This document shows, piece by piece, positions 1 through 64,000 of a stretch of DNA of 64,000 bases. Under the pieces are notes generated by a model, which had not been told where the DNA came from, did no database searches, and saw nothing but the letters and a program-made list of their open reading frames with translations. This DNA comes from a virus: IMG/VR virus record IMGVR_UViG_3300042400_000613, positions 22,018-86,017 of that record; one strand, written 5' to 3'. A program made the translations under genes and the position numbers. Within the stretch, counting starts at the first letter, position 1; every line of letters begins with the position of its first letter.

Positions 1-431
1 AAGAAGAAGGTGATGGCGAGAAAGAAAATAAAGATATGAAACGGATGCAAAACGAATTAAAAGAAGCTTATGAAGTTGTAAATCAACTCAAAGGAATGCT
101 TCAAGAAGTTAATCTGTTGAATTCTAAATTACTTTACACATCTAAACTTTTCCGTAACTACGCTTTATCAGAAAATCAGAAAAAAGATATTTTAGAAAAC
201 TTTGAGCGTGTAGTAACAATCAGAGAGGCTAAATTATTATATTCTACTTACGCTAAAGTACATGAAGGTGTAGACGCAAGTAAAGGTAAAAAATCTAAAA
301 ATATTACCGAATCTTTTGCTTCAAAACCAACTAACAGCACAGCTCCTTCTGCTGCTACTAAATCAAATATTGTAAACGAATCAAACAATCTACGTGCAAG
401 ATTACAAGAACTTGCAGGTATAATTAAGTAA
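1..431 (+). CDS. Prohead core/scaffold protein (gp22-like), C-terminal part; the frame is open from the window edge
   Basis: The frame is open upstream of the ATG at 36. Coiled-coil, E/K-rich, ends in RLQELAGII, and lies directly before the major capsid gene. Confidence 0.75.
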   Translation, partial: EEGDGEKENKDMKRMQNELKEAYEVVNQLKGMLQEVNLLNSKLLYTSKLFRNYALSENQKKDILENFERVVTIREAKLLYSTYAKVHEGVDASKGKKSKNITESFASKPTNSTAPSAATKSNIVNESNNLRARLQELAGIIK

Positions 432-435
432 AAAT

Positions 436-2079
436 ATGGGAAATTTAGACCACATGCTTCCGCATGACTATAACAGGACACAAAAAGCGGAGGCGATGAA
501 ATACATAACCAAGTGGGAACCCACTGGTTTACTTGAGGGCTTGGATGAGAAAAGAGAGAAACCGCACTTAGCAGTACTTTTGGAAAATCAAGCTCGCCAA
601 ATCGTAACAGAAGCTAACAGAACTGGTACTGCTTCTAATTCGGAAGAATGGGCAGGTGTAGCACTACCTTTAGTACGAAGAATTTTCTCTTCTATTGCGG
701 CTAAAGATTTTGTTAGCATTCAGCCGATGAACCTACCTTCAGGTCTAGTATTCTTCTTAGACTTCAAATACGGTACATCACAGCCAGGATTCTTTGCTAA
801 TCAAGGTAAAAATTCTCAGAAAGACTCACTATTTGGTATTACTGATTCAGATAAGGGAGGTACAGCAGGTACTCAAGGTCTTTACGGTGCTGGAAGATTT
901 AGCTATTCTATTAATGACTATTCAAGTTCTACTCTGTCTTTCACAGGTAGTATAAATAGAATTAATACCACTAAGTTCTTTACAGGATCTGTTAACATGA
1001 CTTCTGATATTAACTACGATACTAACTTCTCTGCATCATACAAGAGCAATACAAAGTTACGTAAAGTATTTGTATCTACTGACTCTGTTTCAGGATTTGA
1101 TCCACTAGGAGTTAGAGCATTTACAGTAACAGGAACTAACATTAACGATACATTCCAACAGTTTACGTCTTATGACTTGACTAACAATAGAATCGTATTC
1201 ATTGTTTCTGGTTCTACTACAATATCTAACGTAAAAGTAAATTACCACAAACAACCTACCGACCTTACTAGAGGTGACTTCGAAGAGGGTAAAACTCAAG
1301 CGGGAGGTAATAAAGAAGATTTACCAATTCCGGAAATCAATTTGGAAATGCGCTCCGAGGCCATTACGTCTAAAACACGTAAGCTAAAAGCTAAATGGAC
1401 ACCGGAATTCGCGCAGGATCTTAACGCATACCACTCTATTGATGCAGAAGCGGAATTAACTTCTATGCTTTCTGAATATATTTCTCAGGAAATTGATTTG
1501 GAAATTTTAGATATGTTAGTTTCTGAAGCTCAGACAGTAGAAAGATGGTCAGCAAGGATTGGATTCCAGTATGATCCGGGTTCAGCTAATTTCACAAATG
1601 CAGCTACAACTGGTCAATTCTACAATCAAGGCACTTGGTTCCAGACAATCGGAACTAAAATGCAAAAAGTATCTAACGAAATTCACCGATTAACCATGAG
1701 AGGTGGTGCTAACTTTATTGTTACATCTCCAACGATTGCTACTATCCTTGAATCAATCCCAGGATACGCAGCTGACACTAATGGTGATCAAGCTAAATTT
1801 GCAATGGGTGTACAGAAAGTAGGTTTGTTAAATAGCAGATTTACTGTATACAAGAATCCATATATGACTGAGAACTTATTGTTAATGGGCTATAGAGGCG
1901 CTCAATTCCTAGAAACAGGAGCTGTTTACGCACCATACATTCCGTTAATTATGACTCCTCTAGTATACGATCCGGAAAACTTCACTCCAAGAAAAGGTAT
2001 CATGACGAGATATGCTAAGAAAATGGTTCGTCCTGAGTACTACGGAAAGATTTATGTTCACGGATTAGATTCTCTATAA
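436..2079 (+). CDS. gp23: Major capsid protein, T4 gp23-like
   Basis: Motifs LLENQ, LPLVRR, QPMNLPSGLVFFLDF, KTRKLKAKWTPEFAQDLNAYHSIDAEAELT, YAPYIPL and PRKGIMTRYA. Confidence 0.97.
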   Translation: MGNLDHMLPHDYNRTQKAEAMKYITKWEPTGLLEGLDEKREKPHLAVLLENQARQIVTEANRTGTASNSEEWAGVALPLVRRIFSSIAAKDFVSIQPMNLPSGLVFFLDFKYGTSQPGFFANQGKNSQKDSLFGITDSDKGGTAGTQGLYGAGRFSYSINDYSSSTLSFTGSINRINTTKFFTGSVNMTSDINYDTNFSASYKSNTKLRKVFVSTDSVSGFDPLGVRAFTVTGTNINDTFQQFTSYDLTNNRIVFIVSGSTTISNVKVNYHKQPTDLTRGDFEEGKTQAGGNKEDLPIPEINLEMRSEAITSKTRKLKAKWTPEFAQDLNAYHSIDAEAELTSMLSEYISQEIDLEILDMLVSEAQTVERWSARIGFQYDPGSANFTNAATTGQFYNQGTWFQTIGTKMQKVSNEIHRLTMRGGANFIVTSPTIATILESIPGYAADTNGDQAKFAMGVQKVGLLNSRFTVYKNPYMTENLLLMGYRGAQFLETGAVYAPYIPLIMTPLVYDPENFTPRKGIMTRYAKKMVRPEYYGKIYVHGLDSL

Positions 2080-2109
2080 TATTAAAGTGTTCATAATTTA
2101 TTGATATAC

Positions 2110-2142
2110 AGGCGGGGCTTCTAAAAAGCCCCGCCTTTTTTA
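2110..2142 (+). terminator. Rho-independent terminator after the capsid gene
   Basis: AGGCGGGGCTT-loop-AAGCCCCGCCT stem followed by a T run. Confidence 0.9.
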
Positions 2143-2191
2143 TTTAGACTGAACTTAATCTATATCTACTTTGTTTTAAAAAATAAAAATC

Positions 2192-2458
2192 ATGACAAAC
2201 GTAAACAGAAAAATTAAAGATTTAAAAAAGATTGATGAGAAAATTAATGATTTAGGAAAAGCATTACTAGAAAATCCGGATAAAGAAGCTTATATAAATC
2301 AAAAATTAAATGCATTATCAAATGAAAAAACATTGATTGAAAAATTTTTATCTAATATTAATTACCTGTACATTCATAAAACCATTGACGATCCTTATAT
2401 TAAATTAAAAAGATCTCCTGCTGTAAAAAAAGATGGCAACTATATTAGCAAATACTAA
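2192..2458 (+). CDS. Hypothetical protein (coiled-coil)
   Basis: 88-aa ORF with an A-rich leader. Confidence 0.6.
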   Translation: MTNVNRKIKDLKKIDEKINDLGKALLENPDKEAYINQKLNALSNEKTLIEKFLSNINYLYIHKTIDDPYIKLKRSPAVKKDGNYISKY

Positions 2459-2469
2459 ATTGTAAAACG

Positions 2470-2476
2470 TATTTAT
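2470..2476 (+). promoter_or_regulatory. Putative late promoter TATTTAT (representative copy)
   Basis: The same motif lies shortly upstream of starts at 3131, 5469, 8000, 11328, 27725, 50698/50726 (+) and 56976, 59474 (-). Confidence 0.6.
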
Positions 2477-2488
2477 TATAAAAACTAC

Positions 2489-3154
2489 ATGGCGGAAAAC
2501 ACAGAAAAGAGGTTGCCGAAGAATCCGGTAAAATTTGATATCCAATTATCAAACGACCAAAAAGAAGCTAAAGACAAAATATTAATGCACCCTGTTAATT
2601 TTGTCTTAGGTAAACCCGGGAGTGGCAAAACACTACTTGCAACTCAGATAGCTCTTGATAAGTTTTTTAGGAGAGAAATAAATAAGATAGTCATTACTAG
2701 ACCTATGGTTGCTACCGAAGAAATGGGATTTTTACCCGGAACATTTGAAGAAAAATTAGAGCCGTGGATAGTTCCTATAAAAGACAACATATCTAAAGCA
2801 TACGCGAAGCAATCAGCGGTAGAAAGATTATATAGTGACAAATCCGTTGAACTCGTTTCTTTAGCTCACTTTAGAGGTAGAACTTTTGACGACGCTATTT
2901 GTATTATAGATGAATTTCAGAACTTGACAAAAGAGCAGCTCTCCATGTGCATAAGCCGATTAGGTAAAAACACAATCATGATATTTACAGGAGACGAAAA
3001 TCAGATAGATTTAAAACATAAAGAACAATCTGCAATTAAGCTAGTACCTATAGTTGATCAGAGCAAATATGTTAATTGCGTAAGGCTTTCCACTAATCAC
3101 AGACACGAAGCATTAGATGATATATTTAAGTATTTATATCCTAACTCACTGTAA
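2489..3154 (+). CDS. phoH: PhoH-like ATPase
   Basis: Walker A GKPGSGKT, ITRP, GFLPG, HFRGRTF, IIDEFQN and TGDENQID. Confidence 0.95.
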   Translation: MAENTEKRLPKNPVKFDIQLSNDQKEAKDKILMHPVNFVLGKPGSGKTLLATQIALDKFFRREINKIVITRPMVATEEMGFLPGTFEEKLEPWIVPIKDNISKAYAKQSAVERLYSDKSVELVSLAHFRGRTFDDAICIIDEFQNLTKEQLSMCISRLGKNTIMIFTGDENQIDLKHKEQSAIKLVPIVDQSKYVNCVRLSTNHRHEALDDIFKYLYPNSL

Positions 3155-3157
3155 TTT

Positions 3158-5440
3158 ATGATAATTAAGTTATATGTTGGATACTACTCTCAATTTCATG
3201 CCAGCGGAGATAACTTCGCTGGCACTGAATGGGCCTTACGTCATCTTGCAGAGGCTTTTGCATCATTAGGTCACGAAGTATATATAACGGGAGACATAGT
3301 GCAGGAGAACGCTTTAAATGGCGTTATTTACTCGAAGGATTATAATGTAGAATCCGATATTCTAATTGCTCTAAATTACACTCACTACATAGATTTAATA
3401 TCAGAGGATAGTTACGATAAATCTTATTTTTGGATACATAACACAGACCCTTTCTTCTACAATTTCTATAAGGGAGAGGATGTTGATAATTTACAAGACA
3501 AAGTATTTAATCATCCTAAATTTGAAAGTGTTATTTGTGTATCTAAGTATCATAAGGGAGAATTTGACAAACATTTTCCGAATGTCCCTTCTATCATGTT
3601 ATACAATGCAGTAAAACATATAGAAAAGTCAGATAAATTAATTATTGATGATTCTTACATCTATATATCGCATGCAGAAAGGGGATTAAGAGAGATATTG
3701 ATACATTGGAGACAGATTTTATATCATCGACCTCAATCATCTTTATACATAGTAACGCCAAAATACGGAGAAAAATTCTATGAGAAGCATTTTTCTTATG
3801 TTAAAAGCACGTATAAAAATGTGTACTATCATGGATCTATGAGTAAAGATGCTTTAATGACTTTTGCGAGTAATAAAAAGTATTGGTTATATCCTTCTAA
3901 TTATGATGAGACATTTTGTGTATCTGCTGTTGAAATGCAAATGTTAGGATTGATTCCTATAACAAGATTAAGAGCAGGATTAAAAGAAACTGTATTTAAT
4001 TATATTGATTTTGATTCATGGTTATCATGTGTATTGTCTAATGATAATTTTAAAATGCTTACTAATTCATCTACATCAAATTTAAATGTATATGATGCTT
4101 TTAATCCTAAAATGATTGCTAAAGAATTTATAAATATTAATGTCATGGAAAATAAATTAAAGATAGATGCTGTCTATGTGATTACTTTTGATGTATCTGA
4201 TGAAGCTATTAATAGATACACCGCCGAATTTAATAAACTAGGTATCATACCGGGTGAGTTTCATTTATTTAAAGCTATAGATGGTAGAAATGTTAAAGTA
4301 GATTTTGATTGGTCTTTATACAATAGTTGGAAAATAGATAATCATAGTAATTCATATTATAACCGAGATATATTGCCTGGAGAGATTGGATGTGCTTTAT
4401 CTCATTTATCTGTATGGAAAGATGCTAAAAAGAAAAATTATGATTCTATTTTAATTTTAGAGGATGATTTTAAAGTAAATGGAGAGTTCCCCGCGAAAGA
4501 AATAGCATTATACGATTGGGGACTATTATACTTAGGAAGACAAAAAATCGGCGGGGACATAGACATACAAAATGAATTATACGTACATCCAGGATACTCA
4601 TGGTTATCTCATGCCTACATGTTATCAAAAGTAGGAATACAAAGAATAATAGAACAGAACTTTGAAAAATACATCTTACCAGTAGATGACTTCATAGCAT
4701 CAACATACTCAAACAACAATGAAAGATTAGATTTAACATTTATATGGAAAGACATGAATGCATATAGTTTAAAAGAATCTATAGTAAGTCAAACAAGTAA
4801 TGCAAAAACAAGTAAAACATCAAGTAATTCATTTGCATCTAACATCTATCTAACAAAAGATGTAGATAAATGGTCATCCATGTACATCAATCCTGCATTA
4901 AAGAATAAAGAATATGATTTAATTGTAGATGAACCCATACCTGATGTCTTACATTTACATGCATTTAAAAAAGAATTTTGCAATGAAGTCATAAGATTAG
5001 CAGAAGAATGTGGAAAATGGACAAAAGATAGACATTATTATTATCCAACTCATGACATGTTAATCAATGAATTTCAATTACATGATGCTTATGACATGTT
5101 TTTAAATACTTACATATATCCCCTCGTAAAATCTAATTTTGTACTTACCGGAGATAAATGGAAGAAATTTAGCTCTGAAAACTTTATTATAAAATACACA
5201 CCGGAAAATCAAGGGCATTTATCTCTACACCATGATGATTCTGCATTCTCTACCGTACTTACTTTGAATGATGAATACGAGGGAGGAGGTACATGGTTTT
5301 CAAAACAAAAGAAATTAGTTAAAGGAGAAGTAGGTGAGTTAACAATACATCCGGGACAGATAACACATAGGCATGGTGCAAGACCTGTAACTTCCGGAGT
5401 TAGATATGTTCTCGTATCCTTTATAAGACAAGTATATTAA
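3158..5440 (+). CDS. Three-domain enzyme: GT-B glycosyltransferase + GT25 glycosyltransferase + PLOD-type 2OG-Fe(II) dioxygenase
   Basis: N-terminus: YPSNYDETFCVSAVE. Middle: AIDG, GEIGCALSHL, LILEDD, AYMLS, PVDDF. C-terminus: FIIKY, LSLHHDDS, YEGGGT, HPGQITHRHGARPVTSGVRYVLVSF. Confidence 0.85.
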   Translation: MIIKLYVGYYSQFHASGDNFAGTEWALRHLAEAFASLGHEVYITGDIVQENALNGVIYSKDYNVESDILIALNYTHYIDLISEDSYDKSYFWIHNTDPFFYNFYKGEDVDNLQDKVFNHPKFESVICVSKYHKGEFDKHFPNVPSIMLYNAVKHIEKSDKLIIDDSYIYISHAERGLREILIHWRQILYHRPQSSLYIVTPKYGEKFYEKHFSYVKSTYKNVYYHGSMSKDALMTFASNKKYWLYPSNYDETFCVSAVEMQMLGLIPITRLRAGLKETVFNYIDFDSWLSCVLSNDNFKMLTNSSTSNLNVYDAFNPKMIAKEFININVMENKLKIDAVYVITFDVSDEAINRYTAEFNKLGIIPGEFHLFKAIDGRNVKVDFDWSLYNSWKIDNHSNSYYNRDILPGEIGCALSHLSVWKDAKKKNYDSILILEDDFKVNGEFPAKEIALYDWGLLYLGRQKIGGDIDIQNELYVHPGYSWLSHAYMLSKVGIQRIIEQNFEKYILPVDDFIASTYSNNNERLDLTFIWKDMNAYSLKESIVSQTSNAKTSKTSSNSFASNIYLTKDVDKWSSMYINPALKNKEYDLIVDEPIPDVLHLHAFKKEFCNEVIRLAEECGKWTKDRHYYYPTHDMLINEFQLHDAYDMFLNTYIYPLVKSNFVLTGDKWKKFSSENFIIKYTPENQGHLSLHHDDSAFSTVLTLNDEYEGGGTWFSKQKKLVKGEVGELTIHPGQITHRHGARPVTSGVRYVLVSFIRQVY

Positions 5441-5487
5441 AAAGTGAAATAAAAGACTTTTTTAATACTATTTATTGTAAACAGCAG

Positions 5488-6648
5488 ATGGCAGTTCACA
5501 TACCTATTTGGCCTGGAAGTGGTAGCGCAGTATCTGGATCTACACCTTTCGGAATATTTGACAAAGATAGAAATTTTCAAAAGGACGCCCCTAAAGTAGC
5601 CGTATGGTGCGCTAGAAGATTAGGATATCCTCTTAGTGACGTGGAATTACAAGATATAAACTTCTACACCGCTTTTGAAGAGTCTATATCCGAGTATAGC
5701 AATCAAGTTAATGCTCACTCTGCTAAAGACAATATACTAGGATTAATGGGATTCAATACCGGTTCCCTTAGATTAGAAAAAGAATTAGTTACCAATTCAA
5801 TAGCAGGCGTATTAGAAATATCTGCGGAATACGGTACAGAGATTGGAGTAGGAGGCAGAACCACATATTATACTGGCTCTATATTGGTAAAAGAGGGGAA
5901 ACAAGTTTATAGCCTATTAGACCCCACTAAAGTTTCATTAGAATCCGGTAATCCCGCTACAGACAAATTCGTAATAAGAAAAATGTTTCACAATGCACCA
6001 CCGGCTATTGTAAAATACTTTGACCCCTTTGTAGGAACAGGATTAGGTAGCCAAAACTTACTTGACCAATTTGGATTCGGTAATTTTAGCCCCGGAGTTA
6101 ATTTCTTATTAATGCCTATGCACCATGATATTCTTAGGATGCAGGCGATAGAATTTAATGACCAAATAAGAAAATCTGCATACGGCTTCGAGATAATTAA
6201 TAATAGAATAAGAATATTCCCTACACCGGTTAGAGAATACAAAATTTGGTTTGAATACACTTTAGATTCCGAATACAAAAATGCGAATAAAGGAGGTACA
6301 GGTAAAATAAATAGCCATGCTACTATTCCTTATTTCACTCTACCTTATTCTAGTATCAATGACATAGGTAAACAGTGGATAAAAAAATATACGCTTGTCC
6401 TATCTAAAGAAATGCTTGCTTATGTTAGAGGTAAGTACAAGACTTTACCCGGACTAGAGGACGATATTGTTTTAAATACTGAAGATTTAATGTATTCGGT
6501 AAATGAGGAGAAACAAAGATTAATAGATGTTCTTAGGATAGAGTTAGATCAATTTAGCCGTCAATCCCAATTAGAAAGAAAGATGGCAGAATCCGAAGCT
6601 CATGAAAAATTTTTAGCAGTAATTCCACTTAAAATATACGTAGGATAA
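5488..6648 (+). CDS. Neck protein, gp13-like
   Basis: RRLGYPLSDVEL and QWIKKYTLVLSKEMLAYVRGKY, and its position before gp14/gp15. Confidence 0.8.
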   Translation: MAVHIPIWPGSGSAVSGSTPFGIFDKDRNFQKDAPKVAVWCARRLGYPLSDVELQDINFYTAFEESISEYSNQVNAHSAKDNILGLMGFNTGSLRLEKELVTNSIAGVLEISAEYGTEIGVGGRTTYYTGSILVKEGKQVYSLLDPTKVSLESGNPATDKFVIRKMFHNAPPAIVKYFDPFVGTGLGSQNLLDQFGFGNFSPGVNFLLMPMHHDILRMQAIEFNDQIRKSAYGFEIINNRIRIFPTPVREYKIWFEYTLDSEYKNANKGGTGKINSHATIPYFTLPYSSINDIGKQWIKKYTLVLSKEMLAYVRGKYKTLPGLEDDIVLNTEDLMYSVNEEKQRLIDVLRIELDQFSRQSQLERKMAESEAHEKFLAVIPLKIYVG

Positions 6649-7184
6649 TGGCACTATTTGGAAGTGGTAGAGATGCTTCTTTAGTTAGGAGTATAAACAG
6701 AGAAAGAGTGAATAAAGTGATGGCCTTAGAGGTTGAACTTTATAAATTATCTAGGGAAGATACTAGAGAGAACATATATAGAGAAGCACCTAGTAAAGTA
6801 TTCTATAATGCTACTAGACTAAACTGTATCATAAAAAGAGGTACCAAAGAAACTATCGACACTGACTTTGGATTGGATTTTGAAAGAGAAGCTACATTTT
6901 ACTTTTTAAGAGATGATTTATTAGAGAGAGACTTGGTTATAGAACCCGGCGACTATGTATTCTTTGATATGGATTTTTATGAACTAAACAATGTATTCTC
7001 TGATAATGCATGGTTTGGAAGAAATCCTGAAACATATATACCCCATGTCTTAGGAGAAGAATCTGAATTTGGTTATAATATATCAGTCATAGCGCAAGCA
7101 CACTTAAGTAGAAAAACAAACTTAACTACCACTGATTATAGGTCCGGAATTAATGACGCGTATGATGAACTAAACAAATATTAA
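6648..7184 (+). CDS. Neck/head-closure protein, gp14-like
   Basis: Synteny, plus ENIYREA, FYFLRDDL and IEPGDYV motifs. Confidence 0.7.
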   Translation: MALFGSGRDASLVRSINRERVNKVMALEVELYKLSREDTRENIYREAPSKVFYNATRLNCIIKRGTKETIDTDFGLDFEREATFYFLRDDLLERDLVIEPGDYVFFDMDFYELNNVFSDNAWFGRNPETYIPHVLGEESEFGYNISVIAQAHLSRKTNLTTTDYRSGINDAYDELNKY

Positions 7185-7185
7185 A

Positions 7186-7962
7186 ATGGCTAAATCTACG
7201 ATAAATCCTACGGTATATAATCAACTCTATAGAAATCAAGTAAATAGAGGAGAGCAGACTAGAGAAGACGATGATTACATTAAGATTCCTGAAATTACAA
7301 TATATGATGTAGATTACTCTATACTTCAATACATTAGAAATAACATCAAACCTGAAGTTCAAGATAGAGATAGAATGATTGATGTTCCTGTGATGTATGG
7401 TAGCGGAGAACTCTGGTCTCAAATTCAATCAAATGGTTTTATGCGAGATGAAAAAAACAAACTTCTTTGTCCTGTAATTACATTATCTCGGACAAGAATG
7501 GAAGAATATAAAGCCTTCGCTAAGTTAGATGTAAACAACAGAGTTTCTAGCAGGGTATATTACAGAGATGGGTACACTCAAAATAATGCCCGGTATGGAT
7601 CTAACAATAGGGGCAATACAGATTTACCACAAAAAGAAGTCTACATATCTATAATTCCTGAATACTACTATGTGTACTATGATTTAAGCATTTGGACAGA
7701 TTTTAATGAACAGTTAAATAAAGTAATAGAGCAATTTATACCTGTCAATAATTTTGTGTGGGGAAATGATTATCAATTTGTTACACACATCGAAGATTTT
7801 ACATTTTCCGCAGTAAATATATCAAAACAAGAAAGAATTGTAAAAGCATCTACAAGATTAAGAGTATTAGCTACACTCATGCCAGCATTTGTAGAGAGAA
7901 AATCATCTATTCAAAAAGCATTATCTATTAAAAAGGTAGCAATGTCAGAAAGATTAACGTAA
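7186..7962 (+). CDS. Tail terminator/sheath stabiliser, gp15-like
   Basis: VPVMYGSGELW, P.ITLSR and EQLNKVIEQF, directly before the sheath gene. Confidence 0.75.
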   Translation: MAKSTINPTVYNQLYRNQVNRGEQTREDDDYIKIPEITIYDVDYSILQYIRNNIKPEVQDRDRMIDVPVMYGSGELWSQIQSNGFMRDEKNKLLCPVITLSRTRMEEYKAFAKLDVNNRVSSRVYYRDGYTQNNARYGSNNRGNTDLPQKEVYISIIPEYYYVYYDLSIWTDFNEQLNKVIEQFIPVNNFVWGNDYQFVTHIEDFTFSAVNISKQERIVKASTRLRVLATLMPAFVERKSSIQKALSIKKVAMSERLT

Positions 7963-8065
7963 TTTCATATTTTTTTAATTGTTTGAGATTTTTAAAACAT
8001 ATTTATAACAAATGAGAATTTATTAATAATTCTTGGTATAATATTTAATTGACAAAAACAAAAAA

Positions 8066-9928
8066 ATGGCAGAAAGAATAGTCAGTCCTGGCGTATTTAC
8101 AAGAGAAAAAGACCTTAGTTTTTTACCTTTAGAAATACAAGCTATAGGAGCGGCGGTTGTAGGTCCTACTTTAAAAGGACCCGCGTTCGTTCCTTCTACA
8201 ATCTCCTCTTATGAGGAATACCTTAGAGCTTTTGGTGGAGCCTTTAGTTCGGGTTCCGGTACATCCGAAAGACAGTACAAGTTCTTAACAGACTATGTAG
8301 CACAAGAATATTTGAGATATGCTGAAAATTTAACCGTAGTTAGGGTACTAGCCGGTAATTATCAGTACGCAAGTTCAAATGTAGTAACTAGAGGCGCTTA
8401 TGCTGCTGCTCCTGCTGGTATTAAGGCTCGATTAACAGGCTCTTACTTTACAGCCGCTCAACAAACTTTTAAACTCACTGTAGTATCTCCGGGTAATTAT
8501 GTAAATACATCACTCACTTCTATTGCCTCTAATAATGGAATAGGAAACCCTAATGATGACTCTACAGGAGGAGTGTTGAACATAGGAAACAGAGAGAATT
8601 TAAGATGGGAAGTAAGAGACGTTAACACTGATTTAGGTACTTTTGATTTGTACATAAGAAGAGGAGACGACAGACACAACAGAAAAGTAATTGTAGAGCA
8701 GTACAATGATTTAACTTTAGACCCTAACGATACTAACTACATCGGTAGAGTTATCGGAGATCAAATGTACACATTAAGGTATGATTCTGATGGTATTCCT
8801 TTCTTGCAGTTAAGCGGATCTTTCCCTAACAGATCAAGATATATCCGAGTAGAGGTATTTAAAGAAAATTATAACTACTTAAATGAAAATGGACAGATAA
8901 GAGTTGCTGCATTCTCTAGTAGTTTGCCCGCTGAAGTATCTGGTACTTTCTCCGGAGGTTCCGATGGATATGTAAAACACCCAAGATCATTCTTTGATAA
9001 AATTAGTGGACAAAACAGCCAGGGATTCAATTTAGATGATTTAGCAGGCGGAGCTTCTGGTTCAACTGCTTATATGGATGCTATTGACATTTTAGCCAAT
9101 GCAGATGAATATGATATCAACATGTTACTCATGCCTGGAATTATTGACGGAGTAGGTGAACAACATGGTGAAATTATAACAAAAGCGATTGCCATGATTG
9201 AAAATAGAGGAGATATTTTCATGGTGATTGACCCAACTAGATACGGTGATACTATTGGACAAGCTATAAACGCAGCCTTAGCAAGAAATACTTCTTATGC
9301 TGCTTACTACTATCCATGGGTACAAATAGCTGACGCTGACTTAGGAAGAAATGTATGGGTTCCACCATCCACTGTAGTATCAGGAGTTATTGCATTCAAT
9401 GACTACGTACAGTTTCCTTGGTATGCTCCAGCCGGTTTAAATAGAGGTGCCATTGACGTAGCTCTACAGGCAGAGAGAAAATTAACTTTAGGAGATAGAG
9501 ATAGACTTTATACTTACAATATTAATCCTATTGCTACTTATCCAAGAGAAGGTGTAGTTGTATGGGGACAGAAGACTTTACAGAAGAAAAGATCTGCACT
9601 TGATAGGATTAACGTAAGAAGGCTATTAATCACTGCTAAAAAATTCATTGCATCATCTTCTAGGTATCTAGTATTCGAACAAAATACAAAAGAAACAAGA
9701 CTTAGATTCTTAAGTATTGTTGAACCTTACTTGGAAAGCGTTAGAAGAAATCAAGGTTTATATGATTTTAGAGTAATTATGGATGAATCCAATAATACTC
9801 CCGATGTTCTTGACAGAAATGAGTTAAGAGGTGCTATTTATTTAAAACCTACTAGAACCGCGGAATTCATAATCTTAGATTTCTTTGTGTTACCTACAGG
9901 AGCTTCTTTCCCTGGTGATACAGAATAA
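8066..9928 (+). CDS. gp18: Tail sheath protein, gp18-like
   Basis: SPGVFTRE, PWYAPAGLNRG, INPI, WGQKT, RINVRRL and KPTRTAEFI. Confidence 0.97.
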   Translation: MAERIVSPGVFTREKDLSFLPLEIQAIGAAVVGPTLKGPAFVPSTISSYEEYLRAFGGAFSSGSGTSERQYKFLTDYVAQEYLRYAENLTVVRVLAGNYQYASSNVVTRGAYAAAPAGIKARLTGSYFTAAQQTFKLTVVSPGNYVNTSLTSIASNNGIGNPNDDSTGGVLNIGNRENLRWEVRDVNTDLGTFDLYIRRGDDRHNRKVIVEQYNDLTLDPNDTNYIGRVIGDQMYTLRYDSDGIPFLQLSGSFPNRSRYIRVEVFKENYNYLNENGQIRVAAFSSSLPAEVSGTFSGGSDGYVKHPRSFFDKISGQNSQGFNLDDLAGGASGSTAYMDAIDILANADEYDINMLLMPGIIDGVGEQHGEIITKAIAMIENRGDIFMVIDPTRYGDTIGQAINAALARNTSYAAYYYPWVQIADADLGRNVWVPPSTVVSGVIAFNDYVQFPWYAPAGLNRGAIDVALQAERKLTLGDRDRLYTYNINPIATYPREGVVVWGQKTLQKKRSALDRINVRRLLITAKKFIASSSRYLVFEQNTKETRLRFLSIVEPYLESVRRNQGLYDFRVIMDESNNTPDVLDRNELRGAIYLKPTRTAEFIILDFFVLPTGASFPGDTE

Positions 9929-9947
9929 ACAAAAAAAATAGACTAAA

Positions 9948-10538
9948 ATGGCATTTATAAACTCCCCATTTAAATATTTTAACCCTAAGCAGCAGATGAG
10001 ATACGTCCTCTATATCAATGATAGAGGAATGGACATCCCTACTTATATGGTTAAAACAGCGGATAGGCCCTCGCTAGATCAAAATCCAGTAACTGTAGAT
10101 TATATCAATACAGAATTTAAGGTTAAAGGTAAATCTAGGTGGCAAGATATCTCTGTAACATTATATGACCCAATTGAAGTAAACGGTGCTAGACTTCTGC
10201 ACGACTGGATTAGTAAACTTCACCATAACTCCGGATTACTCCAACCTGGCACAGGATTAGTAACCCCGGGAGAAGATGGATATATCTGGGAATATAAGAG
10301 AACATTAAGATTTGAAGCGGTTAGTCCTCATGGAGATGCTGTAGATCAGTTCCTATTATACGGAGCTTTTATTGCAGATGCTAAGTGGGGCAACATGGAT
10401 TTATCTTCGGATGATTTAAACATGTTGGATTTAACTATAACTTATGATTACGCAACCATGCCAGCTGTACAGAATGCAAATGTACTGGTTCGTGACGTAG
10501 ACGCATCGGTACCTGTAACAAGACCTAACGCAGGATAA
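9948..10538 (+). CDS. Tail tube protein, gp19-like (paralogue 1)
   Basis: PKQQMRY, KGKSRWQDISVTLYDPI and LTITYDYA, directly after the sheath gene. Confidence 0.88.
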   Translation: MAFINSPFKYFNPKQQMRYVLYINDRGMDIPTYMVKTADRPSLDQNPVTVDYINTEFKVKGKSRWQDISVTLYDPIEVNGARLLHDWISKLHHNSGLLQPGTGLVTPGEDGYIWEYKRTLRFEAVSPHGDAVDQFLLYGAFIADAKWGNMDLSSDDLNMLDLTITYDYATMPAVQNANVLVRDVDASVPVTRPNAG

Positions 10539-10550
10539 TTATTAATAAAC

Positions 10551-10578
10551 CACAGAGGTGCATTTATGCACCTCTGTG
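10551..10578. terminator. Perfect inverted repeat between tube paralogues 1 and 2 (terminator or processing hairpin)
   Basis: CACAGAGGTGCAT-TT-ATGCACCTCTGTG, with only a weak U tract. Confidence 0.55.
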
Positions 10579-10592
10579 CTTATAAAATACAC

Positions 10593-11291
10593 ATGGCATT
10601 TACACACAAACCTTTTAAGTATTTTAATCCAAAGCAGCAAATGCGCTTTGAGTTATATATGCAGGCAGATCCTTTTGGTCCTTTTTTTCCTACGTATGCC
10701 ATAAAATCAGCAGAAAGACCTACTTTAGAGAATAATCATATCACAGTAGATTACATAAATACAGAATTTCACGTTAAAGGAAAATCAAGATGGCAGCCCA
10801 TAACAATACGTTTTTATGATCCAATTGAAGATAATGGTGCCAAAATGTTACATGATTACATTAATAACTATCATCACAATTCCGGCACAACGGGAACATC
10901 TTTTAATCTTTTAACTCCGGGAGAAGATGGTTTTATACATGAATATAAAAGAACATTATATTTAAGATCATTATCACCTCATGGAGATGTCATGGATTCT
11001 TTCGTATTAGTAGGAGCATTTTTTGATTCTATTAAATGGGGAGAATTTGACATGTCTAGTGATGATTTAGTATTGATGGAAGGAACAATAGTATATGATT
11101 ATGCCATGGTTAGAGGAAGTAAGGTGAAACTTCCTGATGTAGAAGGACCTGGATTAGATGGCGGAGGCGCTAATTTCGGAAAGCAATTAGGAGATGCAGC
11201 TATAAATATTGGAAAAGGAGCAGCTCAAGCAGCCGCTAATGCCGGAATAAGTGCATTAGGTAATTTGATTGGCGGCGGCGGAAGGAACTAG
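10593..11291 (+). CDS. Tail tube protein, gp19-like (paralogue 2) with a Gly/Ala-rich tail
   Basis: Highly similar to paralogue 1 (FKYFNPKQQMR, TVDYINTEF, KGKSRWQ, TPGEDG). Start placed at 10593 by alignment of MAF. Confidence 0.88.
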   Translation: MAFTHKPFKYFNPKQQMRFELYMQADPFGPFFPTYAIKSAERPTLENNHITVDYINTEFHVKGKSRWQPITIRFYDPIEDNGAKMLHDYINNYHHNSGTTGTSFNLLTPGEDGFIHEYKRTLYLRSLSPHGDVMDSFVLVGAFFDSIKWGEFDMSSDDLVLMEGTIVYDYAMVRGSKVKLPDVEGPGLDGGGANFGKQLGDAAINIGKGAAQAAANAGISALGNLIGGGGRN

Positions 11292-11345
11292 TTTTCTTTG
11301 TTTTGTATTAATTTTAAGTTTTTAGTATATTTATTATAAAAAGAA

Positions 11346-12107
11346 ATGGCTAAATCTACGCCCATATTTAGACAGAAAAAAATAGACAGAACAGTAGCGA
11401 TAGACTCTACGGGCGCTTCTGAATATACCCAATACAGACCTTTCGCCTATTTTGAACCTAAATTAAAAAATAGATTTGTCCTTTACTTAGACGTACAAGG
11501 AATTTATATACCTAGTTATTTAGTAAAATCAGCGACTAAGCCCGGATTTACCTACGATAATATAGAATTACAGTACATTAACACAAAGACAAACTTTAAA
11601 GGTAAGATGACATGGGATCCTATAGAGATAGTACTATATGATCCTGTGGCAGCACATAGGTTTTCTCCTAGAGCAGCTAATAATCCTTTTGTAGACTCCT
11701 TATCTAGTTCTGAGGAAGTTAATAATGATTCATCTGTTTTAATATACGAGTGGATACTAAACACACACTCAAACTACATAGAAGGAAAAGAATATGCGCT
11801 AGAAACATATAAGAAAACTTTAATATTAGAAACATTAATGCCGAGAACAAATATACAATCAGAAAGATGGGAAATACATGGTGCGTATGTTTCGGCAGTA
11901 AAATGGGGTGATTTAGATTTATCGGATGATTCTTTATCCACTTGTTCTGTAACAATTATGTATGATTATGCGTTAATAAAAGACGCTAATCAAAGAAAGG
12001 TTATTCCTTACAATAAAGAGCGTATTAATCCATTAGAAACACTACCTGATTCTATTAAATCTCTTAATCAAAAAATTCCATCAGTAGGATTATTGCCAAG
12101 ATCTTAA
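11346..12107 (+). CDS. Tail tube-like protein, gp19-like (paralogue 3)
   Basis: FEPKLKNRF, KGKMTWDPIEIVLYDP, WGDLD and IMYDYA. Confidence 0.82.
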   Translation: MAKSTPIFRQKKIDRTVAIDSTGASEYTQYRPFAYFEPKLKNRFVLYLDVQGIYIPSYLVKSATKPGFTYDNIELQYINTKTNFKGKMTWDPIEIVLYDPVAAHRFSPRAANNPFVDSLSSSEEVNNDSSVLIYEWILNTHSNYIEGKEYALETYKKTLILETLMPRTNIQSERWEIHGAYVSAVKWGDLDLSDDSLSTCSVTIMYDYALIKDANQRKVIPYNKERINPLETLPDSIKSLNQKIPSVGLLPRS

Positions 12108-12129
12108 AAATTAAACAAACATAAATATT

Positions 12130-12975
12130 ATGAAGCCAGACAGAGAAGTTACATTTAATCAAAGTCCTAGCGAAGACGGTATGGAAATTCCTATTCCGGT
12201 TATTCCAACTGTCCCTCAAGGACTAAATCAGACTACATTATTAGTAGATTTACCATCTAGAGGTCTTTTTTACCCTAAAGAAAATCCTCTATCCTCGGGT
12301 CAAGTAGAATTAAGATACATGACAGCTAAAGACGAGGACATCTTAACCAATCAAAACTATATCATGCAAGGAACGGCTATTGAAAGAATGTTCCGTAACT
12401 TGCTTGTATCAGAGATTGATTGGGATGATTTATTAGTTGGAGACAAGAATGCCATTATGATTGCATCTAGGATTGCAGCTTATGGAGATGAGTACGTAAT
12501 CCAAGTTACCACACCATCAGGTAATACACAGGACACGACAATCAATTTAAGTGAATTAAAGCCCAAACCGATTGACGAATCTGTATTAGTAACTAAGAAT
12601 AGTAATTTATTTAAATTAACCTTACCTAAATCTAAAAAAGAAGTTCATGTTAAGTTATTAACAGGAAAAGAAGATAAGGAAATTGACGCTATTGTTAAAT
12701 CTTACGAGAAAGTAGGAAAAGATCCGGGCTTACTAACATTGAGATTGAAGCACATGATTGTCGCTCTTGATAATAATGTTGACTTAGTGTACATTAGAAA
12801 CTACATTGACACAGACTTATTAGCAGCAGACAGTAGAGCTATCAGATCTTTCTTAAGTAAAATTCAACCGGATGTAGATTTTAACGTAGAAGTGATAGAC
12901 CGGTACACCGGGGAGCCATTTCGCACTCCAGTGGTTTTCGATGAAAGATTTTTTTGGCCTGACCTCGAGAGATAG
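12130..12975 (+). CDS. Baseplate hub assembly/tail assembly chaperone, gp26-like
   Basis: LPSRGLFY, MTAKDEDIL, GDKNAIMIASRIAAYG and C-terminal FFWP; lies between tube and tape measure genes. Confidence 0.75.
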   Translation: MKPDREVTFNQSPSEDGMEIPIPVIPTVPQGLNQTTLLVDLPSRGLFYPKENPLSSGQVELRYMTAKDEDILTNQNYIMQGTAIERMFRNLLVSEIDWDDLLVGDKNAIMIASRIAAYGDEYVIQVTTPSGNTQDTTINLSELKPKPIDESVLVTKNSNLFKLTLPKSKKEVHVKLLTGKEDKEIDAIVKSYEKVGKDPGLLTLRLKHMIVALDNNVDLVYIRNYIDTDLLAADSRAIRSFLSKIQPDVDFNVEVIDRYTGEPFRTPVVFDERFFWPDLER

Positions 12976-13150
12976 ACAGTACATATATGAAGAAGTTTTT
13001 CAACTAATTCATTATGGAAAAGGATTTACATATAATGATTTGATGGACATGCCTATATTTATTAGAAAATTCTTTTACAATAGATTATTAGAAGCTTATG
13101 AAGAAAGAAATGAAGCAAATAAAAAAGCATCCAAAAAATCAAGAAGATAG
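12941..13150 (+). CDS. gp51-like chaperone, possibly a frameshift extension of the upstream gene
   Basis: EEVFQLIHYGKGFTYNDLMDMPIFIRKFF; overlaps the gp26-like gene across a T7 run. Confidence 0.7.
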   Translation: MKDFFGLTSRDRQYIYEEVFQLIHYGKGFTYNDLMDMPIFIRKFFYNRLLEAYEERNEANKKASKKSRR

Positions 13151-13151
13151 A

Positions 13152-13355
13152 ATGAAAGAAGTTAGGGAGGGGATTCTCTCCTCCCTTTTTTCATTATTAG
13201 CCATCCCTACACAATTAAAAATGGTGGGTAGAATGTATAATGCTGCAAAGGAAGATGAGAAATTAAAAAATCTAAGAGCCCAAAGATTACAGCGTCTGCA
13301 ATCTCTAAAACATGATTCTGATTCTAATAATAAGCATTTTAAAAAGTATAAATAA
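13152..13355 (+). CDS. Hypothetical small protein
   Basis: ORF filling the gap before the tape measure gene; likely start MKEVREG at 13152. Confidence 0.5.
   Translation: MKEVREGILSSLFSLLAIPTQLKMVGRMYNAAKEDEKLKNLRAQRLQRLQSLKHDSDSNNKHFKKYK
13164..13191 (+). terminator. Possible intrinsic terminator between the chaperone pair and the tape measure gene
   Basis: GGGAGGGGA-TTC-TCTCCTCCC followed by a T run; lies inside the small ORF. Confidence 0.45.
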
Positions 13356-13384
13356 CATCAAAGACTTAATAAATATGTGATATA

Positions 13385-16300
13385 ATGGGAATAGATGCTA
13401 TAAAAAAAATGGTAGAAGCCATCTTTAATGATTTAAGTCATTTTAAAGAGAAGTATGAATCGGCTTATGCGTCTTTAGTTACGATAAAAGACGACGGTAT
13501 AAAAGAATTACAAGCTAGTAAAAAAGATCGCTCCGCCAATTCCCAGAAAGAAATTGATCGACAAATAGAAGGTCTAAATATAGTTTACAAAAAAGAGCAC
13601 GCAAAACATGAATCCTTATTAAAAAGTATAGATAGTGCTATAAAGGCAGCGAAATTGATTAAAAGCCACACAAATGTAAATGGCTACTCTATTACAACAA
13701 TCCAAGAAGAATTAAATAATCTCATTCCATTTATTGAGACAGTATATACCGAGTCAAAGTTTCTAATAGGTAGAATAGAAATAGGATCGTATACATTAGG
13801 ACAACAACTAGAGTTGAAAGAAAAGGGTCTTGATTATCCTAAAGGAAAAGAAAAGAAGTTTTTAGAAAAAGAACTACGTATAGCCTCTGTTAATTTAAAT
13901 AATATTAACCCTGATGCTAAAGTAACATTAGGAGCTTTTAATAGAGCAAGAGGTGTAATCGACAAACAAGGAAACAGAACTGGAATAGAAGGTAAGTTAT
14001 CTGATTTAAAGGAAAGAAAAAAGAATGAATGGTTAAAGCCAACAACTTTAGACTTAAAGAGAAAAAAAGAAAATAATGATATTATTAGAAATCATTTAAC
14101 AGATATTACTCCTGATAAGTTACACACTATACCTCAAAATGTACAAAAAAAAATAAAAGCATATATAGGAGGTGTAAGTATATCTAGAGAAGAGCATTAC
14201 AAAAAAGGAGACCCTTATAATGAATCAGACCTTGAACAATTAATATACGCAAAAACAGGAATGTCTAGAGAGGATATTCTGCATAGTGAAAACTTATTTC
14301 CTAACCCAGAGGGATTAACAAATAAAAAAACGGAAGAAACTGCACAATCACCCGCAGAAATTAAATCTCCTGTAAAAAGAAAAGGAAAAAATAAAGCACC
14401 CGCAGACGTTATTTCTGATACAGCCTCTGTAGCTAATACATCATCACCCGCAAACATTACTTCTGATACAGCCTCTGTAGCTAATACATCATCACTTGCA
14501 GACGTTATTTCTGATACAGCCTCTGTAACTAATACAACATCCCCGGGAAATAGAGGAGGTGGTAAAAAGAGAAGAATTTCAATACGTGGGAGAGGTGGTA
14601 GCATTGGAGGTGCAAGTACCGGAGGAGGGTCACAATCACCTATTGAAGAGATTAAGCCTAAAGTTGAATACGGAGGAGGGTCACAATCACCAGGAGAAGT
14701 ATCGGATGAAATGCTTAAAATAATTGAGCAAGCAGTATTTAATGGAACTGCTAGAGCTTTTAGTCAATTTTCAAATTCTCCGATAAGCGCGCCATCTGAA
14801 TTTAGTGATTCGGCAATAGATAAGATAGGAAATACAGTTTATGAAGCAATGAAAAAAGCTTTAGACTATTATTCTGCATCTCCTGCTTTAAATATGGTTT
14901 TATTTGGAATAGACCCATCTGTTATGAAGTTATTAAAAGACGAGTTAGGAGGTCTTTCTAGTACAGGGGGCGGGACAGGTGATATGGATAAATTAGCCGA
15001 AGAATTAAGAAAAAGTAGAGAGAGCAATGAAAACCTAGCTAAAATGCAAGAAGCTAGAAGAAAAAAAGCAGCAGCAGAAAAAAGAAAAAAAGATAAAGAA
15101 GCAGAAAAGGAAAAAAAGAGAATAGCGGATCCTAATTCACCCGAAAGTATAGCTAAAAAGAAAAAAGAAGCCGACGCAGCAGAAAGAGCTCAAAAGAAAA
15201 AAGATAAAGAAGACCCTAATTCACTAGAAAATATAGCAAAAGCAGAAGAAAAAAAGAGGAAAGAAGAAGAAAAAAAAGCTAAAGAAGATAAAGCAAAGTT
15301 AAAAGCCGAAAGAGAAGCAGACCCCTTTAGAAAAAGATTAAAGACAATATTTAAAGAAGGAGAACAGGAGCTATCATTTCTATATGCTAAGACAGATGCT
15401 TTTGTAGGATGGATTCCAGGATTTAACGACGCTATATTAGAGGCTAGAAAAAGTGCTTTAGAAACTTTACGAAAAGGGTACGAAGAATTTGATTTAGAAT
15501 ACGCAAACTCGGGTAGTGCGTTTAAGGGTATGAAAAAAGCAATATCAGAGATGTTTAAGATATCTCCCTTCACCGTTATAGTAGCAGGATTAACAACCAT
15601 AGGAATACTTTTAGGTAAAACAATTTTTAATGCAGCTCAAAAAGTAAATACTCAAATAAAGGAAATAGCAGCAGAATTAGGAACATCAAATAGACAATCC
15701 TATGAGATGTTTAAAAATGCTATGAATGCTCAAACTCAATTTGAAAATTTACATGCTAGCTTAAGAGATGTTATGGATGCTCAAAAAGGCATTCTAGGAG
15801 ATTCTGGCATTTTATTAAGAACAAATGATAAAGCATTATCTGCCATAGCTGACAATGCAAAAAATATAGGATTGTCTGTAGAATCTGCCGGTGCATTTTA
15901 TGAGAATTTAAGAATGAAAGGGGCGGGTGATACTGAGGCGAATAATGTCATGACTGCATCACTAGAACTTGCAGATAAAAGAGGATTTTCTCCCCAATCC
16001 ATAGTAGATGATATAGCTCAAAATGCTGAATTTGCATCAAAATATTTTTCTAAGATTAATAAAGATTCTAAATCTGCTCATAGAAATTTAATCGAAACTA
16101 ATATACAAGTAAAAAACTTAGGATTAAATTTTCAGAAGGCATCTAAAATGACACAGCATTTATTGTCATTTGAGCAAAGCATTACAGCAGAAGTTGAAGC
16201 ATCTGTAGCATTAGGTACGCATGTTGATATTGGAAAAGCTAGAGAATTGCTTTTACAGGATGATATTGCCGGAGCGATGACACAAATGATGAATGCCATT

Positions 16301-17821
16301 CCGGGAGGTTATGAAGGATTTCAAAATATGGATTTTGCGGAAAGGCAATTATCGGCAAATGCTTTGGGTCTTGAAGTATCCGAACTAGAAAGAAGTTTAT
16401 ATCTCCGAGAAAAAATAAAACTGAGTAATTCCGAGGATTTGGAATTAGCCATGAGACATGATGACTATTTGAAAAAAATAGCAGGAACAAATGATGAACT
16501 TTATAGGACAGAATTAAATAAAGTACAAGCTGCCGAAAGATATAATACATCCATAGAAAAACTATCAGTATCATTTAGGTATGCTTTAGCTCCTGTTTTA
16601 GAAGCTGTAGTACCTGTAGTTGATTTATTAGCGGGTGCCATAAATAGATTAGCAGGGATTGTAAAATCATTCGTAGGTGGTATAACTGGAGCTAATTCTG
16701 ATGCTGCAATAGGGGGTGGAGGAATAAAAACCCCTGATATGTATCAAATGGGAGGAGGCGCTCTCATGGCAACCGTTATGGGAGGGCAGTTATTAAAAAT
16801 GATGAGAGGACCTGCGGGAGCTAAATTAGGAGAAGCTGTAGGTAAAGTTAAAGGAAGTTTTGATACATTAACAGGAACATTAGGCACAAAGACAAATCCT
16901 ATGTACGTTATATCATTAGGAGGAGGAGTAGGTGGAGTAGGCGGTGGCATAGGAGGAGGGAAGTTCGTTAATGGTAAATTTAGATCTCAAGAAGTATTGG
17001 ACAGGGCGGAATCTATTAGAAATATTAGAAACGCTAAAACCTCCACACCTAAACCCGGATTTTTAAAAGGAATAGTAAATAATGCAAAAAGTTTAAATTT
17101 TGGGTCAATTGTAAAAAATACAATAAAAACAGGAGGTATAGCTTCGGCCTTTTTAGGAGTATTGGATTATGCAGACAGAAAAGTTCAAGGTCAATCTACA
17201 GCCCAAGCAGCTTCTGGAGCGATTTCAGGTGGACTAGGGAGCATAGGAGGTGCAGCTCTAGGCGCAGCCATAGGAACTATATTATTGCCAGGAATAGGGA
17301 CTATAATAGGAGGTATGCTAGGAGGATATGCAGGACACACAGCAGGTTCTAGAATGTCAGATTCATTTTTTAACAAAAAATCATCCTCATCTTACGAAAC
17401 ACAACCATTTCAATATCAAGGAATGGGATTAAGCGCAACAGGATCTATATACGGGGGAGTTAATAAACCAACCGCAAAAGGAATACCTGTAGAAACATCT
17501 ATGGTTGATACCACTCCAACAACTCTTAAACCAAACTTTTCTAGTCCATTTAATACATTTCCTAATTATGGCACAACAAACATGTCTAGGGAATCTGTAA
17601 TGGTTAATAAGTCAAGTAAAAGCGTAGCCTCGACTGCTTTAGTGCAAAGTACTCTTAAGGAAAAAGAAAAAACGGATGATGCTCTAATAAAAGAGGCTCA
17701 AGAACAAACGAAATTAATGCAGGAAATGATAAAAAGATTAAATCAGCCGGCTTTAGCCTTTTTTAATGATGAGGGAAGAAAACAAACAGCAAGCTATATT
17801 AGACTTAAAGGTACACCATAA
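13385..17821 (+). CDS. Tape measure protein with a long low-complexity N-terminal half
   Basis: 1478 aa, helical and Ala-rich, LLSFEQSITAEVEA motif, Gly-rich hydrophobic GAAIGTILLPGIGTIIGG, and its position. Confidence 0.85.
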   Translation: MGIDAIKKMVEAIFNDLSHFKEKYESAYASLVTIKDDGIKELQASKKDRSANSQKEIDRQIEGLNIVYKKEHAKHESLLKSIDSAIKAAKLIKSHTNVNGYSITTIQEELNNLIPFIETVYTESKFLIGRIEIGSYTLGQQLELKEKGLDYPKGKEKKFLEKELRIASVNLNNINPDAKVTLGAFNRARGVIDKQGNRTGIEGKLSDLKERKKNEWLKPTTLDLKRKKENNDIIRNHLTDITPDKLHTIPQNVQKKIKAYIGGVSISREEHYKKGDPYNESDLEQLIYAKTGMSREDILHSENLFPNPEGLTNKKTEETAQSPAEIKSPVKRKGKNKAPADVISDTASVANTSSPANITSDTASVANTSSLADVISDTASVTNTTSPGNRGGGKKRRISIRGRGGSIGGASTGGGSQSPIEEIKPKVEYGGGSQSPGEVSDEMLKIIEQAVFNGTARAFSQFSNSPISAPSEFSDSAIDKIGNTVYEAMKKALDYYSASPALNMVLFGIDPSVMKLLKDELGGLSSTGGGTGDMDKLAEELRKSRESNENLAKMQEARRKKAAAEKRKKDKEAEKEKKRIADPNSPESIAKKKKEADAAERAQKKKDKEDPNSLENIAKAEEKKRKEEEKKAKEDKAKLKAEREADPFRKRLKTIFKEGEQELSFLYAKTDAFVGWIPGFNDAILEARKSALETLRKGYEEFDLEYANSGSAFKGMKKAISEMFKISPFTVIVAGLTTIGILLGKTIFNAAQKVNTQIKEIAAELGTSNRQSYEMFKNAMNAQTQFENLHASLRDVMDAQKGILGDSGILLRTNDKALSAIADNAKNIGLSVESAGAFYENLRMKGAGDTEANNVMTASLELADKRGFSPQSIVDDIAQNAEFASKYFSKINKDSKSAHRNLIETNIQVKNLGLNFQKASKMTQHLLSFEQSITAEVEASVALGTHVDIGKARELLLQDDIAGAMTQMMNAIPGGYEGFQNMDFAERQLSANALGLEVSELERSLYLREKIKLSNSEDLELAMRHDDYLKKIAGTNDELYRTELNKVQAAERYNTSIEKLSVSFRYALAPVLEAVVPVVDLLAGAINRLAGIVKSFVGGITGANSDAAIGGGGIKTPDMYQMGGGALMATVMGGQLLKMMRGPAGAKLGEAVGKVKGSFDTLTGTLGTKTNPMYVISLGGGVGGVGGGIGGGKFVNGKFRSQEVLDRAESIRNIRNAKTSTPKPGFLKGIVNNAKSLNFGSIVKNTIKTGGIASAFLGVLDYADRKVQGQSTAQAASGAISGGLGSIGGAALGAAIGTILLPGIGTIIGGMLGGYAGHTAGSRMSDSFFNKKSSSSYETQPFQYQGMGLSATGSIYGGVNKPTAKGIPVETSMVDTTPTTLKPNFSSPFNTFPNYGTTNMSRESVMVNKSSKSVASTALVQSTLKEKEKTDDALIKEAQEQTKLMQEMIKRLNQPALAFFNDEGRKQTASYIRLKGTP
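14399..14542 (+). repeat. Three tandem 48-bp in-frame repeats (PADVISDTASVANTSS)
   Basis: Units start at 14399, 14447 and 14495 and share the core TTCTGATACAGCCTCTGTA. Confidence 0.95.
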
Positions 17822-17830
17822 AAATTAATC

Positions 17831-18682
17831 ATGCCCATAGACGCAAAATCTTTATTTAATGTCACTTCGCTAGGTAGCCTTTCTATAAGGGAGAGAAAAA
17901 AACCATTTACTTTCAAATTCCAAAGAATATCTGCGGGTTCTGTTAGCAATGGGGTGACTATAGTATTAATGGCCTATATAAATAATATATCAGACTCCTC
18001 TAGCCCGGAATGGGATGAAAGACTAGATATAGGACGGGCAGACGCAAAAATTTTATATAAGAGCTTTAACAGAACTATATCTCTGTCTTTTACGGTCGCA
18101 GTAGAAAGTGAAGTAAATTCTAGACTTGAAGCAAATGAAATTTCTTTAGATAGAGAATTAGCTAATAGATCTAGTAATCGTTTTATTTCAGGAGTGGAAA
18201 GATCTAGAATTTTAACAGATCCTCCTACAAGTAATTTGACTAATATTAGAGGAGAACAGGGAGTTAGTATTGGCGGCGCTATACAAAGAGCAACAGGTAC
18301 TGAGTATGCTACAAGAGATGTAGCCATAAATTTAAATGACGCTTCCAAGACCTCTACATTATCCACAAGAGTAGCTAATATTACTTATCCTTCTATTACT
18401 TCCGGAATAAGTATAACTCATGTTACTTCTCAACTTAATGAATTATCCAAACTATCTCTTCCCGTATATAACGGACCTTATGTTGGATCCTATGTTAAGT
18501 TTAGCATTGGTAAACTATATACAGATGAAATAGGTTACATAAAAGGATTAACTTTTGATTGGGATAATTCACAAATAGTATGGGACGAAGACAAGGAATT
18601 GCCTATGATTACAAATGTTTCTATGGAAATAGGATATATAGGTAAAAGAAAACCTCAAGTAGCATCAAACTTTTTTGGATAA
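17831..18682 (+). CDS. Baseplate/tail tube initiator-like protein
   Basis: Follows the tape measure gene; IGRAD, YKSFNRTISLSF, IGKLY and LPMITNVS resemble tube-initiator folds. Confidence 0.6.
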   Translation: MPIDAKSLFNVTSLGSLSIRERKKPFTFKFQRISAGSVSNGVTIVLMAYINNISDSSSPEWDERLDIGRADAKILYKSFNRTISLSFTVAVESEVNSRLEANEISLDRELANRSSNRFISGVERSRILTDPPTSNLTNIRGEQGVSIGGAIQRATGTEYATRDVAINLNDASKTSTLSTRVANITYPSITSGISITHVTSQLNELSKLSLPVYNGPYVGSYVKFSIGKLYTDEIGYIKGLTFDWDNSQIVWDEDKELPMITNVSMEIGYIGKRKPQVASNFFG

Positions 18683-18999
18683 TGAATAGATACGAAGACA
18701 TAACTAATATAATAAAAGAAGAATCAGGTGTTAGAAGGTACAGTACTACGTATTATTACAAAATACCATTTAAGACTAGTGATTTTTTTATATACGCTAA
18801 ATCTGGGGACAGGTTAGACTTATTAGCTAATGATTATTACGGAGACCCTAGATATTGGTGGATACTAGCAAATGAAAACGATATAGGTAAAGGCACTATA
18901 GTACCTCCCATAGGAATAAGATTAAGAATTCCATACCCTTTAAATATGCTTGAGTTAGAACAATTAAAAAACGAATCAATAAATGGCACCTCCTTTTAG
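18682..18999 (+). CDS. LysM-like baseplate wedge protein (gp53/gpX-like)
   Basis: GDRLDLLANDYYGDPRYWWILANEN and LRIP. Confidence 0.85.
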   Translation: MNRYEDITNIIKEESGVRRYSTTYYYKIPFKTSDFFIYAKSGDRLDLLANDYYGDPRYWWILANENDIGKGTIVPPIGIRLRIPYPLNMLELEQLKNESINGTSF

Positions 19000-21001
19000 A
19001 AGAAAAATACCGGATTCCGTAAAAAATGTTCTTGGCAGTAGACTTAATCTTTATGTAAAGGGAAATACGTCTGATTACTACAAACCTAAAACAAGAAATA
19101 CTGCGTATTGTACTATAACAAAAAATGGATTAACAGTATCTACAAGAGAAGATACTTTCGAAGAGACTTATAGCCCTAAATCCCTTAAACCTAGACCCAA
19201 TTTATTACGAGCCGAAATAGAAAGAATAGGACACGATGCGTCCTTAGTAAATCTTTCTATGAGAATAAGGGGAACTATTGAAGTTTATACTCTGTCTGAC
19301 TTTATAAGATACTCTGAAGTTTTTTGTATTAACGACCCTAAAAATCAATTATCTATAACAATGGCTTATGCCGCTCCTTTTGACGGGTGCCCTTCCTATA
19401 CAGTTTCAGGATGTTATATAGCTTACGGAACCTGGCAAACTACAAATGAAAATTATTACCAGTTATCTTTTGAGGCTATAGGACCGGGAGAAGTTTTTTC
19501 TTCCGTTGATATTGGATTTAGTGGAATATGGGATAATGCTAAACTCTATTACAAGCATAATAAAACTTTTGATAATAAAGTTGTAGAATCCCAAGTTAAC
19601 GGATATTATGAATTGATGTTATATGATGCTCAGAAATCAGGAGCCACCTTAACAGATGATATACCTGATGGAACCATAGTTCCTTACGAAAGAAAAAAAA
19701 GTTATGAAGGTAAAGTTAGCAATGGTATAAAATATTTAAATTTTAGAGGGCAACTAACAAAGAGTGATATAATTGTTTATCAACCCGTAGAAGGTACGGC
19801 TTTAAGTGCGGACCCAGATCAAATACCTACCGCACAGACAACTACAGATGAGTTTTTTACTTTACAATATGTAGTAGACAGATTAATAAATGAGTTTTGT
19901 CTCTATCCTTTATATACTAAATATACAGATTCAGATTCAGGAATTAGAGATGTTTATGTAGGATTTGCGGAAAAACCAAGATGTTCTACCGTATCATTAT
20001 GTAACTCCATAGTGGTTAGATCCTGCGATCCTAGAAAAATTCTTATATTAGGTAATGGAGCAGGAGATTACAGAGATAAAGAAATTAAAGTTACAGGAAA
20101 GAATTACGAAAAAGGAATAGCTTTAGATGGAATAAAATCTCATTATGGAGATTATATAGATTTTAGAAAGATATTAATACATAGAAATATAATATGGGAA
20201 GCTATAAATGCGACAATGCATACTGTTGAGAAACCTAGAGCTGGAGTAAATTCAAAAGATAATTTTATATTAGAAGAATATTTAAGAGTAACAGAATTTT
20301 TTAAAAACATATTTACTACGATTAGCAACTGTACTGGTGGTTTTGTTCAACTAGGTTTGATAGTAGACGACGGGACTAATGACAAAGATGATTTAACTAA
20401 ACACAAAATTTTGAAAATAGTACCTACCACTTTCGTAGATACCGGATTAGATATATGGAAATTCAATACTTTGAATGGTGACGGATCTACTAGAGAACTT
20501 AGTATTACCGCCGAATTACCTTCTACTGATTTGCACGCATCTTTAGTTAAAAACATATTTAATAATTCTAGAGTAACAAATGCTATTAGAAGCGATACCA
20601 ATGACGGATTATCTATCAATGATTTAGAAGAGCTAGCTACTAGACTTTTAGATGAATACTATAATAAATTAATGCCTAGAACAAAATATAGTAATGAGAC
20701 TTGTGATGCAGCTAGAACTTTATTATTTAATATAAACAAAGGAAGACCAACATCTTCTTTAGTAAATAATAATCAATATTTATGGCTCATGAAAATGAAT
20801 GTCAAAATGGACGGAGTAGGAGGATGGAGAATAGGACATCATATAAACAGCAATACAGTTCCTCCAAGTTATACTACGGATAGAGATATTGCTTTTATAG
20901 TTACTAGAGTTCATCATGTAGTAGAGGGACAGGATTGGCAAACTGAATTAGAGTCCATTTGTACAGTTGTACCTCCGGGAACGCCTACCTTAGGAGCATA
21001 A
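18983..21001 (+). CDS. Probable baseplate hub protein
   Basis: Position after the LysM-like gene; the C-terminal MDGVGGWRIG and FIVTRVHHVV..W.TEL resemble hub proteins. Confidence 0.55.
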   Translation: MAPPFRRKIPDSVKNVLGSRLNLYVKGNTSDYYKPKTRNTAYCTITKNGLTVSTREDTFEETYSPKSLKPRPNLLRAEIERIGHDASLVNLSMRIRGTIEVYTLSDFIRYSEVFCINDPKNQLSITMAYAAPFDGCPSYTVSGCYIAYGTWQTTNENYYQLSFEAIGPGEVFSSVDIGFSGIWDNAKLYYKHNKTFDNKVVESQVNGYYELMLYDAQKSGATLTDDIPDGTIVPYERKKSYEGKVSNGIKYLNFRGQLTKSDIIVYQPVEGTALSADPDQIPTAQTTTDEFFTLQYVVDRLINEFCLYPLYTKYTDSDSGIRDVYVGFAEKPRCSTVSLCNSIVVRSCDPRKILILGNGAGDYRDKEIKVTGKNYEKGIALDGIKSHYGDYIDFRKILIHRNIIWEAINATMHTVEKPRAGVNSKDNFILEEYLRVTEFFKNIFTTISNCTGGFVQLGLIVDDGTNDKDDLTKHKILKIVPTTFVDTGLDIWKFNTLNGDGSTRELSITAELPSTDLHASLVKNIFNNSRVTNAIRSDTNDGLSINDLEELATRLLDEYYNKLMPRTKYSNETCDAARTLLFNINKGRPTSSLVNNNQYLWLMKMNVKMDGVGGWRIGHHINSNTVPPSYTTDRDIAFIVTRVHHVVEGQDWQTELESICTVVPPGTPTLGA

Positions 21002-21014
21002 AATAAAATAAATC

Positions 21015-21533
21015 ATGGCTAATTTTTTCTATACAGAAGGCGGTTTTTTATGGGATGAAAATAACATGTCATACAAAGGATATTATTTTTATACCAACAG
21101 AATACCATACGCAGGTATAAACGGGAAGGATACTAGAAAAAGATTATTTTTAGAGTACGAATTTAAGAGAAGGGTATATTCTTCTCTTGGTTCGGAGCCC
21201 ATGGTAGAGTATATTAACATAAATCCATACACACCAACAAAAGAAGTTATAGAAGAAGAAGGTCTTTATTTTAAAAGATATTTTTACCAAAAAAGAATAA
21301 AACCAATAACATCTATAACCGAAATTAAAAAAGATGATTATTTTTCTGCTAAAAACTTGCAGGATAACAAAAATAGACTTATATTTGCAGAAATCTATTG
21401 GAAAGTCCGTGGAGATAAAGTTAAAGTAGCGCAATTAAACAGGAATGAAGTTTTAAGTGCAGATACAACTTTTCCAGGACTTAAGAGGTTTATTGTAAAT
21501 TATAATGAGTTTTATATAGATGATGGTTATTGA
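21015..21533 (+). CDS. Hypothetical protein
   Basis: 172-aa ORF in the operon. Confidence 0.65.
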   Translation: MANFFYTEGGFLWDENNMSYKGYYFYTNRIPYAGINGKDTRKRLFLEYEFKRRVYSSLGSEPMVEYININPYTPTKEVIEEEGLYFKRYFYQKRIKPITSITEIKKDDYFSAKNLQDNKNRLIFAEIYWKVRGDKVKVAQLNRNEVLSADTTFPGLKRFIVNYNEFYIDDGY

Positions 21534-22854
21534 GAACGAGGATCAACTAAGGGAGGTCCAAACTAATTTTTCAGGTTCCTTTGTGTTTCCTATTCCGAAA
21601 GATATGTCAAATTTTTCGGAGGGGCTCTCTATGTTATTTATACATGACTATAAATCAAATGAGTCATATTCAATAGCATTACAACATGAAGAATTTAAAT
21701 CAAACATAACATTAGAGACATTACAGACATTATTATCATTTAATTATGTAATAGCGTCATCTAAATACATCTTTGATTATTATTTTCCCAGTAAATTTTC
21801 AACCGAGTTCCCATTACTATATTGGCTAAACAAAGGAGATACAGATTATTTAGGAGATTTATATTCATTTACATCTAAGTACAAAAGATTTTATTATCCA
21901 TCAACATCCTATAACATCTATATTCCATATTACATGTTCTTAAGATGTTTTAATAGTCAGCTATCCTATTTAAACACATTGGATAAAAAATCATCTGTCA
22001 TTGAAAAATATACATCTATTCTATCATCTTTAAATCATATTAGAGATAATGGAATTTGCATTGACATTCCTCAAATAAATGAAGTATACAATAAAAAATT
22101 AACAACATCTTTATTACATCCTAAATACATGCTCTACAATGCCACAGGAAGGCCCGTAGGGACATGTAATGGTATTAACCTTAGCGCAATACCAAAAGAT
22201 GAAAAACATCGCTTAGGATTCATTTCTAGGCATGATAGAGGAATCTTAGTTGAATTTGATATTAAGTCATTTCATTTATATCTGATTGCAAAGGCCATTG
22301 GATATACATTAGAAGAAGAAGATGTTCACATGTATTTAGCAAAGATGTATTTCAAGAAGAATAATATATCCCCGCAAGAATACGATGAGGCAAAAAAAAT
22401 CACTTTCACTAATATTTATTCTGAAAGGGGGGATGCTAAAAAGATTCCTTTCTTTAGTGCATTGTATAAATATAGGGATTCGATATATAGTCAAATGGTT
22501 CAAGATAAAGAAGTTATTGTTCCATACTGTGTAAGAACTTTAAAACTATCGAATCTAAAAGATGATTACTCCTACACAAAAGGAAAATTATTCTCTTATG
22601 TTATACAATTAATGGAAGTTGAACATTTTTTTGACATTATTAGTAAAATTATTGTATATTTGCAGTCGAAGAAAACGCAAATCGTATTATATGTGTATGA
22701 TTCTTTCTTATTAGATTTTGACAGAGAAGATGGATTGGAAACATTAAGGGGAATACAAAAGATTATAAACGATTCTGGGTTTAGCTCATCTGTGAAAATT
22801 GGAAAAAACTATTTTAACATGAAATCTTTTGATTTGGAAAACATGCAAACATGA
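21520..22854 (+). CDS. Short divergent family-A DNA polymerase (no recognisable exonuclease motifs)
   Basis: TGRP, motif A EFDIKSFHL, motif B EAKKITFTNIY and motif C YVYDSFL. Confidence 0.8.
   Translation: MMVIENEDQLREVQTNFSGSFVFPIPKDMSNFSEGLSMLFIHDYKSNESYSIALQHEEFKSNITLETLQTLLSFNYVIASSKYIFDYYFPSKFSTEFPLLYWLNKGDTDYLGDLYSFTSKYKRFYYPSTSYNIYIPYYMFLRCFNSQLSYLNTLDKKSSVIEKYTSILSSLNHIRDNGICIDIPQINEVYNKKLTTSLLHPKYMLYNATGRPVGTCNGINLSAIPKDEKHRLGFISRHDRGILVEFDIKSFHLYLIAKAIGYTLEEEDVHMYLAKMYFKKNNISPQEYDEAKKITFTNIYSERGDAKKIPFFSALYKYRDSIYSQMVQDKEVIVPYCVRTLKLSNLKDDYSYTKGKLFSYVIQLMEVEHFFDIISKIIVYLQSKKTQIVLYVYDSFLLDFDREDGLETLRGIQKIINDSGFSSSVKIGKNYFNMKSFDLENMQT
22630..22662 (+). promoter_or_regulatory. Bacteroidota-type sigma promoter inside the short polA gene
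   Basis: TTTG-N21-TATATTTG matches the -33/-7 consensus. Confidence 0.5.
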
Positions 22855-23261
22855 TTGAGAGGAAACCTACAAAATTATTATGTACTTTTTGCCACCCGCA
22901 TTTTATAGAAAGTACATTGAAGACTATTAGAAACACTTATGATATAACAAACGATAGTGTATTTGTTTTTAGAAATGCATCCGATAATGATGAACTAATT
23001 TTAAGTTACAATGTTATCAGAGAGGAAGATTTTACATTACTTCCGTCCACCCTTATATTACATAGAAATAAAGAAACCGGAACTTTATTCACTCTAAATG
23101 GCCTTAACATACTTATAGAGCAATCGAATAATGGTAAACTTGATGTTAATTATAAAATTGACTGGTATGCTTACGAGAATTGCCTAATAGTGACAGGATC
23201 TGATGGATTGAGAATAATTGACTTAAAGTTTCTTTACAAAAAGAATATTTCTAACATTTAA
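22851..23261 (+). CDS. Phage hypothetical protein
   Basis: LLCTF and HRNKETGTLFTLNGLN; lies between polA and gp32. Confidence 0.7.
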   Translation: MIERKPTKLLCTFCHPHFIESTLKTIRNTYDITNDSVFVFRNASDNDELILSYNVIREEDFTLLPSTLILHRNKETGTLFTLNGLNILIEQSNNGKLDVNYKIDWYAYENCLIVTGSDGLRIIDLKFLYKKNISNI

Positions 23262-23272
23262 TTTATATAGTT

Positions 23273-24142
23273 ATGAGTAATTTTGCAGAACGTTTCAAAC
23301 AAGAAGCGAGTAAACTTTCTAACTCCGGCCCTACAGGTAGAAAGAAAGGTAAAAACATTTTTGATTATATTTGGAGACCTACATCTAGTTCTACCACTAT
23401 TAGAATTGTACCAAACAAAAAAGATCCTGAATGGCCTTTTTATATGGTTTATATTCATGGTAGAGATTACACCACAAAGATAGGTTTAGCAAATTACGAG
23501 TTTGTATCTCCTAAAACTTTCCAAAAAGAAGATCCGGCTGAATTATTTGCCAATAATCTTTACAGACAGGATTATGAGAACAACAAGCAATTTATTAAAT
23601 ATTTTTCTCCTCAAAAGTTTTACTATGTCCCTATTCTAATAAGAGGAAAGGAATCGTCAGGAATCAAGGTATGGCCTGTAAACACTAAGACTTACGAGAA
23701 AATATTCAATATCATGAATACTATTTTCGAGGAAGAAGGAGAAGACTCGTCAAAAATCTTTGACTTAAAAATAGGAACTGACTTAGTTATCACTAAACCT
23801 TCGGGAGGTGGAGTAGAAATTACAGCAAAGAGAAGCCCGACTAATTTGATAGAAAGAGCGGAAGAAGGCTATACTATTGAGGATTTTAAGAGACAGTATG
23901 AGGAAATGGGAAATATTGAGGGTTTGTACATTACTCATACAAAAGAAGAGATTGAAAAAATGGTAACTTCTTTAGCAGGATCTTTATTCTCAAAAAGCAA
24001 GGCACCGGAATCAACTGAGATTATAAGAGGTGGCACAAAGACACAAGAAACTACGGAAGAGGTAAGAAATAAACAGGTTGAAAAACCAGTAGCTACCAAA
24101 TCACTTGAAGACGATTTTTCTAAATTTCTAGATTCTATATAA
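23273..24142 (+). CDS. gp32: Single-stranded DNA-binding protein, gp32-like
   Basis: WRP..TIRIVP, GTDLVI and an acidic C-terminus LEDDFSKFLDSI. Confidence 0.8.
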   Translation: MSNFAERFKQEASKLSNSGPTGRKKGKNIFDYIWRPTSSSTTIRIVPNKKDPEWPFYMVYIHGRDYTTKIGLANYEFVSPKTFQKEDPAELFANNLYRQDYENNKQFIKYFSPQKFYYVPILIRGKESSGIKVWPVNTKTYEKIFNIMNTIFEEEGEDSSKIFDLKIGTDLVITKPSGGGVEITAKRSPTNLIERAEEGYTIEDFKRQYEEMGNIEGLYITHTKEEIEKMVTSLAGSLFSKSKAPESTEIIRGGTKTQETTEEVRNKQVEKPVATKSLEDDFSKFLDSI

Positions 24143-24155
24143 AAAAACGTTAATT

Positions 24156-25334
24156 ATGGCAAAGAAAAAGGAATCCTCCCAAGAGAGGACTGACACATCT
24201 TTTGCATCATCTTTGATAGATGCAATAAATGCTAAGTACAAAAAAGACATAGGGACTGTAGCTTATAAGTTAGAAGACTCTACGTTAGCACCTACAAATG
24301 TTAGTGATTTTATACCTACCGGATGTACAACACTAGATATGGCTATTTCCAATAGAGAAAATGGCGGGTATCCTGTAGGTAAAATTGTAGAACTAATAGG
24401 ACTAGAACAATCTGGAAAATCTTTATTAGCTGCTCACGCTATAAAAGAAACACAAAAGAAAGGAGGAATTGGAATTATCATAGATACAGAGAGTGCTGTG
24501 AGTAAAGAATTTTTAAGTGCTATTGGTGTAGATTTAAAAAAGAACTTCGTATATGTGCAGCATGAAGTTATAGAAGATGTTTTTAATTCAGTCGAAACTA
24601 TAATAGAGCAAATGAGAGCATCTAATAAAGATGTAATCGTAACTATTGTAGTGGATTCAGTAATGGGAGCAAGTACAAAAGATGAGATTGAGGGCAATTA
24701 TGATAAAGATGGATGGGCTACGCAAAAAGCAATCATTATATCTAAAGCCATGCGTAAACTTACAAACTTGTTAGGTAGAGAAAAAATTCTTTTAATTTTC
24801 ACTAACCAACTTAGGCAGAATCTACAGGCTAGACCAGGAATGGGGGATTCTTACACTACATCAGGAGGTAAGGCTATTGGTTTTCACTCATCCATAAGAG
24901 TTAAGTTAGTTAAGAAAGGAAAAATACAGGGTCCTGAAAAAGATTTGCCTTTAGGTATTACTACGGAAGCAGAGATTATCAAGAATAGAATAGGACCTCC
25001 TCATAGAAAAGCATCCTTCAATATTATGTATAACTCAGGAATTGATGATGTAAGTTCAATTATGGATTTCCTAAAAGACAAAGGAATTGCAACAGCTTCC
25101 GGACCCTGGTATACTTATAAATATTGCAATAGAGAGACCGGAGAAATTATAGAGGAAATAAAATTTCAAAGGAAAGATTTTCACGATAAGCTATTTTCTA
25201 GGGAAGAAATACGTAAAGATATATTCTCTAATATCTCTGATTATTATATTACAACATACATTAAAAGAGACGGTAGCGACGAAGGAGATTCTACTCCATT
25301 CATTCACATAGAAGAAACGGAAGATGACAATTGA
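24156..25334 (+). CDS. recA: RecA/UvsX recombinase
   Basis: Walker A GLEQSGKS, IDTESA, VVDSV, FTNQLR, GGKAIGFHSS and KNRIGPP. Confidence 0.95.
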   Translation: MAKKKESSQERTDTSFASSLIDAINAKYKKDIGTVAYKLEDSTLAPTNVSDFIPTGCTTLDMAISNRENGGYPVGKIVELIGLEQSGKSLLAAHAIKETQKKGGIGIIIDTESAVSKEFLSAIGVDLKKNFVYVQHEVIEDVFNSVETIIEQMRASNKDVIVTIVVDSVMGASTKDEIEGNYDKDGWATQKAIIISKAMRKLTNLLGREKILLIFTNQLRQNLQARPGMGDSYTTSGGKAIGFHSSIRVKLVKKGKIQGPEKDLPLGITTEAEIIKNRIGPPHRKASFNIMYNSGIDDVSSIMDFLKDKGIATASGPWYTYKYCNRETGEIIEEIKFQRKDFHDKLFSREEIRKDIFSNISDYYITTYIKRDGSDEGDSTPFIHIEETEDDN

Positions 25335-26346
25335 TTTATCAAAATTGTTAGATAATCATAGATCTATGTCTAACGAAAAGACTGTTCTTATAATAGATGG
25401 AACTAATTTGTTTATCAGATGCTTTTGCGCCTATCCGACATTGAACACGGATGGGCACACAATAGGAGGTGCCTTTGGATTCTTAGAAAGTATGTTTTCT
25501 TTTGTTAAGACTTACAATATAAATAAAGTTATTGTTGTATTTGATGGTCAAGGAGGATCTGTACGGAGAAAAAAAATGTACAAAGGGTATAAATCCGGCA
25601 AACATAAAGGACTTAAGTTAAATAGACTAACCGAAAGTAAGACAGAAAGTACAGATAAAGAATCAGAAAGACAAATTAGAAGACTTATAGAGTATTTAAA
25701 TAATTTACCTGTTGTTCAATTAATCATGGACGGAGTTGAAGCAGATGATGTTATTTCTATTCTCATAAACTCAAATGACTTAGATGATTACAAATATAAA
25801 TTTATAATGTCATCTGATAAAGACTACCTCCAGTTAGTATCAGAAAACATACAAGTTTATAACCCTACAAAAAAAATTATGTATTCTCCGAAAAAAGTTG
25901 CCGAAGAATTTGGAATTATCCCAGAAAACTTCGTATATTACAAGGCTTTTGTAGGGGACCGCAGCGACAACATTCCTAGCTTCGGTTCTATAGGAGAAAA
26001 AAACATAATTAAATTTTTCCCGGAAATACGAAATACTAAAATAGAAGATTTGGATTTCTTCTACAATCGGGCAAAAGATTTGATTTCAGAGGGTAAAAAG
26101 TATAAAGGGTTAGATAATCTCATTAACGATTTTGATAAATTAGAATTAAACTACAAGTTAATTCAGTTACATAACGTTGATGTTTCTTACCATACAAAAA
26201 GTGCAATAAGAAGAATTTTGCAGGATTTTGTACCCGCTAGTTATGACTATGAATTTATGCAAATGTTTGCGTTCGACGGGCTTTTCTCTAGGATTAATGA
26301 CTTTGATTCATGGCATAGAAACTTTGTAAACAGATTAAAATCATAA
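25324..26346 (+). CDS. 5'-3' exonuclease/flap endonuclease (T4 RNase H-like)
   Basis: IIDGTN, VFDG, EADDVI, SSDKDYLQL and GDRSDNIP. Confidence 0.93.
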   Translation: MTIDLSKLLDNHRSMSNEKTVLIIDGTNLFIRCFCAYPTLNTDGHTIGGAFGFLESMFSFVKTYNINKVIVVFDGQGGSVRRKKMYKGYKSGKHKGLKLNRLTESKTESTDKESERQIRRLIEYLNNLPVVQLIMDGVEADDVISILINSNDLDDYKYKFIMSSDKDYLQLVSENIQVYNPTKKIMYSPKKVAEEFGIIPENFVYYKAFVGDRSDNIPSFGSIGEKNIIKFFPEIRNTKIEDLDFFYNRAKDLISEGKKYKGLDNLINDFDKLELNYKLIQLHNVDVSYHTKSAIRRILQDFVPASYDYEFMQMFAFDGLFSRINDFDSWHRNFVNRLKS

Positions 26347-26349
26347 ATA

Positions 26350-27714
26350 ATGACCGCCAATTTATTAAATTCTTTTGGTACGGATTTTCAAAAGAAGGTT
26401 TTGTACAATTTGCTTAATGACGAGAATTTCTTTACTCGCATTATTGACATTCTTGATCCAAATTATTTTGAGAACGAGGCTATGTCTTGGGTAGTAGAAA
26501 AAATGTATGAATATTATGAGACATACAAAATACAACCTACAATAGATGTTTTAAAAATAAACATCAAGGAATTAGCAAACAAGGATGAAAACGATTCTCA
26601 GGCAGAAAGAAATAAAATCCATGCCCAGAGTATTTACATGTTTCTTAAGAGTTCCTTGGATTTTGCTGACTCTAAGGACTTACAACATGTCAAGGACAAA
26701 ATTGTGGAGTTTTGTAGAAATAGGGAATATGTAAAAGCCCTAAGAAATGCTGTTGACTTAGTTAAAAGAAATGATTTTGACGCTGCCTTTTCTGCTATAA
26801 ACAAAGCACATAATGCAGGTTCAGAATTAGACTTAGGATACATGTATGAAGAAACTTTAGAAAATAGATACATGGAGGATGATAGAAATCCGATTCCTAC
26901 TCCATGGCCTGTTCTTAATTCTTACATGAAAGGAGGTCTATCTTATGGCGAACTTGGCGTTGTATTATGTCCACCAAAGGGAGGTAAATCATGGTTGCTT
27001 ATATCTTTAGCTGCTCACGCTATGGAGTTAGGGGTGAACGTAATCTACTATACCATGGAACTGTATCCTACTCAAATTTCAAAGAGGATTGACGCTTACA
27101 TCACAGACATATCATTGGATAACTTGTCTAAAGATAACATGCCTTTGATTAATAAGAAGATGGATGAAATTCCAGGCAAGTTAATCATTAAGAAATATGG
27201 AGCATACAAAGCATCTACAATGACTATCAGAGGACATTTAGATCAATGTATCCACCAAGGAATTTCGCCGGGATTAATCATTATAGATGACCCAAAATTA
27301 CTAAAATCTACAAAGACAGAGAAGAGATTTGCATTAGATGAAATCTTTACCGACATTAGAAACATAGCAGATGAATATAGAGTTCCAGCATGGGTTCCCT
27401 CTCAAGCAAATAGAACATCCGAATCAGCTAAAATTGTAAATGGAGAACACATTGCAGAATCATATAATGTTCTCATGGTATGTGATTTCATGTTCTCACT
27501 ATCAAGAAAAAATATTTATCACATTGTAGCATCAAGATTAGGAGAATTAGGATTATCATTTGAAGGCATGTTAGATACTAAATGTGGAAAACATATTATT
27601 AACAATTTGATATCCGATGTAGATGATGATGATAGAGGTCCCGCTCCAAAAAATTCAAGTGCTTTTGATCCTGCCGAAGTAGATAGATTTTTCAAAGAGT
27701 ACAATGAAATTTAA
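26350..27714 (+). CDS. DnaB/gp41-like replicative helicase
   Basis: IPTPW, GGL..GELGV, Walker A PPKGGKS, YYTMEL and SQANR. Confidence 0.88.
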   Translation: MTANLLNSFGTDFQKKVLYNLLNDENFFTRIIDILDPNYFENEAMSWVVEKMYEYYETYKIQPTIDVLKINIKELANKDENDSQAERNKIHAQSIYMFLKSSLDFADSKDLQHVKDKIVEFCRNREYVKALRNAVDLVKRNDFDAAFSAINKAHNAGSELDLGYMYEETLENRYMEDDRNPIPTPWPVLNSYMKGGLSYGELGVVLCPPKGGKSWLLISLAAHAMELGVNVIYYTMELYPTQISKRIDAYITDISLDNLSKDNMPLINKKMDEIPGKLIIKKYGAYKASTMTIRGHLDQCIHQGISPGLIIIDDPKLLKSTKTEKRFALDEIFTDIRNIADEYRVPAWVPSQANRTSESAKIVNGEHIAESYNVLMVCDFMFSLSRKNIYHIVASRLGELGLSFEGMLDTKCGKHIINNLISDVDDDDRGPAPKNSSAFDPAEVDRFFKEYNEI

Positions 27715-27773
27715 GTTAGTCAGGTATTTATTTTTACCGAAAACAAAATTATAAACGTTCAACTTTTCACATT

Positions 27774-28739
27774 ATGCCTTTACTAAAAGAGAGATTGCAT
27801 TTTAAACCATTTGAGTATCAATGGGCTTATGATTATTGGTTCAAACAACAGAACGCCCACTGGTTGCATACGGAAATTAACATGCAAAAAGACATCAAAG
27901 ATTGGGATGAAAATCTTACAAAATCTGAAAAAAATGTCATAGGTAACATCTTAAAAGGATTTGCCCAAACTGAAACACATGTAAATGATTACTGGTCACA
28001 ATATGTTACTACGTGGTTTCCAATTCCTGAAATCAAGATGATGGCAGTAACATTTGGATCATTTGAAACAATACATGCGACAGCCTACTCTTATTTAAAT
28101 GATTCTTTAGGCTTAGATGACTTTCAAGCATTCATGCAAGATGAGGCTACTATGAATAAATTGCAAGTTCTGATTGATGTAGATAAAAATGATACATCCA
28201 TATCAAACATTGCAAGAAGTTTAGCATTATTTTCCGCATGCGCCGAAGGCATTCAATTGTTTAGTTCTTTTGCAGTTCTTCTCTCTTTTAGAAAATCAAA
28301 CAGGCTAAAAGGTATTGGACAACAAATGATATTTTCCGTAAGAGATGAAAGTTTACATAGCGAAGCAGGATGTAAGTTGTTTAGAGAACTAGTTAAAGAG
28401 AATCCTGACATCTGGACATCTGAATTCAAAAAAAGTATAGTAGAAGGAGTTCAATTATCTCTTGTAAATGAATTCTTATACATAGAGAGTATTTTTGAAA
28501 TGGGAGAATTAGAGACCATATCAAAACAAGATCTCAAGAATTTTATGTATGACAGAGCTAATAGAAAACTAGTTGAATTAGGATTAGAGCCTGTATATAA
28601 AGTAAACCCAAAATCAATGGAGAATATGTCTTGGTTTTACATTATGGTGTCTGGTGAGCAACAAACTGATTTCTTTGATAATAGGGAAACAGGATATGCA
28701 AAACCTAACGAAGATTGGAACAGTGATGACTTATTTTAA
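27774..28739 (+). CDS. nrdB: Ribonucleotide reductase class I beta subunit
   Basis: FETIHATAY, EGIQLFSSF, RDESLH and TDFF. Confidence 0.95.
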   Translation: MPLLKERLHFKPFEYQWAYDYWFKQQNAHWLHTEINMQKDIKDWDENLTKSEKNVIGNILKGFAQTETHVNDYWSQYVTTWFPIPEIKMMAVTFGSFETIHATAYSYLNDSLGLDDFQAFMQDEATMNKLQVLIDVDKNDTSISNIARSLALFSACAEGIQLFSSFAVLLSFRKSNRLKGIGQQMIFSVRDESLHSEAGCKLFRELVKENPDIWTSEFKKSIVEGVQLSLVNEFLYIESIFEMGELETISKQDLKNFMYDRANRKLVELGLEPVYKVNPKSMENMSWFYIMVSGEQQTDFFDNRETGYAKPNEDWNSDDLF

Positions 28740-28749
28740 ATTATAAACA

Positions 28750-30474
28750 ATGAACGAACTACACGATTTAGCTAAAAAACAAGGTTGGTCCATAGATGAC
28801 ATACCGGAGTGGGGCAATAATAGCTTATACTTAACAACGATGCTTGGGGGTTATTTACAAAACAAAGAAACTCCAAAAGATGCTTATAACAGAATAGCTA
28901 GTACAGCTGCAACTTATTTAAACAAACCCGAATTATTTTCCAAGTTTTTCGAGATACTTTGGAATGGTTGGCTAATACCATCAACTCCGGTTATGAGTAA
29001 CTTTGGAACTAACAGAGGATTGCCTATCTCATGCTTTGGTGGATATATCGGAGATTCTATGTACGATATATATAGAAAAAATCTCGAGATGGCTATATTA
29101 TCTAAACATGGAGGAGGAACGGCTTATGATTTTTCTGAAATTAGACCTAAGGGAGCTCCAATAAAAGATGGAACTAATGGTACTACTGATGGAATTATAC
29201 CTTTTATGAAGTCTTTTGATTCTACTATTATAGCATCTAAGCAGGGTAAAATGAGAAGAGGTGCCGTAGCTTTATACTTATCTGCAAACCATCCTGAATT
29301 TGCCGACTTCTTAAAAATTAGAGAACCTAAAGGAGATATTAATAGGCAATGTCATAATATTCACATGGGCGCTAAATTCTCTAATGATTTTATGGAGGAG
29401 GTAGTTAATAAGAATGGTAGCAAGAGAGAATTATGGCTAGAGCATATAAAAACTCGTGTTAAAACCGGAGAGCCTTACACTTTTTTTACAGATAACGCTA
29501 ACGCTAATCTTAAAAGTACATTCTCTACATATAATCTCAAGGTAAGACACAGTCAATTATGCGCAGAAATAATGTTACCTTCGGATGAAAACCACACTTT
29601 TGTATGTTGCTTATCTTCTATGAATTTATATAAGTGGGAGGAGTGGTCAAAAACCGATGCAGTTTATTATGCTACTATATTTTTAGACGCAGTTATTTCC
29701 GAATTTTTAGACAAAGCTAAACACATCCAAGGAATTGAAGACTCTATAAGATTTGCTGAAAAATCTAGGGCTTTAGGATTAGGAGCATTAGGATGGGCTT
29801 CGTTGCTACAAAAAATGAGGATTCCTTTCATAGGCATACAAGCAACTTCTTTAACTCGAGTTATCTTTAGTCACTTGAAGGAAAAATCAGATAAGGCTTC
29901 TATGTGGATGGCTAGTGAATTTGGAGAGCCTACGTGGTGTAAAGGTAGTGGATATAGAAATTTAACATGTATTGCCGTAGCACCTAATAGAAGTTCATCA
30001 AAATTAGCCGGAGGAGTATCCCAAGGAATTGAACCATTTGCCGCCAACTTATACATGGACGATGACGCAAAAGGAGCTCACTTAAGAAGAAATCCGGATT
30101 TGGAAACATTGCTAGACGAAAAAGGATTAAATACTCCTCAAACATGGGATATAATTGCAGAGGATAAAGGTTCTGTTAAAAATATAGATGAATTGACGGA
30201 AGAGGAGAAAGAGATATTTAGAACCTTTAAGGAAATTAATCAGTTAGAATTAGTTAGACAAGCTGCCGTAAGACAAGAGTATATAGATCAAGGACAGTCT
30301 TTGAATCTTGCTTTTTTTCACGACGCTCCTGCTAAATGGATAAATCAAGTTCACATTGAAGCATGGAAACTAGGAATAAAAGCTCTGTACTATTTAAGAT
30401 CAGAAAGTAATTTACGAGCTGATAGTAAACAACAGAGAGATTTATATTCTGAATGTATTGTTTGCGAAGGATGA
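28750..30474 (+). CDS. nrdA: Ribonucleotide reductase class I alpha subunit (short form)
   Basis: STPVMSN, PISCF, GGG, QLCAE, VCCLSS, APNRSSS, DQGQS, LYY and C-terminal CIVCEG. Confidence 0.95.
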   Translation: MNELHDLAKKQGWSIDDIPEWGNNSLYLTTMLGGYLQNKETPKDAYNRIASTAATYLNKPELFSKFFEILWNGWLIPSTPVMSNFGTNRGLPISCFGGYIGDSMYDIYRKNLEMAILSKHGGGTAYDFSEIRPKGAPIKDGTNGTTDGIIPFMKSFDSTIIASKQGKMRRGAVALYLSANHPEFADFLKIREPKGDINRQCHNIHMGAKFSNDFMEEVVNKNGSKRELWLEHIKTRVKTGEPYTFFTDNANANLKSTFSTYNLKVRHSQLCAEIMLPSDENHTFVCCLSSMNLYKWEEWSKTDAVYYATIFLDAVISEFLDKAKHIQGIEDSIRFAEKSRALGLGALGWASLLQKMRIPFIGIQATSLTRVIFSHLKEKSDKASMWMASEFGEPTWCKGSGYRNLTCIAVAPNRSSSKLAGGVSQGIEPFAANLYMDDDAKGAHLRRNPDLETLLDEKGLNTPQTWDIIAEDKGSVKNIDELTEEEKEIFRTFKEINQLELVRQAAVRQEYIDQGQSLNLAFFHDAPAKWINQVHIEAWKLGIKALYYLRSESNLRADSKQQRDLYSECIVCEG

Positions 30475-30484
30475 TAATAAAATT

Positions 30485-30510
30485 AGAGAGGCTTTTTAGC
30501 CTCTCTTCTT
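30485..30510 (+). terminator. Hairpin/terminator after nrdA
   Basis: AGAGAGGCT-TTTT-AGCCTCTCT followed by TCTT. Confidence 0.7.
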
Positions 30511-30551
30511 AAAACTATTATATTGTTATTTGGTTATTATAAAAAAGAAAA

Positions 30552-30825
30552 AATGATTGGCCTTAAAAAAAACGAATTAGAAGAAATATTTGATAATTTG
30601 AAAGAATTAGTTTTATACAAAGATGCTAAATATAATGGAGCAGCTGATTCTCCATTAAATATTTTTACAGGAAAGCATAAATTTGGATATCGAATTGATG
30701 ATAAATTGAAAAGAATTCAAACATCTCCTGAATTAAGAAAAAATGATATAGTTGATTTAATTGGATATATAGCATTAATATTAAGAGACAAAGAATGGAC
30801 TAATTTTGATGATTTAAAAGATTGA
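30552..30825 (+). CDS. DUF1599-like (nucleotide-modification-associated) protein; start approximate
   Basis: K..KY, P..IF, RIDDKLKRI and DLIGY pattern. Confidence 0.65.
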
Positions 30826-30834
30826 TAAAATTAT

Positions 30835-31278
30835 ATGAAAAAATGCAGTAATTGTAACATCACAAAAGAAGATGAAGATTTCCATTTTAAAGGAAAGGGA
30901 AAGAGGAGATGTGTTTGTAAAAAATGTTACAATAGTAACTGGAAGTATAGAGTATTAAATGGTGTAATAGGTAGAGAAACTAGGAAAAAAGAAGAAACCG
31001 AGAGTGATAAAAGTAAAGAGAAGAGATTTAGAGATAAAGAAGTAAATGGTAATTTTTTAGAAGAGTTAAAAGATAGGCAAAACGGGATGTGTTATTGGCT
31101 AAATATACCAATAGATTTTACAATGGAAGATAGGTTAAGGAAGCCTAGTTTAGATAGGTTAGATAATAATATTGGGTATCGTAAAGACAATGTTGTTTTA
31201 ACTACTATTTTTGCGAATACAGGAAGAAGAGATGCTACAATAGAGGAAATGTTAAAATTTATTTCGGATTACTTATAA
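30835..31278 (+). CDS. HNH-like endonuclease with an N-terminal Cys zinc ribbon
   Basis: CSNC and CKKC, then QNGMCYW and SLDRLDNNIGYRKDNVVL. Confidence 0.75.
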   Translation: MKKCSNCNITKEDEDFHFKGKGKRRCVCKKCYNSNWKYRVLNGVIGRETRKKEETESDKSKEKRFRDKEVNGNFLEELKDRQNGMCYWLNIPIDFTMEDRLRKPSLDRLDNNIGYRKDNVVLTTIFANTGRRDATIEEMLKFISDYL

Positions 31279-31286
31279 TACATTTG
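31279..31286 (+). promoter_or_regulatory. Bacteroidota-type -7 element upstream of the DNA polymerase
   Basis: TACATTTG 20 nt before the start. Confidence 0.5.
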
Positions 31287-31305
31287 GTTTTTATAAAAAA
31301 AGGTT

Positions 31306-33663
31306 ATGGCAATTATAAAGAATTATATTACATGTAAAAACTTAAATGAAGTAAAGGATTTAGCTGAGAAGATAAATACCTATAGTATCATAAGTTTCGA
31401 CGTGGAGTCAACAGGTCTTAACGTAAGGAAAGACCTTATTGTAGGCATGTCATTTGGGTTTGAGCCCGGGCTATCCTACTATTTACCTACTCATGAGTGG
31501 TCGGTAGAAAAACAAGAACTAATTGCTTTGTCCACGGATTCTTACAGTAATGTTAAATTAGCCAAAGGTCTCATCAATAAATTAGTAGGAAAGAAGCTAA
31601 TAATGCACAATGCCTCTTATGATACTTCTATTGTACTAAGTAATTATGGAATTGATTTACTCCCATCTTTACACGCAGATACTATTTTACTAGTACACAC
31701 AACTAGAGAGGAGGGATCTATTGGATATGGCAGGCCATTTGCCCTTAAGTCTATCGGAAAACTTGTTCAAAAGTATATAGATTTAGATGTCGACAAAGAA
31801 GCGAACGAGGAACAGATTTTAATGAAAGAGTCCGTAAAAAATAACGGAGGTCTTATAACCCAGGATAATTTTGAAATATATAAGGCTGATTTAAGTATTC
31901 TAGCAAAGTACGCCTGCGCAGATACAGACTTAACATTGAGGATTTATCTTCTTTTTTCTAAAGTATTAGAAAAGGAAGGACTAGAAGATTTTTTCTATAA
32001 TATTGAAGTAATGCCTCTATACAAAGAAGTAACGGTTCCTATGGAAAGAGAGGGAATTTTAATGGACTTTGACAAGATTAAAGAAGCTCAGAGAGATATT
32101 ATAGAAGACATAAAAACCATAAAAGATGAAGTGTATGCTTCTTTAAGGGAGTCTAATGAATTTAAAAGTTGGGTGTATTCTACCGCCAATAGTAAGTATC
32201 CTTCATTCAAGAAAGACGGTAATTCATGGATTCCAGTAAGAGGTGCTATCTTACCGGAACTTGTTAAATTGGCTGGAATTTCTGATTATTTTTTAAATGA
32301 TAAAAATGAGATAAAAATATTAAAAAATAAAGTACTAACTTTACCTGACAGCGAGATAAAAACATATCTTTTAGGAGAATCCTTTTCCCCTACAACTATT
32401 TCCGATAATCTTAAAAAACTTCTAGCTTTTTCCTCGGTTAATTTATGGAAAAAAGCTAATGATAATGAACTTATAAACATTAACTCAAAACAACAATTAG
32501 CATCTTTTGTATTCAATTTCTTAAATGAAAAACCAATAACATACACCGATAAAGGCGCCGCGCAGTTCAATGAGTCTTTCGTGGAATCAATAAGTGATAA
32601 ATATGATTGGAGTAGGAAATTAACTGTGTATAATAAGCTGAATAAGCTAAAATCAGCATACATGGATAGATTTATAGATAGTTGCGAAGACGGAAGATAC
32701 TACTTTTATTATCAACAGCACGGAACTGTTTCCGGAAGATACAGTAGTGACGCGCAACAACTACCAAGACCTTTTGAATCAGATCAAGGCGTAGATCCTA
32801 GAGTGTATAAGTACACTAACATGATTAGAACCTTTTTTATCTGTGACGAAGATACTACTTTTATAGATTGTGATTATGTTAGTTTAGAGCCTCATATATT
32901 CGCACATATAAGCGGAGACGAAGGCCTTAGAGATATATTCAGAAAGAATTGGGATTTCTACTCTCGTATTGCAATAGACACAGAAAAATTATCTCAATAT
33001 TCGGCAAATCCGGAGGATAGTAATTTTTTAAAAAAAGTAAACAAGACTTTAAGAAACAAAGCAAAAAGTTATTCTTTAGGCATTCCTTACGGAATGTCTG
33101 CTTTCGCTTTAGGTAAAACTATAGAGGTTCCCACAAAAGAAGCTAAAATATTGATAGATGGATATTTAAATGCCTATCCGGAACTTAAAAAATGGATGAT
33201 AGAAAGTGAGGAGTTTGTAAAAAATAATGGGTACATTAAATGTCAATCGGGAAGAATAAGACATTTACCAAAAGTAAAAGAATATTACAGTAAATTTAAA
33301 GACAAGCTACTTGATTATGATTTTAGGGAAAGTTTAAAAAGAGATTTCAGCGAGAAAGAAATTACAGATATGTATAGAGATTATAAAAACGGATTAAACA
33401 ATGCCAAGAATATTCAAATACAGTCTATGGCGGCTCATATTGTAAATAAATCCGCTCTATTAGTTAATAGAGAATTTATAAAAAGAGAAATTAAAGGACT
33501 TGTAGTAGCTCAAATCCATGACCAGTTAATATTTAAAGTAGAGAACTCTAGGAAAGATGAGGCATTAAGCATAGTTCAAGATATAATGGAAAACTCTACA
33601 AAGTTAAGTATAGATTTAAAAGCACCTCCGGAATTATCTAAAAATTGGCAAGAAGGACATTAA
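31306..33663 (+). CDS. polA: Family-A DNA polymerase with a 3'-5' exonuclease domain
   Basis: ExoI FDVESTG, HNASYD, YACAD, TVSGRYSS, motif A DYVSLEP, motif B RNKAKSYSLGIPYG and motif C QIHDQ. Confidence 0.95.
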   Translation: MAIIKNYITCKNLNEVKDLAEKINTYSIISFDVESTGLNVRKDLIVGMSFGFEPGLSYYLPTHEWSVEKQELIALSTDSYSNVKLAKGLINKLVGKKLIMHNASYDTSIVLSNYGIDLLPSLHADTILLVHTTREEGSIGYGRPFALKSIGKLVQKYIDLDVDKEANEEQILMKESVKNNGGLITQDNFEIYKADLSILAKYACADTDLTLRIYLLFSKVLEKEGLEDFFYNIEVMPLYKEVTVPMEREGILMDFDKIKEAQRDIIEDIKTIKDEVYASLRESNEFKSWVYSTANSKYPSFKKDGNSWIPVRGAILPELVKLAGISDYFLNDKNEIKILKNKVLTLPDSEIKTYLLGESFSPTTISDNLKKLLAFSSVNLWKKANDNELININSKQQLASFVFNFLNEKPITYTDKGAAQFNESFVESISDKYDWSRKLTVYNKLNKLKSAYMDRFIDSCEDGRYYFYYQQHGTVSGRYSSDAQQLPRPFESDQGVDPRVYKYTNMIRTFFICDEDTTFIDCDYVSLEPHIFAHISGDEGLRDIFRKNWDFYSRIAIDTEKLSQYSANPEDSNFLKKVNKTLRNKAKSYSLGIPYGMSAFALGKTIEVPTKEAKILIDGYLNAYPELKKWMIESEEFVKNNGYIKCQSGRIRHLPKVKEYYSKFKDKLLDYDFRESLKRDFSEKEITDMYRDYKNGLNNAKNIQIQSMAAHIVNKSALLVNREFIKREIKGLVVAQIHDQLIFKVENSRKDEALSIVQDIMENSTKLSIDLKAPPELSKNWQEGH

Positions 33664-33737
33664 TTAGTAAATATTAACTAATTATTGTAAACATTAAACT
33701 TTTTATTTACTTTAACGTTTTATTAAAAACTAAAAGA

Positions 33738-33959
33738 ATGAATTTACCACCAATGGAACCTGCAAAATTACAGATAACTCCGGAACAAATGGATTCTATC
33801 TGCTGTGATGCTTGCGGACATGAATATTTTAAGCAAGTTTTAATCCTAAAAAGGATTAGTAAGCTATACACTGGCACTACTAAAGACAAAGTTGTCACTA
33901 TGCCCGCATTTGTATGCGACGCTTGCGGAGAGCCAATAGATATGGAAAAATTGTCATAA
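33738..33959 (+). CDS. Small zinc-ribbon protein
   Basis: Two CDACG motifs. Confidence 0.7.
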   Translation: MNLPPMEPAKLQITPEQMDSICCDACGHEYFKQVLILKRISKLYTGTTKDKVVTMPAFVCDACGEPIDMEKLS

Positions 33960-33968
33960 GTAAAATAA

Positions 33969-34922
33969 ATGGTTTTGGAAGATTTAAAAGTAAAGTTGAA
34001 TGAGGCTATAGTTTTTGCTAATGAAGTAAAGAAAAAACCTCACAGACATGTTTCTTTCTCTCAGTTCTCCATGTATAGTCAATGTGCTAAAAAATGGTTT
34101 TTGAGCTACGCTTTAAAGCTAGGTACAAGACCTCCTTCGATACACATGACTTTTGGGACGGCGTTTCACGAAGTACTACAGGAATACATAACTTTGTATC
34201 ACGACAAGAGCGCTAAAGATAATGGAAAAGTTGATTTTGATATAGAGTTAATAAATAAAATAAAAGAGATATATAAGAGAGATTACAATAATTACGGAAA
34301 ACATTTTTCCACAAGTTCGGAATTGTCTGAATTTTGTGAACAAGGTGTAAAAATTCTAAATCATATAAGAAGTAACTATAATTCATATTATGATAGACAA
34401 AATTGGACGCTTTTGGGCGTAGAGGTTCCTCTGATGGTAAAAATACTAAATTCGGAGGAGCCTCTCTATTTTATTCTGTTTATAGACTTATTATTTTATG
34501 ATAAACTTAACAATACTTTAATCATAGATGATATAAAAACTTCCGGCAAAGGATGGAGCTCTTACTCCAAGAAGGATAAAATAAAAACATCTCAGGTATT
34601 ACTATATAAGGCTTTTTTATCCAAAAGTCTCGGATTAGATTATAAAAAAATAGATACGAGGTTTACTATAGTGAGAAGAATAACAGATGCTTATGACTTT
34701 CCTCTTAGTAGAGTGCAGTTATTTAAGCCTGCTCAATCAAATAAATCTACTGATTTAGCTTTAGATAGTTTTAAAGATTTCGTAAAAACGGTATTTGACA
34801 AAGAAGGAAATTATAGACATGATATAGAATACCCAGCCGTAACAGGAAATAATTGTTTTAACTGCAATTACTGCGAATTTAATGATAGACATGACATTTG
34901 CCCTATAGAAAATAGATTATAA
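33969..34922 (+). CDS. PD-(D/E)XK nuclease, Cas4/RecB-like
   Basis: SFSQ..C, FGTAFH, FIDL, DIKTS, Q..LY and a C-terminal Cys cluster. Confidence 0.85.
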   Translation: MVLEDLKVKLNEAIVFANEVKKKPHRHVSFSQFSMYSQCAKKWFLSYALKLGTRPPSIHMTFGTAFHEVLQEYITLYHDKSAKDNGKVDFDIELINKIKEIYKRDYNNYGKHFSTSSELSEFCEQGVKILNHIRSNYNSYYDRQNWTLLGVEVPLMVKILNSEEPLYFILFIDLLFYDKLNNTLIIDDIKTSGKGWSSYSKKDKIKTSQVLLYKAFLSKSLGLDYKKIDTRFTIVRRITDAYDFPLSRVQLFKPAQSNKSTDLALDSFKDFVKTVFDKEGNYRHDIEYPAVTGNNCFNCNYCEFNDRHDICPIENRL

Positions 34923-34940
34923 AATCACAAATTACATAAA

Positions 34941-36437
34941 ATGAATTTTGAATTACCTAAACTAAGGAAAATAACCAATAGGCCAAAGAAGAAAAAAATA
35001 CTACTTCTTTCGGATGACCTGCGTCTAAATTCAGGTATTGGTGTAATGTCTAGAGAACTTGTAGTTGGGACAGCAAAACACTTTGATTGGGTTCAACTAG
35101 GTGCCGCTATAAAAAACCCCGATGCAGGTAAAATAATTGATGTTTCCGAAGATGTTAATAAGGAAATGGGTATTGATGACGCTAGCGTATTGATTTATCC
35201 TAATAATGGATATGGAGACCCCCAAAAACTAAGAGAAATTATTTCTAGAGAATCGCCTGATGCAATACTACATTTTACAGATCCTCGTTTTTGGGAGTGG
35301 CTATACGACATGGAAAGAGAAATTAGAACATCTATTCCAATAATGTATTATAATATATGGGATGATTTACCATATCCTCATTGGAATGCAGAATTTTATG
35401 CATCATGTGATTTTATATTTAACATTTCTAAACAGACTCATAATTTAGTTAATATAGTATTAGAAGAAAATGAGTATAAGACACATGACTTAGATTGTGG
35501 AATGCCTGAAAACTTTTCAAATGATACAACATATACCGCTTATATCCCGCATGGTATAAACAATAAGCACATTTATAAAATATCAGAGAAAAGCGAAGTA
35601 TTTGAAGAATATACAAAGTATATATCCGAATTTAAAAAGGAAACTCCTACCGATTTTCTAGTCTTCTGGAATAACAGAAATATCAGAAGAAAACAACCAG
35701 GAGATGTTATTCTCGCTTTTAGTAAATTCTGTGAGCTTCTAAGAGATGAGAACAAAGCTAGTAGATGTGTCTTGGTTATGCACACCGACCCTATTGATGG
35801 AAACGGAACAGATTTAATAGCCACAGTAAAAGCCATAAATCCAATAGGAAAAGTTATCTTTTCGGATAAAAAGATAGATACTAAGACTTTAAATTTTTGG
35901 TATAATTTCGCTGATGTTGTTGTTAACATAGCATCTAACGAAGGTTTCGGATTATCCGGTGCTGAAGCCATAATGGCCGGAACGCCTATCATAAACAATG
36001 TAACCGGTGGTCTACAAGATCAATGCGGATTTGTTGACAGCAAAGGAAATCACATGAAGTTCACAAAAGAGTTCCCTACAAATCATTCGGGGGTACTTAG
36101 AAATCATGGAGAATGGGCTTATCCAGTATTTCCTAGCAATAGATCTTTACAAGGTTCCCCGGCAACTCCGTACATCTTTGACGATAGAGTTTCTTTTGAG
36201 GATGTAGCTGTAGCCCTTTTACATTGGTACAATATTCCTAGAACAGAAAGAAAAGCTTTAGGAAGTAAAGGTATAGACTTTGCCTTAAATCCTGAGATAG
36301 GTATGTCAGCAGAAGAAATGAGTAATAGATTTATTAAAAACATAGGTATAGCCTTAGATAACTGGAAGCCTAGATCTAAATTCTCACTTCACAAAATAAA
36401 ACCAGAAAAAACTAATAAAGCAATAGGAATTTTATGA
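34941..36437 (+). CDS. GT-B (GT4-like) glycosyltransferase
   Basis: IPHGI, NRNIRRK and NEGFGLSGAEAIMAGTPII. Confidence 0.9.
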   Translation: MNFELPKLRKITNRPKKKKILLLSDDLRLNSGIGVMSRELVVGTAKHFDWVQLGAAIKNPDAGKIIDVSEDVNKEMGIDDASVLIYPNNGYGDPQKLREIISRESPDAILHFTDPRFWEWLYDMEREIRTSIPIMYYNIWDDLPYPHWNAEFYASCDFIFNISKQTHNLVNIVLEENEYKTHDLDCGMPENFSNDTTYTAYIPHGINNKHIYKISEKSEVFEEYTKYISEFKKETPTDFLVFWNNRNIRRKQPGDVILAFSKFCELLRDENKASRCVLVMHTDPIDGNGTDLIATVKAINPIGKVIFSDKKIDTKTLNFWYNFADVVVNIASNEGFGLSGAEAIMAGTPIINNVTGGLQDQCGFVDSKGNHMKFTKEFPTNHSGVLRNHGEWAYPVFPSNRSLQGSPATPYIFDDRVSFEDVAVALLHWYNIPRTERKALGSKGIDFALNPEIGMSAEEMSNRFIKNIGIALDNWKPRSKFSLHKIKPEKTNKAIGIL

Positions 36438-37723
36438 AAAAGAAAGTAACTCTAGTAGCACCTGTATATACAGCCTCAGGATATGGAGCGCACGGAAGAG
36501 ATATTGCCTGGGCATTAATTGCATTACAGGACAAGTACGATTTAAAAATTGTCTCTACAGCATGGGGAAACACTCCGACTAATGCACTAGACAAAAATAA
36601 TCCAAATGATTTGGAGATTATTAAAAGAATTGTACCTAAAACTGACGCAAATGACGATATTTTTATACAACTGACTATTCCTAATGAATTTGTTAGATGT
36701 GGAAAATATAATATAGGATTTACTGCTGGAATTGAGACAGACATGTGTGCTCCTAAATGGATTGAAGGATGTAATAACATGGATATGCTTCTTACAACAT
36801 CTAAGCATTCTTTGGATGTTATAAACGATTCTGTTTTTGACAAAGTAAACAAAAATACAAATCAACTCGAAGGAACTCTAAAGCTCAGAGATGGCCTCAG
36901 GAAGGAGATTTTATTTGAGGGGGTTGACACGACACTATACACTAATAAAATGAATCCTGATGAAAATATGGGGATTTTAGAGCATGTCAAGGAAGACTTC
37001 TGTTATCTATTTGTAGGACATTGGCTGCAAGGTTCTTTTGGAAATGATAGAAAGAATGTAGGAGCCATGATAAAAGTATTTTTTGATACCTTTAAACGAA
37101 TGCCCGCAAACAATAGGCCGGCGTTAATATTAAAAACTAGTGGAGGTAAATACTCGGTAGGTGATTTAAATGAAATACAATCTAAAATTAGATCTATACT
37201 AGACGGGGAAGCTGGACCTAACATCTATGTACTTCATGGAGATTTATCAGATGGAGAAATGAATAATCTATACAACGACCCAAAAGTAAAAGCAATGATT
37301 TCTTTCACTAAAGGAGAGGGATACGGCAGGCCTTTAGCGGAATTTTCCGTAACTGGAAAGCCTATCATCGCTTCTAATTGGTCCGGTCAGCTTGACTTCT
37401 TACACCCTAAGTATTCTTCACTTCTTCCTGGTAGATTGGAACAAGTGGATAGATCTGTAGTAAACGATTGGTTTATTCAGGACGCAAAATGGTTTACCGT
37501 AGATTATATGTATTCGGCTGGAGTTATTGCAGATGTTTTTACTAGATATAAAAAACATAAGGAGAATGCGGAAAAGCAAAGAGTACATACACTAACTCAT
37601 TTTTCTTTTGAGAAAATGGTAGATAAGTTAGAGGAAATCTTAGATTCTATTGAAATAGAACAGTCTAGTAATCAACCTAAATTAAATACATTAAAATTAC
37701 CAAAACTAAAACTAGTAGAATGA
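36434..37723 (+). CDS. GT-B (GT4-like) glycosyltransferase
   Basis: SGYG, DRKNVG and KGEGYGRPLAEFSVTGKPII. Confidence 0.9.
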   Translation: MKKKVTLVAPVYTASGYGAHGRDIAWALIALQDKYDLKIVSTAWGNTPTNALDKNNPNDLEIIKRIVPKTDANDDIFIQLTIPNEFVRCGKYNIGFTAGIETDMCAPKWIEGCNNMDMLLTTSKHSLDVINDSVFDKVNKNTNQLEGTLKLRDGLRKEILFEGVDTTLYTNKMNPDENMGILEHVKEDFCYLFVGHWLQGSFGNDRKNVGAMIKVFFDTFKRMPANNRPALILKTSGGKYSVGDLNEIQSKIRSILDGEAGPNIYVLHGDLSDGEMNNLYNDPKVKAMISFTKGEGYGRPLAEFSVTGKPIIASNWSGQLDFLHPKYSSLLPGRLEQVDRSVVNDWFIQDAKWFTVDYMYSAGVIADVFTRYKKHKENAEKQRVHTLTHFSFEKMVDKLEEILDSIEIEQSSNQPKLNTLKLPKLKLVE

Positions 37724-38187
37724 TTAGCGAAACATTAGAAGAGAAATCTCCTATTACAGGGAAAGACGAAGTTATTGTTGAACTTACTGACTCTGGAATT
37801 CTTACCAAATTATGCATGGGCAGCGGCTACTATACGGACTCAAGTCTTGTTCTTGGCTCGGATAATCAGATTCAGTATGAGTCGACGCTGCCCCGGATTT
37901 GTATCGACAAGCGGCACATTGACGTGGACCATTGCGTTTGGTATCCTTTTATATTCTCATTGGACAAGGCGGTTATTTTTCCGGACGAGGGTGAGAATAG
38001 GAAATTAGTATGGAAAGTTTGTGCTATTGTGGACTTTACTAAGGATGATGTAGAGTCTTACCCAAATGCAGAGATTCAACGTAAAGTAGATGTGGATAAC
38101 TCTATTGAATTTGACGCGAACGGCTTTGCTTTGGCCTTTGAGAAACTATATGAATTAAACGCTCCAAAATACAGAGAAATTGGATAA
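37720..38187 (+). CDS. Hypothetical protein
   Basis: 155-aa ORF coupled to its neighbours. Confidence 0.65.
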   Translation: MISETLEEKSPITGKDEVIVELTDSGILTKLCMGSGYYTDSSLVLGSDNQIQYESTLPRICIDKRHIDVDHCVWYPFIFSLDKAVIFPDEGENRKLVWKVCAIVDFTKDDVESYPNAEIQRKVDVDNSIEFDANGFALAFEKLYELNAPKYREIG

Positions 38188-38950
38188 CATATTTATTTCC
38201 TACTGTGTTACTGCTTGCAATGAGAACGAGGAATTGTTTGTATTACTTTCCCAGTTAGAAGGCGTTTTGGGAATAGATACGGAAATTATAGTACAGACAG
38301 ATTCCTCCAAGGTAACTAAAGATGTTCTGCATGTAATTAATAATCATGACATCTCGGATTCTATAAAGCATGTGAATTTTCCATTGAACGGAGATTTTTC
38401 TACATTTAAAAACAATTTATTCAAACATGCAAGAGGAGAATGGATTTTTCAAATTGATGCAGATGAATTGTTGAATCAATATTTGCTTTATAATTTAAGA
38501 GAATTGTTGGAGATTAATGAAAACATGGAGATGATTGCGGTTCCTCGGGTAAACATAGTAGAAGGTATTACACAGGATTGGATTAATCAATGGAAATGGA
38601 ATATAAGTAAACAGGACAATGCTATAGGTTCTACTACGGAGCCTATAAGCATTTACAGTGACTTCTATAAGGTTCTTGAGACGAATAATCTAATTAAAGA
38701 AGATTATAAGGTAAACGATAAAGGAGATAGTAGGATAGTTGTTTATCATAAGCCTATTATTAATTTTCCGGATTATCAAACTAGGATATATAGGAACAAG
38801 GATAGTATTAGATTTAAGAATAAAGTACATGAGGTAATTACAGGGTATTCACATTACTCTGCTATTCCTAGTGATTGGAATTGGTGCTTATTACATGTTA
38901 AGGATATTACTAAGCAGATAAGTCAAAATGAAATGTATTCTAAATTATAA
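38180..38950 (+). CDS. GT2 glycosyltransferase
   Basis: ISYCVTACNE, FSTFKN, WIFQIDADE, PDYQTRI and VHE. Confidence 0.88.
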   Translation: MDNIFISYCVTACNENEELFVLLSQLEGVLGIDTEIIVQTDSSKVTKDVLHVINNHDISDSIKHVNFPLNGDFSTFKNNLFKHARGEWIFQIDADELLNQYLLYNLRELLEINENMEMIAVPRVNIVEGITQDWINQWKWNISKQDNAIGSTTEPISIYSDFYKVLETNNLIKEDYKVNDKGDSRIVVYHKPIINFPDYQTRIYRNKDSIRFKNKVHEVITGYSHYSAIPSDWNWCLLHVKDITKQISQNEMYSKL

Positions 38951-38976
38951 TATGATTATTCCTAAATGTTGAACTT

Positions 38977-40017
38977 ATGTTACGTATTAGATTAGTTGAT
39001 GATACTAAGGGTAGAAATAAAGCTACATATAGAGGATTTTTGATGTATAAAGATTTGTTCAAAGATGTAGGAATAGATTTTATTATTGCTGGGGGTATAG
39101 TAGACAGTTGGGATATAAGCATTTTAGGTGATGAATGCTTTGTTAACCGGCGGGCGAAGTCTTTACGGGAGTCTATTGATTATGGATTAGAAAGATTACA
39201 TGAGATAGATGGAAGATTCATGCTATATGATGGTTCTGATTCTTCATCTATTTTAGGATCTTATGATGTATTTGAAAATAGCAATGCAGAAAAATTAATA
39301 AAGAATCAAATATATAGTAAAGATGTATATAGCATTCCATCTCCATTGGGCAAGGAATGGTGGAACATGTATGCCGGCCGGGAGGATAAGGTTTCCTATG
39401 ATGTAAAAAGATATGATGATATTGTTTTATCTGGTTATAATCTCGGGTATTATCATCCACATTATTTGCAATTCGCGAATCATGAAGTAAAAAAGGAACA
39501 TGATATATTTGCAGTTTATCAAGCGGATCATAAGGAGAATTATGACTTTGGAATTCGCAACGATTTATATTATAGCAGACATAGAAAGCGGAGCTTGGAC
39601 GAGTTGGGTAAATTGGATGGTACCTATAATATCGTTTCTGGCAGGCTTAATCCTGAAGATTATAGTGTAGCATTGAGTAAGAGTAAATGTGCCATATCTC
39701 CTTTTGGCATGGGTGAGATATGTTTTAGAGATTTTGAAACATGGAATATTGGATGTTTATTGATTAAGCCTTTCATGGATAATGTCATTACTTATCCTAA
39801 TCCTTACATAGATAGAGAGACTTATTTTGCATGTAATAATAATTGGGATGATTTAAATGATCTTATTGATTTTGTATTATCATTGAACAATAATGATGTT
39901 AAAGATATTAATAGTAATGTGAGGAAGACATTGATTGATATGTATTCCCCGCAGAATTTTGTATTACATTTTTATAATATTTTGGCAAACCTAGATGGAA
40001 TAACTAAAGAATCATGA
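38977..40017 (+). CDS. Glycosyltransferase (GT-B type)
   Basis: SKCAISPFGMGEICFRDFE motif. Confidence 0.7.
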   Translation: MLRIRLVDDTKGRNKATYRGFLMYKDLFKDVGIDFIIAGGIVDSWDISILGDECFVNRRAKSLRESIDYGLERLHEIDGRFMLYDGSDSSSILGSYDVFENSNAEKLIKNQIYSKDVYSIPSPLGKEWWNMYAGREDKVSYDVKRYDDIVLSGYNLGYYHPHYLQFANHEVKKEHDIFAVYQADHKENYDFGIRNDLYYSRHRKRSLDELGKLDGTYNIVSGRLNPEDYSVALSKSKCAISPFGMGEICFRDFETWNIGCLLIKPFMDNVITYPNPYIDRETYFACNNNWDDLNDLIDFVLSLNNNDVKDINSNVRKTLIDMYSPQNFVLHFYNILANLDGITKES

Positions 40018-41273
40018 ACAAATTTATAGAGATTTTAAGGTCATGGGGAATCCAATTAAACCCCAACGAAAAACAAAGTAAATTAGCGGAGGCTCGTATC
40101 GCAGTTTGCGATACCTGCGAACACAAAAAGACATCTCCAACCATTCATTGTGGTGTATGTGGATGTTTATTAAAGAGTAAGATATTCTCTCCGGTGGAAA
40201 ACGCTTGCCCGGAAGGAAAATGGGCTGAAATAGATAAGAGTATGTCAAAGGAAATCCAAGAATTAGTGGATCAAATACCTGAGTACAATCCTCCACCGGT
40301 TCCTGTTTTAGAGGGCACTCCACTAGATAGATTGAAATTTATTTGCGCACAACCGGCTACCTCATACTATGCTTGGCAGGTAGAAGTTATGATTAAAAAC
40401 TTCTTAGAAATGGGCGTAGACCCTTCTTCCATTAACATTGTTTGCGCACTTGATGAGACGAACACGATTCCTAATTTATGGTTTAAACTAATTATGAAAT
40501 ATAATTCGGTAAAATACTACTTTTACCCGGATACAAGACAGTCTAAAAATTACGTCTCTTCGATAAGACCTAATATTTTAAAGCAGCACTGGGAAAGAAA
40601 TCCTGACTTAGTTAACGATGTTATATTTTACCATGATTGTGACATTGTATTTACTAGACCTATAAATCAATGGATTAGCGATGATATGATACAGGATGGT
40701 AATTGGTATGGTTCTGATTGTAATTCATATCTTTCTCATGATTATATAGATAGTAAAGGAATTGATGTACTTAATTCCGTCTGCTCTATAGCAAATATAC
40801 CTCAAGAAAAGCTATTAGAGAATAATTACAATAATATAGGAGCACAATACCTGTTAAAATATATCACGCTTCATTTCTGGCAGGATGTAGAAAGAGATTC
40901 AGAGAATTTATTTAGAGATATCACAGCAATTAATAGCTTAAAAAAGCAAGAAGATTCTAGTTATAACGAACTTCAAATATGGTGTGCGGATATGTGGGCA
41001 ATATTATTTAACGGATGGAAAATGAACGCTAGCACAATTGTGCATGGTAACTTATCTTTTTCTTGGGCAACTGATGACGAAAATTCATGGTACCGAAACA
41101 ATATTTTTCATAACGCCGGAGTAGTTGAAGGAAATCCGGAATATTTCTGTAAGGCTAATTATATAGATAAATTACCTTATAACGAAGAGGACTCTTATAT
41201 TTCTGGTACAGCAGGTAAAAAATACTGGGAATTGGTTCAACAAACAGGCAAAGATTCTTGTTTATTAGAGTAA
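40014..41273 (+). CDS. Cys-rich N-terminal domain fused to a GT-A glycosyltransferase resembling peptidyl Hyp/Ser O-glycosyltransferases
   Basis: N-terminus: RIAVCDTC, CGVCGC, CPEGKW. GT-A part: YYAWQ, IRP, YHDCDIVF (DxD), GAQY, WCADMWA and HNAG. Confidence 0.65.
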   Translation: MNKFIEILRSWGIQLNPNEKQSKLAEARIAVCDTCEHKKTSPTIHCGVCGCLLKSKIFSPVENACPEGKWAEIDKSMSKEIQELVDQIPEYNPPPVPVLEGTPLDRLKFICAQPATSYYAWQVEVMIKNFLEMGVDPSSINIVCALDETNTIPNLWFKLIMKYNSVKYYFYPDTRQSKNYVSSIRPNILKQHWERNPDLVNDVIFYHDCDIVFTRPINQWISDDMIQDGNWYGSDCNSYLSHDYIDSKGIDVLNSVCSIANIPQEKLLENNYNNIGAQYLLKYITLHFWQDVERDSENLFRDITAINSLKKQEDSSYNELQIWCADMWAILFNGWKMNASTIVHGNLSFSWATDDENSWYRNNIFHNAGVVEGNPEYFCKANYIDKLPYNEEDSYISGTAGKKYWELVQQTGKDSCLLE

Positions 41274-41326
41274 TGTTATTTTTCTTTTGTCATATAACTA
41301 TTATATATTAATTAGTTAATAATCTA

Positions 41327-41390
41327 GAATCGGTAGTTTAAGTAAAACAACGAAGTTATTTGCAGATGATGGAAAATCCATCCCGATTTT
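41327..41390 (+). pseudogene. Degenerate tRNA-like cloverleaf
   Basis: Acceptor GAATCGG/CCGATTT, U8A9, D-arm GTTT/AAAC and T-arm GATGG/CCATC with a shortened loop. The anticodon arm is eroded. Confidence 0.5.
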
Positions 41391-41406
41391 TTTTTAAGTT
41401 TATCCT

Positions 41407-41904
41407 ATGGAGATTCGTGAAAATATGGATTTAAAACCTTTACCCGGCGAGGTATGGAGACCTTTTCCAAATTATGAGGATTGGTATCAAGTATCTAATC
41501 TAGGTAGAGTAAAAAGGATGGAAAGATTATGTGTACAAAAGAGAAAAAAAGAAGATGGTTCTGAGTACGACTATTCGTCATATACTTTAAAAGAATCAAT
41601 TCTCGCTCAATCTTTTACAACAGCTGGATATTTAATGATTCGATTCTCTTATCCAATAAAGGAGACTAGTGTTGTATCTAGGTTTAATGTGGCTATGCAC
41701 AGAGCAGTAGCCATGGCTTTTATTCCAAACCCTAACAATCACCCACAAGTAAATCACATAGACGGAGAAAAGACAAATAATACTGTCTCCAATTTAGAGT
41801 GGTGCAATAATTCTAGAAATCAAATACATAGAAATTATATCTTAGAAAAAAAATCTAAGAGTAAATACTTAGGCTATTTGATGAGAAATAAAAACAAATT
41901 ATAG
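41407..41904 (+). mobile_element. NUMOD4-HNH homing endonuclease
   Basis: EVWRP, YQVSNLGRVK, HRAVAMAFIPNP and VNHIDGEKTNNTVSNLEWC. Confidence 0.93.
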
Positions 41905-41907
41905 ATT

Positions 41908-42714
41908 ATGCAAAATGTTGTTTATTGGATTGGTGTCAAGAACAAAGACCCTCACATGAATGATAAACATGGCGGATTTAGTTATCTTGACGTATCTAGA
42001 AAAACATGGGAATGGTGGTGCCAAAAAAATAATGTGGTTTTTGTACCTTACGAATTACCGGATTATAATCCAGAAAAACCCGGAACAAAAGTTACCTGGC
42101 AGAGATGGTTTGATATGAAAAGAGTTATATCCGACAAAGGGGTTACTCCTAATTGGATATGGGCAGTTGACGGGTCTACGATGATACGGTGGGATGCTCC
42201 CGCTCCTTGGAATCAACAAGAACTTAATCCGGAAATTGTTTATGGTCACAGATCTCTAGAAAATCTATATTGGATAAATGAAGGAATACAAGGGTATAAA
42301 GATTTATTCTCTGTAGTTTTTGATTTGAAGAAATATATATGCACCGGTAATGTTATCCTTAATGCTAAAAATTACGGCTTCCTATCTGACTTAGAAATAT
42401 TTTTTAAAGATAAGAACAAGGAAATTATGTTCTTAGAGAATGAAAAGATAAAAAGAGGAACAGACCAACCTGTTTTTAATTACTTCTTACAGGACAATAA
42501 CATTCCTTTTGATGTTCATACACTTAATCCTGCCTATATGCTTACGCATCTAAATAGATTTAATTGGATGAGTCATAATTGGCAGACAGGAAATAAAGAT
42601 CCTTTTTTTATTAAATATGGATGGTTATGGATGTTCAGCGGATTTCCAACTAGAGGAGATAGATATGAATTAATGGCAAAAACATGGGAGCTAGTAAAAA
42701 AATATTATGAGTAA
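41908..42714 (+). CDS. GT-A (GT8-like) glycosyltransferase
   Basis: W..WC, VDGSTMIRWD, GNVIL and TDQPVFNY; paralogue of the next gene. Confidence 0.7.
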   Translation: MQNVVYWIGVKNKDPHMNDKHGGFSYLDVSRKTWEWWCQKNNVVFVPYELPDYNPEKPGTKVTWQRWFDMKRVISDKGVTPNWIWAVDGSTMIRWDAPAPWNQQELNPEIVYGHRSLENLYWINEGIQGYKDLFSVVFDLKKYICTGNVILNAKNYGFLSDLEIFFKDKNKEIMFLENEKIKRGTDQPVFNYFLQDNNIPFDVHTLNPAYMLTHLNRFNWMSHNWQTGNKDPFFIKYGWLWMFSGFPTRGDRYELMAKTWELVKKYYE

Positions 42715-43447
42715 AGATATAGTTGTTCAAATAGCGATAGATAAATCTGAAAGATCCGCTAACCAGGGATATACGATAAGCTCAAAATCCTGGAAAAAGT
42801 GGTGTGACGCAAATAACGTAGAATTATTTTCTATATCTTCCGAAGTTGTTTCTGATTTAGGATTCCAGTGGAATAAAATATTTATCTTAAACATACTAGA
42901 CATCGAAGGAATTGATTACAATCGAGTTTTATATGTAGATTCTGATACTATAGTACATCCTAAAATGCCCTACATATTTGATTTGGTAGGAGACAAGTTC
43001 GGAGTAGTCAGAAATTTCGGATGTATGGATTGGGTATGCAGGAGTATTGAAAATTGTTCCGATGTTCTGTTTAATAAATCTGTATCAGTAAACCCGTTTC
43101 GTTACTTTAATTCCGGGGTTATGATATTCAATAAGTCTCATAAAAAATTCTTTGAGGCTGTAAAAGATTTTTACGCAGAGAATAAGGGTAAACTAGAAGA
43201 CTTTCAATCCCTTGGGGTGGGTAAAGATCAACCTATTTTAAATTATTTGACGGAAATACATAATATAGAAAAAGAATATCTTCCTTATGAGTATAACATG
43301 CAGGATATGAATAGATTTGAAGTTCTTACTCCGGATATGCTACACACTAATTTTGGCTGGATTTATCATTTTAATGGCGGAGTTAAACCGACTCCCGGTG
43401 AATGGATGCAAGAAACTTATAATTTTCTAAATAACAAGTATGACTAA
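42707..43447 (+). CDS. GT8-like glycosyltransferase
   Basis: LYVDSDT, YFNSGVMIFN, DQPILNY and IYHFNG. Confidence 0.85.
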   Translation: MSKDIVVQIAIDKSERSANQGYTISSKSWKKWCDANNVELFSISSEVVSDLGFQWNKIFILNILDIEGIDYNRVLYVDSDTIVHPKMPYIFDLVGDKFGVVRNFGCMDWVCRSIENCSDVLFNKSVSVNPFRYFNSGVMIFNKSHKKFFEAVKDFYAENKGKLEDFQSLGVGKDQPILNYLTEIHNIEKEYLPYEYNMQDMNRFEVLTPDMLHTNFGWIYHFNGGVKPTPGEWMQETYNFLNNKYD

Positions 43448-44477
43448 GTTAGATTACAAATATGTTATAGGCACCAATGTTATGTTTTACGAGATAGATA
43501 TGTTACCCTATCTGATTGATAGCATAATTGACTCTGTAAAAAATATAGAAAACCAGGAGAATATTTACATAGATTTACTATTAAATACTTCTGATTCCTT
43601 TGAAATATGCGAGAGTAAACAGAGATTGACTGAGATAACATGGAAATTCATGCAAATAATCAGTTCATTAAAAGAAAAAACAAACTGTAACATAGTTCAA
43701 ACTGATTTACCTCAAGATACAGGGGAGCCTTATACAATGGTGAATTATCGAAGAGACTTAAATTATAGATATGCCAACAAAGTAGATTGGGTTATTTGGG
43801 GAGAGACCGATTGCTTAGTGCCTCATTGTGCTTTTAATGTCCTAGATAAAATAAAAAAATCAGCTATTCCTCATAATGTCTTTAGATACATTGCTACTTT
43901 TGCAGACAGAAAAATGTGGGATTCTTCTTGGGAACCTTTAGAACATCCTGAATTTACAAATCTACAATACTACGAGAAATCAGACCCTAGATGTTTTACC
44001 GAAAAACATTCTATACGATATGTCATGACTAAAGAAGAAATGGATGAAATAAATAAAAGATATGAGACATCTGAAAATATAGACATATTATATCATCCTA
44101 AATTTGATGGAAGTCTTTTGTGCATAAGCTCTGAATTAATAAAAGCTGGAGTAAATATTCCATTGGGATTCTGGGGATTAAGTGGAGAGGATACTTCTTT
44201 TATGCACGAATGCATGAAAGTTATGGACAAACAATATGTGCAGTTTGTAATAAAAGATATACTTAAAGTACATAATAGGGAACACCCGGAAAAAAGAAAA
44301 TATGCGTTATCTGTATTCGGAAAAACAACTAGCACTCAGGAAAAGAAAGGAGATTGGTATAACATTGTAAGAGATTTGAATAAAGACAATCTAAATAAAT
44401 TATACGGAAATAGTAAACAGGATAGATTAAATACTTATCAAGATTTTTTAAATAAAATGAAAGAACATGGCATCTGA
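43440..44477 (+). CDS. Probable GT-A glycosyltransferase
   Basis: WGETDCL, KFDGS, GEDTSF and HNR, plus cluster context. Confidence 0.65.
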   Translation: MTKLDYKYVIGTNVMFYEIDMLPYLIDSIIDSVKNIENQENIYIDLLLNTSDSFEICESKQRLTEITWKFMQIISSLKEKTNCNIVQTDLPQDTGEPYTMVNYRRDLNYRYANKVDWVIWGETDCLVPHCAFNVLDKIKKSAIPHNVFRYIATFADRKMWDSSWEPLEHPEFTNLQYYEKSDPRCFTEKHSIRYVMTKEEMDEINKRYETSENIDILYHPKFDGSLLCISSELIKAGVNIPLGFWGLSGEDTSFMHECMKVMDKQYVQFVIKDILKVHNREHPEKRKYALSVFGKTTSTQEKKGDWYNIVRDLNKDNLNKLYGNSKQDRLNTYQDFLNKMKEHGI

Positions 44478-45384
44478 TGATATGAAAAAAACTTTAAAAG
44501 ATTTAGAGAACAGTCTTAAGAAAATAAAAATACACGAAAAGAATATAGGTAAGATTGTCAAGGATATTTCTAAATCGGAGAAGGCGTTTAAGAAATTAAA
44601 TTCAGTCAGTGATTTTAAAGCAGATAAAAAGTCTTATAAATATCCTATAGAAGTATTGAATTACAAAGAAGTTAAAGCCGGAGATGATAACATGTTTTTC
44701 GGAGGTAGCGATGACGATGAAAGAATTTCTTGGAAAAAGCAGAAAAAACTAGATAGCGATAAGTTTATGACGAAAAAAACTGAGCGGGAGTTTAGATTGC
44801 TTGCTTACATGAGCGGTGTTTCTCCGGATACAGATTTGTCAGATGTACAGAGAGTAGTTATAAAAAAGAAAAGTACAGGAGAGACTTATTTTTTATTTGA
44901 ATCAAAAAGATACCACATAGAAACAGAATACGATTTCAATACCAAAACACTTGTAAATAAATTTATAGGTACTATAAAAAATGAAGGAGAGGATGTATCC
45001 GGAGGGGGGTTAAATATATTAGCTAGGCAAATAGCTAATTTAAAAGCCTTTGGTAAAATAAAAAAGATAGAAGGAGAATTTCTTAGACGAGGAAATTCTA
45101 CAGGGTATTATGCTTATCTAAGATACGGATTTATCCCGGACAGAGTGGCTCAAAGCACTTATTCAGATTTAATAGACGAGTACAATAAATTACACCCTAC
45201 AGATAACGTCAAGAAAATAGAGGATTTCTTAAAGTCGGAAACCGGAAGAAATTTTTGGAAAGAGAAGGGCAATGATTGGGATGGTCATTTTGATTTGTCA
45301 GATAACTCTTATAGTATGAAAATACTAGAAGATTACGTTAAAAATAAGATTGACAAAGATTTGTTCAACTTAACATTTAAATAA
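44467..45384 (+). CDS. Hypothetical protein, possible GNAT-like C-terminal domain
   Basis: GGGLNILARQI and GYYAYLRYGF resemble GNAT motifs A/B. Confidence 0.45.
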   Translation: MASDDMKKTLKDLENSLKKIKIHEKNIGKIVKDISKSEKAFKKLNSVSDFKADKKSYKYPIEVLNYKEVKAGDDNMFFGGSDDDERISWKKQKKLDSDKFMTKKTEREFRLLAYMSGVSPDTDLSDVQRVVIKKKSTGETYFLFESKRYHIETEYDFNTKTLVNKFIGTIKNEGEDVSGGGLNILARQIANLKAFGKIKKIEGEFLRRGNSTGYYAYLRYGFIPDRVAQSTYSDLIDEYNKLHPTDNVKKIEDFLKSETGRNFWKEKGNDWDGHFDLSDNSYSMKILEDYVKNKIDKDLFNLTFK

Positions 45385-45386
45385 CC

Positions 45387-45641
45387 ATGGAAGAAAAATT
45401 ACAACTAGTACAAAGAACTTTAAGAGATCTTGTAAGGTTTAATACTGACAAAGAAGACTTGAATTTAAATGTAGCGTTTATACTAGCCTCAAATGATGAT
45501 GAATTAATAGACGAAATCAGAAAAATGTATTATCACAGAGATTTCAAATGGGTTAATGACATAGACAATCAAATAGCAGATATTCTATTTGATATATACG
45601 GTTTATTTTTTGACGAAACAACAGACGGCGAAAATATTTAA
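45387..45641 (+). CDS. Hypothetical acidic protein
   Basis: 84-aa ORF. Confidence 0.6.
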   Translation: MEEKLQLVQRTLRDLVRFNTDKEDLNLNVAFILASNDDELIDEIRKMYYHRDFKWVNDIDNQIADILFDIYGLFFDETTDGENI

Positions 45642-45653
45642 ATAGATTATATT

Positions 45654-46307
45654 ATGGGTTACATTTTACCGGCCTTTTATCAGGCAATCGCTCAAGAAAA
45701 ACTTAGGAGACCCTGCCCTAAAATATTTGTGGAGACAGGGACTTTCAAAGGAGGATCGGCTCTTACGGCACTTCGATACAACGGAAATTTAGATGACTTT
45801 GACAAATGGGTTACTGTAGAACTAGGCGACTCTATTTCCAAAATAGCATCTAACCGGTTCAAGAAAGTAGAAGAGAAAGGACAATTCTTCGACGCAATTT
45901 TAGCAGACGACACAGAGGATTCCGATTTCAACGATGTATGCTCCTATTTCTCGGAAAAACTATGGCTACATAAGAATGACAGCGTATCTTTCTTGCGTGA
46001 ATTCTTAAAGGACAGAGAAGAGCCTATGTGCTTTTGGCTAGACGCTCACGCAGGTGCCGAAAAATACGCTAGAGGAGAAGACGATGTTCCTCTCCTAAAA
46101 GAACTAGAGCTTATCTTTGAAACAGCCCAGGATAACGATTTGATTGCTATTGATGACGCTCATTTATTTGGGACTAATCAGGATGGAAAATGCGATTACA
46201 CAGGTATTACATTAGACACAATCAAAAATCTTTCAAATTCTTATGGATATTCTGTGTATGCTTCTAGTCCTTATAACATGGAAATGCTAATAATTTTTCA
46301 AGAATGA
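45654..46307 (+). CDS. Class I SAM-dependent methyltransferase-like protein
   Basis: FVETGTFKG, FWLDAH, PLLKEL and IDDA. Confidence 0.75.
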   Translation: MGYILPAFYQAIAQEKLRRPCPKIFVETGTFKGGSALTALRYNGNLDDFDKWVTVELGDSISKIASNRFKKVEEKGQFFDAILADDTEDSDFNDVCSYFSEKLWLHKNDSVSFLREFLKDREEPMCFWLDAHAGAEKYARGEDDVPLLKELELIFETAQDNDLIAIDDAHLFGTNQDGKCDYTGITLDTIKNLSNSYGYSVYASSPYNMEMLIIFQE

Positions 46308-47233
46308 GAATTTTAATTATACATCAGCCGTATCCCATGGGTAATTATAAGTTATCGGAAGCATTGGGAAAAAAATTACATGAGAAAGGACATGAAGTTA
46401 TTTTATTGCATCAGTTGAACATGTCTCAAATTGATGCTAAAAATGCAGAAGAATATAAAAATAGCATTGATGAGATAGATCCTGATGTCATTTATTATGA
46501 GATGTTAGATGCAGCTACATTCGACATAATTAAAAATGTAAAATGTAGAAATAGAATATTATGTGCAACATCTAATGGCATTTTAGGATATGAAGGCATT
46601 GTAAAAGGATGGGGAGTTTATTACGATAAGATAATCACCAATTCTAAAAAAATGTATGATGATTTATTTACTAATGTTTGCGCAGAGCATTTTGAATATT
46701 ACTTCCTAGCTATTGATGATTCTGAATTAGTTTACAATCCTCAATATGATAAAAAGAGTGTATTTCTAGGAATGGGATTCAATAGGCTTACAGATGATTC
46801 ATACAAGTTAGAAAGGGATATATTTTTCTCGGAGCAAAATGATGTAATATCTATTTATGGTAATGGCTGGAATAATCATAAGAATTGGGTAGAAATGTTG
46901 CCGCCAAATAATATAGGGTCATTATATAAATCTGCAAAAAGTGCTGTTGCTATTATAGGTAAAGGCCAAAGAGAATTAGGCATGATAAATAATAGATATT
47001 CCGAAATCGCTTTCTCAAAATGTCCTATTATTACTTATCCTTATGATATTGAGTTTTTTGGAGCAGCTAGCTATATGAACTTTGCATCATCTCCTTCCGA
47101 GTATCATAAAGTTGCTTCTGATATATATAGAAATCCGGATAAATATCATTATAAGTGTAACCTTTTCCGAGATTTTATTGTTAAACAAGATAACATATTT
47201 TACGAAAAACTAACAAGATTATTTTATGTATAA
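46304..47233 (+). CDS. GT-B glycosyltransferase (CgeB-like)
   Basis: KGHEV, IYGNGW, LYKSAK and NNRYSEIA. Confidence 0.7.
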   Translation: MRILIIHQPYPMGNYKLSEALGKKLHEKGHEVILLHQLNMSQIDAKNAEEYKNSIDEIDPDVIYYEMLDAATFDIIKNVKCRNRILCATSNGILGYEGIVKGWGVYYDKIITNSKKMYDDLFTNVCAEHFEYYFLAIDDSELVYNPQYDKKSVFLGMGFNRLTDDSYKLERDIFFSEQNDVISIYGNGWNNHKNWVEMLPPNNIGSLYKSAKSAVAIIGKGQRELGMINNRYSEIAFSKCPIITYPYDIEFFGAASYMNFASSPSEYHKVASDIYRNPDKYHYKCNLFRDFIVKQDNIFYEKLTRLFYV

Positions 47234-47813
47234 CTACGAAGAAATCCTACAAGGAATACCGGACAAAAAAGAGAACAAGAACACGACTTCTCATAAATTT
47301 AAAAAAGATTTACTAGAGTTCTTCTCTGATAAGCCAATTAAAACTTGTTTAGAAATAGGTGCTAATTGGGGATATACAACTAGAGTATTATCCTATATTG
47401 CTGAAAAGGTTTATGCTATAGACCATTCTGATGATAATATCAAAAAAGTAATTGAAAATAATAGAGGTAGAAAAAATATATCATGTATAGTTGGAAATGC
47501 TTACTCTAACATGACCTACATGACTATAACCGATGAGATAGATTTATGTTTTATTGATTGCGTACATGATTATTCAAATGTAAAAGAAGATATAGAAAGA
47601 TGTCTTAGAATGAAAAGAGAAGACAAAGATTTATATATTGCATTTGATGATTACGGGCATCCTACTACAAAAGGAGTAAAGAGAGCAGTGGATGAAACGA
47701 TTGATTTTAAAAGAATGGAAATTGTTAAGCATATTGGACACGAAGCTGGATATAATGTTTTTAATAGTGTTATTTTAGTGGACAGCGAGGGAGTAATTTG
47801 TAAAGTTCTATAA
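47226..47813 (+). CDS. SAM-dependent methyltransferase (Methyltransf_24-like)
   Basis: LEIGANWG, FIDCVHDY, FDDYG and GVKRAVDE. Confidence 0.85.
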   Translation: MYNYEEILQGIPDKKENKNTTSHKFKKDLLEFFSDKPIKTCLEIGANWGYTTRVLSYIAEKVYAIDHSDDNIKKVIENNRGRKNISCIVGNAYSNMTYMTITDEIDLCFIDCVHDYSNVKEDIERCLRMKREDKDLYIAFDDYGHPTTKGVKRAVDETIDFKRMEIVKHIGHEAGYNVFNSVILVDSEGVICKVL

Positions 47814-47816
47814 TAT

Positions 47817-48815
47817 ATGAAAATAGCTATAATATCGGAAATTGGTAACTTCAGTAAGTATCCTAGAGATTTCCAAAACGCTAGAACTGATGTTGCCTGG
47901 TCCATTGCTTTAGATGCATTGAATGTGCCATCTAGCACTAAACTAATAAAGGAGTATATTGGGAATACCTCATCCTTTAAGAAGTTAGATTTAGCTATTA
48001 TTATTCCAGGTAAGAAAAATCCATTTCTAGACATTGAATTCATTAAAGAACATTTTGCCAAGAAAGTCTGTATGATGCAGGAAGGACCTAATTGGTATTG
48101 GCAGGATTATGATGCTGAACTTCAAATTGATTTTTACAACGCTCTTAGAACCTGTGATTTTCTTCTTTGTCATAATTCATCTGATTACAAGTATTACAAT
48201 GGGATTACTAATTTAGAATGTTTAGTTATGCCATCTTTGATGATTGAAGATACAGTAAATCATGTGACATCTAAAAAATATGAAGCAGAGGGAATTGTAA
48301 CAGGAGGTAATTTTTGTTCTTGGTATGGCGGAATGGATTCTTTTCTAACAGCACTAAGCGGTAGGAAATCTTTTTCTAAAAGCGAATCTCAAATTCCTAT
48401 ATTTGTTCCTTCTATGGGCAGGAAAATAGATAATGAGGATTTAATTCCAGATATAAATCATTTACCATATATGACTTGGTCTTCTTTTATTGAAACACTA
48501 GGAGATAAGGCTAAGATTGGCATTCACTTGATGAGAACTCATGCTGCCGGAACATTTGCGTTGAATTGCTCATATCTAGGCATTCCCTGTATTGGATATC
48601 GAGGCCTAGATACTCAGGAATACCTTCACCCATATACTACCGTAGAACTAGGAGATGTTAAGGCGGCCGGGGATATGGTTAGAAAATTATCAGACCCTAC
48701 ATTCTATAACACATGCTCGGAGGAAACTTTATTCTTATATAAGGAAAATTACCACGAAGATGTATTTAAAAAACGTTTTATAAACAAACTTAATAATCTA
48801 GTAAATGAAAATTAG
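47817..48815 (+). CDS. GT-B glycosyltransferase
   Basis: AAGTFALNCSYLGIPCIG at the nucleotide-sugar binding position. Confidence 0.7.
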   Translation: MKIAIISEIGNFSKYPRDFQNARTDVAWSIALDALNVPSSTKLIKEYIGNTSSFKKLDLAIIIPGKKNPFLDIEFIKEHFAKKVCMMQEGPNWYWQDYDAELQIDFYNALRTCDFLLCHNSSDYKYYNGITNLECLVMPSLMIEDTVNHVTSKKYEAEGIVTGGNFCSWYGGMDSFLTALSGRKSFSKSESQIPIFVPSMGRKIDNEDLIPDINHLPYMTWSSFIETLGDKAKIGIHLMRTHAAGTFALNCSYLGIPCIGYRGLDTQEYLHPYTTVELGDVKAAGDMVRKLSDPTFYNTCSEETLFLYKENYHEDVFKKRFINKLNNLVNEN

Positions 48816-50166
48816 TTTTATTGTTCCCGGAAGAAATAACTTAAAGTATTTCAAATGGTCGTATGATTCCATTATGAAAAATAAAGGAAATCATGAAGTG
48901 GAAATCTGCTTTGCTGACGACGCCTCCACTGATGGTACATGGGAGTGGGTTTACAGCGAATCTCTAGTAAATCCAATGTTAAAAGTTATGCGGAATGAAG
49001 GAGATACAAGATTAGGTCACACTATATTATACGATGCTTTAATTAGAAGATCCTTACATGATATATGCATTATATGGCATTGCGACATGTATTTAGCTCC
49101 GGGAGCATTGGACGCTATTGAGAAAAACATGGTAGATAAGAAAACTGTTGTCTCACTTACTAGAGTAGAACCTCCATTACATCCTCCGGGACATGAGAAG
49201 ATAACGTCTGATTTAGGTACCGAGCCTGAAACATTCAAGGAGGATTTGTTTCTAAAATTAGCCGAAAGTTATGTAAAAAAGAAGAAATCAATAACTAACG
49301 GTGTCTTTGCTCCATGGGCTTTTTATAAAGAAGAATTTTTAAGCATTGGTGGACATGATTCTCTATTCTATGTTCAATCAAAAGAAGATTCTGACATTTG
49401 GAATAGATTAATGTTAAATGGCGCAACATTTGTACAAACATGGGAAGGATTTGTTTATCACATGACATGCAGAGGTTCAAGATTTAATCCAACTATCACA
49501 CAAGTTGGTAAAAATTCGGATGAATGGGAGAAGCAGAACATCATATCTACAAGAAATTTTATAAGGAAATGGGGAGGAATGCCACTTCAAAATGAATATC
49601 ATGCAATATCTCCTAATAAAAAATATAATATTGGAATCATTGTCGACATGTCTTCTGAAACAAATCAACCAACCGATGAAGAGTTTATAGATTTTATTGG
49701 ATTCTTAGAAATTTTTTCCGATTCTTTGCATATTGTAGGAGATAAAAAATACAGAGACTTAATTAAGTTTTATATAGATAAAGAACAGGCAAATACTTTA
49801 TATTACTTAGCTGATAGACTTTGGGGGTACAACTATAAATATACTCCTGTAAATCAAATAGTGTTAGATAATAGTATAGTTATTAGTATGGAATGGGATA
49901 AGATTAAAGTTAATGAGGTATTTGAGTTCCTACAAAAATTCCCATTTATTATTGCTAATTATGCCCCTGGAATGTATGGAAGCGATATTGGCACCATACA
50001 TATTAAAGATGACAAATCTATTTCAAAAACTTATGAGAAGGATTTAATAAAACTAGACAATCTCTACCAATTAAGAGAGTATAAAGAAATCTATCCGGAA
50101 TATTTTGATAGATATAGACCTGTTTTAGACTTTTTAGAAATGGAAAAACTAAATAATAACTTATAA
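48805..50166 (+). CDS. GT2 glycosyltransferase
   Basis: ISFIVP, DDASTDGT, HCDM, GGHD and EDSD. Confidence 0.9.
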   Translation: MKISFIVPGRNNLKYFKWSYDSIMKNKGNHEVEICFADDASTDGTWEWVYSESLVNPMLKVMRNEGDTRLGHTILYDALIRRSLHDICIIWHCDMYLAPGALDAIEKNMVDKKTVVSLTRVEPPLHPPGHEKITSDLGTEPETFKEDLFLKLAESYVKKKKSITNGVFAPWAFYKEEFLSIGGHDSLFYVQSKEDSDIWNRLMLNGATFVQTWEGFVYHMTCRGSRFNPTITQVGKNSDEWEKQNIISTRNFIRKWGGMPLQNEYHAISPNKKYNIGIIVDMSSETNQPTDEEFIDFIGFLEIFSDSLHIVGDKKYRDLIKFYIDKEQANTLYYLADRLWGYNYKYTPVNQIVLDNSIVISMEWDKIKVNEVFEFLQKFPFIIANYAPGMYGSDIGTIHIKDDKSISKTYEKDLIKLDNLYQLREYKEIYPEYFDRYRPVLDFLEMEKLNNNL

Positions 50167-50180
50167 AACAAAAACGTATT

Positions 50181-50690
50181 ATGGACGATCAAAAAAAAGT
50201 ACCTAAAAAATATCTTAAAGGGTTAAAAGATAAGGGAAAAATGGGATCCAAAGAAGCAATGAAAAGGGAAATAGAAAAATTTTCAGGGAAGGATAAGTAC
50301 AAGCAGGATTGGGACGCAGATTATACAGACAAGGGGGAGAGGATAAAAACAAAACAAGGAGCAGCTACTAGTGCGTTCAAAAAAAGATTCGGAGAAATCG
50401 TTCAACAAAAGGTAATAGAGTACATGGACGCTATTTCTTTAGATGAAGATGCTTCGGAAGAAGGACTAGAAAATAAAGCAGAGAAATCTGAAATACCTCT
50501 AGGAATTTTACGTCAAGTTTACAATAAAGGAAAAGCTGCCTGGAATACCGGACATAGACCTGGTGTATCTCAAGATCAATGGGCGATGGGTAGAGTGAAT
50601 AGCTTTATTACCGGTGTAGGTGGTTCTAGAGATGCTGATAGCAAGTTATGGAAGCAGGCTCAAGCAGCTAAGAAGAAAAAAAAGAAGTAA
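50181..50690 (+). CDS. Basic protein with a DUF5824-like domain
   Basis: ILRQVYNKGKAAWNTGHRPGVSQDQWAMGRVNSF. Confidence 0.6.
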   Translation: MDDQKKVPKKYLKGLKDKGKMGSKEAMKREIEKFSGKDKYKQDWDADYTDKGERIKTKQGAATSAFKKRFGEIVQQKVIEYMDAISLDEDASEEGLENKAEKSEIPLGILRQVYNKGKAAWNTGHRPGVSQDQWAMGRVNSFITGVGGSRDADSKLWKQAQAAKKKKKK

Positions 50691-50744
50691 TGTGTCATAT
50701 TTATAATTTATACTTGTTTTATAACTATTTATATAAAAAAGAAT

Positions 50745-51446
50745 ATGCTATATTTTGACAAAGAATATCTATCTCAATATTTGGACACAGGATTGTCATT
50801 AAAGGTTTTTGTTGACGGCAATATGCTATCTGTACCTTCAAAAAATGATTTGGGTAAAAATAAAGGGACCGGCTATCAGGCTTCTGGTAAGTCGGCTCCT
50901 TTTGATTATAAGGCTGTAACAAAAGTAAAAATAGGATCTAATACCTATACCTTAGACATGTTAAATAAATCTGACGCAGCGATACCTGACATTGGAAGTG
51001 TTGAAGGCGGAGACGAAGAGGAGGTTAACAACGAATCAGTGGTTTATCTCAAAGAGCAGATATATAAATTACTTGAAGGTAAGTACAGCCATATAAATTT
51101 CACCCCTCCGGATAGTGTAGCAAAAGCTGCAGAAAGAGGATTGGAGATGAGAAAAAAGTCAGGGGGTAAAGGAGGCCTAAATGCAAAGCAAGCTAAACAA
51201 GCGGGCGTAGGTTCCGGAGTTCAGAGAGCATCTAACTTAAAAAATAAGAGCAAGATGAGTCCTGAAACAGTTAAAAGAATGAGAAATTTTTTCAGTAGAC
51301 ATAACAAAAATTTAAAAGTGGATGCAGGTAAATCCCCTAGTCAAGATAGAGGTTATATCGCAGGGTTACTTTGGGGTGGATCCCCAGGAAGGTCGTGGGC
51401 TAATAAAATAATAAGACAAATGGACGCCGCAGACAAAAAAAAGTAA
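50745..51446 (+). CDS. Phage head-associated domain protein
   Basis: C-terminal PP..VA.AA.RGL, GVQRA, TVKRMRNFFSRH and LLWGG..GRSWA resemble a domain seen in phage head genes. TATTTAT lies upstream. Confidence 0.55.
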   Translation: MLYFDKEYLSQYLDTGLSLKVFVDGNMLSVPSKNDLGKNKGTGYQASGKSAPFDYKAVTKVKIGSNTYTLDMLNKSDAAIPDIGSVEGGDEEEVNNESVVYLKEQIYKLLEGKYSHINFTPPDSVAKAAERGLEMRKKSGGKGGLNAKQAKQAGVGSGVQRASNLKNKSKMSPETVKRMRNFFSRHNKNLKVDAGKSPSQDRGYIAGLLWGGSPGRSWANKIIRQMDAADKKK

Positions 51447-51449
51447 GCA

Positions 51450-52064
51450 ATGAAATTACCGGAAATAACTAATTTATTCTATGGAATAACGGCTATACTT
51501 AGTGCGCTAGGCGTTAGGCATATTTTTTCTTATTGGATAAACAAAAATAAGCAAAAATCCGTAGACTATAATACTTTATTAGGAAGACAGGATAAAATAA
51601 TAGAAGATTTAGAGGAAAAACTACATGAATTAGAATCTAAATCTAGTACATCTTCCGAGGATAACTTAAAACTAAAGCAAGAAATATTTGTTCTAAAAAA
51701 TGGAATATCTTTGTTGGAAAGTTCAGCACTAGATTTACCTTTACCTATGTGGCTAAAAAGTTCAGAAGGTAAATTATTAGCAACAAATACAGCTTACGTG
51801 GAAACTTTTGTTAAAAATTGTACTGAATCCGTGTCGAATCATCTAGGTCAAACAGATAAATGTATCTTAGGCCAAGAAGCTCACGACACCATATCTATGA
51901 AAGAAAAAGAAATATTGGCTAATGGATCTGTTATAATATATAAAGAATCGGTAAAACTTGCAGGTATTATCACAGACTTCATCTTTATTTTATTCCCAAG
52001 AAAGCTAGGTAAAGTTACTCTAGGAATAACCGGCATAGCAATTAACGAATCATCAATAAAATAA
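51450..52064 (+). CDS. Membrane-anchored coiled-coil + PAS-domain protein (holin-like)
   Basis: N-terminal TM segment, a coiled coil, then LPLPMWLKSSEGKLLATNTAY, GQTD and GITGIA (PAS_4 pattern). Confidence 0.65.
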   Translation: MKLPEITNLFYGITAILSALGVRHIFSYWINKNKQKSVDYNTLLGRQDKIIEDLEEKLHELESKSSTSSEDNLKLKQEIFVLKNGISLLESSALDLPLPMWLKSSEGKLLATNTAYVETFVKNCTESVSNHLGQTDKCILGQEAHDTISMKEKEILANGSVIIYKESVKLAGIITDFIFILFPRKLGKVTLGITGIAINESSIK

Positions 52065-52065
52065 G

Positions 52066-52803
52066 ATGGCTGACGTAGATTTAAAACAACAGGATAAGGA
52101 TATAAAAACATTGTCTTCTGCCGAACTAGATCAGAAAGTTGCAAAGCAGGGCATGAAGTTTGAGTTTGCTGATTCAAAAAGAGCTGCAAAATCAATTCTA
52201 ACACTAAAAAGATCGGACTTACCTAGAGGATATAAATCTAAGGTAGCTCAAGGTATCCTAAACCGTATAGATAGTGCATTAAGTAGAACCAAAGACAAGA
52301 TAAAGGTGTTTAACATTAAAAAAGCAAGAGCTCTTTGGGAGAAATTTTTTGATGCTTTTGCCGAAGAAAATCCAGAAGATGCAAAAAAAGCCGCACCAGA
52401 GGAAGAGGATAAGACTAAAGTAAAAGATTTAGGCGCCCAGGGAGCGGATACGACTTTAGAAGAGAGTGGATATCAGATTGTAAGAAATGATGCAGGAGAT
52501 AGTGGAGTTATTGTTAGGCTGTTAAAGGACAATGAATTTTCTATCGGATATTTTAAGGAGGACCCATCAGAACTAGTTGCAGCAAAATTAAAAATAAACG
52601 GAAGAGAGTTGAAGAACCAAGTAATGACTCTCCATATAAGCGAATTTATTGAGGAAGAGGTGGAACCTGTAGAAGAGCCTACGACAAAGCAAGCAGACAG
52701 GAATCCGAACAAAACTCAAGAAAAGCCTAAACAAAAAGAACAGCCTAAAGAAAAACCGAAAAGTGCACCCGCTAAACCAGATAAAGATGGCCAAGATAAG
52801 TGA
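52066..52803 (+). CDS. Hypothetical protein with a charged low-complexity tail
   Basis: 245-aa ORF. Confidence 0.65.
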   Translation: MADVDLKQQDKDIKTLSSAELDQKVAKQGMKFEFADSKRAAKSILTLKRSDLPRGYKSKVAQGILNRIDSALSRTKDKIKVFNIKKARALWEKFFDAFAEENPEDAKKAAPEEEDKTKVKDLGAQGADTTLEESGYQIVRNDAGDSGVIVRLLKDNEFSIGYFKEDPSELVAAKLKINGRELKNQVMTLHISEFIEEEVEPVEEPTTKQADRNPNKTQEKPKQKEQPKEKPKSAPAKPDKDGQDK

Positions 52804-52996
52804 TTATGAAGAAGCAGCGATAGATTTAGTCTTTGACATAACATCTAAAAATAATTTCACTAATTGGTCAGATAAAGTGTCTAAACATGAAAAAATAGAC
52901 ATATCAGAGAAGATGCTAAAGTATTATGAAAAGAAAGATGATTTTGCTAAATGTATTATAATTAAGAACGCTTTAAAACAAATTAAACATGTTTAG
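52788..52996 (+). CDS. Hypothetical protein; start approximate
   Basis: Likely start MAKIS; contains YYEKKDDFAKC. Confidence 0.55.
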
Positions 52997-53402
52997 ATTA
53001 AAATGGATTCCATTATTGGATAAAGTTTACATGTATTTGATAGATCCTCATACAGGCTATCCATTGTCTGTAAAAGAGTACCTACATTTTGAAGATGCAA
53101 TAAATGATTTATCAAATACTTTATCTAACATTGTTCTTCCTGAAAATTGGATTAGCAAAGATGGTAAGCATGAATATAAAATTGTAGTTCATGATAATGG
53201 ATCAAGCATTAAGGATTACATAGAAGTATTTTATAATTTCTTAGGCATTCCTATATCATCGGCAGAACAATTAGCTATCATCCTTAAAAATAATAAAAAA
53301 GTAGATTTCAAAAAAGTACAAGATTCCGAATTAATAAATGAATACTGCGAAGATTTAATAGCAGATAACATGAATTTTGAAGTACATATAACAAATATAT
53401 AA
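52989..53402 (+). CDS. Degenerate ClpS-like adaptor
   Basis: YKIVVHDN, YIEVF, SAEQLAIIL, K.K...K and CEDLIADNMNFEV follow the Bacteroidota ClpS pattern. Confidence 0.5.
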   Translation: MFRLKWIPLLDKVYMYLIDPHTGYPLSVKEYLHFEDAINDLSNTLSNIVLPENWISKDGKHEYKIVVHDNGSSIKDYIEVFYNFLGIPISSAEQLAIILKNNKKVDFKKVQDSELINEYCEDLIADNMNFEVHITNI

Positions 53403-53926
53403 TGAGCCTGTTTCAACGAAAGTCTTTTAATCCTAATGGCCGGCCTCAAATAAATCTAAGCGAGTCCGAAATAAAATACGCGATAGAAAATACTAACTCT
53501 TCGGCACAAGCAGCTAGATTCCTCCGAGTTTCCCCCTCTACCTTCAAAAAATACGCATCTATATACAAAAACCCTAATACCGGAGAGACCTGGTATGAAA
53601 CTTCCAATAACAAGAGTGGAGTAGGCGTTTTTAGAACACCTAAAGCATCTGATTTCTTTTCCGATTTAAAAGAGGTACTAGAGGGTAAGAGAGTTTGTAA
53701 AAATAAAACTCACTTCAAAAAGAGGCTACTAATGTCCGGATTGGTTTCAAGTAAGTGTTGTCTATGTGGATTTCATGAAAAGAGATTATCGGACGAGTCA
53801 AGCCCATTTCTTTTAGATCACATAGACGGAAATACAGATAATCAAAGAATAGAAAATATAAGAGTGTTGTGCTATAACTGTTATTATGTAAATGTAGGAA
53901 ATTTAATAGGACCCAAAAATTTTTAA
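53402..53926 (+). CDS. HTH-HNH endonuclease
   Basis: SAQAARFLRVSPSTFKK HTH, CCLCG and LDHIDGNTDNQRIENIRVLCYNC. Confidence 0.85.
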   Translation: MSLFQRKSFNPNGRPQINLSESEIKYAIENTNSSAQAARFLRVSPSTFKKYASIYKNPNTGETWYETSNNKSGVGVFRTPKASDFFSDLKEVLEGKRVCKNKTHFKKRLLMSGLVSSKCCLCGFHEKRLSDESSPFLLDHIDGNTDNQRIENIRVLCYNCYYVNVGNLIGPKNF

Positions 53927-53928
53927 TT

Positions 53929-54159
53929 ATGATTTCACTAGAATGGAGCGAAAGTATTTTATACAATTCCGCAGAAAATACAGAGGATTATAAAACCTAT
54001 TACAATGAATATTTGTTTAATATTTATCTGAATAGGAAAAATGAATTTACTGGTAAAAGAGAGGAGCTAGAAAAATTTCTTATCTCTCATAAAATAAATC
54101 CTGATTTTTCCGAAGTTCAAGAAAGGATAAAAGAATATATAGAAAATTACACAAAGTAA
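53929..54159 (+). CDS. Hypothetical protein
   Basis: 76-aa ORF in the operon. Confidence 0.55.
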   Translation: MISLEWSESILYNSAENTEDYKTYYNEYLFNIYLNRKNEFTGKREELEKFLISHKINPDFSEVQERIKEYIENYTK

Positions 54160-54160
54160 T

Positions 54161-54355
54161 ATGACAGAACAAAAGGATTTAGATGCAATGTTTATAGAGC
54201 TAGGTAGGATAGAGTATGAATTGAAATACTACATTCAAATGGTAGAAAATCATACTACGCTAAAAAATCAACTTGTCAACAATATTGATAAAGCTCTATA
54301 TTCTGATTTACAAAAAGAAGAAAAAACAGAAAAAAATGAAACAGATTTGGGTTAA
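54161..54355 (+). CDS. Hypothetical coiled-coil protein
   Basis: 64-aa ORF in the operon. Confidence 0.55.
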   Translation: MTEQKDLDAMFIELGRIEYELKYYIQMVENHTTLKNQLVNNIDKALYSDLQKEEKTEKNETDLG

Positions 54356-54539
54356 AAAACAGGATGTAGAAAAAGTAAATAACGACATCCTTGTAACAGA
54401 ATGTAGGCTAGAGGCCGAGTTATCCATACTAGAATCAGGAGATTCGCAATGGGTATCTGTCTATGTAACAGATGAGTATCTTAGTAGACTAAAAGGAATG
54501 TTCACATTAACTGAAAACAAAAAAGTAATACTAGGATAA
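54336..54539 (+). CDS. Hypothetical protein; start approximate
   Basis: Likely start MKQIW; ends in ENKKVILG. Confidence 0.55.
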   Translation: MKQIWVKKQDVEKVNNDILVTECRLEAELSILESGDSQWVSVYVTDEYLSRLKGMFTLTENKKVILG

Positions 54540-54540
54540 T

Positions 54541-55128
54541 ATGGCAATAGGTTTCAAGCAATTTGTTCCAAACTTAACAAATTACTACACTTTCACTAAC
54601 GGTTTCTCCGATTTGGAATTAGAAGCGGTCGAAAGATTAGCGGATAAAGTTCAATCTCAAAATGCATCTGTCTTAGGATCCCCCGAAGACGTTAATGAAT
54701 ACCGGAGAAGTACTATCAAATGGCTACCAAATAACGAAGAGTACGCTTGGATATATGAGAAATTATTCCATTACGCGGAAGAAGCCAATAATGCTATGTG
54801 GCAATTCAACATTGGGGACAACGTAGAAAATATCCAATACACGATATACAATAGTGCAGACGCAGGAATGTACGACTGGCACATTGACTGCGGCGGAACG
54901 CCTCCTGTATGTTTTAGGAAGATATCTATTACAGTTCAACTCACAGGACCGGATGAATATTCCGGAGGTGATTTAGTCTTGAAATACGGGAAACATGACA
55001 CGATTATACCAAAAAATAAAGGACGGGTCGCTATCTTCCCATCCTTTATGCTACATCGTGTTACTCCTGTCGAATCTGGTACTAGAAAATCTCTAGTTCT
55101 TTGGTTAGGAGGATTGCCTTACAGGTAA
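54541..55128 (+). CDS. 2OG-Fe(II) oxygenase (PKHD/prolyl hydroxylase type)
   Basis: YDWHID, RKIS, YSGG and FPSFMLHRVTPVESGTRKSLVLW. Confidence 0.92.
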   Translation: MAIGFKQFVPNLTNYYTFTNGFSDLELEAVERLADKVQSQNASVLGSPEDVNEYRRSTIKWLPNNEEYAWIYEKLFHYAEEANNAMWQFNIGDNVENIQYTIYNSADAGMYDWHIDCGGTPPVCFRKISITVQLTGPDEYSGGDLVLKYGKHDTIIPKNKGRVAIFPSFMLHRVTPVESGTRKSLVLWLGGLPYR

Positions 55129-56664
55129 TTATTTGATTGTATAAATTATTTTATTGCCTATTTCATCTACAGCTTCTATTGTATTTATGGTAATTTTTAA
55201 TGTACTTTGTAAATGGTTAACTATATAGCTACAAATGTCATGAGCATCAGAACCATTTTTTACGAAAACACCATTCTCGTTAAAGAATTTATCAAAATAC
55301 TGGCTGTAAAAAAACAAGACTTCATTGTAATCTAATAATGTTTTTGTTTGAAGAGCTACTTTTTTAATATATATCTTTTTGTATATCTTAGAGTTAGTTA
55401 ACCTATCTTTTTCAGAAATAGGCAATTTGTTAATATTAAATATGATTGAATTTGACTTTTTATCATTCCATGGATGCTGCACTTTCCATAAAAAAGAATG
55501 TGTAGCATCTATTTCTAATGTTAAATTTCTGAATGTAGATCTTTTACCTGGGAGCGGGATTGCAGGCTCCTGAATATCTTTAGGAGGTTCTACAGGTTGT
55601 GGGGCAGGAGCAGTTTTAGACAGTAATTTATCTAACATAGGGAATCCATACCCATACTCAATATCTTTACCTTCCGGCCCGCCATCTACGGCATTAGTAG
55701 AAAGAAAAGCTATAAGATCAGCTTGATTCTTTATTTCAGGGTACCACTTCAATACATGGCCCATAGCGGCCGTACCGTGAGGTGTAGCCATACTTGTACC
55801 ATCCCAAGACACATAGCTTCCGTTATCTTTAAAAGTAGACCAGATAGAAACTCCAGGAGCTATAGCCTCTAATTCTGTTCCGTATTGAGAGAAATTAGCT
55901 CTCTTACCTGTGTTATCACAAGCAGCCCAGGAGATAACTTCTTTATGAGCAGCGGGCCATCCCACTACACCACTTCCGTCGTTACCGGCAGCAGCATTAA
56001 CAAAAGCACCTCTTGATATAACTTGCTCTATAGCTCTAGAAATAGCAGGAGTTTCAGACCCGCCACCCCAAGAAAAATTGTAAACTAGCAAGTAACCTAG
56101 TTTTTTATACTCGGTTTCCCATACATTAGCGCCATGAAGTATTGCGTTAACTAACCAATCAGAAGCACCGGAGCCATTGGAATTTAATCCCTTTTGCGCC
56201 ATGATGAGATCTTCCGTAGGGGCATTGTTAACATAGGCCAAACCAAGCGGGAATCCATTAGGGTGTTTCCCCATAATAGTACCTGCAACGTGGTGGCCAT
56301 GTCCGTGACCATCGATTCCATTTTTATCGGTCGTATGGTCCAAGCAAAACTTTTTTGGTACAAATTGATTGTTTGATACCAGAGCGTCGTGATTTGGATA
56401 TGCCATAGTATCGACAACACAATACAATATTTTACGAGTTGGTTTCTCACCCCTTTTTAATTTTTCTGCAATAAAATCTGTTTTTAAAAAACCATAACCC
56501 CAATTACCGTCACTAAGTATTTTGGCCTGTAGTGTTGCGGAAATAGGGGTAGGAGGAGGGGGGAGAATGATTTCGTGATTCTCCCCTAGAGCATTAAAAT
56601 ATTTAGCAACTAGCTCAAAGTTTATTTTTTGAGCGAATTGTATGTCGGATGCGGAAAATTTCAT
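55129..56664 (-). CDS. S8 subtilisin-like serine protease
   Basis: Catalytic triad VVDT, HGHHVAG and GTSMATP, plus AAAGN. Confidence 0.93.
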   Translation of the reverse strand: MKFSASDIQFAQKINFELVAKYFNALGENHEIILPPPPTPISATLQAKILSDGNWGYGFLKTDFIAEKLKRGEKPTRKILYCVVDTMAYPNHDALVSNNQFVPKKFCLDHTTDKNGIDGHGHGHHVAGTIMGKHPNGFPLGLAYVNNAPTEDLIMAQKGLNSNGSGASDWLVNAILHGANVWETEYKKLGYLLVYNFSWGGGSETPAISRAIEQVISRGAFVNAAAGNDGSGVVGWPAAHKEVISWAACDNTGKRANFSQYGTELEAIAPGVSIWSTFKDNGSYVSWDGTSMATPHGTAAMGHVLKWYPEIKNQADLIAFLSTNAVDGGPEGKDIEYGYGFPMLDKLLSKTAPAPQPVEPPKDIQEPAIPLPGKRSTFRNLTLEIDATHSFLWKVQHPWNDKKSNSIIFNINKLPISEKDRLTNSKIYKKIYIKKVALQTKTLLDYNEVLFFYSQYFDKFFNENGVFVKNGSDAHDICSYIVNHLQSTLKITINTIEAVDEIGNKIIYTIK

Positions 56665-56960
56665 AGTAGTCTTTTTACTTGTGCGATTTTCTTGAGAGCC
56701 ATGTAATTACCTATTAACTTAGTTAAACTAAATAATACGACCTTAACTAACTCAAACCAGTTTATAATTTCTTCGCCTTGTGCATTGTAAATTACATTAC
56801 CGGCTTTATCGGTCTTAAAAATGGTTTTATCCATGTTCTTAAAAAATATCTTTAGAATTTCTCTAAACATATCTTTGTCACTTAGATTCTGCACATTAAA
56901 TTCCAGAGACTCGTACTCTTGGTAGCACTTCTCCATTTGTTCTGTTACTTTGTTATTCAT
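56661..56960 (-). CDS. Small protein with a C-terminal hydrophobic helix
   Basis: Start MNNKV downstream of a TATTTAT motif. Confidence 0.6.
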   Translation of the reverse strand: MNNKVTEQMEKCYQEYESLEFNVQNLSDKDMFREILKIFFKNMDKTIFKTDKAGNVIYNAQGEEIINWFELVKVVLFSLTKLIGNYMALKKIAQVKRLL

Positions 56961-56992
56961 AATAATACTTTTGAAATAAATAGTTATCAATC

Positions 56993-57913
56993 TTAATTAT
57001 TTAACCTCCGAGGAAAATATAATTTTTTAAATTCCCAATATTCTTTCATGTAATCAGCCCTCATATTATAATCAGGACTTGTATGATACCCGGATTTCAT
57101 CATACATTTACATATATTCCGGTAAATTTGAATCGGCGGGAGACTATAATCAGCCTTCCTGCACTTATCATATCTAGGAGCATTGAATACACTAGCCCAT
57201 ACTTTTATTCCCTCTTCAGTATTATTTGCGGAAAAGAACTTTTGTTTCATATTTCTCTTCCTTCCCTTTACATACTCTATTGTCATTAAGTTAACCCAAT
57301 CATATTTACCTATCTTCTTTATACCACCAGGATTACCGTACAACCGCCATAGTTCTGTCTCAACGCCAACAGATGTAGCTTCCAATATAAAGTAAGCATA
57401 TATAAAAGATACCGGGAAATCAGTCATGTGATGCACAGCATAGAAGAGAGAATCATAGTTATACAATAAATTCAATCTTCTTAGTGTAATAAGACTTAAG
57501 TTGTCTATATTCCTAAATCCCTGCTTACGTAGATATTCGGCAGCTTCTTTATGACTGTACTTCTTAAAATCGTGACCATGAGACCTAGAGGCGAATGCTG
57601 TGAAAGGAATGGCAAAGGGAACGGACTTGCTAGGCTTTGCAGCAGTTCCGTTCCTTTGTATATTCACTTTATTCTCTATGTACACCGTATCTTTTACAAT
57701 GGTATAGATTGATTTCTCTATGTACACAGTGTCATAAACGTATTGGACAGCATACTCAATAGAACCTCCGGAGAATATTTCTTGCTTATCGTAATCAGAT
57801 GGAGTATTTCTACTAGTAATAGCGCCCAAGAAAAACGCAGTGACTATTGAAAGCCCAATGTAGATAGGCAATCTTTTATTCTCCCGTATATAGGTTTCTA
57901 CTCTTTCTCCCAT
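56993..57913 (-). CDS. GH73/glucosaminidase-like peptidoglycan hydrolase with an N-terminal membrane anchor (candidate endolysin)
   Basis: FILEA, NPGGIK, TIEY and GYHTSPDY (YATD-like), plus an N-terminal TM segment. Confidence 0.75.
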   Translation of the reverse strand: MGERVETYIRENKRLPIYIGLSIVTAFFLGAITSRNTPSDYDKQEIFSGGSIEYAVQYVYDTVYIEKSIYTIVKDTVYIENKVNIQRNGTAAKPSKSVPFAIPFTAFASRSHGHDFKKYSHKEAAEYLRKQGFRNIDNLSLITLRRLNLLYNYDSLFYAVHHMTDFPVSFIYAYFILEATSVGVETELWRLYGNPGGIKKIGKYDWVNLMTIEYVKGRKRNMKQKFFSANNTEEGIKVWASVFNAPRYDKCRKADYSLPPIQIYRNICKCMMKSGYHTSPDYNMRADYMKEYWEFKKLYFPRRLNN

Positions 57914-57914
57914 T

Positions 57915-58172
57915 TTAATCTACACTTACGTTTTCTATGGCGTATATGATTTTCTTAACTTGACTATATGTTCTGTAAATTAGCGAGGTACTATCAAAGA
58001 ACGATACGGACCACTCACCTTTGTCTATCTGATCATTACACTCGTTCGTAATCAAGCTAAGATATGTTTTCTCCTCAGTTTGACCTACAAAATCATATAT
58101 GTAGTAATACACATCAGGTTCATCTGCGTATTCCTTCTTAAAACCCAATAACTCCAATTCTGCTTCTTTCAT
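57915..58172 (-). CDS. Hypothetical protein
   Basis: 85-aa ORF with LELLGFKK. Confidence 0.65.
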   Translation of the reverse strand: MKEAELELLGFKKEYADEPDVYYYIYDFVGQTEEKTYLSLITNECNDQIDKGEWSVSFFDSTSLIYRTYSQVKKIIYAIENVSVD

Positions 58173-58225
58173 CTTTTGTTATTTATATTACGCCAAATAA
58201 AGTTTTTACGAAAGGTTTTGGCAAT

Positions 58226-58753
58226 TTATACCCTTTCAATCTCATTACCAGAAATCATAGACATATCAGCCTCTAAATAAGATAAGGGCTTCAACATCTT
58301 ACCGTCAGATAACCTAGAGAAATAATAGAAATCCTCACCTTCTACTGTACAGGACTTAATATCAATCCTGTCATCAGTTGTCATACCGTATTTCTTACGA
58401 ACACCAAGCAACTGTGATTCCGCTAGCGACTTAGAGGGTAGAAACTTACTAAAATTACTTTCATTGACTTTCTCGATAGCTTCAATAACCGGAATGTCTA
58501 ATTGAACTAAGATGCCAAGCAATGTATAAATAACATCAACTGCCTCCTTTGCAATGTGCTGCCTGTTAATAAAATCAAAATCAATGTTATCATCCATGTC
58601 AGAATCATCTAATGGCATGAACTCATCAATAAATTCAGTGTTTTCATCTAAGAACATCGCTAACGCATTCTGTATATCTTCCACTTTTTTTTGCTCATGT
58701 CGTCCTAACATCTTTTGGAATTTGACAACATCTTCTAAGACATCTCTTTTCAT
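58226..58753 (-). CDS. MazG-like/PRA-PH nucleotide pyrophosphohydrolase; start approximate
   Basis: V..FQ, DENTEF, KEAVDVIY, V.ESNFSK and DGKMLKP. Confidence 0.8.
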   Translation of the reverse strand: MKRDVLEDVVKFQKMLGRHEQKKVEDIQNALAMFLDENTEFIDEFMPLDDSDMDDNIDFDFINRQHIAKEAVDVIYTLLGILVQLDIPVIEAIEKVNESNFSKFLPSKSLAESQLLGVRKKYGMTTDDRIDIKSCTVEGEDFYYFSRLSDGKMLKPLSYLEADMSMISGNEIERV

Positions 58754-58885
58754 TTTTACTGATTTGTGATTGTTGATATAATAAAATTTTGGAATAGACA
58801 TAAAAACATTTTTACACATGCGGACATCAATGAGGCAGCATGCGAATTAACATTTGTTTGTTTTGTTTGAGAGAGGGAAGGTTAG

Positions 58886-58957
58886 TAGCGGGAACCAGAG
58901 TCGAACTGATAGTATAAGATCATGAGTCTTATGTGTTAACCATTACACTATCCCGCT
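58886..58957 (-). tRNA. tRNA with anticodon CAT (elongator Met or Ile2); CCA not encoded
   Basis: Minus strand AGCGGGA-TA-GTGT AATGGTTA ACAC-A-TAAGA CTCATGA TCTTA-TACT-ATCAG TTCGACT CTGGT-TCCCGCT-A. Confidence 0.9.
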
Positions 58958-59080
58958 ATATTTAACCTTGCACTACAGTAGTATGAATAATACTTTCCCG
59001 TAGTTTTATTTGTATTTTTTTAGGTTCCTTTAGTATTGGTCCTTTTTCTTTGGTTTTTTCCATATTCACTAAATTTTAAA

Positions 59081-59088
59081 CAAAGGTA
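59081..59088 (-). promoter_or_regulatory. Bacteroidota-type -7 element upstream of the tRNA
   Basis: TACCTTTG on the minus strand. Confidence 0.55.
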
Positions 59089-59100
59089 AACCAAAAAAGT

Positions 59101-59457
59101 TTAATGTGCAAGTTTTTTTTCCTTTATCCACTTATTTATTTTTCTGCGTACACTATATCTAACAAAAGCAGGTTCTTTCCCGTACTTTTTATTGTTAATG
59201 TATCCGCTATTTCCTATACCCATGTAGTAAGTCCATCTGCCATTTACTATAACAAAATTATCGGAGTTAGGATCAAGGCAATTCACTAAGGAATCTACGA
59301 ATTGTTTTTTGGACTGTATGGTATCTTCGCCGAACACAAAAGCTCCGGATTTGTAAGATGCCCAAGGTCCCTTGTTTACAAAAATAGAATCTCGGTATCT
59401 CTGACTTAAAGCTAGCGTACTAACTAAAAGACAAAGAACTACTAGATAAGTTCTCAT
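59101..59457 (-). CDS. Secreted hypothetical protein
   Basis: Signal peptide MRTYLVVLCLLVSTLALSQ; TATTTAT upstream. Confidence 0.7.
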   Translation of the reverse strand: MRTYLVVLCLLVSTLALSQRYRDSIFVNKGPWASYKSGAFVFGEDTIQSKKQFVDSLVNCLDPNSDNFVIVNGRWTYYMGIGNSGYINNKKYGKEPAFVRYSVRRKINKWIKEKKLAH

Positions 59458-59515
59458 TGGTTTGATTTTTAGTATAAATATGTACTCACAGTACAAATAT
59501 TGGATTTATTTTAAA

Positions 59516-59800
59516 CTAATCTACATTTTTCTCCTTCATATACTTCATACTTACAAACTTTCCAGTGAAACTACCTAAGATATACGAGGCAATCATGTAG
59601 AGATTACCCTGTATCAAAGCATCAATAGAAAAGTAAAGAGAGGCGAGAGAAATGATGTTTATCATAACAGCGTTTATTAAAGATTTAGTAATTTGTTTGT
59701 TATATGTATATTGTATTTCAAGAGTCCTAAGAATGTTGATGGAGAATTGAAATATGAATAGAAGTATCATGTCCATGTTATCGGTAATCATATTTAGCAC
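59516..59800 (-). CDS. Small membrane protein (DUF5698/DUF2179-like)
   Basis: Three hydrophobic segments, LRTL and YILGSFTG. Confidence 0.6.
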   Translation of the reverse strand: MLNMITDNMDMILLFIFQFSINILRTLEIQYTYNKQITKSLINAVMINIISLASLYFSIDALIQGNLYMIASYILGSFTGKFVSMKYMKEKNVD

Positions 59801-60341
59801 TCTCGTATAAAGCCTTCAAGTCATCCATGTTTATATTTTCCTTCGGCCGGACCTCGACAAGTGTACCGGTTTGGCTCACAATCTCGACGTAAGGCAGGAT
59901 ATCGTGGTAGTGGGTACGAGAAGTAAAGTCATGTATTAAGATGGATTGTACGCCCTTTATGACCGCTTTACAGGCACAGGCTAATCTGAACCTACCATCA
60001 ACTAGTACAACATCAATATCGTCGTACTTATCAATAACAGCAGAATACGTAGGAAAGTTGTCTTTTTTATTGTTGTTAGTTGGTCTCCCCATATTCCCAG
60101 CGTTAATGTCAATATGGTGGAACGTTATATCTGGGTGGATCTTAACTGCCTCGTATTGCTTCACCTCCTCTATCCACATTTTTTGAGACTCCACTGATAC
60201 TACCTTCCCGGCCCCATTTTTGCACGCCCGGAAAGTACTCCCACCTGCACCCCACTCAAAGTAAAACACAACACCCCGAACAGCATTCACAAACATTTCT
60301 TCCTCATCCTTTTTCATTAGTATTCCCGGCTCTTTTCTCAT
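59778..60341 (-). CDS. SAM-dependent methyltransferase-like protein
   Basis: YFEWGAGGST, SVES, VLVDGRFRLAC and IHDF. Confidence 0.8.
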   Translation of the reverse strand: MRKEPGILMKKDEEEMFVNAVRGVVFYFEWGAGGSTFRACKNGAGKVVSVESQKMWIEEVKQYEAVKIHPDITFHHIDINAGNMGRPTNNNKKDNFPTYSAVIDKYDDIDVVLVDGRFRLACACKAVIKGVQSILIHDFTSRTHYHDILPYVEIVSQTGTLVEVRPKENINMDDLKALYESAKYDYR

Positions 60342-60344
60342 AAA

Positions 60345-60720
60345 TTCTTTTTACATGCTTATTAATCTCTTTCATATATAAGTACATTCAGAGAGCATCC
60401 TTATCATCATGTCTTTTATATTTCATATTCATTTTACATATTAGAAGCATTTTACTTTACACATTAGAAGAATTTCATTTTATACATTTTCTCTGCATCC
60501 ACTTATTATTCTTTTTTCATTTAATATTTCATGCTTTCTTAAATGTTATTTTTCATCCTTTTTCATTTAATATTTCATGTTATTTTAATTTTATACTTTA
60601 ATATTTCATGTTATTTTAAATCTTATTTTTCATTTAGTAGCAATGCATATTTCATTCTTATTTCATTTTATATTTCATCCTATGTTCATGTTATTTTGAG
60701 TGCATTTTTTTTGTCCGCGG
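60345..60720. repeat. Non-coding T-rich low-complexity tract with recurrent (TT)CAT(G) units
   Basis: TTTTCATTTAATATTTCATG and ATATTTCATGTTATTTT recur; the tract ends at CCGCGG (60715). Confidence 0.75.
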
Positions 60721-60984
60721 TTTTTTAAATATTGATTCCGGAGAAGTGCCAAAACTGTATAGGGAAAAGTGTAAAAGCCTGATAATTAATAGGTTGCTTA
60801 GTGAATTACTTCAAATGGTATATAAATAACTAGTAGGGAAAAAAATGGACCTCGATATGAACGTGGTTCTAACCGGCGATCCCTTTTCTGGACTTTTTGT
60901 GTCTTATCGAAAATAATGGAATGGCTGAAACCCGCATGGTTATTAGGTTTCAGATCTTTTGTCAATTTTTTTGAAAAATAGTGC

Positions 60985-61015
60985 TTGACAGTCAATATCT
61001 GAAAATCTATCTTTG
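60985..61015 (+). promoter_or_regulatory. Early promoter, Bacteroidota sigma type
   Basis: TTG(ACA) followed by TATCTTTG at 61008-61015. Confidence 0.7.
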
Positions 61016-61181
61016 TGGTGTACTTAATCGGTTACGACGTACGATGCACCTACAAACGTGTAGGTGTTTATTTTGAAACGCGGGAAAAATTTTCAACCCT
61101 TATATATGTGAGGAACAATAAACGGGTTGAAAAAAAATTAAAAAAAAATTCGCAAAGTGTTTTTTTTACGAAAATGTTTTT

Positions 61182-61189
61182 TATCTTTG
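61182..61189 (+). promoter_or_regulatory. Early promoter -7 element
   Basis: TATCTTTG about 40 nt before the 41-aa ORF. Confidence 0.7.
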
Positions 61190-61230
61190 CATCAACGAAT
61201 TAATTATTTAACCACTTAATCACTTTTATC

Positions 61231-61356
61231 ATGAAAAAATCAGATTTAATCATTGTTGCAGTTGGTATCGTAGTAATTGCGGCAATTTTATGCGGCTTAT
61301 TTTACGCCGCAATTATTCTTAATAACGGAAACGCCGGTTTTAACGGCGGTTTCTAA
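61231..61356 (+). CDS. 41-aa membrane/secreted peptide (paralogue A), absent from the ORF track
   Basis: MKKSDLIIVAVGIVVIAAILCGLFYAAIILNNGNAGFNGGF; homologue at 63379. Confidence 0.8.
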   Translation: MKKSDLIIVAVGIVVIAAILCGLFYAAIILNNGNAGFNGGF

Positions 61357-61429
61357 AACAAAAAAAGGGCTACATTAAATTGTAGCCCTACCTTAAAAAA
61401 TCATTTTTAACCTTTTTAAATTTTACGTT

Positions 61430-61687
61430 ATGAATTTCAAAATTAATTTTATTTACTCTTTGATTTATGCCAACATTGGCAAAAATGGTATATCTCGCGA
61501 GAATGCCTCAAGAATGTTAACTATTTTAAATCGAGCAAATCGTTTTACGGCAAATCGTTTACTTGAGGATTTAATCCGCGAAAATGCGGAACACTATGTA
61601 ACCCAATTTTGTTGGGACAAAAGTAACCCAATAGTGGTATCTTATGAGGAATATTTCTTTGACCTTTTAGTCAAAGAAATGAAATAA
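61430..61687 (+). CDS. Early hypothetical protein
   Basis: Preceded by a hairpin (61366-61389) and a TTTTTAAATTTTA leader. Confidence 0.7.
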   Translation: MNFKINFIYSLIYANIGKNGISRENASRMLTILNRANRFTANRLLEDLIRENAEHYVTQFCWDKSNPIVVSYEEYFFDLLVKEMK

Positions 61688-61773
61688 AAAAAGAGGGGCT
61701 TCGCCTGAAGCCCCTCACTAAAAAAAATCGGGCAAAAAATTATTAACTTTTTTTAAATTTTAAATTTACAGTC

Positions 61774-62076
61774 ATGTATCAATTATCATTTAACTTGCTT
61801 AATGCAGGTAGTGTCACAGTTTCTTTTGACGTCAACTTTGGCGGAATACAAGAGCTTTATGTTGGCTTAAAGCCAACATTTGACAAATTTTATTTTGCCT
61901 CATTGAGCCAAAAAATACAGCTTGCTTCAATTAAAGCAAATGATAGCTTTAATTTCAAATGGGATAGGATATCCCAAAGCGAATTAAGAATTGAGATTCT
62001 TAAGCAAGTTTTAGATATTAAGACAAGAGAGGACGGCAATTACTATCAAACGTCCAAATTTAATTGGATACCTTAA
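61774..62076 (+). CDS. Early hypothetical protein
   Basis: Preceded by a hairpin (61693-61716) and a similar leader. Confidence 0.7.
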   Translation: MYQLSFNLLNAGSVTVSFDVNFGGIQELYVGLKPTFDKFYFASLSQKIQLASIKANDSFNFKWDRISQSELRIEILKQVLDIKTREDGNYYQTSKFNWIP

Positions 62077-62145
62077 ACAGAAAGCCCCGCGGTAAAACGC
62101 GGGGCAATTTTTAAATAAATTTTTTAATCACTTAAATTTTATACT

Positions 62146-62391
62146 ATGATTACAATTGAGTTTAAAAGAAATGGTTCTTTCTTTGTGGCTTATGTCCAAA
62201 GAGAAACCGAAAAGGCATACCAATGCGAGGTTCTCTTAGTAGATATTAATTGGGGTGACGCGGTAAAGCTGAACAAATTAATTTGGCTCCCTAAGTCAGC
62301 GGTTCAAGGTAACAAGTTACAAGCCTGGCTTGTAAGAAAGTTAGACCTAAGCGGTACATGGGAGGGTGTGCCACCTACCTACCCAAACTAA
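62146..62391 (+). CDS. Early hypothetical protein (RETEKA...WLPKS type)
   Basis: Preceded by a hairpin (62084-62105); ETEKA and WLPKS motifs are common in small phage proteins. Confidence 0.7.
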   Translation: MITIEFKRNGSFFVAYVQRETEKAYQCEVLLVDINWGDAVKLNKLIWLPKSAVQGNKLQAWLVRKLDLSGTWEGVPPTYPN

Positions 62392-62393
62392 AC

Positions 62394-62430
62394 AAAAGCC
62401 CCGGCCGGTGACGGTTCGGGGTTTTTTTTT
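62394..62430 (+). terminator. Rho-independent terminator closing the first early cassette
   Basis: GCCCCGGCCG-GTGA-CGGTTCGGGG followed by T9. Confidence 0.8.
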
Positions 62431-62489
62431 GCCTGGTTCTAACCTCATTAGATCCGGGCTTCGCCCGACGACGTAGGGGGCACCCAACG

Positions 62490-63098
62490 ACACACACATA
62501 CAATAGACAGGCATACATTAGATAGTGCATTAGAGAGACCATTAGACAGGCATACAATAGACAGGACAATATCGCGGGGCTTAACTACATCAACACATTA
62601 CATACATTAGATACACATGATACAATAGATGATAGATAGATGATAGATGAATAGGATATAATAAAACATATAATGAATTGCCTGATAAGATATGTACCAT
62701 GTATATTAGATGTATATTAGATGTTATATAGATTAAATGATATACCTTATGTTGTATAGATGTTATATAGATTAAATGATGTTATATTAGATGATAGGAT
62801 AGATGTATATTAGATGTATATTTTTATTTAATGTTATATAGATGGATGTTAGGATATGTAATATAAATGTTGTATATTAGAGGCATGATAGATAGATGTA
62901 TTATTAGATAATGTATATAGAATGAATAATAAGAATGTATGATAGATGTTATATAAGATGATATGGTATAATGTAGTTTAGATGTTATGATAGATGTATA
63001 GTGGATGTTATATAATGTAAGTAATGTATAATTGAATGTTTATAAAAGATGTATTATATTTCTGGATTGATATTATATGTACATGATAGTTCCCCGCG
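62490..63098. repeat. Non-coding ACAT/ATGT degenerate tandem tract, mostly bracketed by CGCGGGG and CCCCGCG
   Basis: CATACAATAGACAGG occurs twice (62497, 62551). ATGTATATTAG units have a 10-11 bp period. A 24-bp repeat lies at 62718/62757. CGCGGGG is at 62573 and CCCCGCG at 63092. Confidence 0.85.
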
Positions 63099-63099
63099 G

Positions 63100-63222
63100 A
63101 AAAACAAACAGAACAGCACAATAGAACGGAACCGACGGACAGACAGTACCGACGGACAGGCCCAACGAATCGACGGATAGATGGACGGACGGATAGAACG
63201 AAAAGACGGACCGAACGAATTT
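63100..63222 (+). repeat. GACGGA/AACGAA-rich degenerate repeat tract
   Basis: ACCGACGGACAG occurs twice, with many GACGGA units. Confidence 0.75.
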
Positions 63223-63231
63223 TGCTAGGGA

Positions 63232-63252
63232 TGACTAACAGAAAGCCCGAGT
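63232..63252 (+). repeat. 21-bp direct repeat (second copy at 63980-64000)
   Basis: TGACTAACAGAAAGCCCGAGT is identical in both copies. Confidence 0.9.
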
Positions 63253-63328
63253 AAATTTTTTGGGGGCAAAATATGGCGTTTTTAGCAAAATATATGTACC
63301 AATATTAGGAATATAGCATAACTGGTTG

Positions 63329-63336
63329 TATATTTG
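63329..63336 (+). promoter_or_regulatory. Early promoter -7 element
   Basis: TATATTTG about 40 nt before the second 41-aa ORF. Confidence 0.7.
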
Positions 63337-63378
63337 TAGGGCAGTCGCAAGGAAGCGAAGGCGCTAAAAAACAAAGTT

Positions 63379-63504
63379 ATGAAACGTTCTGATTATGTTA
63401 TTATCATTTTAGGTATTTTTTTCTTTGCATGTATGTTGTACCTTTGCACATACATTGCGCTAAATTTCAACAATGGTAACGCCGGTTTACACGGCGGTTA
63501 CTAA
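63379..63504 (+). CDS. 41-aa membrane/secreted peptide (paralogue B), absent from the ORF track
   Basis: MKRSDYVIIILGIFFFACMLYLCTYIALNFNNGNAGLHGGY. Confidence 0.8.
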   Translation: MKRSDYVIIILGIFFFACMLYLCTYIALNFNNGNAGLHGGY

Positions 63505-63507
63505 ACA

Positions 63508-63537
63508 AAGGTGGGGCGCGCATACCAACAACGCGTA
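63508..63537 (+). repeat. 30-bp intergenic repeat with pseudoknot potential (second copy at 63733-63762)
   Basis: AAGGTGGG(G/A)CGCGCATACCAACAACGCGTA follows two successive stop codons. Confidence 0.85.
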
Positions 63538-63575
63538 AATTTATTAATCATTAACCTTTTTAAATTTTTATTACC

Positions 63576-63728
63576 ATGTTGTATCAAGTAAAATTTTATA
63601 AGTATTTGAAGTGCGCTAAAAACGCAATCGCGAGGTATCCTAACAAATACCGGAATACAATTCATGTAACGGAGTTCGATAACGGTACATACTACAGGAT
63701 AACGGAGGTCGAAGGAACGCCTCTATAA
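63576..63728 (+). CDS. 50-aa early hypothetical protein
   Basis: [50 protein letters not shown]; its leader matches the one at 61430. Confidence 0.65.
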
Positions 63729-63788
63729 AACGAAGGTGGGACGCGCATACCAACAACGCGTACTTTTTAAACCACAAAAAATAAAAAA

Positions 63789-63893
63789 ATGAAAAAAGTA
63801 GATGATGAATTAGGCAATATTATAGTTATTGCAATTATAATCATAAGCCTATCTTGTCTTTTCATCTTTGCCGGTATGGCTTGCGGATGTTAG
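63789..63893 (+). CDS. 34-aa single-pass membrane peptide
   Basis: MKKVDDELGNIIVIAIIIISLSCLFIFAGMACGC, with an A-rich leader. Confidence 0.6.
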   Translation: MKKVDDELGNIIVIAIIIISLSCLFIFAGMACGC

Positions 63894-64000
63894 ACGGAAG
63901 CCTCCGGACGGAAACGGACGGAGGCTCTCTCTTATTAAATCGAACGTAGCTAGAGACGGCTAGCGTATTTCAATCGGGCTGACTAACAGAAAGCCCGAGT

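Follow-up and report, generated by a model that had tools for sequence, protein, structure and literature searches.

Results

CAT/ATG-rich islands in the window

The window analyzed here is a 64,000-nucleotide stretch of a freshwater T4-like phage genome (positions 22,018 to 86,017 of IMG/VR record IMGVR_UViG_3300042400_000613). Its coding DNA contains CAT/ATG-rich, CG-poor stretches of 0.4-1.5 kb that run across gene borders and cover genes as different as those for glycosyltransferases, the tape measure, DnaB, NrdB and the tail tube, which supports the original prediction that the islands disregard gene boundaries and gene function. The islands are given below with the motifs and repeat arrays that accompany them (window coordinates; a strand is assigned to the motifs only).

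3901-4400: ATG-type (T3-rich) island within a GT4/GT25/lysyl-hydroxylase fusion gene (3158-5440)
4401-5250: strongest island, CAT-type (A3-rich, T3-poor), peak z 5.9
4485-4557, + strand: AGTTCCCCGCG followed by ATCGGCGGGG after 55 nt, where the ATG-type and CAT-type islands meet
10801-11100: weak island in the tail-tube gene, zCAT and zATG ~2.1-2.4
15551-16650: island within a tape-measure-like gene (13385-17821), peak z 4.5
21551-22350: island on the 5' 60% of gene 21520-22854 (no family match), peak z 3.9
22369-22375, + strand: TCCCCGC bordering island 21551-22350 on its right
27151-28650: border-crossing island over the dnaB 3' end and nearly all of nrdB, z 4.0
38977-40017: ATG-type island spanning an entire gene of unknown family, zATG 2.2-2.6
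39946-39952, + strand: TCCCCGC close to the right-hand end of island 38977-40017
46201-46775: island over the border of genes 45654-46307 and 46304-47233, peak z 4.3
49051-49680: moderate island in a GT2 gene (48805-50166), z 3.7 by within-gene shuffle
52801-53433: moderate island over an intergenic stretch and gene 52989-53402, zCAT 2.9, CG z -2.2
60345-60720: non-coding degenerate repeat array of ATATTTCATG-like units, between divergent gene blocks
62573-63098: non-coding TAGATGT-type repeat array flanked by CGCGGGG and CCCCGCG, + strand almost C-free

The variance of CAT+ATG per 300 bp was 26.3, compared with 16.0-16.2 after synonymous shuffling within genes (z 12.8 and 11.2 in two runs), 14.6 after genome-wide codon shuffling (z 13.6) and 15.9 after genome-wide shuffling that took codon context into account (z 12.0). 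This genome-wide test is independent of the islands originally picked by eye, and it shows that the islands are real, the variance lying 11-13 SD above synonymous-codon shuffles. Because the enrichment persists when amino acids and codon context are both preserved, the results support a pattern that sits at the nucleotide level. CAT had the highest variance z (8.4) among all 64 trinucleotides, as did ACAT (8.7) and CATG (8.6) among all 256 tetranucleotides. Residual CAT was positively correlated with residual ATG (+0.40), and residual CAT+ATG was negatively correlated with residual CG (-0.53). The window holds 1346 CG, a mean spacing of ~48 bp, and its two longest CG-free gaps lie at 4582-5125 (543 bp), confirming the claimed absence of CG from about 4585 to 5124, and at 62575-63095 (520 bp); the longest coding gap reached 543 bp in 6 of 300 within-gene synonymous shuffles.

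The CAT+ATG z was at least 2.9 by within-gene shuffle in 10 of the 13 coding islands picked by eye, a choice that inflates the individual z values, and was lower at 3680-4495 (2.7), 58500-58860 (2.3) and 57040-57500 (0.8); the interval picked in the tail-tube gene (10600-11110) gave 3.2. The CG z was negative in 12 of the 13, and beyond -2 in only 2. Blind calling returned 4401-5250, 15551-16250, 21551-22350, 27151-27750 and 46201-46775 in the window. An independent scan, which used a separate ORF caller, recovered these, 46201-46775 included, and added 52984-53433 and one island upstream of the window; in the full-genome scan, island 52801-53433 peaked at z 3.9. In island 3901-4400, which is overlapped by a CG-free stretch (3867-4222), the residual ATG z reached 2.5 and the CG z was -2.9. 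By one and the same pipeline, the variance z was 12.0 in the window's genome, 8.0 and 10.6 in its relatives G001 and G005, and 0.8 and 1.2 in the Flavobacteriia phages immuto and phi14:2.

Composition of the coding islands

The coding islands share one codon dialect. For trinucleotide residual vectors computed without CAT and ATG, the mean r was 0.33 for pairs of islands, compared with 0.07 for pairs of control stretches and 0.01 for island-control pairs. The enrichment is specific to CAT/ATG and goes beyond plain AT-richness, since ATA and TAT are depleted.

The dinucleotide profile of the islands (rho CG 0.53, CA 1.28, TG 1.18), in which CpG is low and CpA and TpG are both high, is what would be expected of a local mutational process, such as deamination of modified cytosine at ACGT/CpG or exposure of single-stranded DNA, as are the scarcity of ACG (4 observed, 29 expected; CG 35 and 69) and the anticorrelation of residual CAT+ATG with CG. 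However, the CG deficit of ~35 sites falls far below the CA+TG excess of ~200 (arithmetic on dinucleotide counts), and the dialect is therefore more than CpG not yet gained. Further, the largest CAT excess is in xxC-ATx, where C is chosen over T, and the strongest island requires T-to-A transversions at third positions. Present CAT/ATG gain rates in the islands (0.0057 and 0.0044) do not exceed those in the rest (0.0075 and 0.0094), and island divergence is slower, not faster. Deamination scars alone, one of the proposals of the original prediction, thus do not account for the islands, and we consider a local mutational process of any such kind very unlikely.

The codon skew of the islands, which avoid ATA, CTT, ACT and ACG and prefer NCA, could also point to a cause at the level of translation, either local codon selection or an overlapping frame that is hidden; strongly biased codon use is known to reduce dS. 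Against this, the islands span gene borders and take in portions of genes, their polarities are opposite (A3-rich at 4500-5150, T3-rich at 38977-40017), and their non-synonymous divergence drops equally with the synonymous. No overlapping ORF longer than 75 aa was found in alternative frames at 4300-5300 and none longer than 94 aa at 21400-22500, and the region 38900-40100 held only one antisense frame, of 132 aa. A translation-level cause therefore seems to us highly improbable.

Conservation and divergence in related phages

Island positions are conserved in related phages: islands occur at matching positions in two relatives at 84% and 80% nucleotide identity, and those called blind coincided with window islands in 6 of 6 cases in G001 and 5 of 5 in G005 (mapping by alignment offsets). 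The matches include 15551-16650, called independently in both relatives, 21551-22350 and 38977-40017. CAT or ATG occurred 70, 66 and 67 times per kb in the islands of the window, G001 and G005, respectively, compared with 36, 38 and 35 in the rest, and CG 12.8, 13.6 and 10.4 times compared with 21.5, 16.9 and 17.0. The strongest island has an A3-minus-T3 score of +29 over 40 sites, a bias retained in the 8 relatives tabulated, which were chosen from 15 full-length IMG/VR loci. At dnaB/nrdB, the sole locus tested at depth, the island is confined to the clade: z ranged from 6.0 to 7.3 across all 7 clade loci, from -0.9 to 2.2 across 5 loci outside it (66-70% NrdB identity) and from -3.1 to 1.2 across 55 distant loci (54-56% NrdB identity).

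Divergence in the islands is about half that of the remaining genome at both classes of site. Residual CAT+ATG was negatively correlated with pS (Spearman -0.34, p = 6e-6, 173 windows), and pS was 0.334 in islands and 0.555 elsewhere. Compared with flanks in the same genes, islands had lower pS (0.359 vs 0.535) and lower pN (0.062 vs 0.086), and the ratio of synonymous to non-synonymous differences was the same in both (Fisher p = 0.56). Because synonymous and non-synonymous divergence are both roughly halved, there is no synonymous-only constraint. Each third-position base class is better conserved in islands (4-fold A, for example, 0.83 vs 0.63); variable synonymous sites are merely sparser over ~1 kb, with no discrete conserved element seen. 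Synonymous identity to G001 was 0.79-0.84 in island 3901-4400 and 0.82-0.86 both in 21551-22350 and in the GT2-gene segment 49294-49741, and pS to G001 was 0.167 across 38977-40017 (remaining genome, 0.555). The segments 9485-10110, 40623-40920 and 56212-56509 also diverge slowly and are not CAT/ATG-rich.

The island/background ratio of synonymous differences was 0.49-0.62 in 9 of 10 genome pairs. In the closest pair, the window and G002, differences were more frequent in islands than in the near-clonal flanks (ratio 1.42), and islands are therefore not simply exempt from exchange. The same pair contains a recombination import, the block 20000-20900, which has 64-74 differences per 250 nt and adjoins near-identical sequence. 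Such block-wise imports, plainly present in the clade, would fit islands that came from a donor phage of other composition, were spread by homologous recombination and are younger than the rest, as would their atypical dinucleotide signature and single shared dialect, borders independent of genes, and reduced within-clade divergence at both site classes. However, NrdB, inside an island, and NrdA, outside one, share their relatives beyond the clade, at matching distances (phi14:2, 68% and 66.5%; immuto, 54% and 47%; five IMG/VR loci, 66-70% and 55-68%). Moreover, island distances retain the shape of the genome tree, scaled ~0.5-0.6, and are not star-like, and among the relatives fetched no genome was wholly in the island dialect. 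We consider such an import decidedly unlikely.

The islands are now eroding, with a net loss of CAT/ATG and a net gain of CG. The direction of change was assigned by parsimony, using an outgroup 80% identical, and, CG being fast-changing, some of its gains may be parallel losses. CAT/ATG showed 39 gains and 65 losses in islands (p = 0.014) and 376 gains and 382 losses in the rest (islands vs rest, Fisher p = 0.021), and CG 52 gains and 16 losses in islands. Outside the islands, the window lineage gained 309 CG and lost 68, and gained 28 CCGG and lost 4.

Non-coding arrays and GC-rich motifs

The segments 60345-60720 and 62573-63098, originally counted among the islands, proved to be a different object, namely degenerate repeat arrays. 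The first contains the repeat families D1, D2, D8 and D10, with TRF periods of 12, 18, 22-24 and 77, and its identity to G005 is 0.91-0.93 at 60400-60600. The second shares 94-100% of its positions with G005 in each 100-nt segment of 62400-63000, against a genome average of 80%; this level of identity holds across the clade, the core being nearly invariant in 5 phages, and the array was found in only 4 IMG/VR contigs, one copy each. The proposed symmetry, with ACAT on the left and ATGT on the right, was clear in the non-coding array only and was not confirmed elsewhere. Both arrays are probably protein-binding or origin-like elements of an early/regulatory region.

CCCCGC/GCGGGG occurs 10 times, compared with 4.08 +/- 1.99 in shuffles, of which 1 in 100 attained 10. 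Two terminator hairpins account for four occurrences, another two lie on either side of the non-coding array, and the remaining four are coding; the edge-contrast p values of these last four were 0.94, 0.016, 0.033 (22369-22375) and 0.044 (39946-39952), or ~0.006 when combined by Fisher's method by hand. The bracketing of islands by such motifs, as first proposed, was not supported beyond a leaning of the exact 6-mers towards island edges. The exact 6-mers, including both at 4485-4557 and those at 22369-22375 and 39946-39952, are conserved in G001 and G005, and three of the four coding sites stand at composition steps; the degenerate sites TCCCCTCG (5119) and CGGAGGGG (21617) are not retained in G005, the looser 5-mers CCCCG/CGGGG had no link to edges (p < 0.05 at only 3 of 19 sites), and most island edges carry no CCCCGC/GCGGGG motif. 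Overall, the association of the GC motifs with islands is suggestive only.

We also asked how far the coding islands resemble functional DNA-level domains, protein-bound or protein-organized, or else protected against recombination, and interspersed with conserved TTCCCCGCR and ATCGNCGGGG sites, of which the array 62573-63098, with the same brackets and its near-identity to G005, would be the pure form. Conserved positions down to 80% identity and the combined edge contrast are consistent with such domains, and lower divergence at all sites would also be expected from constraint on the DNA itself. In aligned sequence, G001 has CCCCGC at 4489, 22370 and 39947 and nowhere else (3 of 3), and G005 has it at these three sites and at 63092 only (4 of 4); the letters of GCGGGG (4551) are kept in 4 relatives despite a compensated frameshift that alters the reading frame. 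However, no extended motif was found around CAT, and the coding islands showed no 10-11 bp period. CAT/ATG is in net loss and its gain rate is not raised; synonymous sites have no special protection; and the dnaB/nrdB island is absent (z at most 2.2) from 60 of 60 syntenic loci outside the clade. The coding 6-mer sites number only four, and the 5-mers and most edges fail to show the association. These results speak against the working system of loading sites and arrays first envisaged, and functional domains appear unlikely to us.

Discussion

The coding islands seem closer to remnants of an earlier sequence composition, slowly wearing away, than to an active DNA-level system. Our preferred reading, tentative and given not quite even confidence, is that they are slow-evolving historical compositional domains in a genome whose remainder shifts towards CpG/CCGG. 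Segments of 0.4-1.5 kb would have retained a CpG-poor, CpA/TpG-rich, slightly AT-richer codon dialect, which we infer to be the ancestral one, at a CpG level near that of other Flavobacteriia phages (rho CG 0.53 in islands and 0.75 in the rest; genome-wide, 0.48 in immuto and 0.45 in phi14:2). These segments take up substitutions at about half the background rate at both site classes, owing perhaps to fewer imports or to constraint not visible here. The background of the clade, in turn, has become richer in CpG and CCGG, a shift that continues in the window lineage and that may be driven by frequent imports through recombination, by a GC-favoring repair bias or by both, either of which would also raise divergence. 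Slow segments lagging behind such a shift would stand out as islands, which are now slowly eroding. As counterpoints, historical domains give no role to the conserved CCCCGC sites and GCGGGG 4551, and the three slow segments noted above lack the CAT/ATG enrichment.

Several known systems resemble the islands in part. Deamination of 5-methylcytosine leads to CpG depletion with an excess of TpG/CpA, which the island rho values recall; here, deficit and excess are unbalanced and the present trend is CG gain. No DNA cytosine methyltransferase was found among the 38 window ORFs scanned against Pfam. GC-biased gene conversion and isochore-like structure are recombination-linked domains of base composition. 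The islands are similar in that lower GC3 and CpG accompany lower divergence, and by inference less exchange, while the background gains CG; this likeness, drawn from composition and divergence, concerns domains that here are sub-kilobase, in a phage and CAT/ATG-specific. Iteron-like and operator-like repeat arrays occur in phage regulatory and origin regions, and the non-coding arrays, though not the coding islands, share with them AT-rich degenerate direct repeats with local 11-12 bp spacing, strongly conserved and between transcription units. The array of ~520 bp differs from them in its unusual length, its almost C-free strand and its inverted 7-mer brackets.

FRESCo, as outlined in PMC4376164, locates regions of viral genes under excess synonymous constraint, and the islands likewise show local drops in synonymous divergence within coding genes; unlike the regions so outlined, they show an equal fall in non-synonymous divergence and no discrete conserved element. 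Finally, mosaic phage genomes and their "genomic islands" share with the coding islands an atypical dinucleotide and codon signature, borders that follow recombination instead of genes, and block-wise exchange, seen directly in this clade. In contrast to such mosaics, the coding islands are sub-gene-sized or straddle gene borders, have no separate protein-level ancestry where tested, and are the slower-evolving parts of the genome, all sharing one dialect.

Clustering of CAT and ATG beyond codon choice

The original prediction described, by eye, mostly coding stretches of about 0.4–0.9 kb (islands) that are rich in CAT and ATG and poor in CG. We therefore compared the window with three synonymous-codon shuffles, conducted within genes, genome-wide, or genome-wide within classes that fix the first two bases of the next codon. 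The variance of CAT+ATG counts per 300 bp was 26.3, far above every null: 16.0–16.2 for the within-gene shuffle (z 11.2–12.8, where z is the deviation from synonymous-codon shuffles), 14.6 for the genome-wide shuffle (z 13.6), and 15.9 for the context-aware shuffle (z 12.0). A codon-context artefact does not account for this: before AT, the whole genome favours codons ending in C (0.395 compared with ∼0.29), yet the shuffle that respects context leaves z at 12. In a blind survey of the over-dispersion of all k-mers, CAT was the top trinucleotide and ACAT and CATG were the top tetranucleotides. Residual CAT and residual ATG rose together (r = +0.40), and CG dropped where they climbed (r = −0.53). 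The same pipeline applied to 45 kb of each of two control phages (Flavobacteriia), immuto and Cellulophaga phage phi14:2, detected no over-dispersion (z 0.8 and 1.2, respectively), indicating that the method itself does not create the signal.

Islands called blind agreed with those listed by eye, and the longest CG-free gaps fell at the predicted places (4582–5125, 543 bp; 62575–63095, 520 bp). Ten of the 13 coding islands reached a z of at least 2.9, and one, 57040–57500, did not hold. Overall, the island pattern is real and unusual in scale; in the parts of the literature returned by a full-text search, we found no description of sub-genic, CAT/ATG-rich, CpG-poor phage islands.

The phage and the islands of its relatives

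The window makes up the final 64 kb of a single-contig virus record of 86,017 bases, which we infer to be a fragment because a completeness of 82% is assigned to a 142.6-kb relative. An additional island (z 3.8) lies at 18401–19000 of the record, ∼3 kb before the window starts. Proteins encoded in the window include a T4-type major capsid protein, a tail sheath, and a tape-measure-like protein (whose gene holds a 48-nt tandem repeat of 3.1 copies at 14397–14545), together with gp32-like, RecA-like, and DnaB-like proteins, both ribonucleotide reductase subunits, a family A polymerase, and a run of glycosyltransferases. By capsid protein, the closest phages are Microcystis phage Mel-JY01 and the Flavobacterium “immuto” phages (55–60%). 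The host would probably be a freshwater member of the Bacteroidota. Near-identical DNA is present in 24 lake or freshwater metagenome DNA runs, with no RNA run among those listed. When contigs of four metagenome runs were compared with 20001–40000, summed depth peaked at 27338–28004 and also in the non-island bins 35342–36008 and 36676–37342; over this region, nothing usable on starts, ends, or modification could be read from the contigs. No near-identical phage record was found in GenBank, and relatives were taken from IMG/VR, which holds many.

We aligned 57 kb of one relative (G001, 84% identity) and 59 kb of another (G005, 80%) to the window. The islands occupy common places in all three: CAT or ATG occurs 70, 66, and 67 times per kb in islands but 36, 38, and 35 times elsewhere (window, G001, and G005, respectively), and every segment from blind scans of the relatives fell on a window island once mapped via alignment offsets (6/6 in G001 and 5/5 in G005).

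The depth of one island, the segment covering the 3′ part of dnaB and nrdB, was assessed in 83 sequences with nrdB. In 67 of these, dnaB, nrdB, and nrdA share one gene order; the remaining 16, which lacked it or had incomplete matches, were left out. The segment scored z 6.0–7.3 in all seven clade members, −0.9 to 2.2 in five loci at 66–70% NrdB identity, and −3.1 to 1.2 in 55 loci at 54–56% NrdB identity. The islands are unlike the genome that carries them, as a horizontally acquired compositional island would be. However, differing phylogenetic affinity was not found at the one island where it was tested: NrdB, inside the island, and NrdA, outside it, agree in both the identity and the distance of their outside relatives, which speaks against a separate foreign origin of the dnaB/nrdB island. 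In the window and G001, high CAT/ATG and low CG also mark the 5′ part of dnaB (26250–27000), unlike in two other relatives’ loci, L042 and L044 (16–19 versus 8–11 CAT+ATG per 300 bp), so that island extent varies between lineages.

Composition of the islands

At sites free to vary, NCT and NCG give way to NCA in islands, C-ending codons precede AT, ATA gives way to ATT and ATC, and CTT, ACT, and ACG are avoided. The shared preference extends past the two defining trinucleotides, because residual trinucleotide vectors with CAT and ATG excluded correlated at a mean r of 0.33 among nine islands compared with 0.07 among control stretches. The dinucleotide signature (rho) of the islands is CG 0.53, CA 1.28, TG 1.18, TA 0.84, and AT 1.18, against 0.75, 0.94, 0.91, 0.96, and 0.97, respectively, in the rest of the genome. 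Genome-wide rho CG is 0.48 in immuto and 0.45 in phi14:2, near the island value and unlike the clade background. Third-position polarity differs among islands, two being strongly A3-rich (A at third codon positions) and one gene-sized island T3-rich.

Several side observations concern the same motifs. Throughout the coding regions, codons immediately preceding ATG show a strong preference for a final C (104 in-frame xxC-ATG observed, 59 expected; z 7.9), and G001 has TATG at 51 CATG sites of the window. The only tRNA gene (58885–58957, minus strand), which is also the only known RNA family in the window to reach its gathering score, has the anticodon CAT and could decode Met or, after modification, Ile (ATA), a codon common in the background and avoided in islands.

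No extended motif surrounded CAT. The ±6-nt context of 257 island CAT/ATG sites, compared with 2147 outside, showed weak preferences only. A phased protein-binding array would follow the helical repeat; no consistent peak at 10–11.5 bp was present in six coding islands, so that a 10–11-bp period found no support there. Stop-to-stop ORF lists for three islands gave no alternative frame long enough for overlapping genes. Self-BLAST of the 86-kb record revealed no similarity between islands, as internal paralogs or gene conversion would leave, and no resemblance of islands to other places in the genome.

Reduced divergence inside islands

Synonymous divergence (pS) from G001 was 0.334 inside islands versus 0.555 outside, and the link was graded over 173 windows (Spearman −0.34, p = 6e-6). 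We first suspected a synonymous-constraint element, because amino-acid divergence seemed unchanged when islands were set against all other genes. Against flanks of the same genes this failed: both pS (0.359 versus 0.535) and non-synonymous divergence, pN (0.062 versus 0.086), were lower in islands, the ratio of synonymous to non-synonymous difference counts was the same (Fisher p = 0.56), and the selective drop in synonymous substitutions that marks such elements was absent. At third positions, every base class was more conserved in islands. No run of more than 12 invariant codons, as a discrete conserved core would give, was found among seven sequences.

In 9 of 10 pairs drawn from five genomes, islands diverged 0.49–0.62 times as much as the background, indicating that tree shape is preserved. 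The exception was the closest pair, the window and a further relative, G002 (ratio 1.42). These two are about 99–100% identical except for the block 20000–20900, inside the gene at 18983–21001, which differs by ∼25–30% and was clearly imported by recombination. Import of very divergent alleles in blocks can be seen in this clade. The 68 differences between this pair after position 21200 had no special spectrum, as hypermutation would leave. Separately, at 3990–4120 amino-acid identity falls to 50% in some relatives, yet the remaining matching codons show 100% identity, a pattern that resembles a compensated frameshift and not divergence.

Gain and loss of motifs

Changes on the window and G001 lineages were polarised by parsimony with G005 as the outgroup. 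Islands showed 39 gains and 65 losses of CAT/ATG (p = 0.014) compared with 376 gains and 382 losses outside, and gain rates were not raised in islands. CG was gained 52 times and lost 16 times in islands and, on the window lineage outside islands, gained 309 times and lost 68 times, figures that are approximate because polarisation was by parsimony and CG changes fast.

These counts bear on the suggestion that islands are scars of deamination. The CpG deficit of ∼35 is not matched by the TpG+CpA excess of ∼200 (arithmetic on dinucleotide counts), and the ongoing CpG loss of a methyl-CpG deamination scar is the reverse of what the islands show.

Outside islands, the window lineage gained CCGG 28 times and lost it four times. 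The window contains 145 copies of CCGG, where synonymous shuffles predict 75 (z 10); CGG and CCG are likewise in excess, and CTG (z −9), GATC, TCGA, and CTGG are depleted. Only 38 CCGG sites are shared between the 135 in the window and the 83 in G001; on this comparison and the gain and loss counts, the surplus of CCGG arose recently and in the window’s lineage alone.

GC motifs and non-coding arrays

Islands had been proposed to be bracketed by GCGGGG on the left and CCCCGC on the right. The window has 10 of these motifs against 4.1 expected: four make up two terminator hairpins, two flank a non-coding array, and four are coding. The four coding sites are kept in G001 and G005, and the aligned portions of these relatives contain no CCCCGC besides them, except at 63092 in G005. 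Composition steps coincide with three of the four (p = 0.016–0.044); 5-mers had no general link to edges, and the degenerate brackets were not conserved in G005. The GCGGGG letters persist through a compensated frameshift in four relatives’ loci (L011, L012, L013, and L018; window 4540–4570), where a 28-codon insert stands just before GCGGGG and the conserved letters TCGGCGGGGA are read in another frame via a one-base deletion and a one-base insertion. GC brackets at island edges are a lead drawn from few sites.

Two further predicted islands proved different in kind from the coding ones:
60345–60720, degenerate non-coding repeat array
62573–63098, degenerate non-coding repeat array

Both have weak local lags of 11–12 bp (r 0.14–0.17). 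The array at 62573–63098 is 94–100% identical to that of G005 against a genome average of 80%; its core is almost invariant in five phages, and its ends differ by repeat units. It occurs once per genome and in this clade only, a 27-nt core piece being found in four IMG/VR contigs of the clade, one copy each. A miniature inverted-repeat mobile element would have dispersed copies, and there is no second copy in the genome. No Rfam family exceeded threshold in 60200–63500 (best E 0.03), and promoter-like sites in 60200–63600 were near expectation (22 found, 17.1 ± 4.3 expected). Overall, 62573–63098 is probably a functional non-coding element. The surrounding 62400–63230 consists of three adjoining stretches, each written almost entirely in three letters: a T-poor A/C/G stretch, then ∼430 nt nearly free of C, then a T-poor stretch with four 17-mers containing ACGGAC (family D9). 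The first two are 94–100% identical to the relative of 80% genome identity.

Discussion

The picture that fits best for the coding islands is historical, an evolutionary process of known kind being their most likely cause: some segments would evolve slowly and retain a dialect from an earlier time, poor in CpG and rich in CpA/TpG, as composition shifts elsewhere in the genome. If so, this clade is a clean natural record of piecewise dialect change in a phage genome, and evolutionary rate can vary two-fold over a few hundred bases within single genes. Such differences bear on dating, recombination inference, and codon-based host prediction for uncultured phages.

A functional DNA-domain reading, under which the islands would be a new way of organising or insulating parts of the phage chromosome, written across coding sequence, has shared island places on its side and the net loss of CAT/ATG against it; we consider it unlikely. 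Under either reading, the shuffle test and the two negative control phages show that an unbiased measurement can be made of a pattern first spotted visually. We hold it more doubtful still that the islands, the rare conserved motifs that punctuate them (TTCCCCGCR to the right, ATCGNCGGGG to the left), and the near-invariant array form a phage chromosome-domain system, in which segments that either do not exchange DNA with the gene pool at large or carry a coat of phage protein would have their divergence halved and composition frozen, CCCCGC serving as oriented Chi-like boundary or loading signals. A known system to which CCCCGC/GCGGGG might be likened, from position and conservation, is Chi punctuation, that is, orientation-dependent stimulation of recombination by a host or phage exonuclease/helicase.

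Follow-up and report, generated by a model that had tools for sequence, protein, structure and literature searches.

We analyzed a 64,000-nt stretch of a virus record (IMGVR_UViG_3300042400_000613, positions 22,018–86,017; hereafter the window) and found two 41-codon ORFs that belong to a family of phage microproteins. The ORF of the family is under purifying selection, its 3′ end forms an RNA hairpin selected beyond the requirements of the peptide, and its members lie within a region of shuffled gene cassettes. The reading that we favor, with some reservation, is that these are early inner-membrane microproteins whose 3′ coding end doubles as a cis-acting mRNA hairpin. Tiny ORFans are plentiful in the variable regions of phages and get skipped by annotation; here, one of them emerged from sequence alone as a conserved, translated family of membrane microproteins. 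The features discussed are listed below, in window coordinates.

61231..61356, plus strand: peptide gene A, 41 aa, tail NNGNAGFNGGF
63379..63504, plus strand: peptide gene B, 41 aa, tail NNGNAGLHGGY
61327..61354, plus strand: hairpin H1 of gene A, in codons 33–41; 10 bp, bulged G, 7-nt loop, ending on the U of the stop codon
63474..63503, plus strand: hairpin H1 of gene B; 11 bp, bulged G
61150..61192, plus strand: promoter-like module type 1 before gene A, with –7-like box TAtcTTTG at 61182–61189
63233..63340, plus strand: promoter-like module type 2, with –7-like box TAtaTTTG at 63329–63336 and a stem-loop-containing repeat ahead
61366..61389, no strand assigned: hairpin H2 after gene A, a GC-rich intercistronic stem-loop 10 nt past the stop
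63516..63536, plus strand: hairpin H2 after gene B; weak, 5 bp, 11-nt loop

Family membership and selection on the peptide

Genes A and B each comprise 41 codons followed by TAA, and their products are identical at 19 of 41 residues (BLASTP, E 8e-12), with an MK(K/R)SD start and an NNGNAG..GG(F/Y) end in common. A preliminary description had noted both ORFs with their start and conserved tail, and its picture of conserved, translated paralogues behind promoter-like modules stands; what it concluded from the tail is undermined, and its analogy to arbitrium finds no support. Of the further copies that it proposed to look for, none was found in the whole 86,017-nt record, where genes A and B are the only ORFs of this kind.

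Among 1.84 billion proteins, we found 11 representatives of the family at E ≤ 1e-3; a word search gave 8 clusters, and the exact peptide was the called product on 20 contigs of the protein collection. The family occurred on aquatic phage and metagenome contigs only. A further 19 family proteins (P0002–P0020) keep the layout of the twins, with the exception of P0012, which has a different form of 55 residues. Among the members represented by protein sequence alone, the tails include, besides type C, the unusual endings ...LHFN, ...LHFTM and ...NGTF and the form NNGNGG.... Three proteins that seemed fused or longer turned out to be ORF calls over-extended N-terminally through the promoter region and ending in the same 41 residues, and the apparent longer forms P0003, P0007, P0016 and P0017 were likewise over-extended calls. 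At the DNA level, nine loci carry a member: the twins (W1 and W2, for genes A and B), L003 and L005–L010. There are at least three tail types; type C is represented by one DNA copy, and none of the 86 pattern matches to it in viral contigs was confirmed. Within this phage-specific family, the twins represent two old paralogues, one of type A and one of type B.

The peptides had no match at threshold in Pfam, PHROG, NCBIfam or PADLOC. The sole PHROG match, to phrog_35395 of unknown function (E 4.7e-4), involved the hydrophobic residues 9–28 alone, and no PHROG of known function, the described superinfection-exclusion families (T4 Imm/Sp and others) included, matched the peptides, a result that says nothing about whether they act in such a way; an NCBIfam match to Phr_nterm stayed below threshold (E 0.12; 12.9 bits, cut-off 25). 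In 50,697 GenBank phage records, tblastn found no match to the peptide, and GenBank phages showed no DNA match to positions 60900–64000. Bacterial and archaeal genomes of 185,579 species yielded no relative; the lone match, in a Eubacterium MAG (L004), covers residues 1–20 only, then diverges and has no tail, and was rejected as chance. The best ESM Atlas score, 0.82, falls under the meaningful level and belongs to generic small membrane proteins. Rfam gave nothing at gathering score and nothing overlapping the ORFs; a subthreshold ohsC match at 62357–62431, scoring 30.5 bits where the gathering score is 50, falls on a terminator hairpin separated from each gene by roughly 1 kb.

All eight DNA copies have exactly 41 codons, with like start and stop, despite identities of 46–88%. 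In each of the 28 pairs among them, dN was below dS (NG86), with dN/dS values of 0.072/0.503, 0.064/0.670 and 0.099/0.814 in close pairs. Within one tail type, dN of the tail was 0 with dS of up to 0.97, and the ratio for the transmembrane span was about 0.06–0.2 in close pairs. Replacements exchange hydrophobic for hydrophobic residues, G12, Y25 and A27 are near invariant, and synonymous variation occurs at the conserved residues K2, S4, I8, G12, A27, N31, N34 and G36. The population contigs, taken from 4 of the 24 listed runs (all lake-water DNA metagenomes), had no variant letters listed within gene A or B. The ORF is under purifying selection and, judging from these substitutions, both copies are almost certainly translated. 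The preliminary description had allowed for conservation at the DNA or RNA level only, with the ORFs untranslated; the finding of dN below dS in every pair and the synonymous changes at conserved residues contradict this.

We considered the membrane properties of the peptides using simple hydropathy and charge. In all 20 members scored, the N terminus carries charges of +2/–1, no charged residue follows position 6, and there is a single hydrophobic span with a 21-residue window mean hydropathy of 2.40–3.23. The family is thus predicted to consist of single-pass membrane microproteins of 38–41 residues, which would combine a basic MK[KR]SD start with a hydrophobic span some 25 residues long and, as a tail, about 11 uncharged residues rich in Asn and Gly. 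The positive-inside rule would place this tail on the periplasmic side. A homo-oligomer prediction with four copies, run without controls, scored 0.06 against a mark of 0.42.

A hairpin within the coding end

The preliminary description had mentioned a possible hairpin in the tail segment; the hairpin is real and, at 10 bp in gene A, longer than stated there. The folding energy of H1 (RNAfold) is –13.0 kcal/mol in gene A and –14.2 kcal/mol in gene B, corresponding to z scores of –3.29 and –4.08 against dinucleotide shuffles, compared with –10.1 and –10.3 kcal/mol for the minus strand. The 3′ ends of the twins have z scores of –5.45 and –4.86, whereas 49 long ORFs all stay at –1.98 or above. 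MFE folds of the full transcripts contain H1 in 7 of 9 cases, and a member with an unrelated tail has another hairpin in the same place.

Synonymous recoding rarely reproduced the observed stability of H1: none of 3,000 recodings did so for W1 or W2, 2 of 3,000 for L006 and 1 of 3,000 for L010. The exception was L005, in which the uncompensated G33A change breaks one pair; its weakened H1 folds at –8.6 kcal/mol, and 20% of recodings fold equally well. The hairpin is built with codons that are rare in the phage, GCC making up 15% of Ala codons and GGC 10% of Gly codons. Amino acid changes within H1 are at loop or stem-pair positions.

Across the seven distinct sequences, 98.6% of the cells in the H1 alignment are paired, against 19–57% with a slid partner. 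One stem pair is compensatory, being UA in four and AU in three of the sequences, which corresponds to GGA..TTC versus GGT..TAC and to the F/Y switch at the end of the peptide; two other pairs still pair through a C>U wobble. The observed pair score was reached by 7 of 500 shuffles in a control that ignores relatedness, and the covariation comes down to a single evolutionary event that separates types A and B.

H1 is selected beyond what the peptide sequence needs, and nucleic-acid constraint explains at least part of the additional conservation in the tail. The preliminary description had reasoned that a conserved tail next to a diverged helix must be functional. As the tail codons overlap the selected hairpin, conservation of the tail alone is no proof of a function of the peptide tail, and that reasoning is undermined. 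The case is a warning about method: a tail may be conserved at least partly as an RNA hairpin, and equating a conserved tail with a functional one can mislead.

Promoter-like modules and cassette context

The source phage is a T4-like myovirus from lake water: its genes match gp19, baseplate, gp32, UvsX-like and RNR genes, and its major capsid protein shares 54.6% identity with its counterpart in Flavobacterium phage vB_FspM_immuto. Scans of ORFs (50 by Pfam, 25 by PHROGs) revealed neither an integrase nor a repressor. Small ORFs sit at 61–64 kb, and the neighbors of the twins are ORFs of 34–100 residues without family match. An endolysin-like gene at 56993–57913 is on the opposite strand and more than 3 kb from the twins.

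Each twin follows a promoter-like module. The TAnnTTTG box about 40 nt before each ATG, pointed out earlier, was confirmed, the boxes ending 41 and 42 nt before the two start codons. The type 1 module, with the pattern …TTTGCAAAG…GTTTTTAT[AC]TTTGCA, is found 36–45 nt before the ATG at seven of the nine loci (W1, L003, L005, L006, L007, L009 and L010), and its core occurs once in the 86-kb record. The type 2 module, a putative promoter, is also present in L008. The stem-loop repeat associated with it has two copies on the incomplete record, one at 63216–63252, followed by the module, and one at 63964–64000; the 5′ part of the module reappears at 63981–64000, at the contig end. Read depth at this repeat is raised in all four lake runs (about 8-fold the plateau of X3, and higher elsewhere), which indicates a multicopy element.

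The 8-mer TAnnTTTG itself is not enriched in the window: its 93 matches compare with 87.8 expected, and 28 of 100 shuffles gave 93 or more. Its position is kept at all nine loci with a family member, and among the ten small hydrophobic ORFs of the record the motif lies within 80 nt upstream only at the twins. The module resembles a host-type, Bacteroidota-like promoter, and the placement of the twin genes behind it suggests early expression.

The promoter module is kept at nine of nine loci and is followed by seven different genes; L003 and L006 have the promoter and an upstream gene of 187 residues in common and differ in their cassettes. Contigs of the population join 62432 to 63217 in four of four runs and 62115 to 63894 in three of four. 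A further joint, 61207 to 61720, was seen in one of four runs; one of its sides is 30 nt long, undetermined letters separate the two, and it apparently skips gene A; a variant joining the promoter region to a later cassette without gene A implies that the module is dispensable.

This is a cassette-shuffled variable region resembling the PeSL (promoter-early stem-loop) cassettes, which Arbiol reportedly described in T4-type phages in 2010. The likeness lies in the T4-like myovirus background, in small ORFans placed between conserved modules of stem-loop and putative early promoter, and in close relatives or population variants that differ by module-bounded swaps and indels. Comeau 2014 (PMC4122927) places PeSL cassettes in the hyperplastic regions of T4-type phages. 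In contrast to the sigma-70-type promoter of PeSL cassettes, the promoter here is of the Bacteroidota-like TAnnTTTG type, and the module adds a fixed first gene, that of the peptide, which itself contains a hairpin. The joints suggest that recombination occurs at the modules.

At all nine loci, H1 ends on the stop codon and a second hairpin, H2, begins 6–13 nt further on. H2 varies among the loci while H1 stays the same. H2 after gene A received its terminator score for the minus strand, where the T-run is, and the plus strand has no T-run; the module containing H2 of gene B recurs at 63728–63767. Stop-codon readthrough or frameshifting at H2 was considered and dropped, as no conserved slippery site or extension was seen by eye.

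This arrangement recalls a leader peptide with an attenuator, in which the ribosome would melt H1, cover the 5′ arm of H2 at the stop codon and so set the expression of the downstream cargo, leaving the peptide nearly functionless. In the trp leader, a pause hairpin spans the end of the leader-peptide frame, and the twins similarly have a stable hairpin over the last codons and stop of a short ORF with a second hairpin close behind. The constant promoter, ORF and H1 ahead of variable downstream genes fit such a device, as does hairpin selection exceeding the coding need. We nevertheless hold it unlikely. Purifying selection acts on the N terminus and the hydrophobic span, where replacements are conservative; a pure leader would have no need of this. 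A gene end of UAAACAAA plus hairpin is common to all small genes of the region, not the twins alone. No alternative pairing of H1 with H2, the counterpart of the trp antiterminator, is evident, because H2 differs between loci and H1 is constant.

Candidate functions of peptide and hairpin

Under the favored reading of an early membrane microprotein with a hairpin in its coding end, the peptide would insert in the inner membrane of the host at an early stage of infection and act on a component of the host envelope or membrane, serving takeover, exclusion of other phages or anti-defence. H1 would act in cis on the mRNA, through 3′-end stability, processing or coupling of translation to events at H2. 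The superinfection exclusion or receptor blocking named in the preliminary description is a possible role of the peptides. T4 Imm, a superinfection-exclusion protein, has 83 residues. Like Imm and Gp11 of phage PhiNM1, which blocks MurG and DivIC (PMC11237401), the twins are small products without an enzymatic domain, predicted to be membrane-embedded and early. They differ in lacking any sequence relation, given no match at threshold in PHROG, Pfam, NCBIfam or PADLOC, and at 41 residues they are much smaller than Imm. Should the hairpin control early transcripts and the peptide hit the envelope of freshwater Bacteroidota, the family would offer a handle on early takeover by a T4-like phage group that is ecologically important and genetically unexplored, and would be a compact natural case of overlapping protein and RNA codes.

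A bolder version of this reading, to which we give little credence, makes promoter, 41-codon ORF and hairpin a mobile "starter module" of early cassettes, in which the same 30 nucleotides yield two coupled outputs. The first would be an Asn/Gly/aromatic tail, exposed to the periplasm by a microprotein anchored in the membrane and acting on host envelope proteins, for example by self-association or by binding a periplasmic protein domain. The second would be a cis hairpin, nut/put-like or a stabilizer, setting the fate of the transcript with its recombined cargo genes. The F/Y switch would then be an instance of peptide tail and RNA stem evolving together.

Type I toxin peptides such as Hok, TisB, Ibs and AapA1 have structured mRNAs and are typically chromosomal or plasmid-borne. 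The twins might similarly damage membranes, as a type I toxin, holin or viroporin whose helix oligomerizes and depolarizes or permeabilizes the inner membrane, with H1 restraining translation or stabilizing the mRNA; this too we find improbable. Small size, one very hydrophobic helix, a basic N terminus and an mRNA with selected secondary structure agree with it. Of 16 papers with one or more of the tail motifs, the 10 listed included none on phages; NNGNAG was a methyltransferase site and GFNGGF belonged to TDP-43. The TDP-43 segment GFNGGFG, which includes this hexapeptide of the type A tail, is described as a parallel steric zipper (PMC11346406), and by analogy tail-driven self-association is conceivable. 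Against membrane damage, no relative was found in the genomes of 185,579 species, the match in L004 being confined to residues 1–20 and lacking the tail, and unlike the toxins the twins are phage-borne behind a strong promoter-like module. Motif scans found no antisense RNA gene and no convincing antisense promoter, minus-strand TAnnTTTG (61438–61445 and 63372–63379) being at chance density. In contrast to holins and pinholins, the twins are apart from the endolysin-like gene, behind putative promoters of host type rather than late ones, and not in a late lysis cassette.

It is very unlikely that only hairpin and promoter are functional, as an untranslated RNA element with the frame open incidentally. 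The strong selection on the hairpin and its construction from the phage-rare codons GCC and GGC would suit such an element, but the frame stays open over 41 codons in all eight copies, dN is below dS in every pair, hydrophobic residues replace hydrophobic ones, synonymous changes fall at conserved residues well outside the hairpin, and 19 further proteins (P0012 apart) have the same layout.

In arbitrium phages, which are temperate and use the system for the lysis–lysogeny decision, aimP adjoins the gene of AimR, a TPR/HTH receptor of about 380 residues, and AimP has a cleavable signal peptide and releases a mature C-terminal hexapeptide. That the twins are precursors of an exported arbitrium- or Phr-like signal, the helix being the signal sequence and the C-terminal 5–11 residues being released and sensed, is extremely improbable, even if their size of about 40 residues, basic N terminus, hydrophobic stretch, conserved C-terminal end and subthreshold Phr_nterm match are in keeping with it. 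The preliminary description, which noted the resemblance, had itself seen no AimR-like receptor, and the scanned ORFs (50 by Pfam, 25 by PHROGs, all from beyond the first 22 kb of a record that holds about half the genome) include no TPR/HTH receptor-like or lysogeny gene. The phage is T4-like with a Gram-negative host type, the downstream neighbor is not conserved, and the span of about 25 residues, without an obvious A-x-A site by eye, is long for a signal peptide and resembles a membrane anchor; the hairpin accounts for part of the tail conservation.

Twin microprotein genes and their family

The two peptide genes are as follows.

61231-61356, plus strand: peptide gene A, 41 codons and TAA
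63379-63504, plus strand: peptide gene B, 41 codons and TAA

Their products are identical at 19 of 41 residues without gaps (BLASTP E value 8e-12), and a six-frame scan of the whole record found the shared tail motif nowhere else. The box TAnnTTTG ends 41 nt before the ATG of gene A and 42 nt before that of gene B, a position kept in the relatives' loci. By itself the 8-mer shows no enrichment in the window (93 matches, 87.8 expected); among the record's 10 small hydrophobic ORFs, it lies within 80 nt upstream only at the twins. The sequence, BLASTP and the scans thus bear out the preliminary description of paired 41-codon ORFs with a common tail and a box about 40 nt upstream, and its interpretation is supported in part.

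The window forms the final 64 kb of a virus record of 86,017 nt, whose completeness is estimated at about one half. By gene content, PHROG and Pfam matches identify the phage as a T4-like myovirus (major head protein, tail sheath, tape measure, UvsX-like recombinase, DnaB-like helicase, ribonucleotide reductase, DNA polymerase, T4 gp19, T4 baseplate, gp32 and PhoH). Its capsid protein is nearest to those of Microcystis phage Mel-JY01 (59.5%), Flavobacterium phage vB_FspM_immuto (54.6%) and Rhodothermus phage RM378 (36.6%), and all 24 sequencing runs holding the stretch are lake-water DNA metagenomes. The TAnnTTTG box, which we take to be the Bacteroidota promoter consensus, fits a Bacteroidota host, as does the lack of a Shine-Dalgarno sequence upstream of the twin ORFs.

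A word-indexed protein search returned eight clusters (P0001-P0008), the window's own peptide (P0001) being present on 20 contigs, and an exhaustive profile search of 1.84 billion proteins gave 11 representatives with E ≤ 1e-3. At the DNA level, 43 pattern matches in viral contigs yielded one confirmed locus (L003) and 293 in metagenome contigs yielded six (L005-L010). The single match among the genomes of 185,579 species, in a Eubacterium MAG (L004), was rejected, its similarity being confined to residues 1-20; longer family forms were likewise discarded as over-extended ORF calls. The peptide matched no curated family at threshold in Pfam, PHROGs, NCBIfam or PADLOC, and no GenBank phage. The tails are the following.

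Tail type A: NNGNAGFNGGF
Tail type B: NNGNAGLHGGY
Tail type C: [ST]N[ST][IV]A[SQA]NIGVIM
Variants: NAANAG[LF]HGGF, NNGNGGLNGGF, ...LNGTF, ...LHFN, ...LHFTM

One member, P0012, is exceptional in having 55 residues and a different tail. The peptides constitute a new family within a known category, the phage early membrane microprotein in a region resembling promoter-early stem-loop (PeSL) cassettes. Retention of both old paralogues in one genome, with closer orthologues of each elsewhere, suggests that their specificities differ.

The frame is exactly 41 codons in all eight DNA copies, with synonymous variation at the conserved K2, S4, I8, G12, A27, N31, N34 and G36, and dN is below dS in all 28 pairs (dN/dS about 0.10-0.14 for the closest). 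Every one of the 20 members scored has an N-terminus charged +2/-1, then a single, strongly hydrophobic stretch (mean hydropathy 2.40-3.23 in a 21-residue window) with no later charge. This codon conservation and layout are, at the sequence level, characteristic of a single-pass membrane peptide that is translated; under the positive-inside rule its N-terminus would lie in the cytoplasm and its tail in the periplasm. The outcome that the preliminary description named as refuting, nucleic-acid conservation with untranslated ORFs, is thus not what the data show.

A hairpin in the last nine codons

Within the tail codons of both genes lies a hairpin, H1.

61327-61354, plus strand: H1 of gene A, codons 33-41; 10-bp stem with one bulged G and a 7-nt loop
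63474-63503, plus strand: H1 of gene B, codons 33-41; stem with one bulged G

The stem extends into the stop codon, ending with its first base(s). Across seven distinct sequences 98.6% of cells pair, and sliding the 3' partner by one to three columns reduces pairing to 19-57%. Type A combines GGA (Gly33) with TTC (Phe41) and type B GGT with TAC (Tyr41), so that the pair is AU in three sequences and UA in four; this covariation is a single evolutionary event, and the observed score was reached by 7 of 500 shuffles in a control uncorrected for relatedness. The Phe/Tyr difference, previously read at the peptide level, thus represents one side of a compensatory base-pair change. Two further pairs underwent a C-to-U change and still pair, as G-U.

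Synonymous recodings as stable as H1 numbered none of 3,000 for either twin and 2 of 3,000 for L006. The stem draws on codons that are rare in the phage (GCC, 15% of Ala codons; GGC, 10% of Gly codons), and the codons of A35, G39 and G40 are synonymously invariant in all eight copies, whereas other conserved Gly and Ala codons vary. When the last 12 codons were compared, the twins gave z of -5.45 and -4.86, two adjoining small genes with weaker 3'-end hairpins -2.85 and -2.56, and none of 49 long ORFs fell below -1.98. L010, the sole DNA copy with the unrelated type C tail, carries a different 11-bp hairpin at the corresponding position (-12.8 kcal/mol, z -4.79; matched by 1 of 3,000 recodings); at L005 the stem is weakened. 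H1 folds better as plus than as minus strand, which together with the G-U pairs favours sense RNA over DNA or an antisense transcript as the molecule concerned. The evidence from pairing, covariation, recoding, gene comparison and strand argues that H1 is selected in its own right.

The preliminary description had reasoned that a conserved tail beside a diverged helix is a functional tail. Constraint on the peptide is indeed still apparent at positions free of the RNA's demands: synonymous changes occur at N31 and N32, both outside the stem, and three synonymous codons are used for G36, which falls in the loop. H1 nevertheless confounds the argument, and since RNA and peptide constraints both act on the tail, its conservation does not read as peptide function alone. 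The hairpin accounts for much of what made the twin tails look special, and is itself an unusual trait for an early membrane microprotein gene.

The GFNGGF ending type A tails (61339-61356) is identical to part of the TDP-43 segment GFNGGFG, for which a parallel in-register steric zipper has been reported (PMC11346406). This may be coincidence, yet it would fit parallel membrane-anchored peptides that associate with one another through their tails.

Cassette context and proposed working

One promoter-like module precedes the peptide gene in seven of nine loci and another in two (gene B and L008), with type B peptides found behind both. After the peptide gene, whose stop is UAA in every locus, come a short A-rich spacer and a GC-rich intercistronic hairpin (H2), an arrangement shared with the region's other small genes; the next gene varies (seven different genes in nine loci). 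L003 and L006, close relatives of the phage, share the same upstream 187-residue gene and differ in cassettes, L006 having a type B peptide at the window's type A position. In the four lake runs examined, population contigs contain joints skipping whole cassettes: 62432>63217 (4/4 runs), 62115>63894 (3/4) and 61207>61720 (1/4), the last of which would remove gene A. Depth over promoter module 2, before gene B, is raised in all four (about eightfold the plateau of run X3, and more against the low local cover of the others), and in at least three, contigs continue from this module and its ATG into other letters that, by eye, keep an open hydrophobic frame. The architecture matches that reported for PeSL cassettes in T4-type phages (PMC4122927). 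The promoter here differs in being of Bacteroidota type. Such cassettes were reportedly also the subject of Arbiol 2010.

Comparison across loci establishes a conserved, apparently translated membrane-type microprotein gene with a conserved promoter-like module, a selected sense-strand H1 in its last nine codons, and a cassette-shuffled region. By a narrow measure we think it probable that the whole is an early inner-membrane microprotein acting on the host envelope or membrane, combined with a cis-acting H1; any single host target is far less certain. Host RNA polymerase would express the gene early, and the peptide would insert into the inner membrane post-translationally, because a 41-residue chain is released before its helix fully exits the ribosome. 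It could then act on a membrane or envelope component in takeover, phage exclusion or anti-defence. T4 Imm excludes other phages. For takeover, PhiNM1 Gp11 provides a precedent (PMC11237401). H1 probably acts in cis and might serve in 3'-end protection or definition, offer a site for processing or for protein binding, or time ribosomes relative to H2, which begins 6-13 nt past the stop codon; a ribosome on that codon would cover the H2 5' arm.

That the gene is purely a leader or attenuator is unlikely. The hydrophobic layout bears on a membrane-damaging peptide, type I toxin-like or holin-like, which we regard as doubtful to a similar degree. An untranslated RNA element, conserved at the DNA or RNA level only, would account for H1 and is very improbable in view of the membrane-peptide signature (41-codon frame, dN below dS, synonymous variation, constant layout). 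Hardly credible is an exported signalling pro-peptide: the arbitrium analogy drawn in the preliminary description fails on the tests made, there being no receptor-like gene among the scanned ORFs, which lie within the window; neighbouring genes are not conserved between loci, and the phage is T4-like.

Other features of the region

The record breaks off within a repeat copy, 63964-64000, of the element preceding promoter module 2 (63216-63252; 84% over 37 nt). The assembly probably broke within an array of such cassettes, and further peptide copies may lie beyond the record end. An AT-rich, CG-poor island of degenerate GATAGATG / TATATTAGATG repeats occupies 62480-63230, with four 17-nt ACGGAxCGACGGACAG-like repeats at 63126-63213 after the AT-rich part. 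In population contigs of three of the four runs 62433-63215 is replaced by 23-33 other letters, which together with the 62432>63217 joint marks an indel-polymorphic block, perhaps an origin-like or iteron region or else a mobile insert.

A third small hydrophobic ORF (63789-63893, 34 residues), with a basic/acidic N-terminus, one hydrophobic span and a Cys-rich end, had no match in the family libraries and is followed by a strong hairpin (63893-63932, -23.3 kcal/mol). Just after gene A, an 85-residue ORF ends in an in-frame 12-bp hairpin (61643-61687, -12.3 kcal/mol; 0.7% of recodings equally stable), and a 100-residue ORF has a weaker one; ORF-end hairpins may be a broader habit of the early region.

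Upstream of gene A, 60985-61067 holds a sigma-70-like TTGACA-17-TATCTT promoter match (10/12) overlapping a TAtcTTTG box, followed about 30 nt on by a 9-bp hairpin with a T-rich tail (61046-61067) and by a second inverted repeat (61090-61133). These features may mark a short non-coding transcript. Five TTTCATTTAATATTTCATG-like direct repeat copies lie in the divergent intergenic region 60400-60750, which separates the minus-strand block (ending at 60341) from the plus-strand small genes. The GC-rich hairpins after those genes have their T-run on the minus-strand side, and a scan classed 61366-61389 and 61693-61716 as minus-strand terminators and 62084-62105 as a terminator on both strands. They may keep antisense transcription out of the early region, or function without a plus-strand U-tract.

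Follow-up and report, generated by a model that had tools for sequence, protein, structure and literature searches.

A constrained non-coding tract, nearly free of cytosine on one strand, at the head of the early-cassette region of a T4-like lake phage: a candidate cis-acting element

The window analysed here is a stretch of 64,000 nucleotides corresponding to the last 64 kb of the 86,017-bp IMG/VR contig IMGVR_UViG_3300042400_000613, which is estimated to be 49% complete. Its genes include those encoding a major head protein, a tail sheath, a tape measure, a UvsX-like recombinase, a DnaB-type helicase, a family A polymerase and a ribonucleotide reductase. By capsid protein, the nearest cultured relatives are Microcystis phage Mel-JY01 (59.5%) and Flavobacterium phage immuto (54.6%), the T4-type phages coming next with ca. 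27%. Early-region promoters, as seen in a TAnnTTTG scan and in the cassette copies described below, have the Bacteroidetes form, with TTG or TTAG followed after ca. 20 nt by TAnnTTTG; the excerpted text of PMC6847099 gives the Bacteroidetes consensus as TTG, ca. 20 nt and TAnnTTTG. The DNA is listed in lake-water metagenomes (24 runs), and the virus is an uncultured T4-like myophage of lake water, probably with a Bacteroidetes host. No RNA run was listed as containing positions 60300-64000 of the window.

The tract under study (62573-63098) lies between early-gene cassettes, as a preliminary description of this DNA had stated, at the head of the early-gene cassette region and ca. 2 kb from a switch of the transcribed strand, with terminators on both sides. 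It is composed of two GC arms of 7 nt each, CGCGGGG (62573-62579) and CCCCGCG (63092-63098), which are exact inverted copies of one another, and of 512 inner bases (A201, T198, G92 and C21) that contain no CG and two GC dinucleotides; between 62747 and 63061 a single C is found, at 62884. The gene-free and CG-free character first reported was therefore recovered, as were the arms. An ACAT-rich, G-poor segment (62580-62664, + strand) opens the inner part and is compositionally the reverse complement of the remaining tract, which is ATGT-rich and C-free; composition in this way agrees with the reported succession of ACAT and ATGT-like units. On the + strand, TAA, TAG and TGA occur in all three frames and the longest open stretch has 26 codons, while that of the - strand has 71 codons, with 6-14 stops per frame. 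Coding under another genetic code was rejected on the basis of these stop codons. The other C-poor stretches that were inspected (30516-31107 and 33935-34037) are ordinary A/G-rich coding sequence.

The cassettes of this region share one order. Small ORFs are followed by a GC hairpin and its T run; a short AACGG/GACGGA spacer, poor in T, leads to another hairpin, whose stem co-varies and which again has a T run; a conserved promoter of ca. 90 nt comes last. The ORFs located between these units differ from relative to relative. The tract and its flanks fill one cassette joint with 781 nt, compared to 23-33 letters at ordinary joints. On the left, terminator 1 of the upstream operon (62395-62428, + strand), a GC hairpin with its stem at 62403-62416 followed by nine T, closes an 81-aa gene (62146-62391); it is kept in 8/8 aligned relatives, with two pairs changed on both sides. 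The 5' flank (62431-62572, + strand) consists of a conserved 60-nt segment, with two overlapping hairpins (GCCYGG..CYGGGC and GGGC-TTCG-GCCC), followed by ca. five CATACAATAGACAGG units rich in A/C/G (TRF period 15, 5.0 copies). In the flank hairpin, C>T changes leave G-U pairs on the + strand only and RNAalifold gave a covariation term of -1.01; because two-sided changes occur in the terminator only, structure in the flank is unproven.

On the right, a purine-rich and T-poor GACGGA/AACGG spacer (63099-63215, + strand) represents a longer form of the ordinary joint spacer, with 6 T in 63100-63199 and 6 of the 24 GACGGA of the contig. It leads into a PeSL-like unit that belongs to the next cassette (63216-63345, + strand) and comprises hairpin 2 (GGGAT..AGCCC) with its T run at 63227-63262, then a promoter with TTAG at 63305, 20 nt and TATATTTG at 63329-63336 (+ strand). 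In the excerpted texts of PMC2839356 and PMC4122927, PeSL (promoter-early stem-loop) designates a strong early promoter combined with a GC stem-loop, repeated in hyperplastic regions and mediating shuffling. The loci fetched contain 38 distinct copies of the PeSL-like unit, whose stem co-varies (TCGGGCT/AGCCCGA versus TCAGGCT/AGCCTGA). Summed contig depth at this unit exceeds that of neighbouring bins 4- to 10-fold in 4/4 runs, which fits a repeated unit, such depth not being a copy number. Among the neighbouring small proteins, no Pfam or PHROG family was found above cut-off; an 85-aa ORF (61430-61687) gave a match to a Crp-type helix-turn-helix that is below cut-off (E = 0.014), and this ORF is absent from the loci of the relatives.

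The tract is real and is not the assembly artefact that the preliminary description had listed as a possible refutation. A contig from run X1, which is possibly the source of the DNA, spans 61093-63261 with no differences and is the only one among the contigs of X1, X3, X4 and X5 to span the whole tract. In the independent lake metagenomes X3 and X4, it is split over two contig pieces each, again with no differences, and X5 ends at 62592. A joint connecting 62433 to 63215 was detected in 4/4 runs, with a shorter side of 23 letters and 23-33 other letters in between. A tract-less allele at this joint was rejected: it is interpreted as stemming from paralogous cassettes at other places in the genome, whose short joints have 23-33 letters resembling the GACGGA/AACGG spacer.

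Relatives were collected by two routes. A search with the neighbouring 81-aa protein yielded three IMG/VR contigs, with the tract in 3/3, and a 21-nt pattern taken from the tract yielded ten metagenome stretches, two of them being the same IMG/VR contigs; 12 versions, that of the window and those of 11 other contigs, were aligned after removal of duplicates. A DNA search of the records of four relatives gave one full-length match in three of them and a copy with 65% identity in the fourth (the distant relative G004, a 50-kb record), so that the tract occurs once per record in 5/5 records when its own contig is included. Conservation in relatives together with the flanks, which the preliminary description had set as a check, was found for the 12 versions and for G004, where only the 3' arm is present. 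In all relatives the tract stands at the boundary of the cassette region. No DNA similar to it was found in 50,697 phage records.

The 7-mers of the arms are rare in the 86,017-bp contig (two copies of CGCGGGG and four of CCCCGCG), and one copy of each forms the stem at 62085-62104 of a common cassette terminator, whose two halves equal the arms. Ten versions extend as far as the 5' arm and eight of them have it unchanged, the exceptions being L019 (CGAGGGG) and L020 (GGCGGGGCCC); at the 3' arm, CCCCGC is kept in 12/12 versions and CCCCGCG occurs in G004. The inverted ends are complementary over 6-12 bp in the 10/10 versions having both. They read CGCGGGGC/GCCCCGCG in L006 and GCGGGGCCCTAC/GTAGGGCCCCGC in L020, where a single change repairs a mismatch and gives a perfect 12-bp match. 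Extensions of the arms are lineage-specific (AACTA/TAGTT versus CCTAC/GTAG). Since L019 breaks an arm pair and G004 has no 5' arm, selection on arm pairing is not demonstrated; pairing, a protein site or common descent may each account for the arms.

Ends of this kind recall a MITE-like, non-autonomous insertion with GC-rich terminal inverted repeats, lodged inside an ordinary T-poor cassette spacer. Wherever both ends are present (10 versions), the inverted repeats measure 7-12 bp, the spacers to the left (CAATAGACAGG) and to the right (CAATAGAACGG) are alike in being rich in A/C/G, and ordinary joints do without the tract. Such an insertion is nevertheless most improbable given that no target-site duplication is visible, that there is one copy per record (5/5), that this copy holds the same place relative to the mirror array described below in 3/3 relatives, that the 5' arm is missing in G004 and that the 50,697 phage records gave no match.

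Unit counts within the tract were compared with those of 1000 dinucleotide-preserving shuffles. TAGATG occurs 14 times (1.4 +/- 1.1 in shuffles), ATG occurs 42 times (30.1 +/- 3.0) and 19 of the 41 ATG spacings measure 10-12 nt (11% +/- 6% in shuffles), with 0/1000 shuffles reaching the observed value in each case. Autocorrelation is strongest at lag 11 (z = 3.5) and neighbouring units are spaced by 11-12 nt; TRF detected a period-11 array at 62699-62822 only, with 64% matches and 20% indels. The base-composition spectrum of the tract has no peak near 11, and the ATG-position periodogram, a preset test, shows no peak in the 10-12.5 band, where its power is 3.0 and the maxima of the shuffles average 4.3. 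Periodicity of 11-12 nt is a local property of the array, which has no long-range helical phase. Of the helically phased array with a spacing of ca. 11 bp that had been proposed, the spacing holds between neighbours, but phase is lost along the tract and the helical phasing is not supported, the lack of a periodicity peak being one of the outcomes that the preliminary description had set as refuting.

Comparison of the 12 versions (66 pairs) revealed a sharp contrast between segments. The core (62665-62790) has a mean pairwise identity of 99.2% and a minimum of 96.9%, the metagenome versions having been retrieved with a pattern that fixes 21 of the 126 nt; the three IMG/VR contigs found by protein match the core of the window except for 1-2 bases. 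Although itself repetitive, the core is indel-free in 11/12 versions. Mean identity is 90% and 81% in the two parts of the 5' flank (62431-62490 and 62491-62572), 86% in the ACAT part, where units were gained and lost among versions, 86% in the middle of the tract, 79% in its 3' half, 81% in the T-poor spacer and 73% at the next promoter. The tract had earlier been regarded as the unconstrained version of a form embedded in the genes; a core at 99.2% compared with 73-90% elsewhere, arm 7-mers limited to 2 and 4 copies in 86 kb, and the ordinary coding character of the other C-poor stretches inspected give this view no support.

The 3' part (62791-63091, + strand) is a variable C-free array of ATG/TAGA units that ranges from 217 to 334 nt across versions and changes by gain and loss of units, its C content remaining at 0.3-1.5% in 12/12 versions. 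C appears in 5 of its 110 variable columns, where A/G columns number 45 and C/T columns 2, with A and T equally common, a count in which misaligned repeat units may inflate the A/G/T-only columns. When isolated substitutions only are considered, there are 2 C/T and 2 A/G columns, too few for a test of C avoidance. These comparisons indicate a conserved, actively constrained non-coding element, more constrained than its surroundings, in which cytosine would be kept off the + strand either by selection or by a strongly one-sided C-to-T pressure. The near-absence of one base and the unchanging core together argue that the tract is a working control element.

The same data bear on a mostly neutral history, in which a decayed promoter region grew by slippage of a C-free unit of 11-12 nt, hitchhikes with the cassette region and owes its apparent conservation to the spread by recombination of one recent copy. 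A C-free founding unit would give a three-letter composition, the units are degenerate (64% matches, 20% indels) and out of phase, variation consists mainly of unit gain and loss, and the surrounding cassettes shuffle between relatives. Recent spread alone, however, would not be expected to set the core (99.2%) apart from the other segments (73-90%). Nor does such a history account well for a repetitive core free of indels in 11/12 versions, for the absence of C from 105 of the 110 variable columns, for tract length (458-580 nt), ATG (39-45) and TAGATG (14-19) counts held within narrow ranges in the 12 versions, or for a tract still present in the relative with 65% identity. We regard it as quite unlikely.

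The invariant core (+ strand, 126 nt) contains a first promoter-shaped element with TTG at 62678-62680, 21 nt and TATATTAG at 62702-62709 (+ strand), followed by two exact 22-bp direct repeats, GATGTTATATAGATTAAATGAT, located 39 bp apart (62720-62741 and 62759-62780) and separated by an inverted repeat, TATAC/GTATA (62741-62745 and 62754-62758). In version L023 both 22-mers show an identical A>G substitution. An insertion of 65 nt directly follows the first box in L020, with both halves of the core intact. A second promoter-shaped island lies in the variable tract, with TTAG at 62849-62852, 20 nt and TATATTAG at 62873-62880 (+ strand). Rightward elements of both shapes (TTG-N21-TATATTAG and TTAG-N20-TATATTAG) are present in 12/12 versions. 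At the place homologous to the second island, G004 has TTTG, 20 nt and TATGTTTG, i.e. a consensus promoter, which is the only one ahead of the downstream run of small paralogous genes.

Tract boxes of the TAnnTTTG type number 0 and those of the TAnnTTAG type 6-13 in 12/12 close versions, and five of the 11 copies of TATATTAG on the + strand of the 86-kb contig fall within the tract (0.3 +/- 0.6 in shuffles). In Flavobacterium johnsoniae promoters, T at -6 is one of six nearly invariant positions, according to the excerpted text of PMC6847099. Both promoter-shaped elements have A at -6 in place of this nearly invariant T of TAnnTTTG which, together with the absence of TAnnTTTG in 12/12 versions, makes transcription by the host polymerase doubtful. 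An nhmmer profile of 38 cassette promoters gave no significant match in the tract (best E = 1.1).

These near-promoters raise the possibility of a transcription-control array, in which the TATATTAG/TAGATG units would be imperfect copies of two promoter parts, the -7 box of the host and the -33 region found in cassette promoters. Such an array would bind RNA polymerase, a sigma factor or a phage regulator without firing, and would serve the early-cassette region as a sink, silencer, insulator or loading pad. It would fit with the 6-13 TAnnTTAG and 0 TAnnTTTG in 12/12 versions and with the concentration of TATATTAG just mentioned. The island at 62849-80 can be aligned with the cassette promoters (TTAGG, ca. 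19 nt, TTGTATATT, A or T, G) and is homologous to the consensus promoter of G004, the core has AATTGCC, ATATGTACCA and ATATTAG in common with cassette promoters, and the module stands at the cassette-region boundary in all relatives. On the other hand, the cassette-promoter profile gave no significant match (E = 1.1), the tract has no linked regulator gene, its units are out of helical phase, and both the exclusion of C from variable positions and the retention of the GC arms are left unexplained; an array of this type is possible but rather doubtful.

The tract is also the least stable duplex of the 86-kb contig, at 300 bp (z = 3.5) as well as at 500 bp (z = 3.7), the least stable 300-bp window being 62702-63001, and its TpA density is the highest in the contig (z = 6.0). 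The second least stable 300-bp window (60340-60639) falls on a mirror array, possibly related to the tract (60400-60710, - strand), made of ATGAAATATTAAA units that are C-free on the - strand (TRF periods 12-24). It lies upstream of a - strand gene (59778-60341), is G-depleted on the + strand at 60471-60636, and occurs at the matching relative place in L004, L005 and L006, with an alignment for L004 and L006. In either array, the strand that is C-free is the one with the sense of the downstream genes, i.e. the + strand for the tract and the - strand for the mirror array. Folding of the tract is ordinary on both strands (z = +0.53 and -0.79) and an Rfam search with it returned nothing, whether at gathering score or with E values of up to 10 allowed; a structured RNA was rejected on these two results. 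No DnaA box with one mismatch or less was found in 60171-64000, where boxes with two mismatches are not in excess; the tract has no DnaA-box cluster.

Rho prefers C-rich, G-poor RNA. A rightward transcript running from the core or the island to hairpin 2 (63227-63262) would be C-free, a poor Rho substrate and weakly folded, and could act as a non-coding RNA or long leader, or sequester an RNA-binding factor like a sponge. Consistent with this are the end of the module at a hairpin with a T run, the C-free sense strands of both arrays and the 5' flank hairpin changes that keep G-U pairs on the + strand only. In G004, part of the tract appears to be a leader, its consensus promoter being the only one before the downstream genes. 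Folding is, however, unremarkable (z +0.53 and -0.79) with no Rfam family, the boxes deviate at a nearly invariant promoter position, and the 5' arm, located upstream of either start, would be missing from the RNA, leaving the 3' arm without a partner. A role of the tract as RNA is therefore held to be unlikely.

A special case of such a transcript, which we consider very unlikely, is a decoy: the RNA of the module, C-free and weakly folded, 370-550 nt long and with ca. 40 AUG, would titrate ribosomes at initiation, or else an AU-binding factor, in a host without Shine-Dalgarno pairing, where start codons would be picked by accessibility. The mirror array, whose ATGAAATATTAA units read Met-Lys-Tyr-stop, would then be a second decoy on the other strand. 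The excess of AUG (42 versus 30.1 +/- 3.0) and the C-free sense strands of both arrays suggest this idea, as does the avoidance of extra AUGs near start codons reported for Bacteroidetes in the excerpted text of PMC6847099. Being C-free, the decoy RNA would escape Rho.

Among the explanations weighed, the best class is that put forward in the preliminary description, once helical phasing is removed from it: a cis-acting element, for instance an origin or an array bound by protein. Within this class we tentatively favour, as a plausible reading that may well prove wrong, a replication-origin-type element: cis-acting, single-copy, non-coding, insulated by terminators and placed at the head of the early-cassette region. 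Its anatomy, pattern of conservation, constrained composition, low duplex stability, insulation and copy number are those observed above; protein binding, transcription, R-loop formation and replication initiation would take place at the tract. The invariant 126-nt core, with its 22-bp repeats, inverted repeat and rightward promoter-shaped element, would be the sequence-specific part at which a protein, a polymerase or both would engage. The following 300-400 bp would be the unwinding part, where sequence is free to change through unit gain and loss and composition is held (A/T/G on the + strand, TpA-rich). A transcript from the core would be C-free, would run into the purine-rich spacer and could remain hybridised to the template in an R-loop like those of T4 oriF and oriG, the GC arms bounding the melted region. 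The displaced + strand would often be single-stranded and would itself be stripped of cytosine. A strand that is often displaced would lose cytosine by deamination, which would explain why the C-free strand still has 18-20% G.

Several observations point to this reading. A sequence-specific core combined with a remainder specific in composition only is reminiscent of T4 oriF and oriG, and the 22-mers, the substitution shared by both of them in L023, the ten-fold enrichment in TAGATG and the spacing of 10-12 nt give the tract an iteron-like anatomy. To these may be added the lowest duplex stability and highest TpA density in the contig, promoter-shaped elements in 12/12 versions, to one of which a consensus promoter corresponds in G004, a strand switch at a distance of 2 kb, strand switches being also close to T4 oriE, oriF and oriG, and a single copy per record with terminators on both sides. 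The non-coding repeat arrays of phage immuto at the head of its early region, considered below, were counted in favour as well.

Other observations speak against an origin. Neither Pfam/PHROG searches nor the loci of the relatives linked an initiator or DNA-binding gene to the tract, in a genome that is 49% complete, and 60171-64000 holds no DnaA-box cluster. The promoter boxes deviate at -6, with a promoter profile at E = 1.1, and an unwinding element of 300-400 bp is, to our knowledge, far longer than known ones. Cumulative GC skew, proposed earlier as a check, tracks gene orientation and gives no independent origin signal. The arrays of phage immuto considered below are unrelated in sequence and correspond in position to the 60.4-61.1 kb region rather than to the tract, and in T4 the oriE repeats fall inside gene 5, at the site of a coding repeat of 24 nt.

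For Bacteroidetes phages, and for the many uncultured T4-like phages of lakes, hardly any origin or other cis-acting control DNA is known. The module described here offers a sharply bounded candidate, in which an invariant 126-nt core with paired 22-bp sites adjoins a drifting tract that excludes one base. Should this exclusion of C be the trace left by a frequently unpaired strand, composition alone could locate such elements in metagenomic phages.

Of the systems to which the locus can be compared, the PeSL cassettes of T4-type phages fit its surroundings, with a GC stem-loop and a strong early promoter between variable small ORFs; stems of the type GGGG...CCCC are noted for PeSL in the excerpted text of PMC2839356. 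The tract itself is not a PeSL but the non-coding occupant of one joint, PeSL features being confined to the flanking units, and the promoters are here of the Bacteroidetes type instead of the sigma-70 type found in PeSL. Shuffling cassettes of the PeSL type, described in phages of Proteobacteria, exist therefore also with Bacteroidetes-type promoters.

In Flavobacterium phage immuto (NC_055915.1, 66317-66889), ACCCGT arrays occur in a strict 12-nt register with 8 + 11 copies. Like the tract, they are large and non-coding, flank a C-poor centre and stand at the head of the early small-gene region; unlike it, they have GC-containing units and a strict register, and comparison with the tract gave low-complexity hits only and no homology. 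No description of these arrays was found in the literature searched, immuto's own papers aside. Their presence suggests that non-coding repeat arrays recur in this lineage at the head of the early region.

For T4, the excerpted text of PMC3016281 describes oriF and oriG as a promoter associated with an A+T-rich unwinding element, replaceable in sequence, that forms an R-loop, and places oriE, oriF and oriG near transcription strand switches. The same excerpt reports evenly spaced 12-nt repeats for oriE, which are kept in close relatives and for which, in its wording, no link to origin activity had ever been shown. The tract shares with oriF and oriG a promoter-like specific part, an AT-rich meltable part free in sequence, a location near a strand switch and a T4-like myophage as carrier; it differs in that its promoter-shaped elements depart from the host box at a nearly invariant position and that its AT-rich part extends over 300-400 bp, is C-free on one strand and is bracketed by GC inverted arms. 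The family A polymerase and DnaB-type helicase encoded here presumably also set this phage apart from the replication genes of T4.

Iteron-type origins are known from lambda, P1 and plasmids. As in these, direct repeats (the 22-mers and the 11-12-nt units) lie beside AT-rich DNA in the tract, where several direct repeats and adjacent, easily unwound AT-rich DNA were both found; unlike in these, no initiator gene, which such origins mostly have close by, was found and the units are degenerate and out of phase. The literature searched for this phage lineage made no mention of such an element. The sequence comparisons thus suggest an element of a kind not described for the lineage, whose design appears related to both the promoter-plus-unwinding-element origins and the iteron origins.

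A mirror array of ATGAAATATTAAA units was found on the minus strand at positions 60400-60710 of the window, and is C-free on that strand. It lies upstream of the gene 59778-60341 and is retained in the loci of three relatives (L004, L005 and L006); only one other stretch of the contig is less stable. The non-coding block located at 60716-60897, which contains GGTATATAAATAACTAGTAGGG, is near-invariant among three phages over ca. 100 consecutive nt, and comparison of these phages revealed no conserved ORF in it. At 60985-61075, a consensus promoter (TTGACA..TATCTTTG), also present in L004 and L006, is followed 33 nt on by a hairpin and a T run, an arrangement that could specify a small RNA of ca. 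60 nt.

Two paralogous 41-aa membrane peptides (61231-61356 and 63379-63504) have NNGNAG(F/L)(N/H)GG(F/Y) as C-terminal ends, with weaker copies in L006 and L024. An early ORF of 85 aa (61430-61687), which was not found in the loci of the relatives, displays a weak match to a Crp-type helix-turn-helix that falls below the cut-off (E = 0.014).

Cassette units resembling the promoter-early stem-loop (PeSL) of T4-type phages, with Bacteroidetes-type promoters, were detected at 63216-63345 and 63965-64000 as well as in L004-L011; across the fetched loci, 38 different copies were counted. Their hairpin stem co-varies, with TCGGGCT/AGCCCGA in some copies versus TCAGGCT/AGCCTGA in others. The contig terminates within the unit at 63965-64000, which is probably responsible for the assembly break at this end.

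In the distant relative G004 (locus L029), a tandem series of four or more small paralogous genes is found on the minus strand at about 1000-1760, downstream of its diverged tract, and their repeated junction is GTAAAACAAAATGTAAAGTTATGA. A perfect DnaA box, TTATCCACA, occurs on the minus strand at 2185-2193, ca. 170 nt upstream of this tract. In the cultured Flavobacterium phage immuto, 8 and 11 ACCCGT-type repeats in an 11-13-nt register flank a C-poor centre (L026 16317-16889; NC_055915.1 66317-66889). These arrays are overlapped by the small annotated CDS gp150 and gp149, which may not be genes.

Elsewhere in the window, the tape-measure gene (13385-17821) contains a 48-nt tandem repeat (14397-14545; 3.1 copies, 87% identity). 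A 760-aa protein (3158-5440) combines glycosyltransferase domains with a C-terminal 2OG-Fe(II) oxygenase domain and several further glycosyltransferases are encoded at 34.9-50.2 kb; these genes may point to modification of DNA or of surface sugars. Finally, the motif TATTTATT(A/G)TAAA is common to sites located immediately upstream of structural genes and of some others (upstream of 2489, 5488, 8066, 11346 and 27774) and represents a candidate late-promoter motif for this phage lineage, the TATAAATA of T4 not being in use at these sites.
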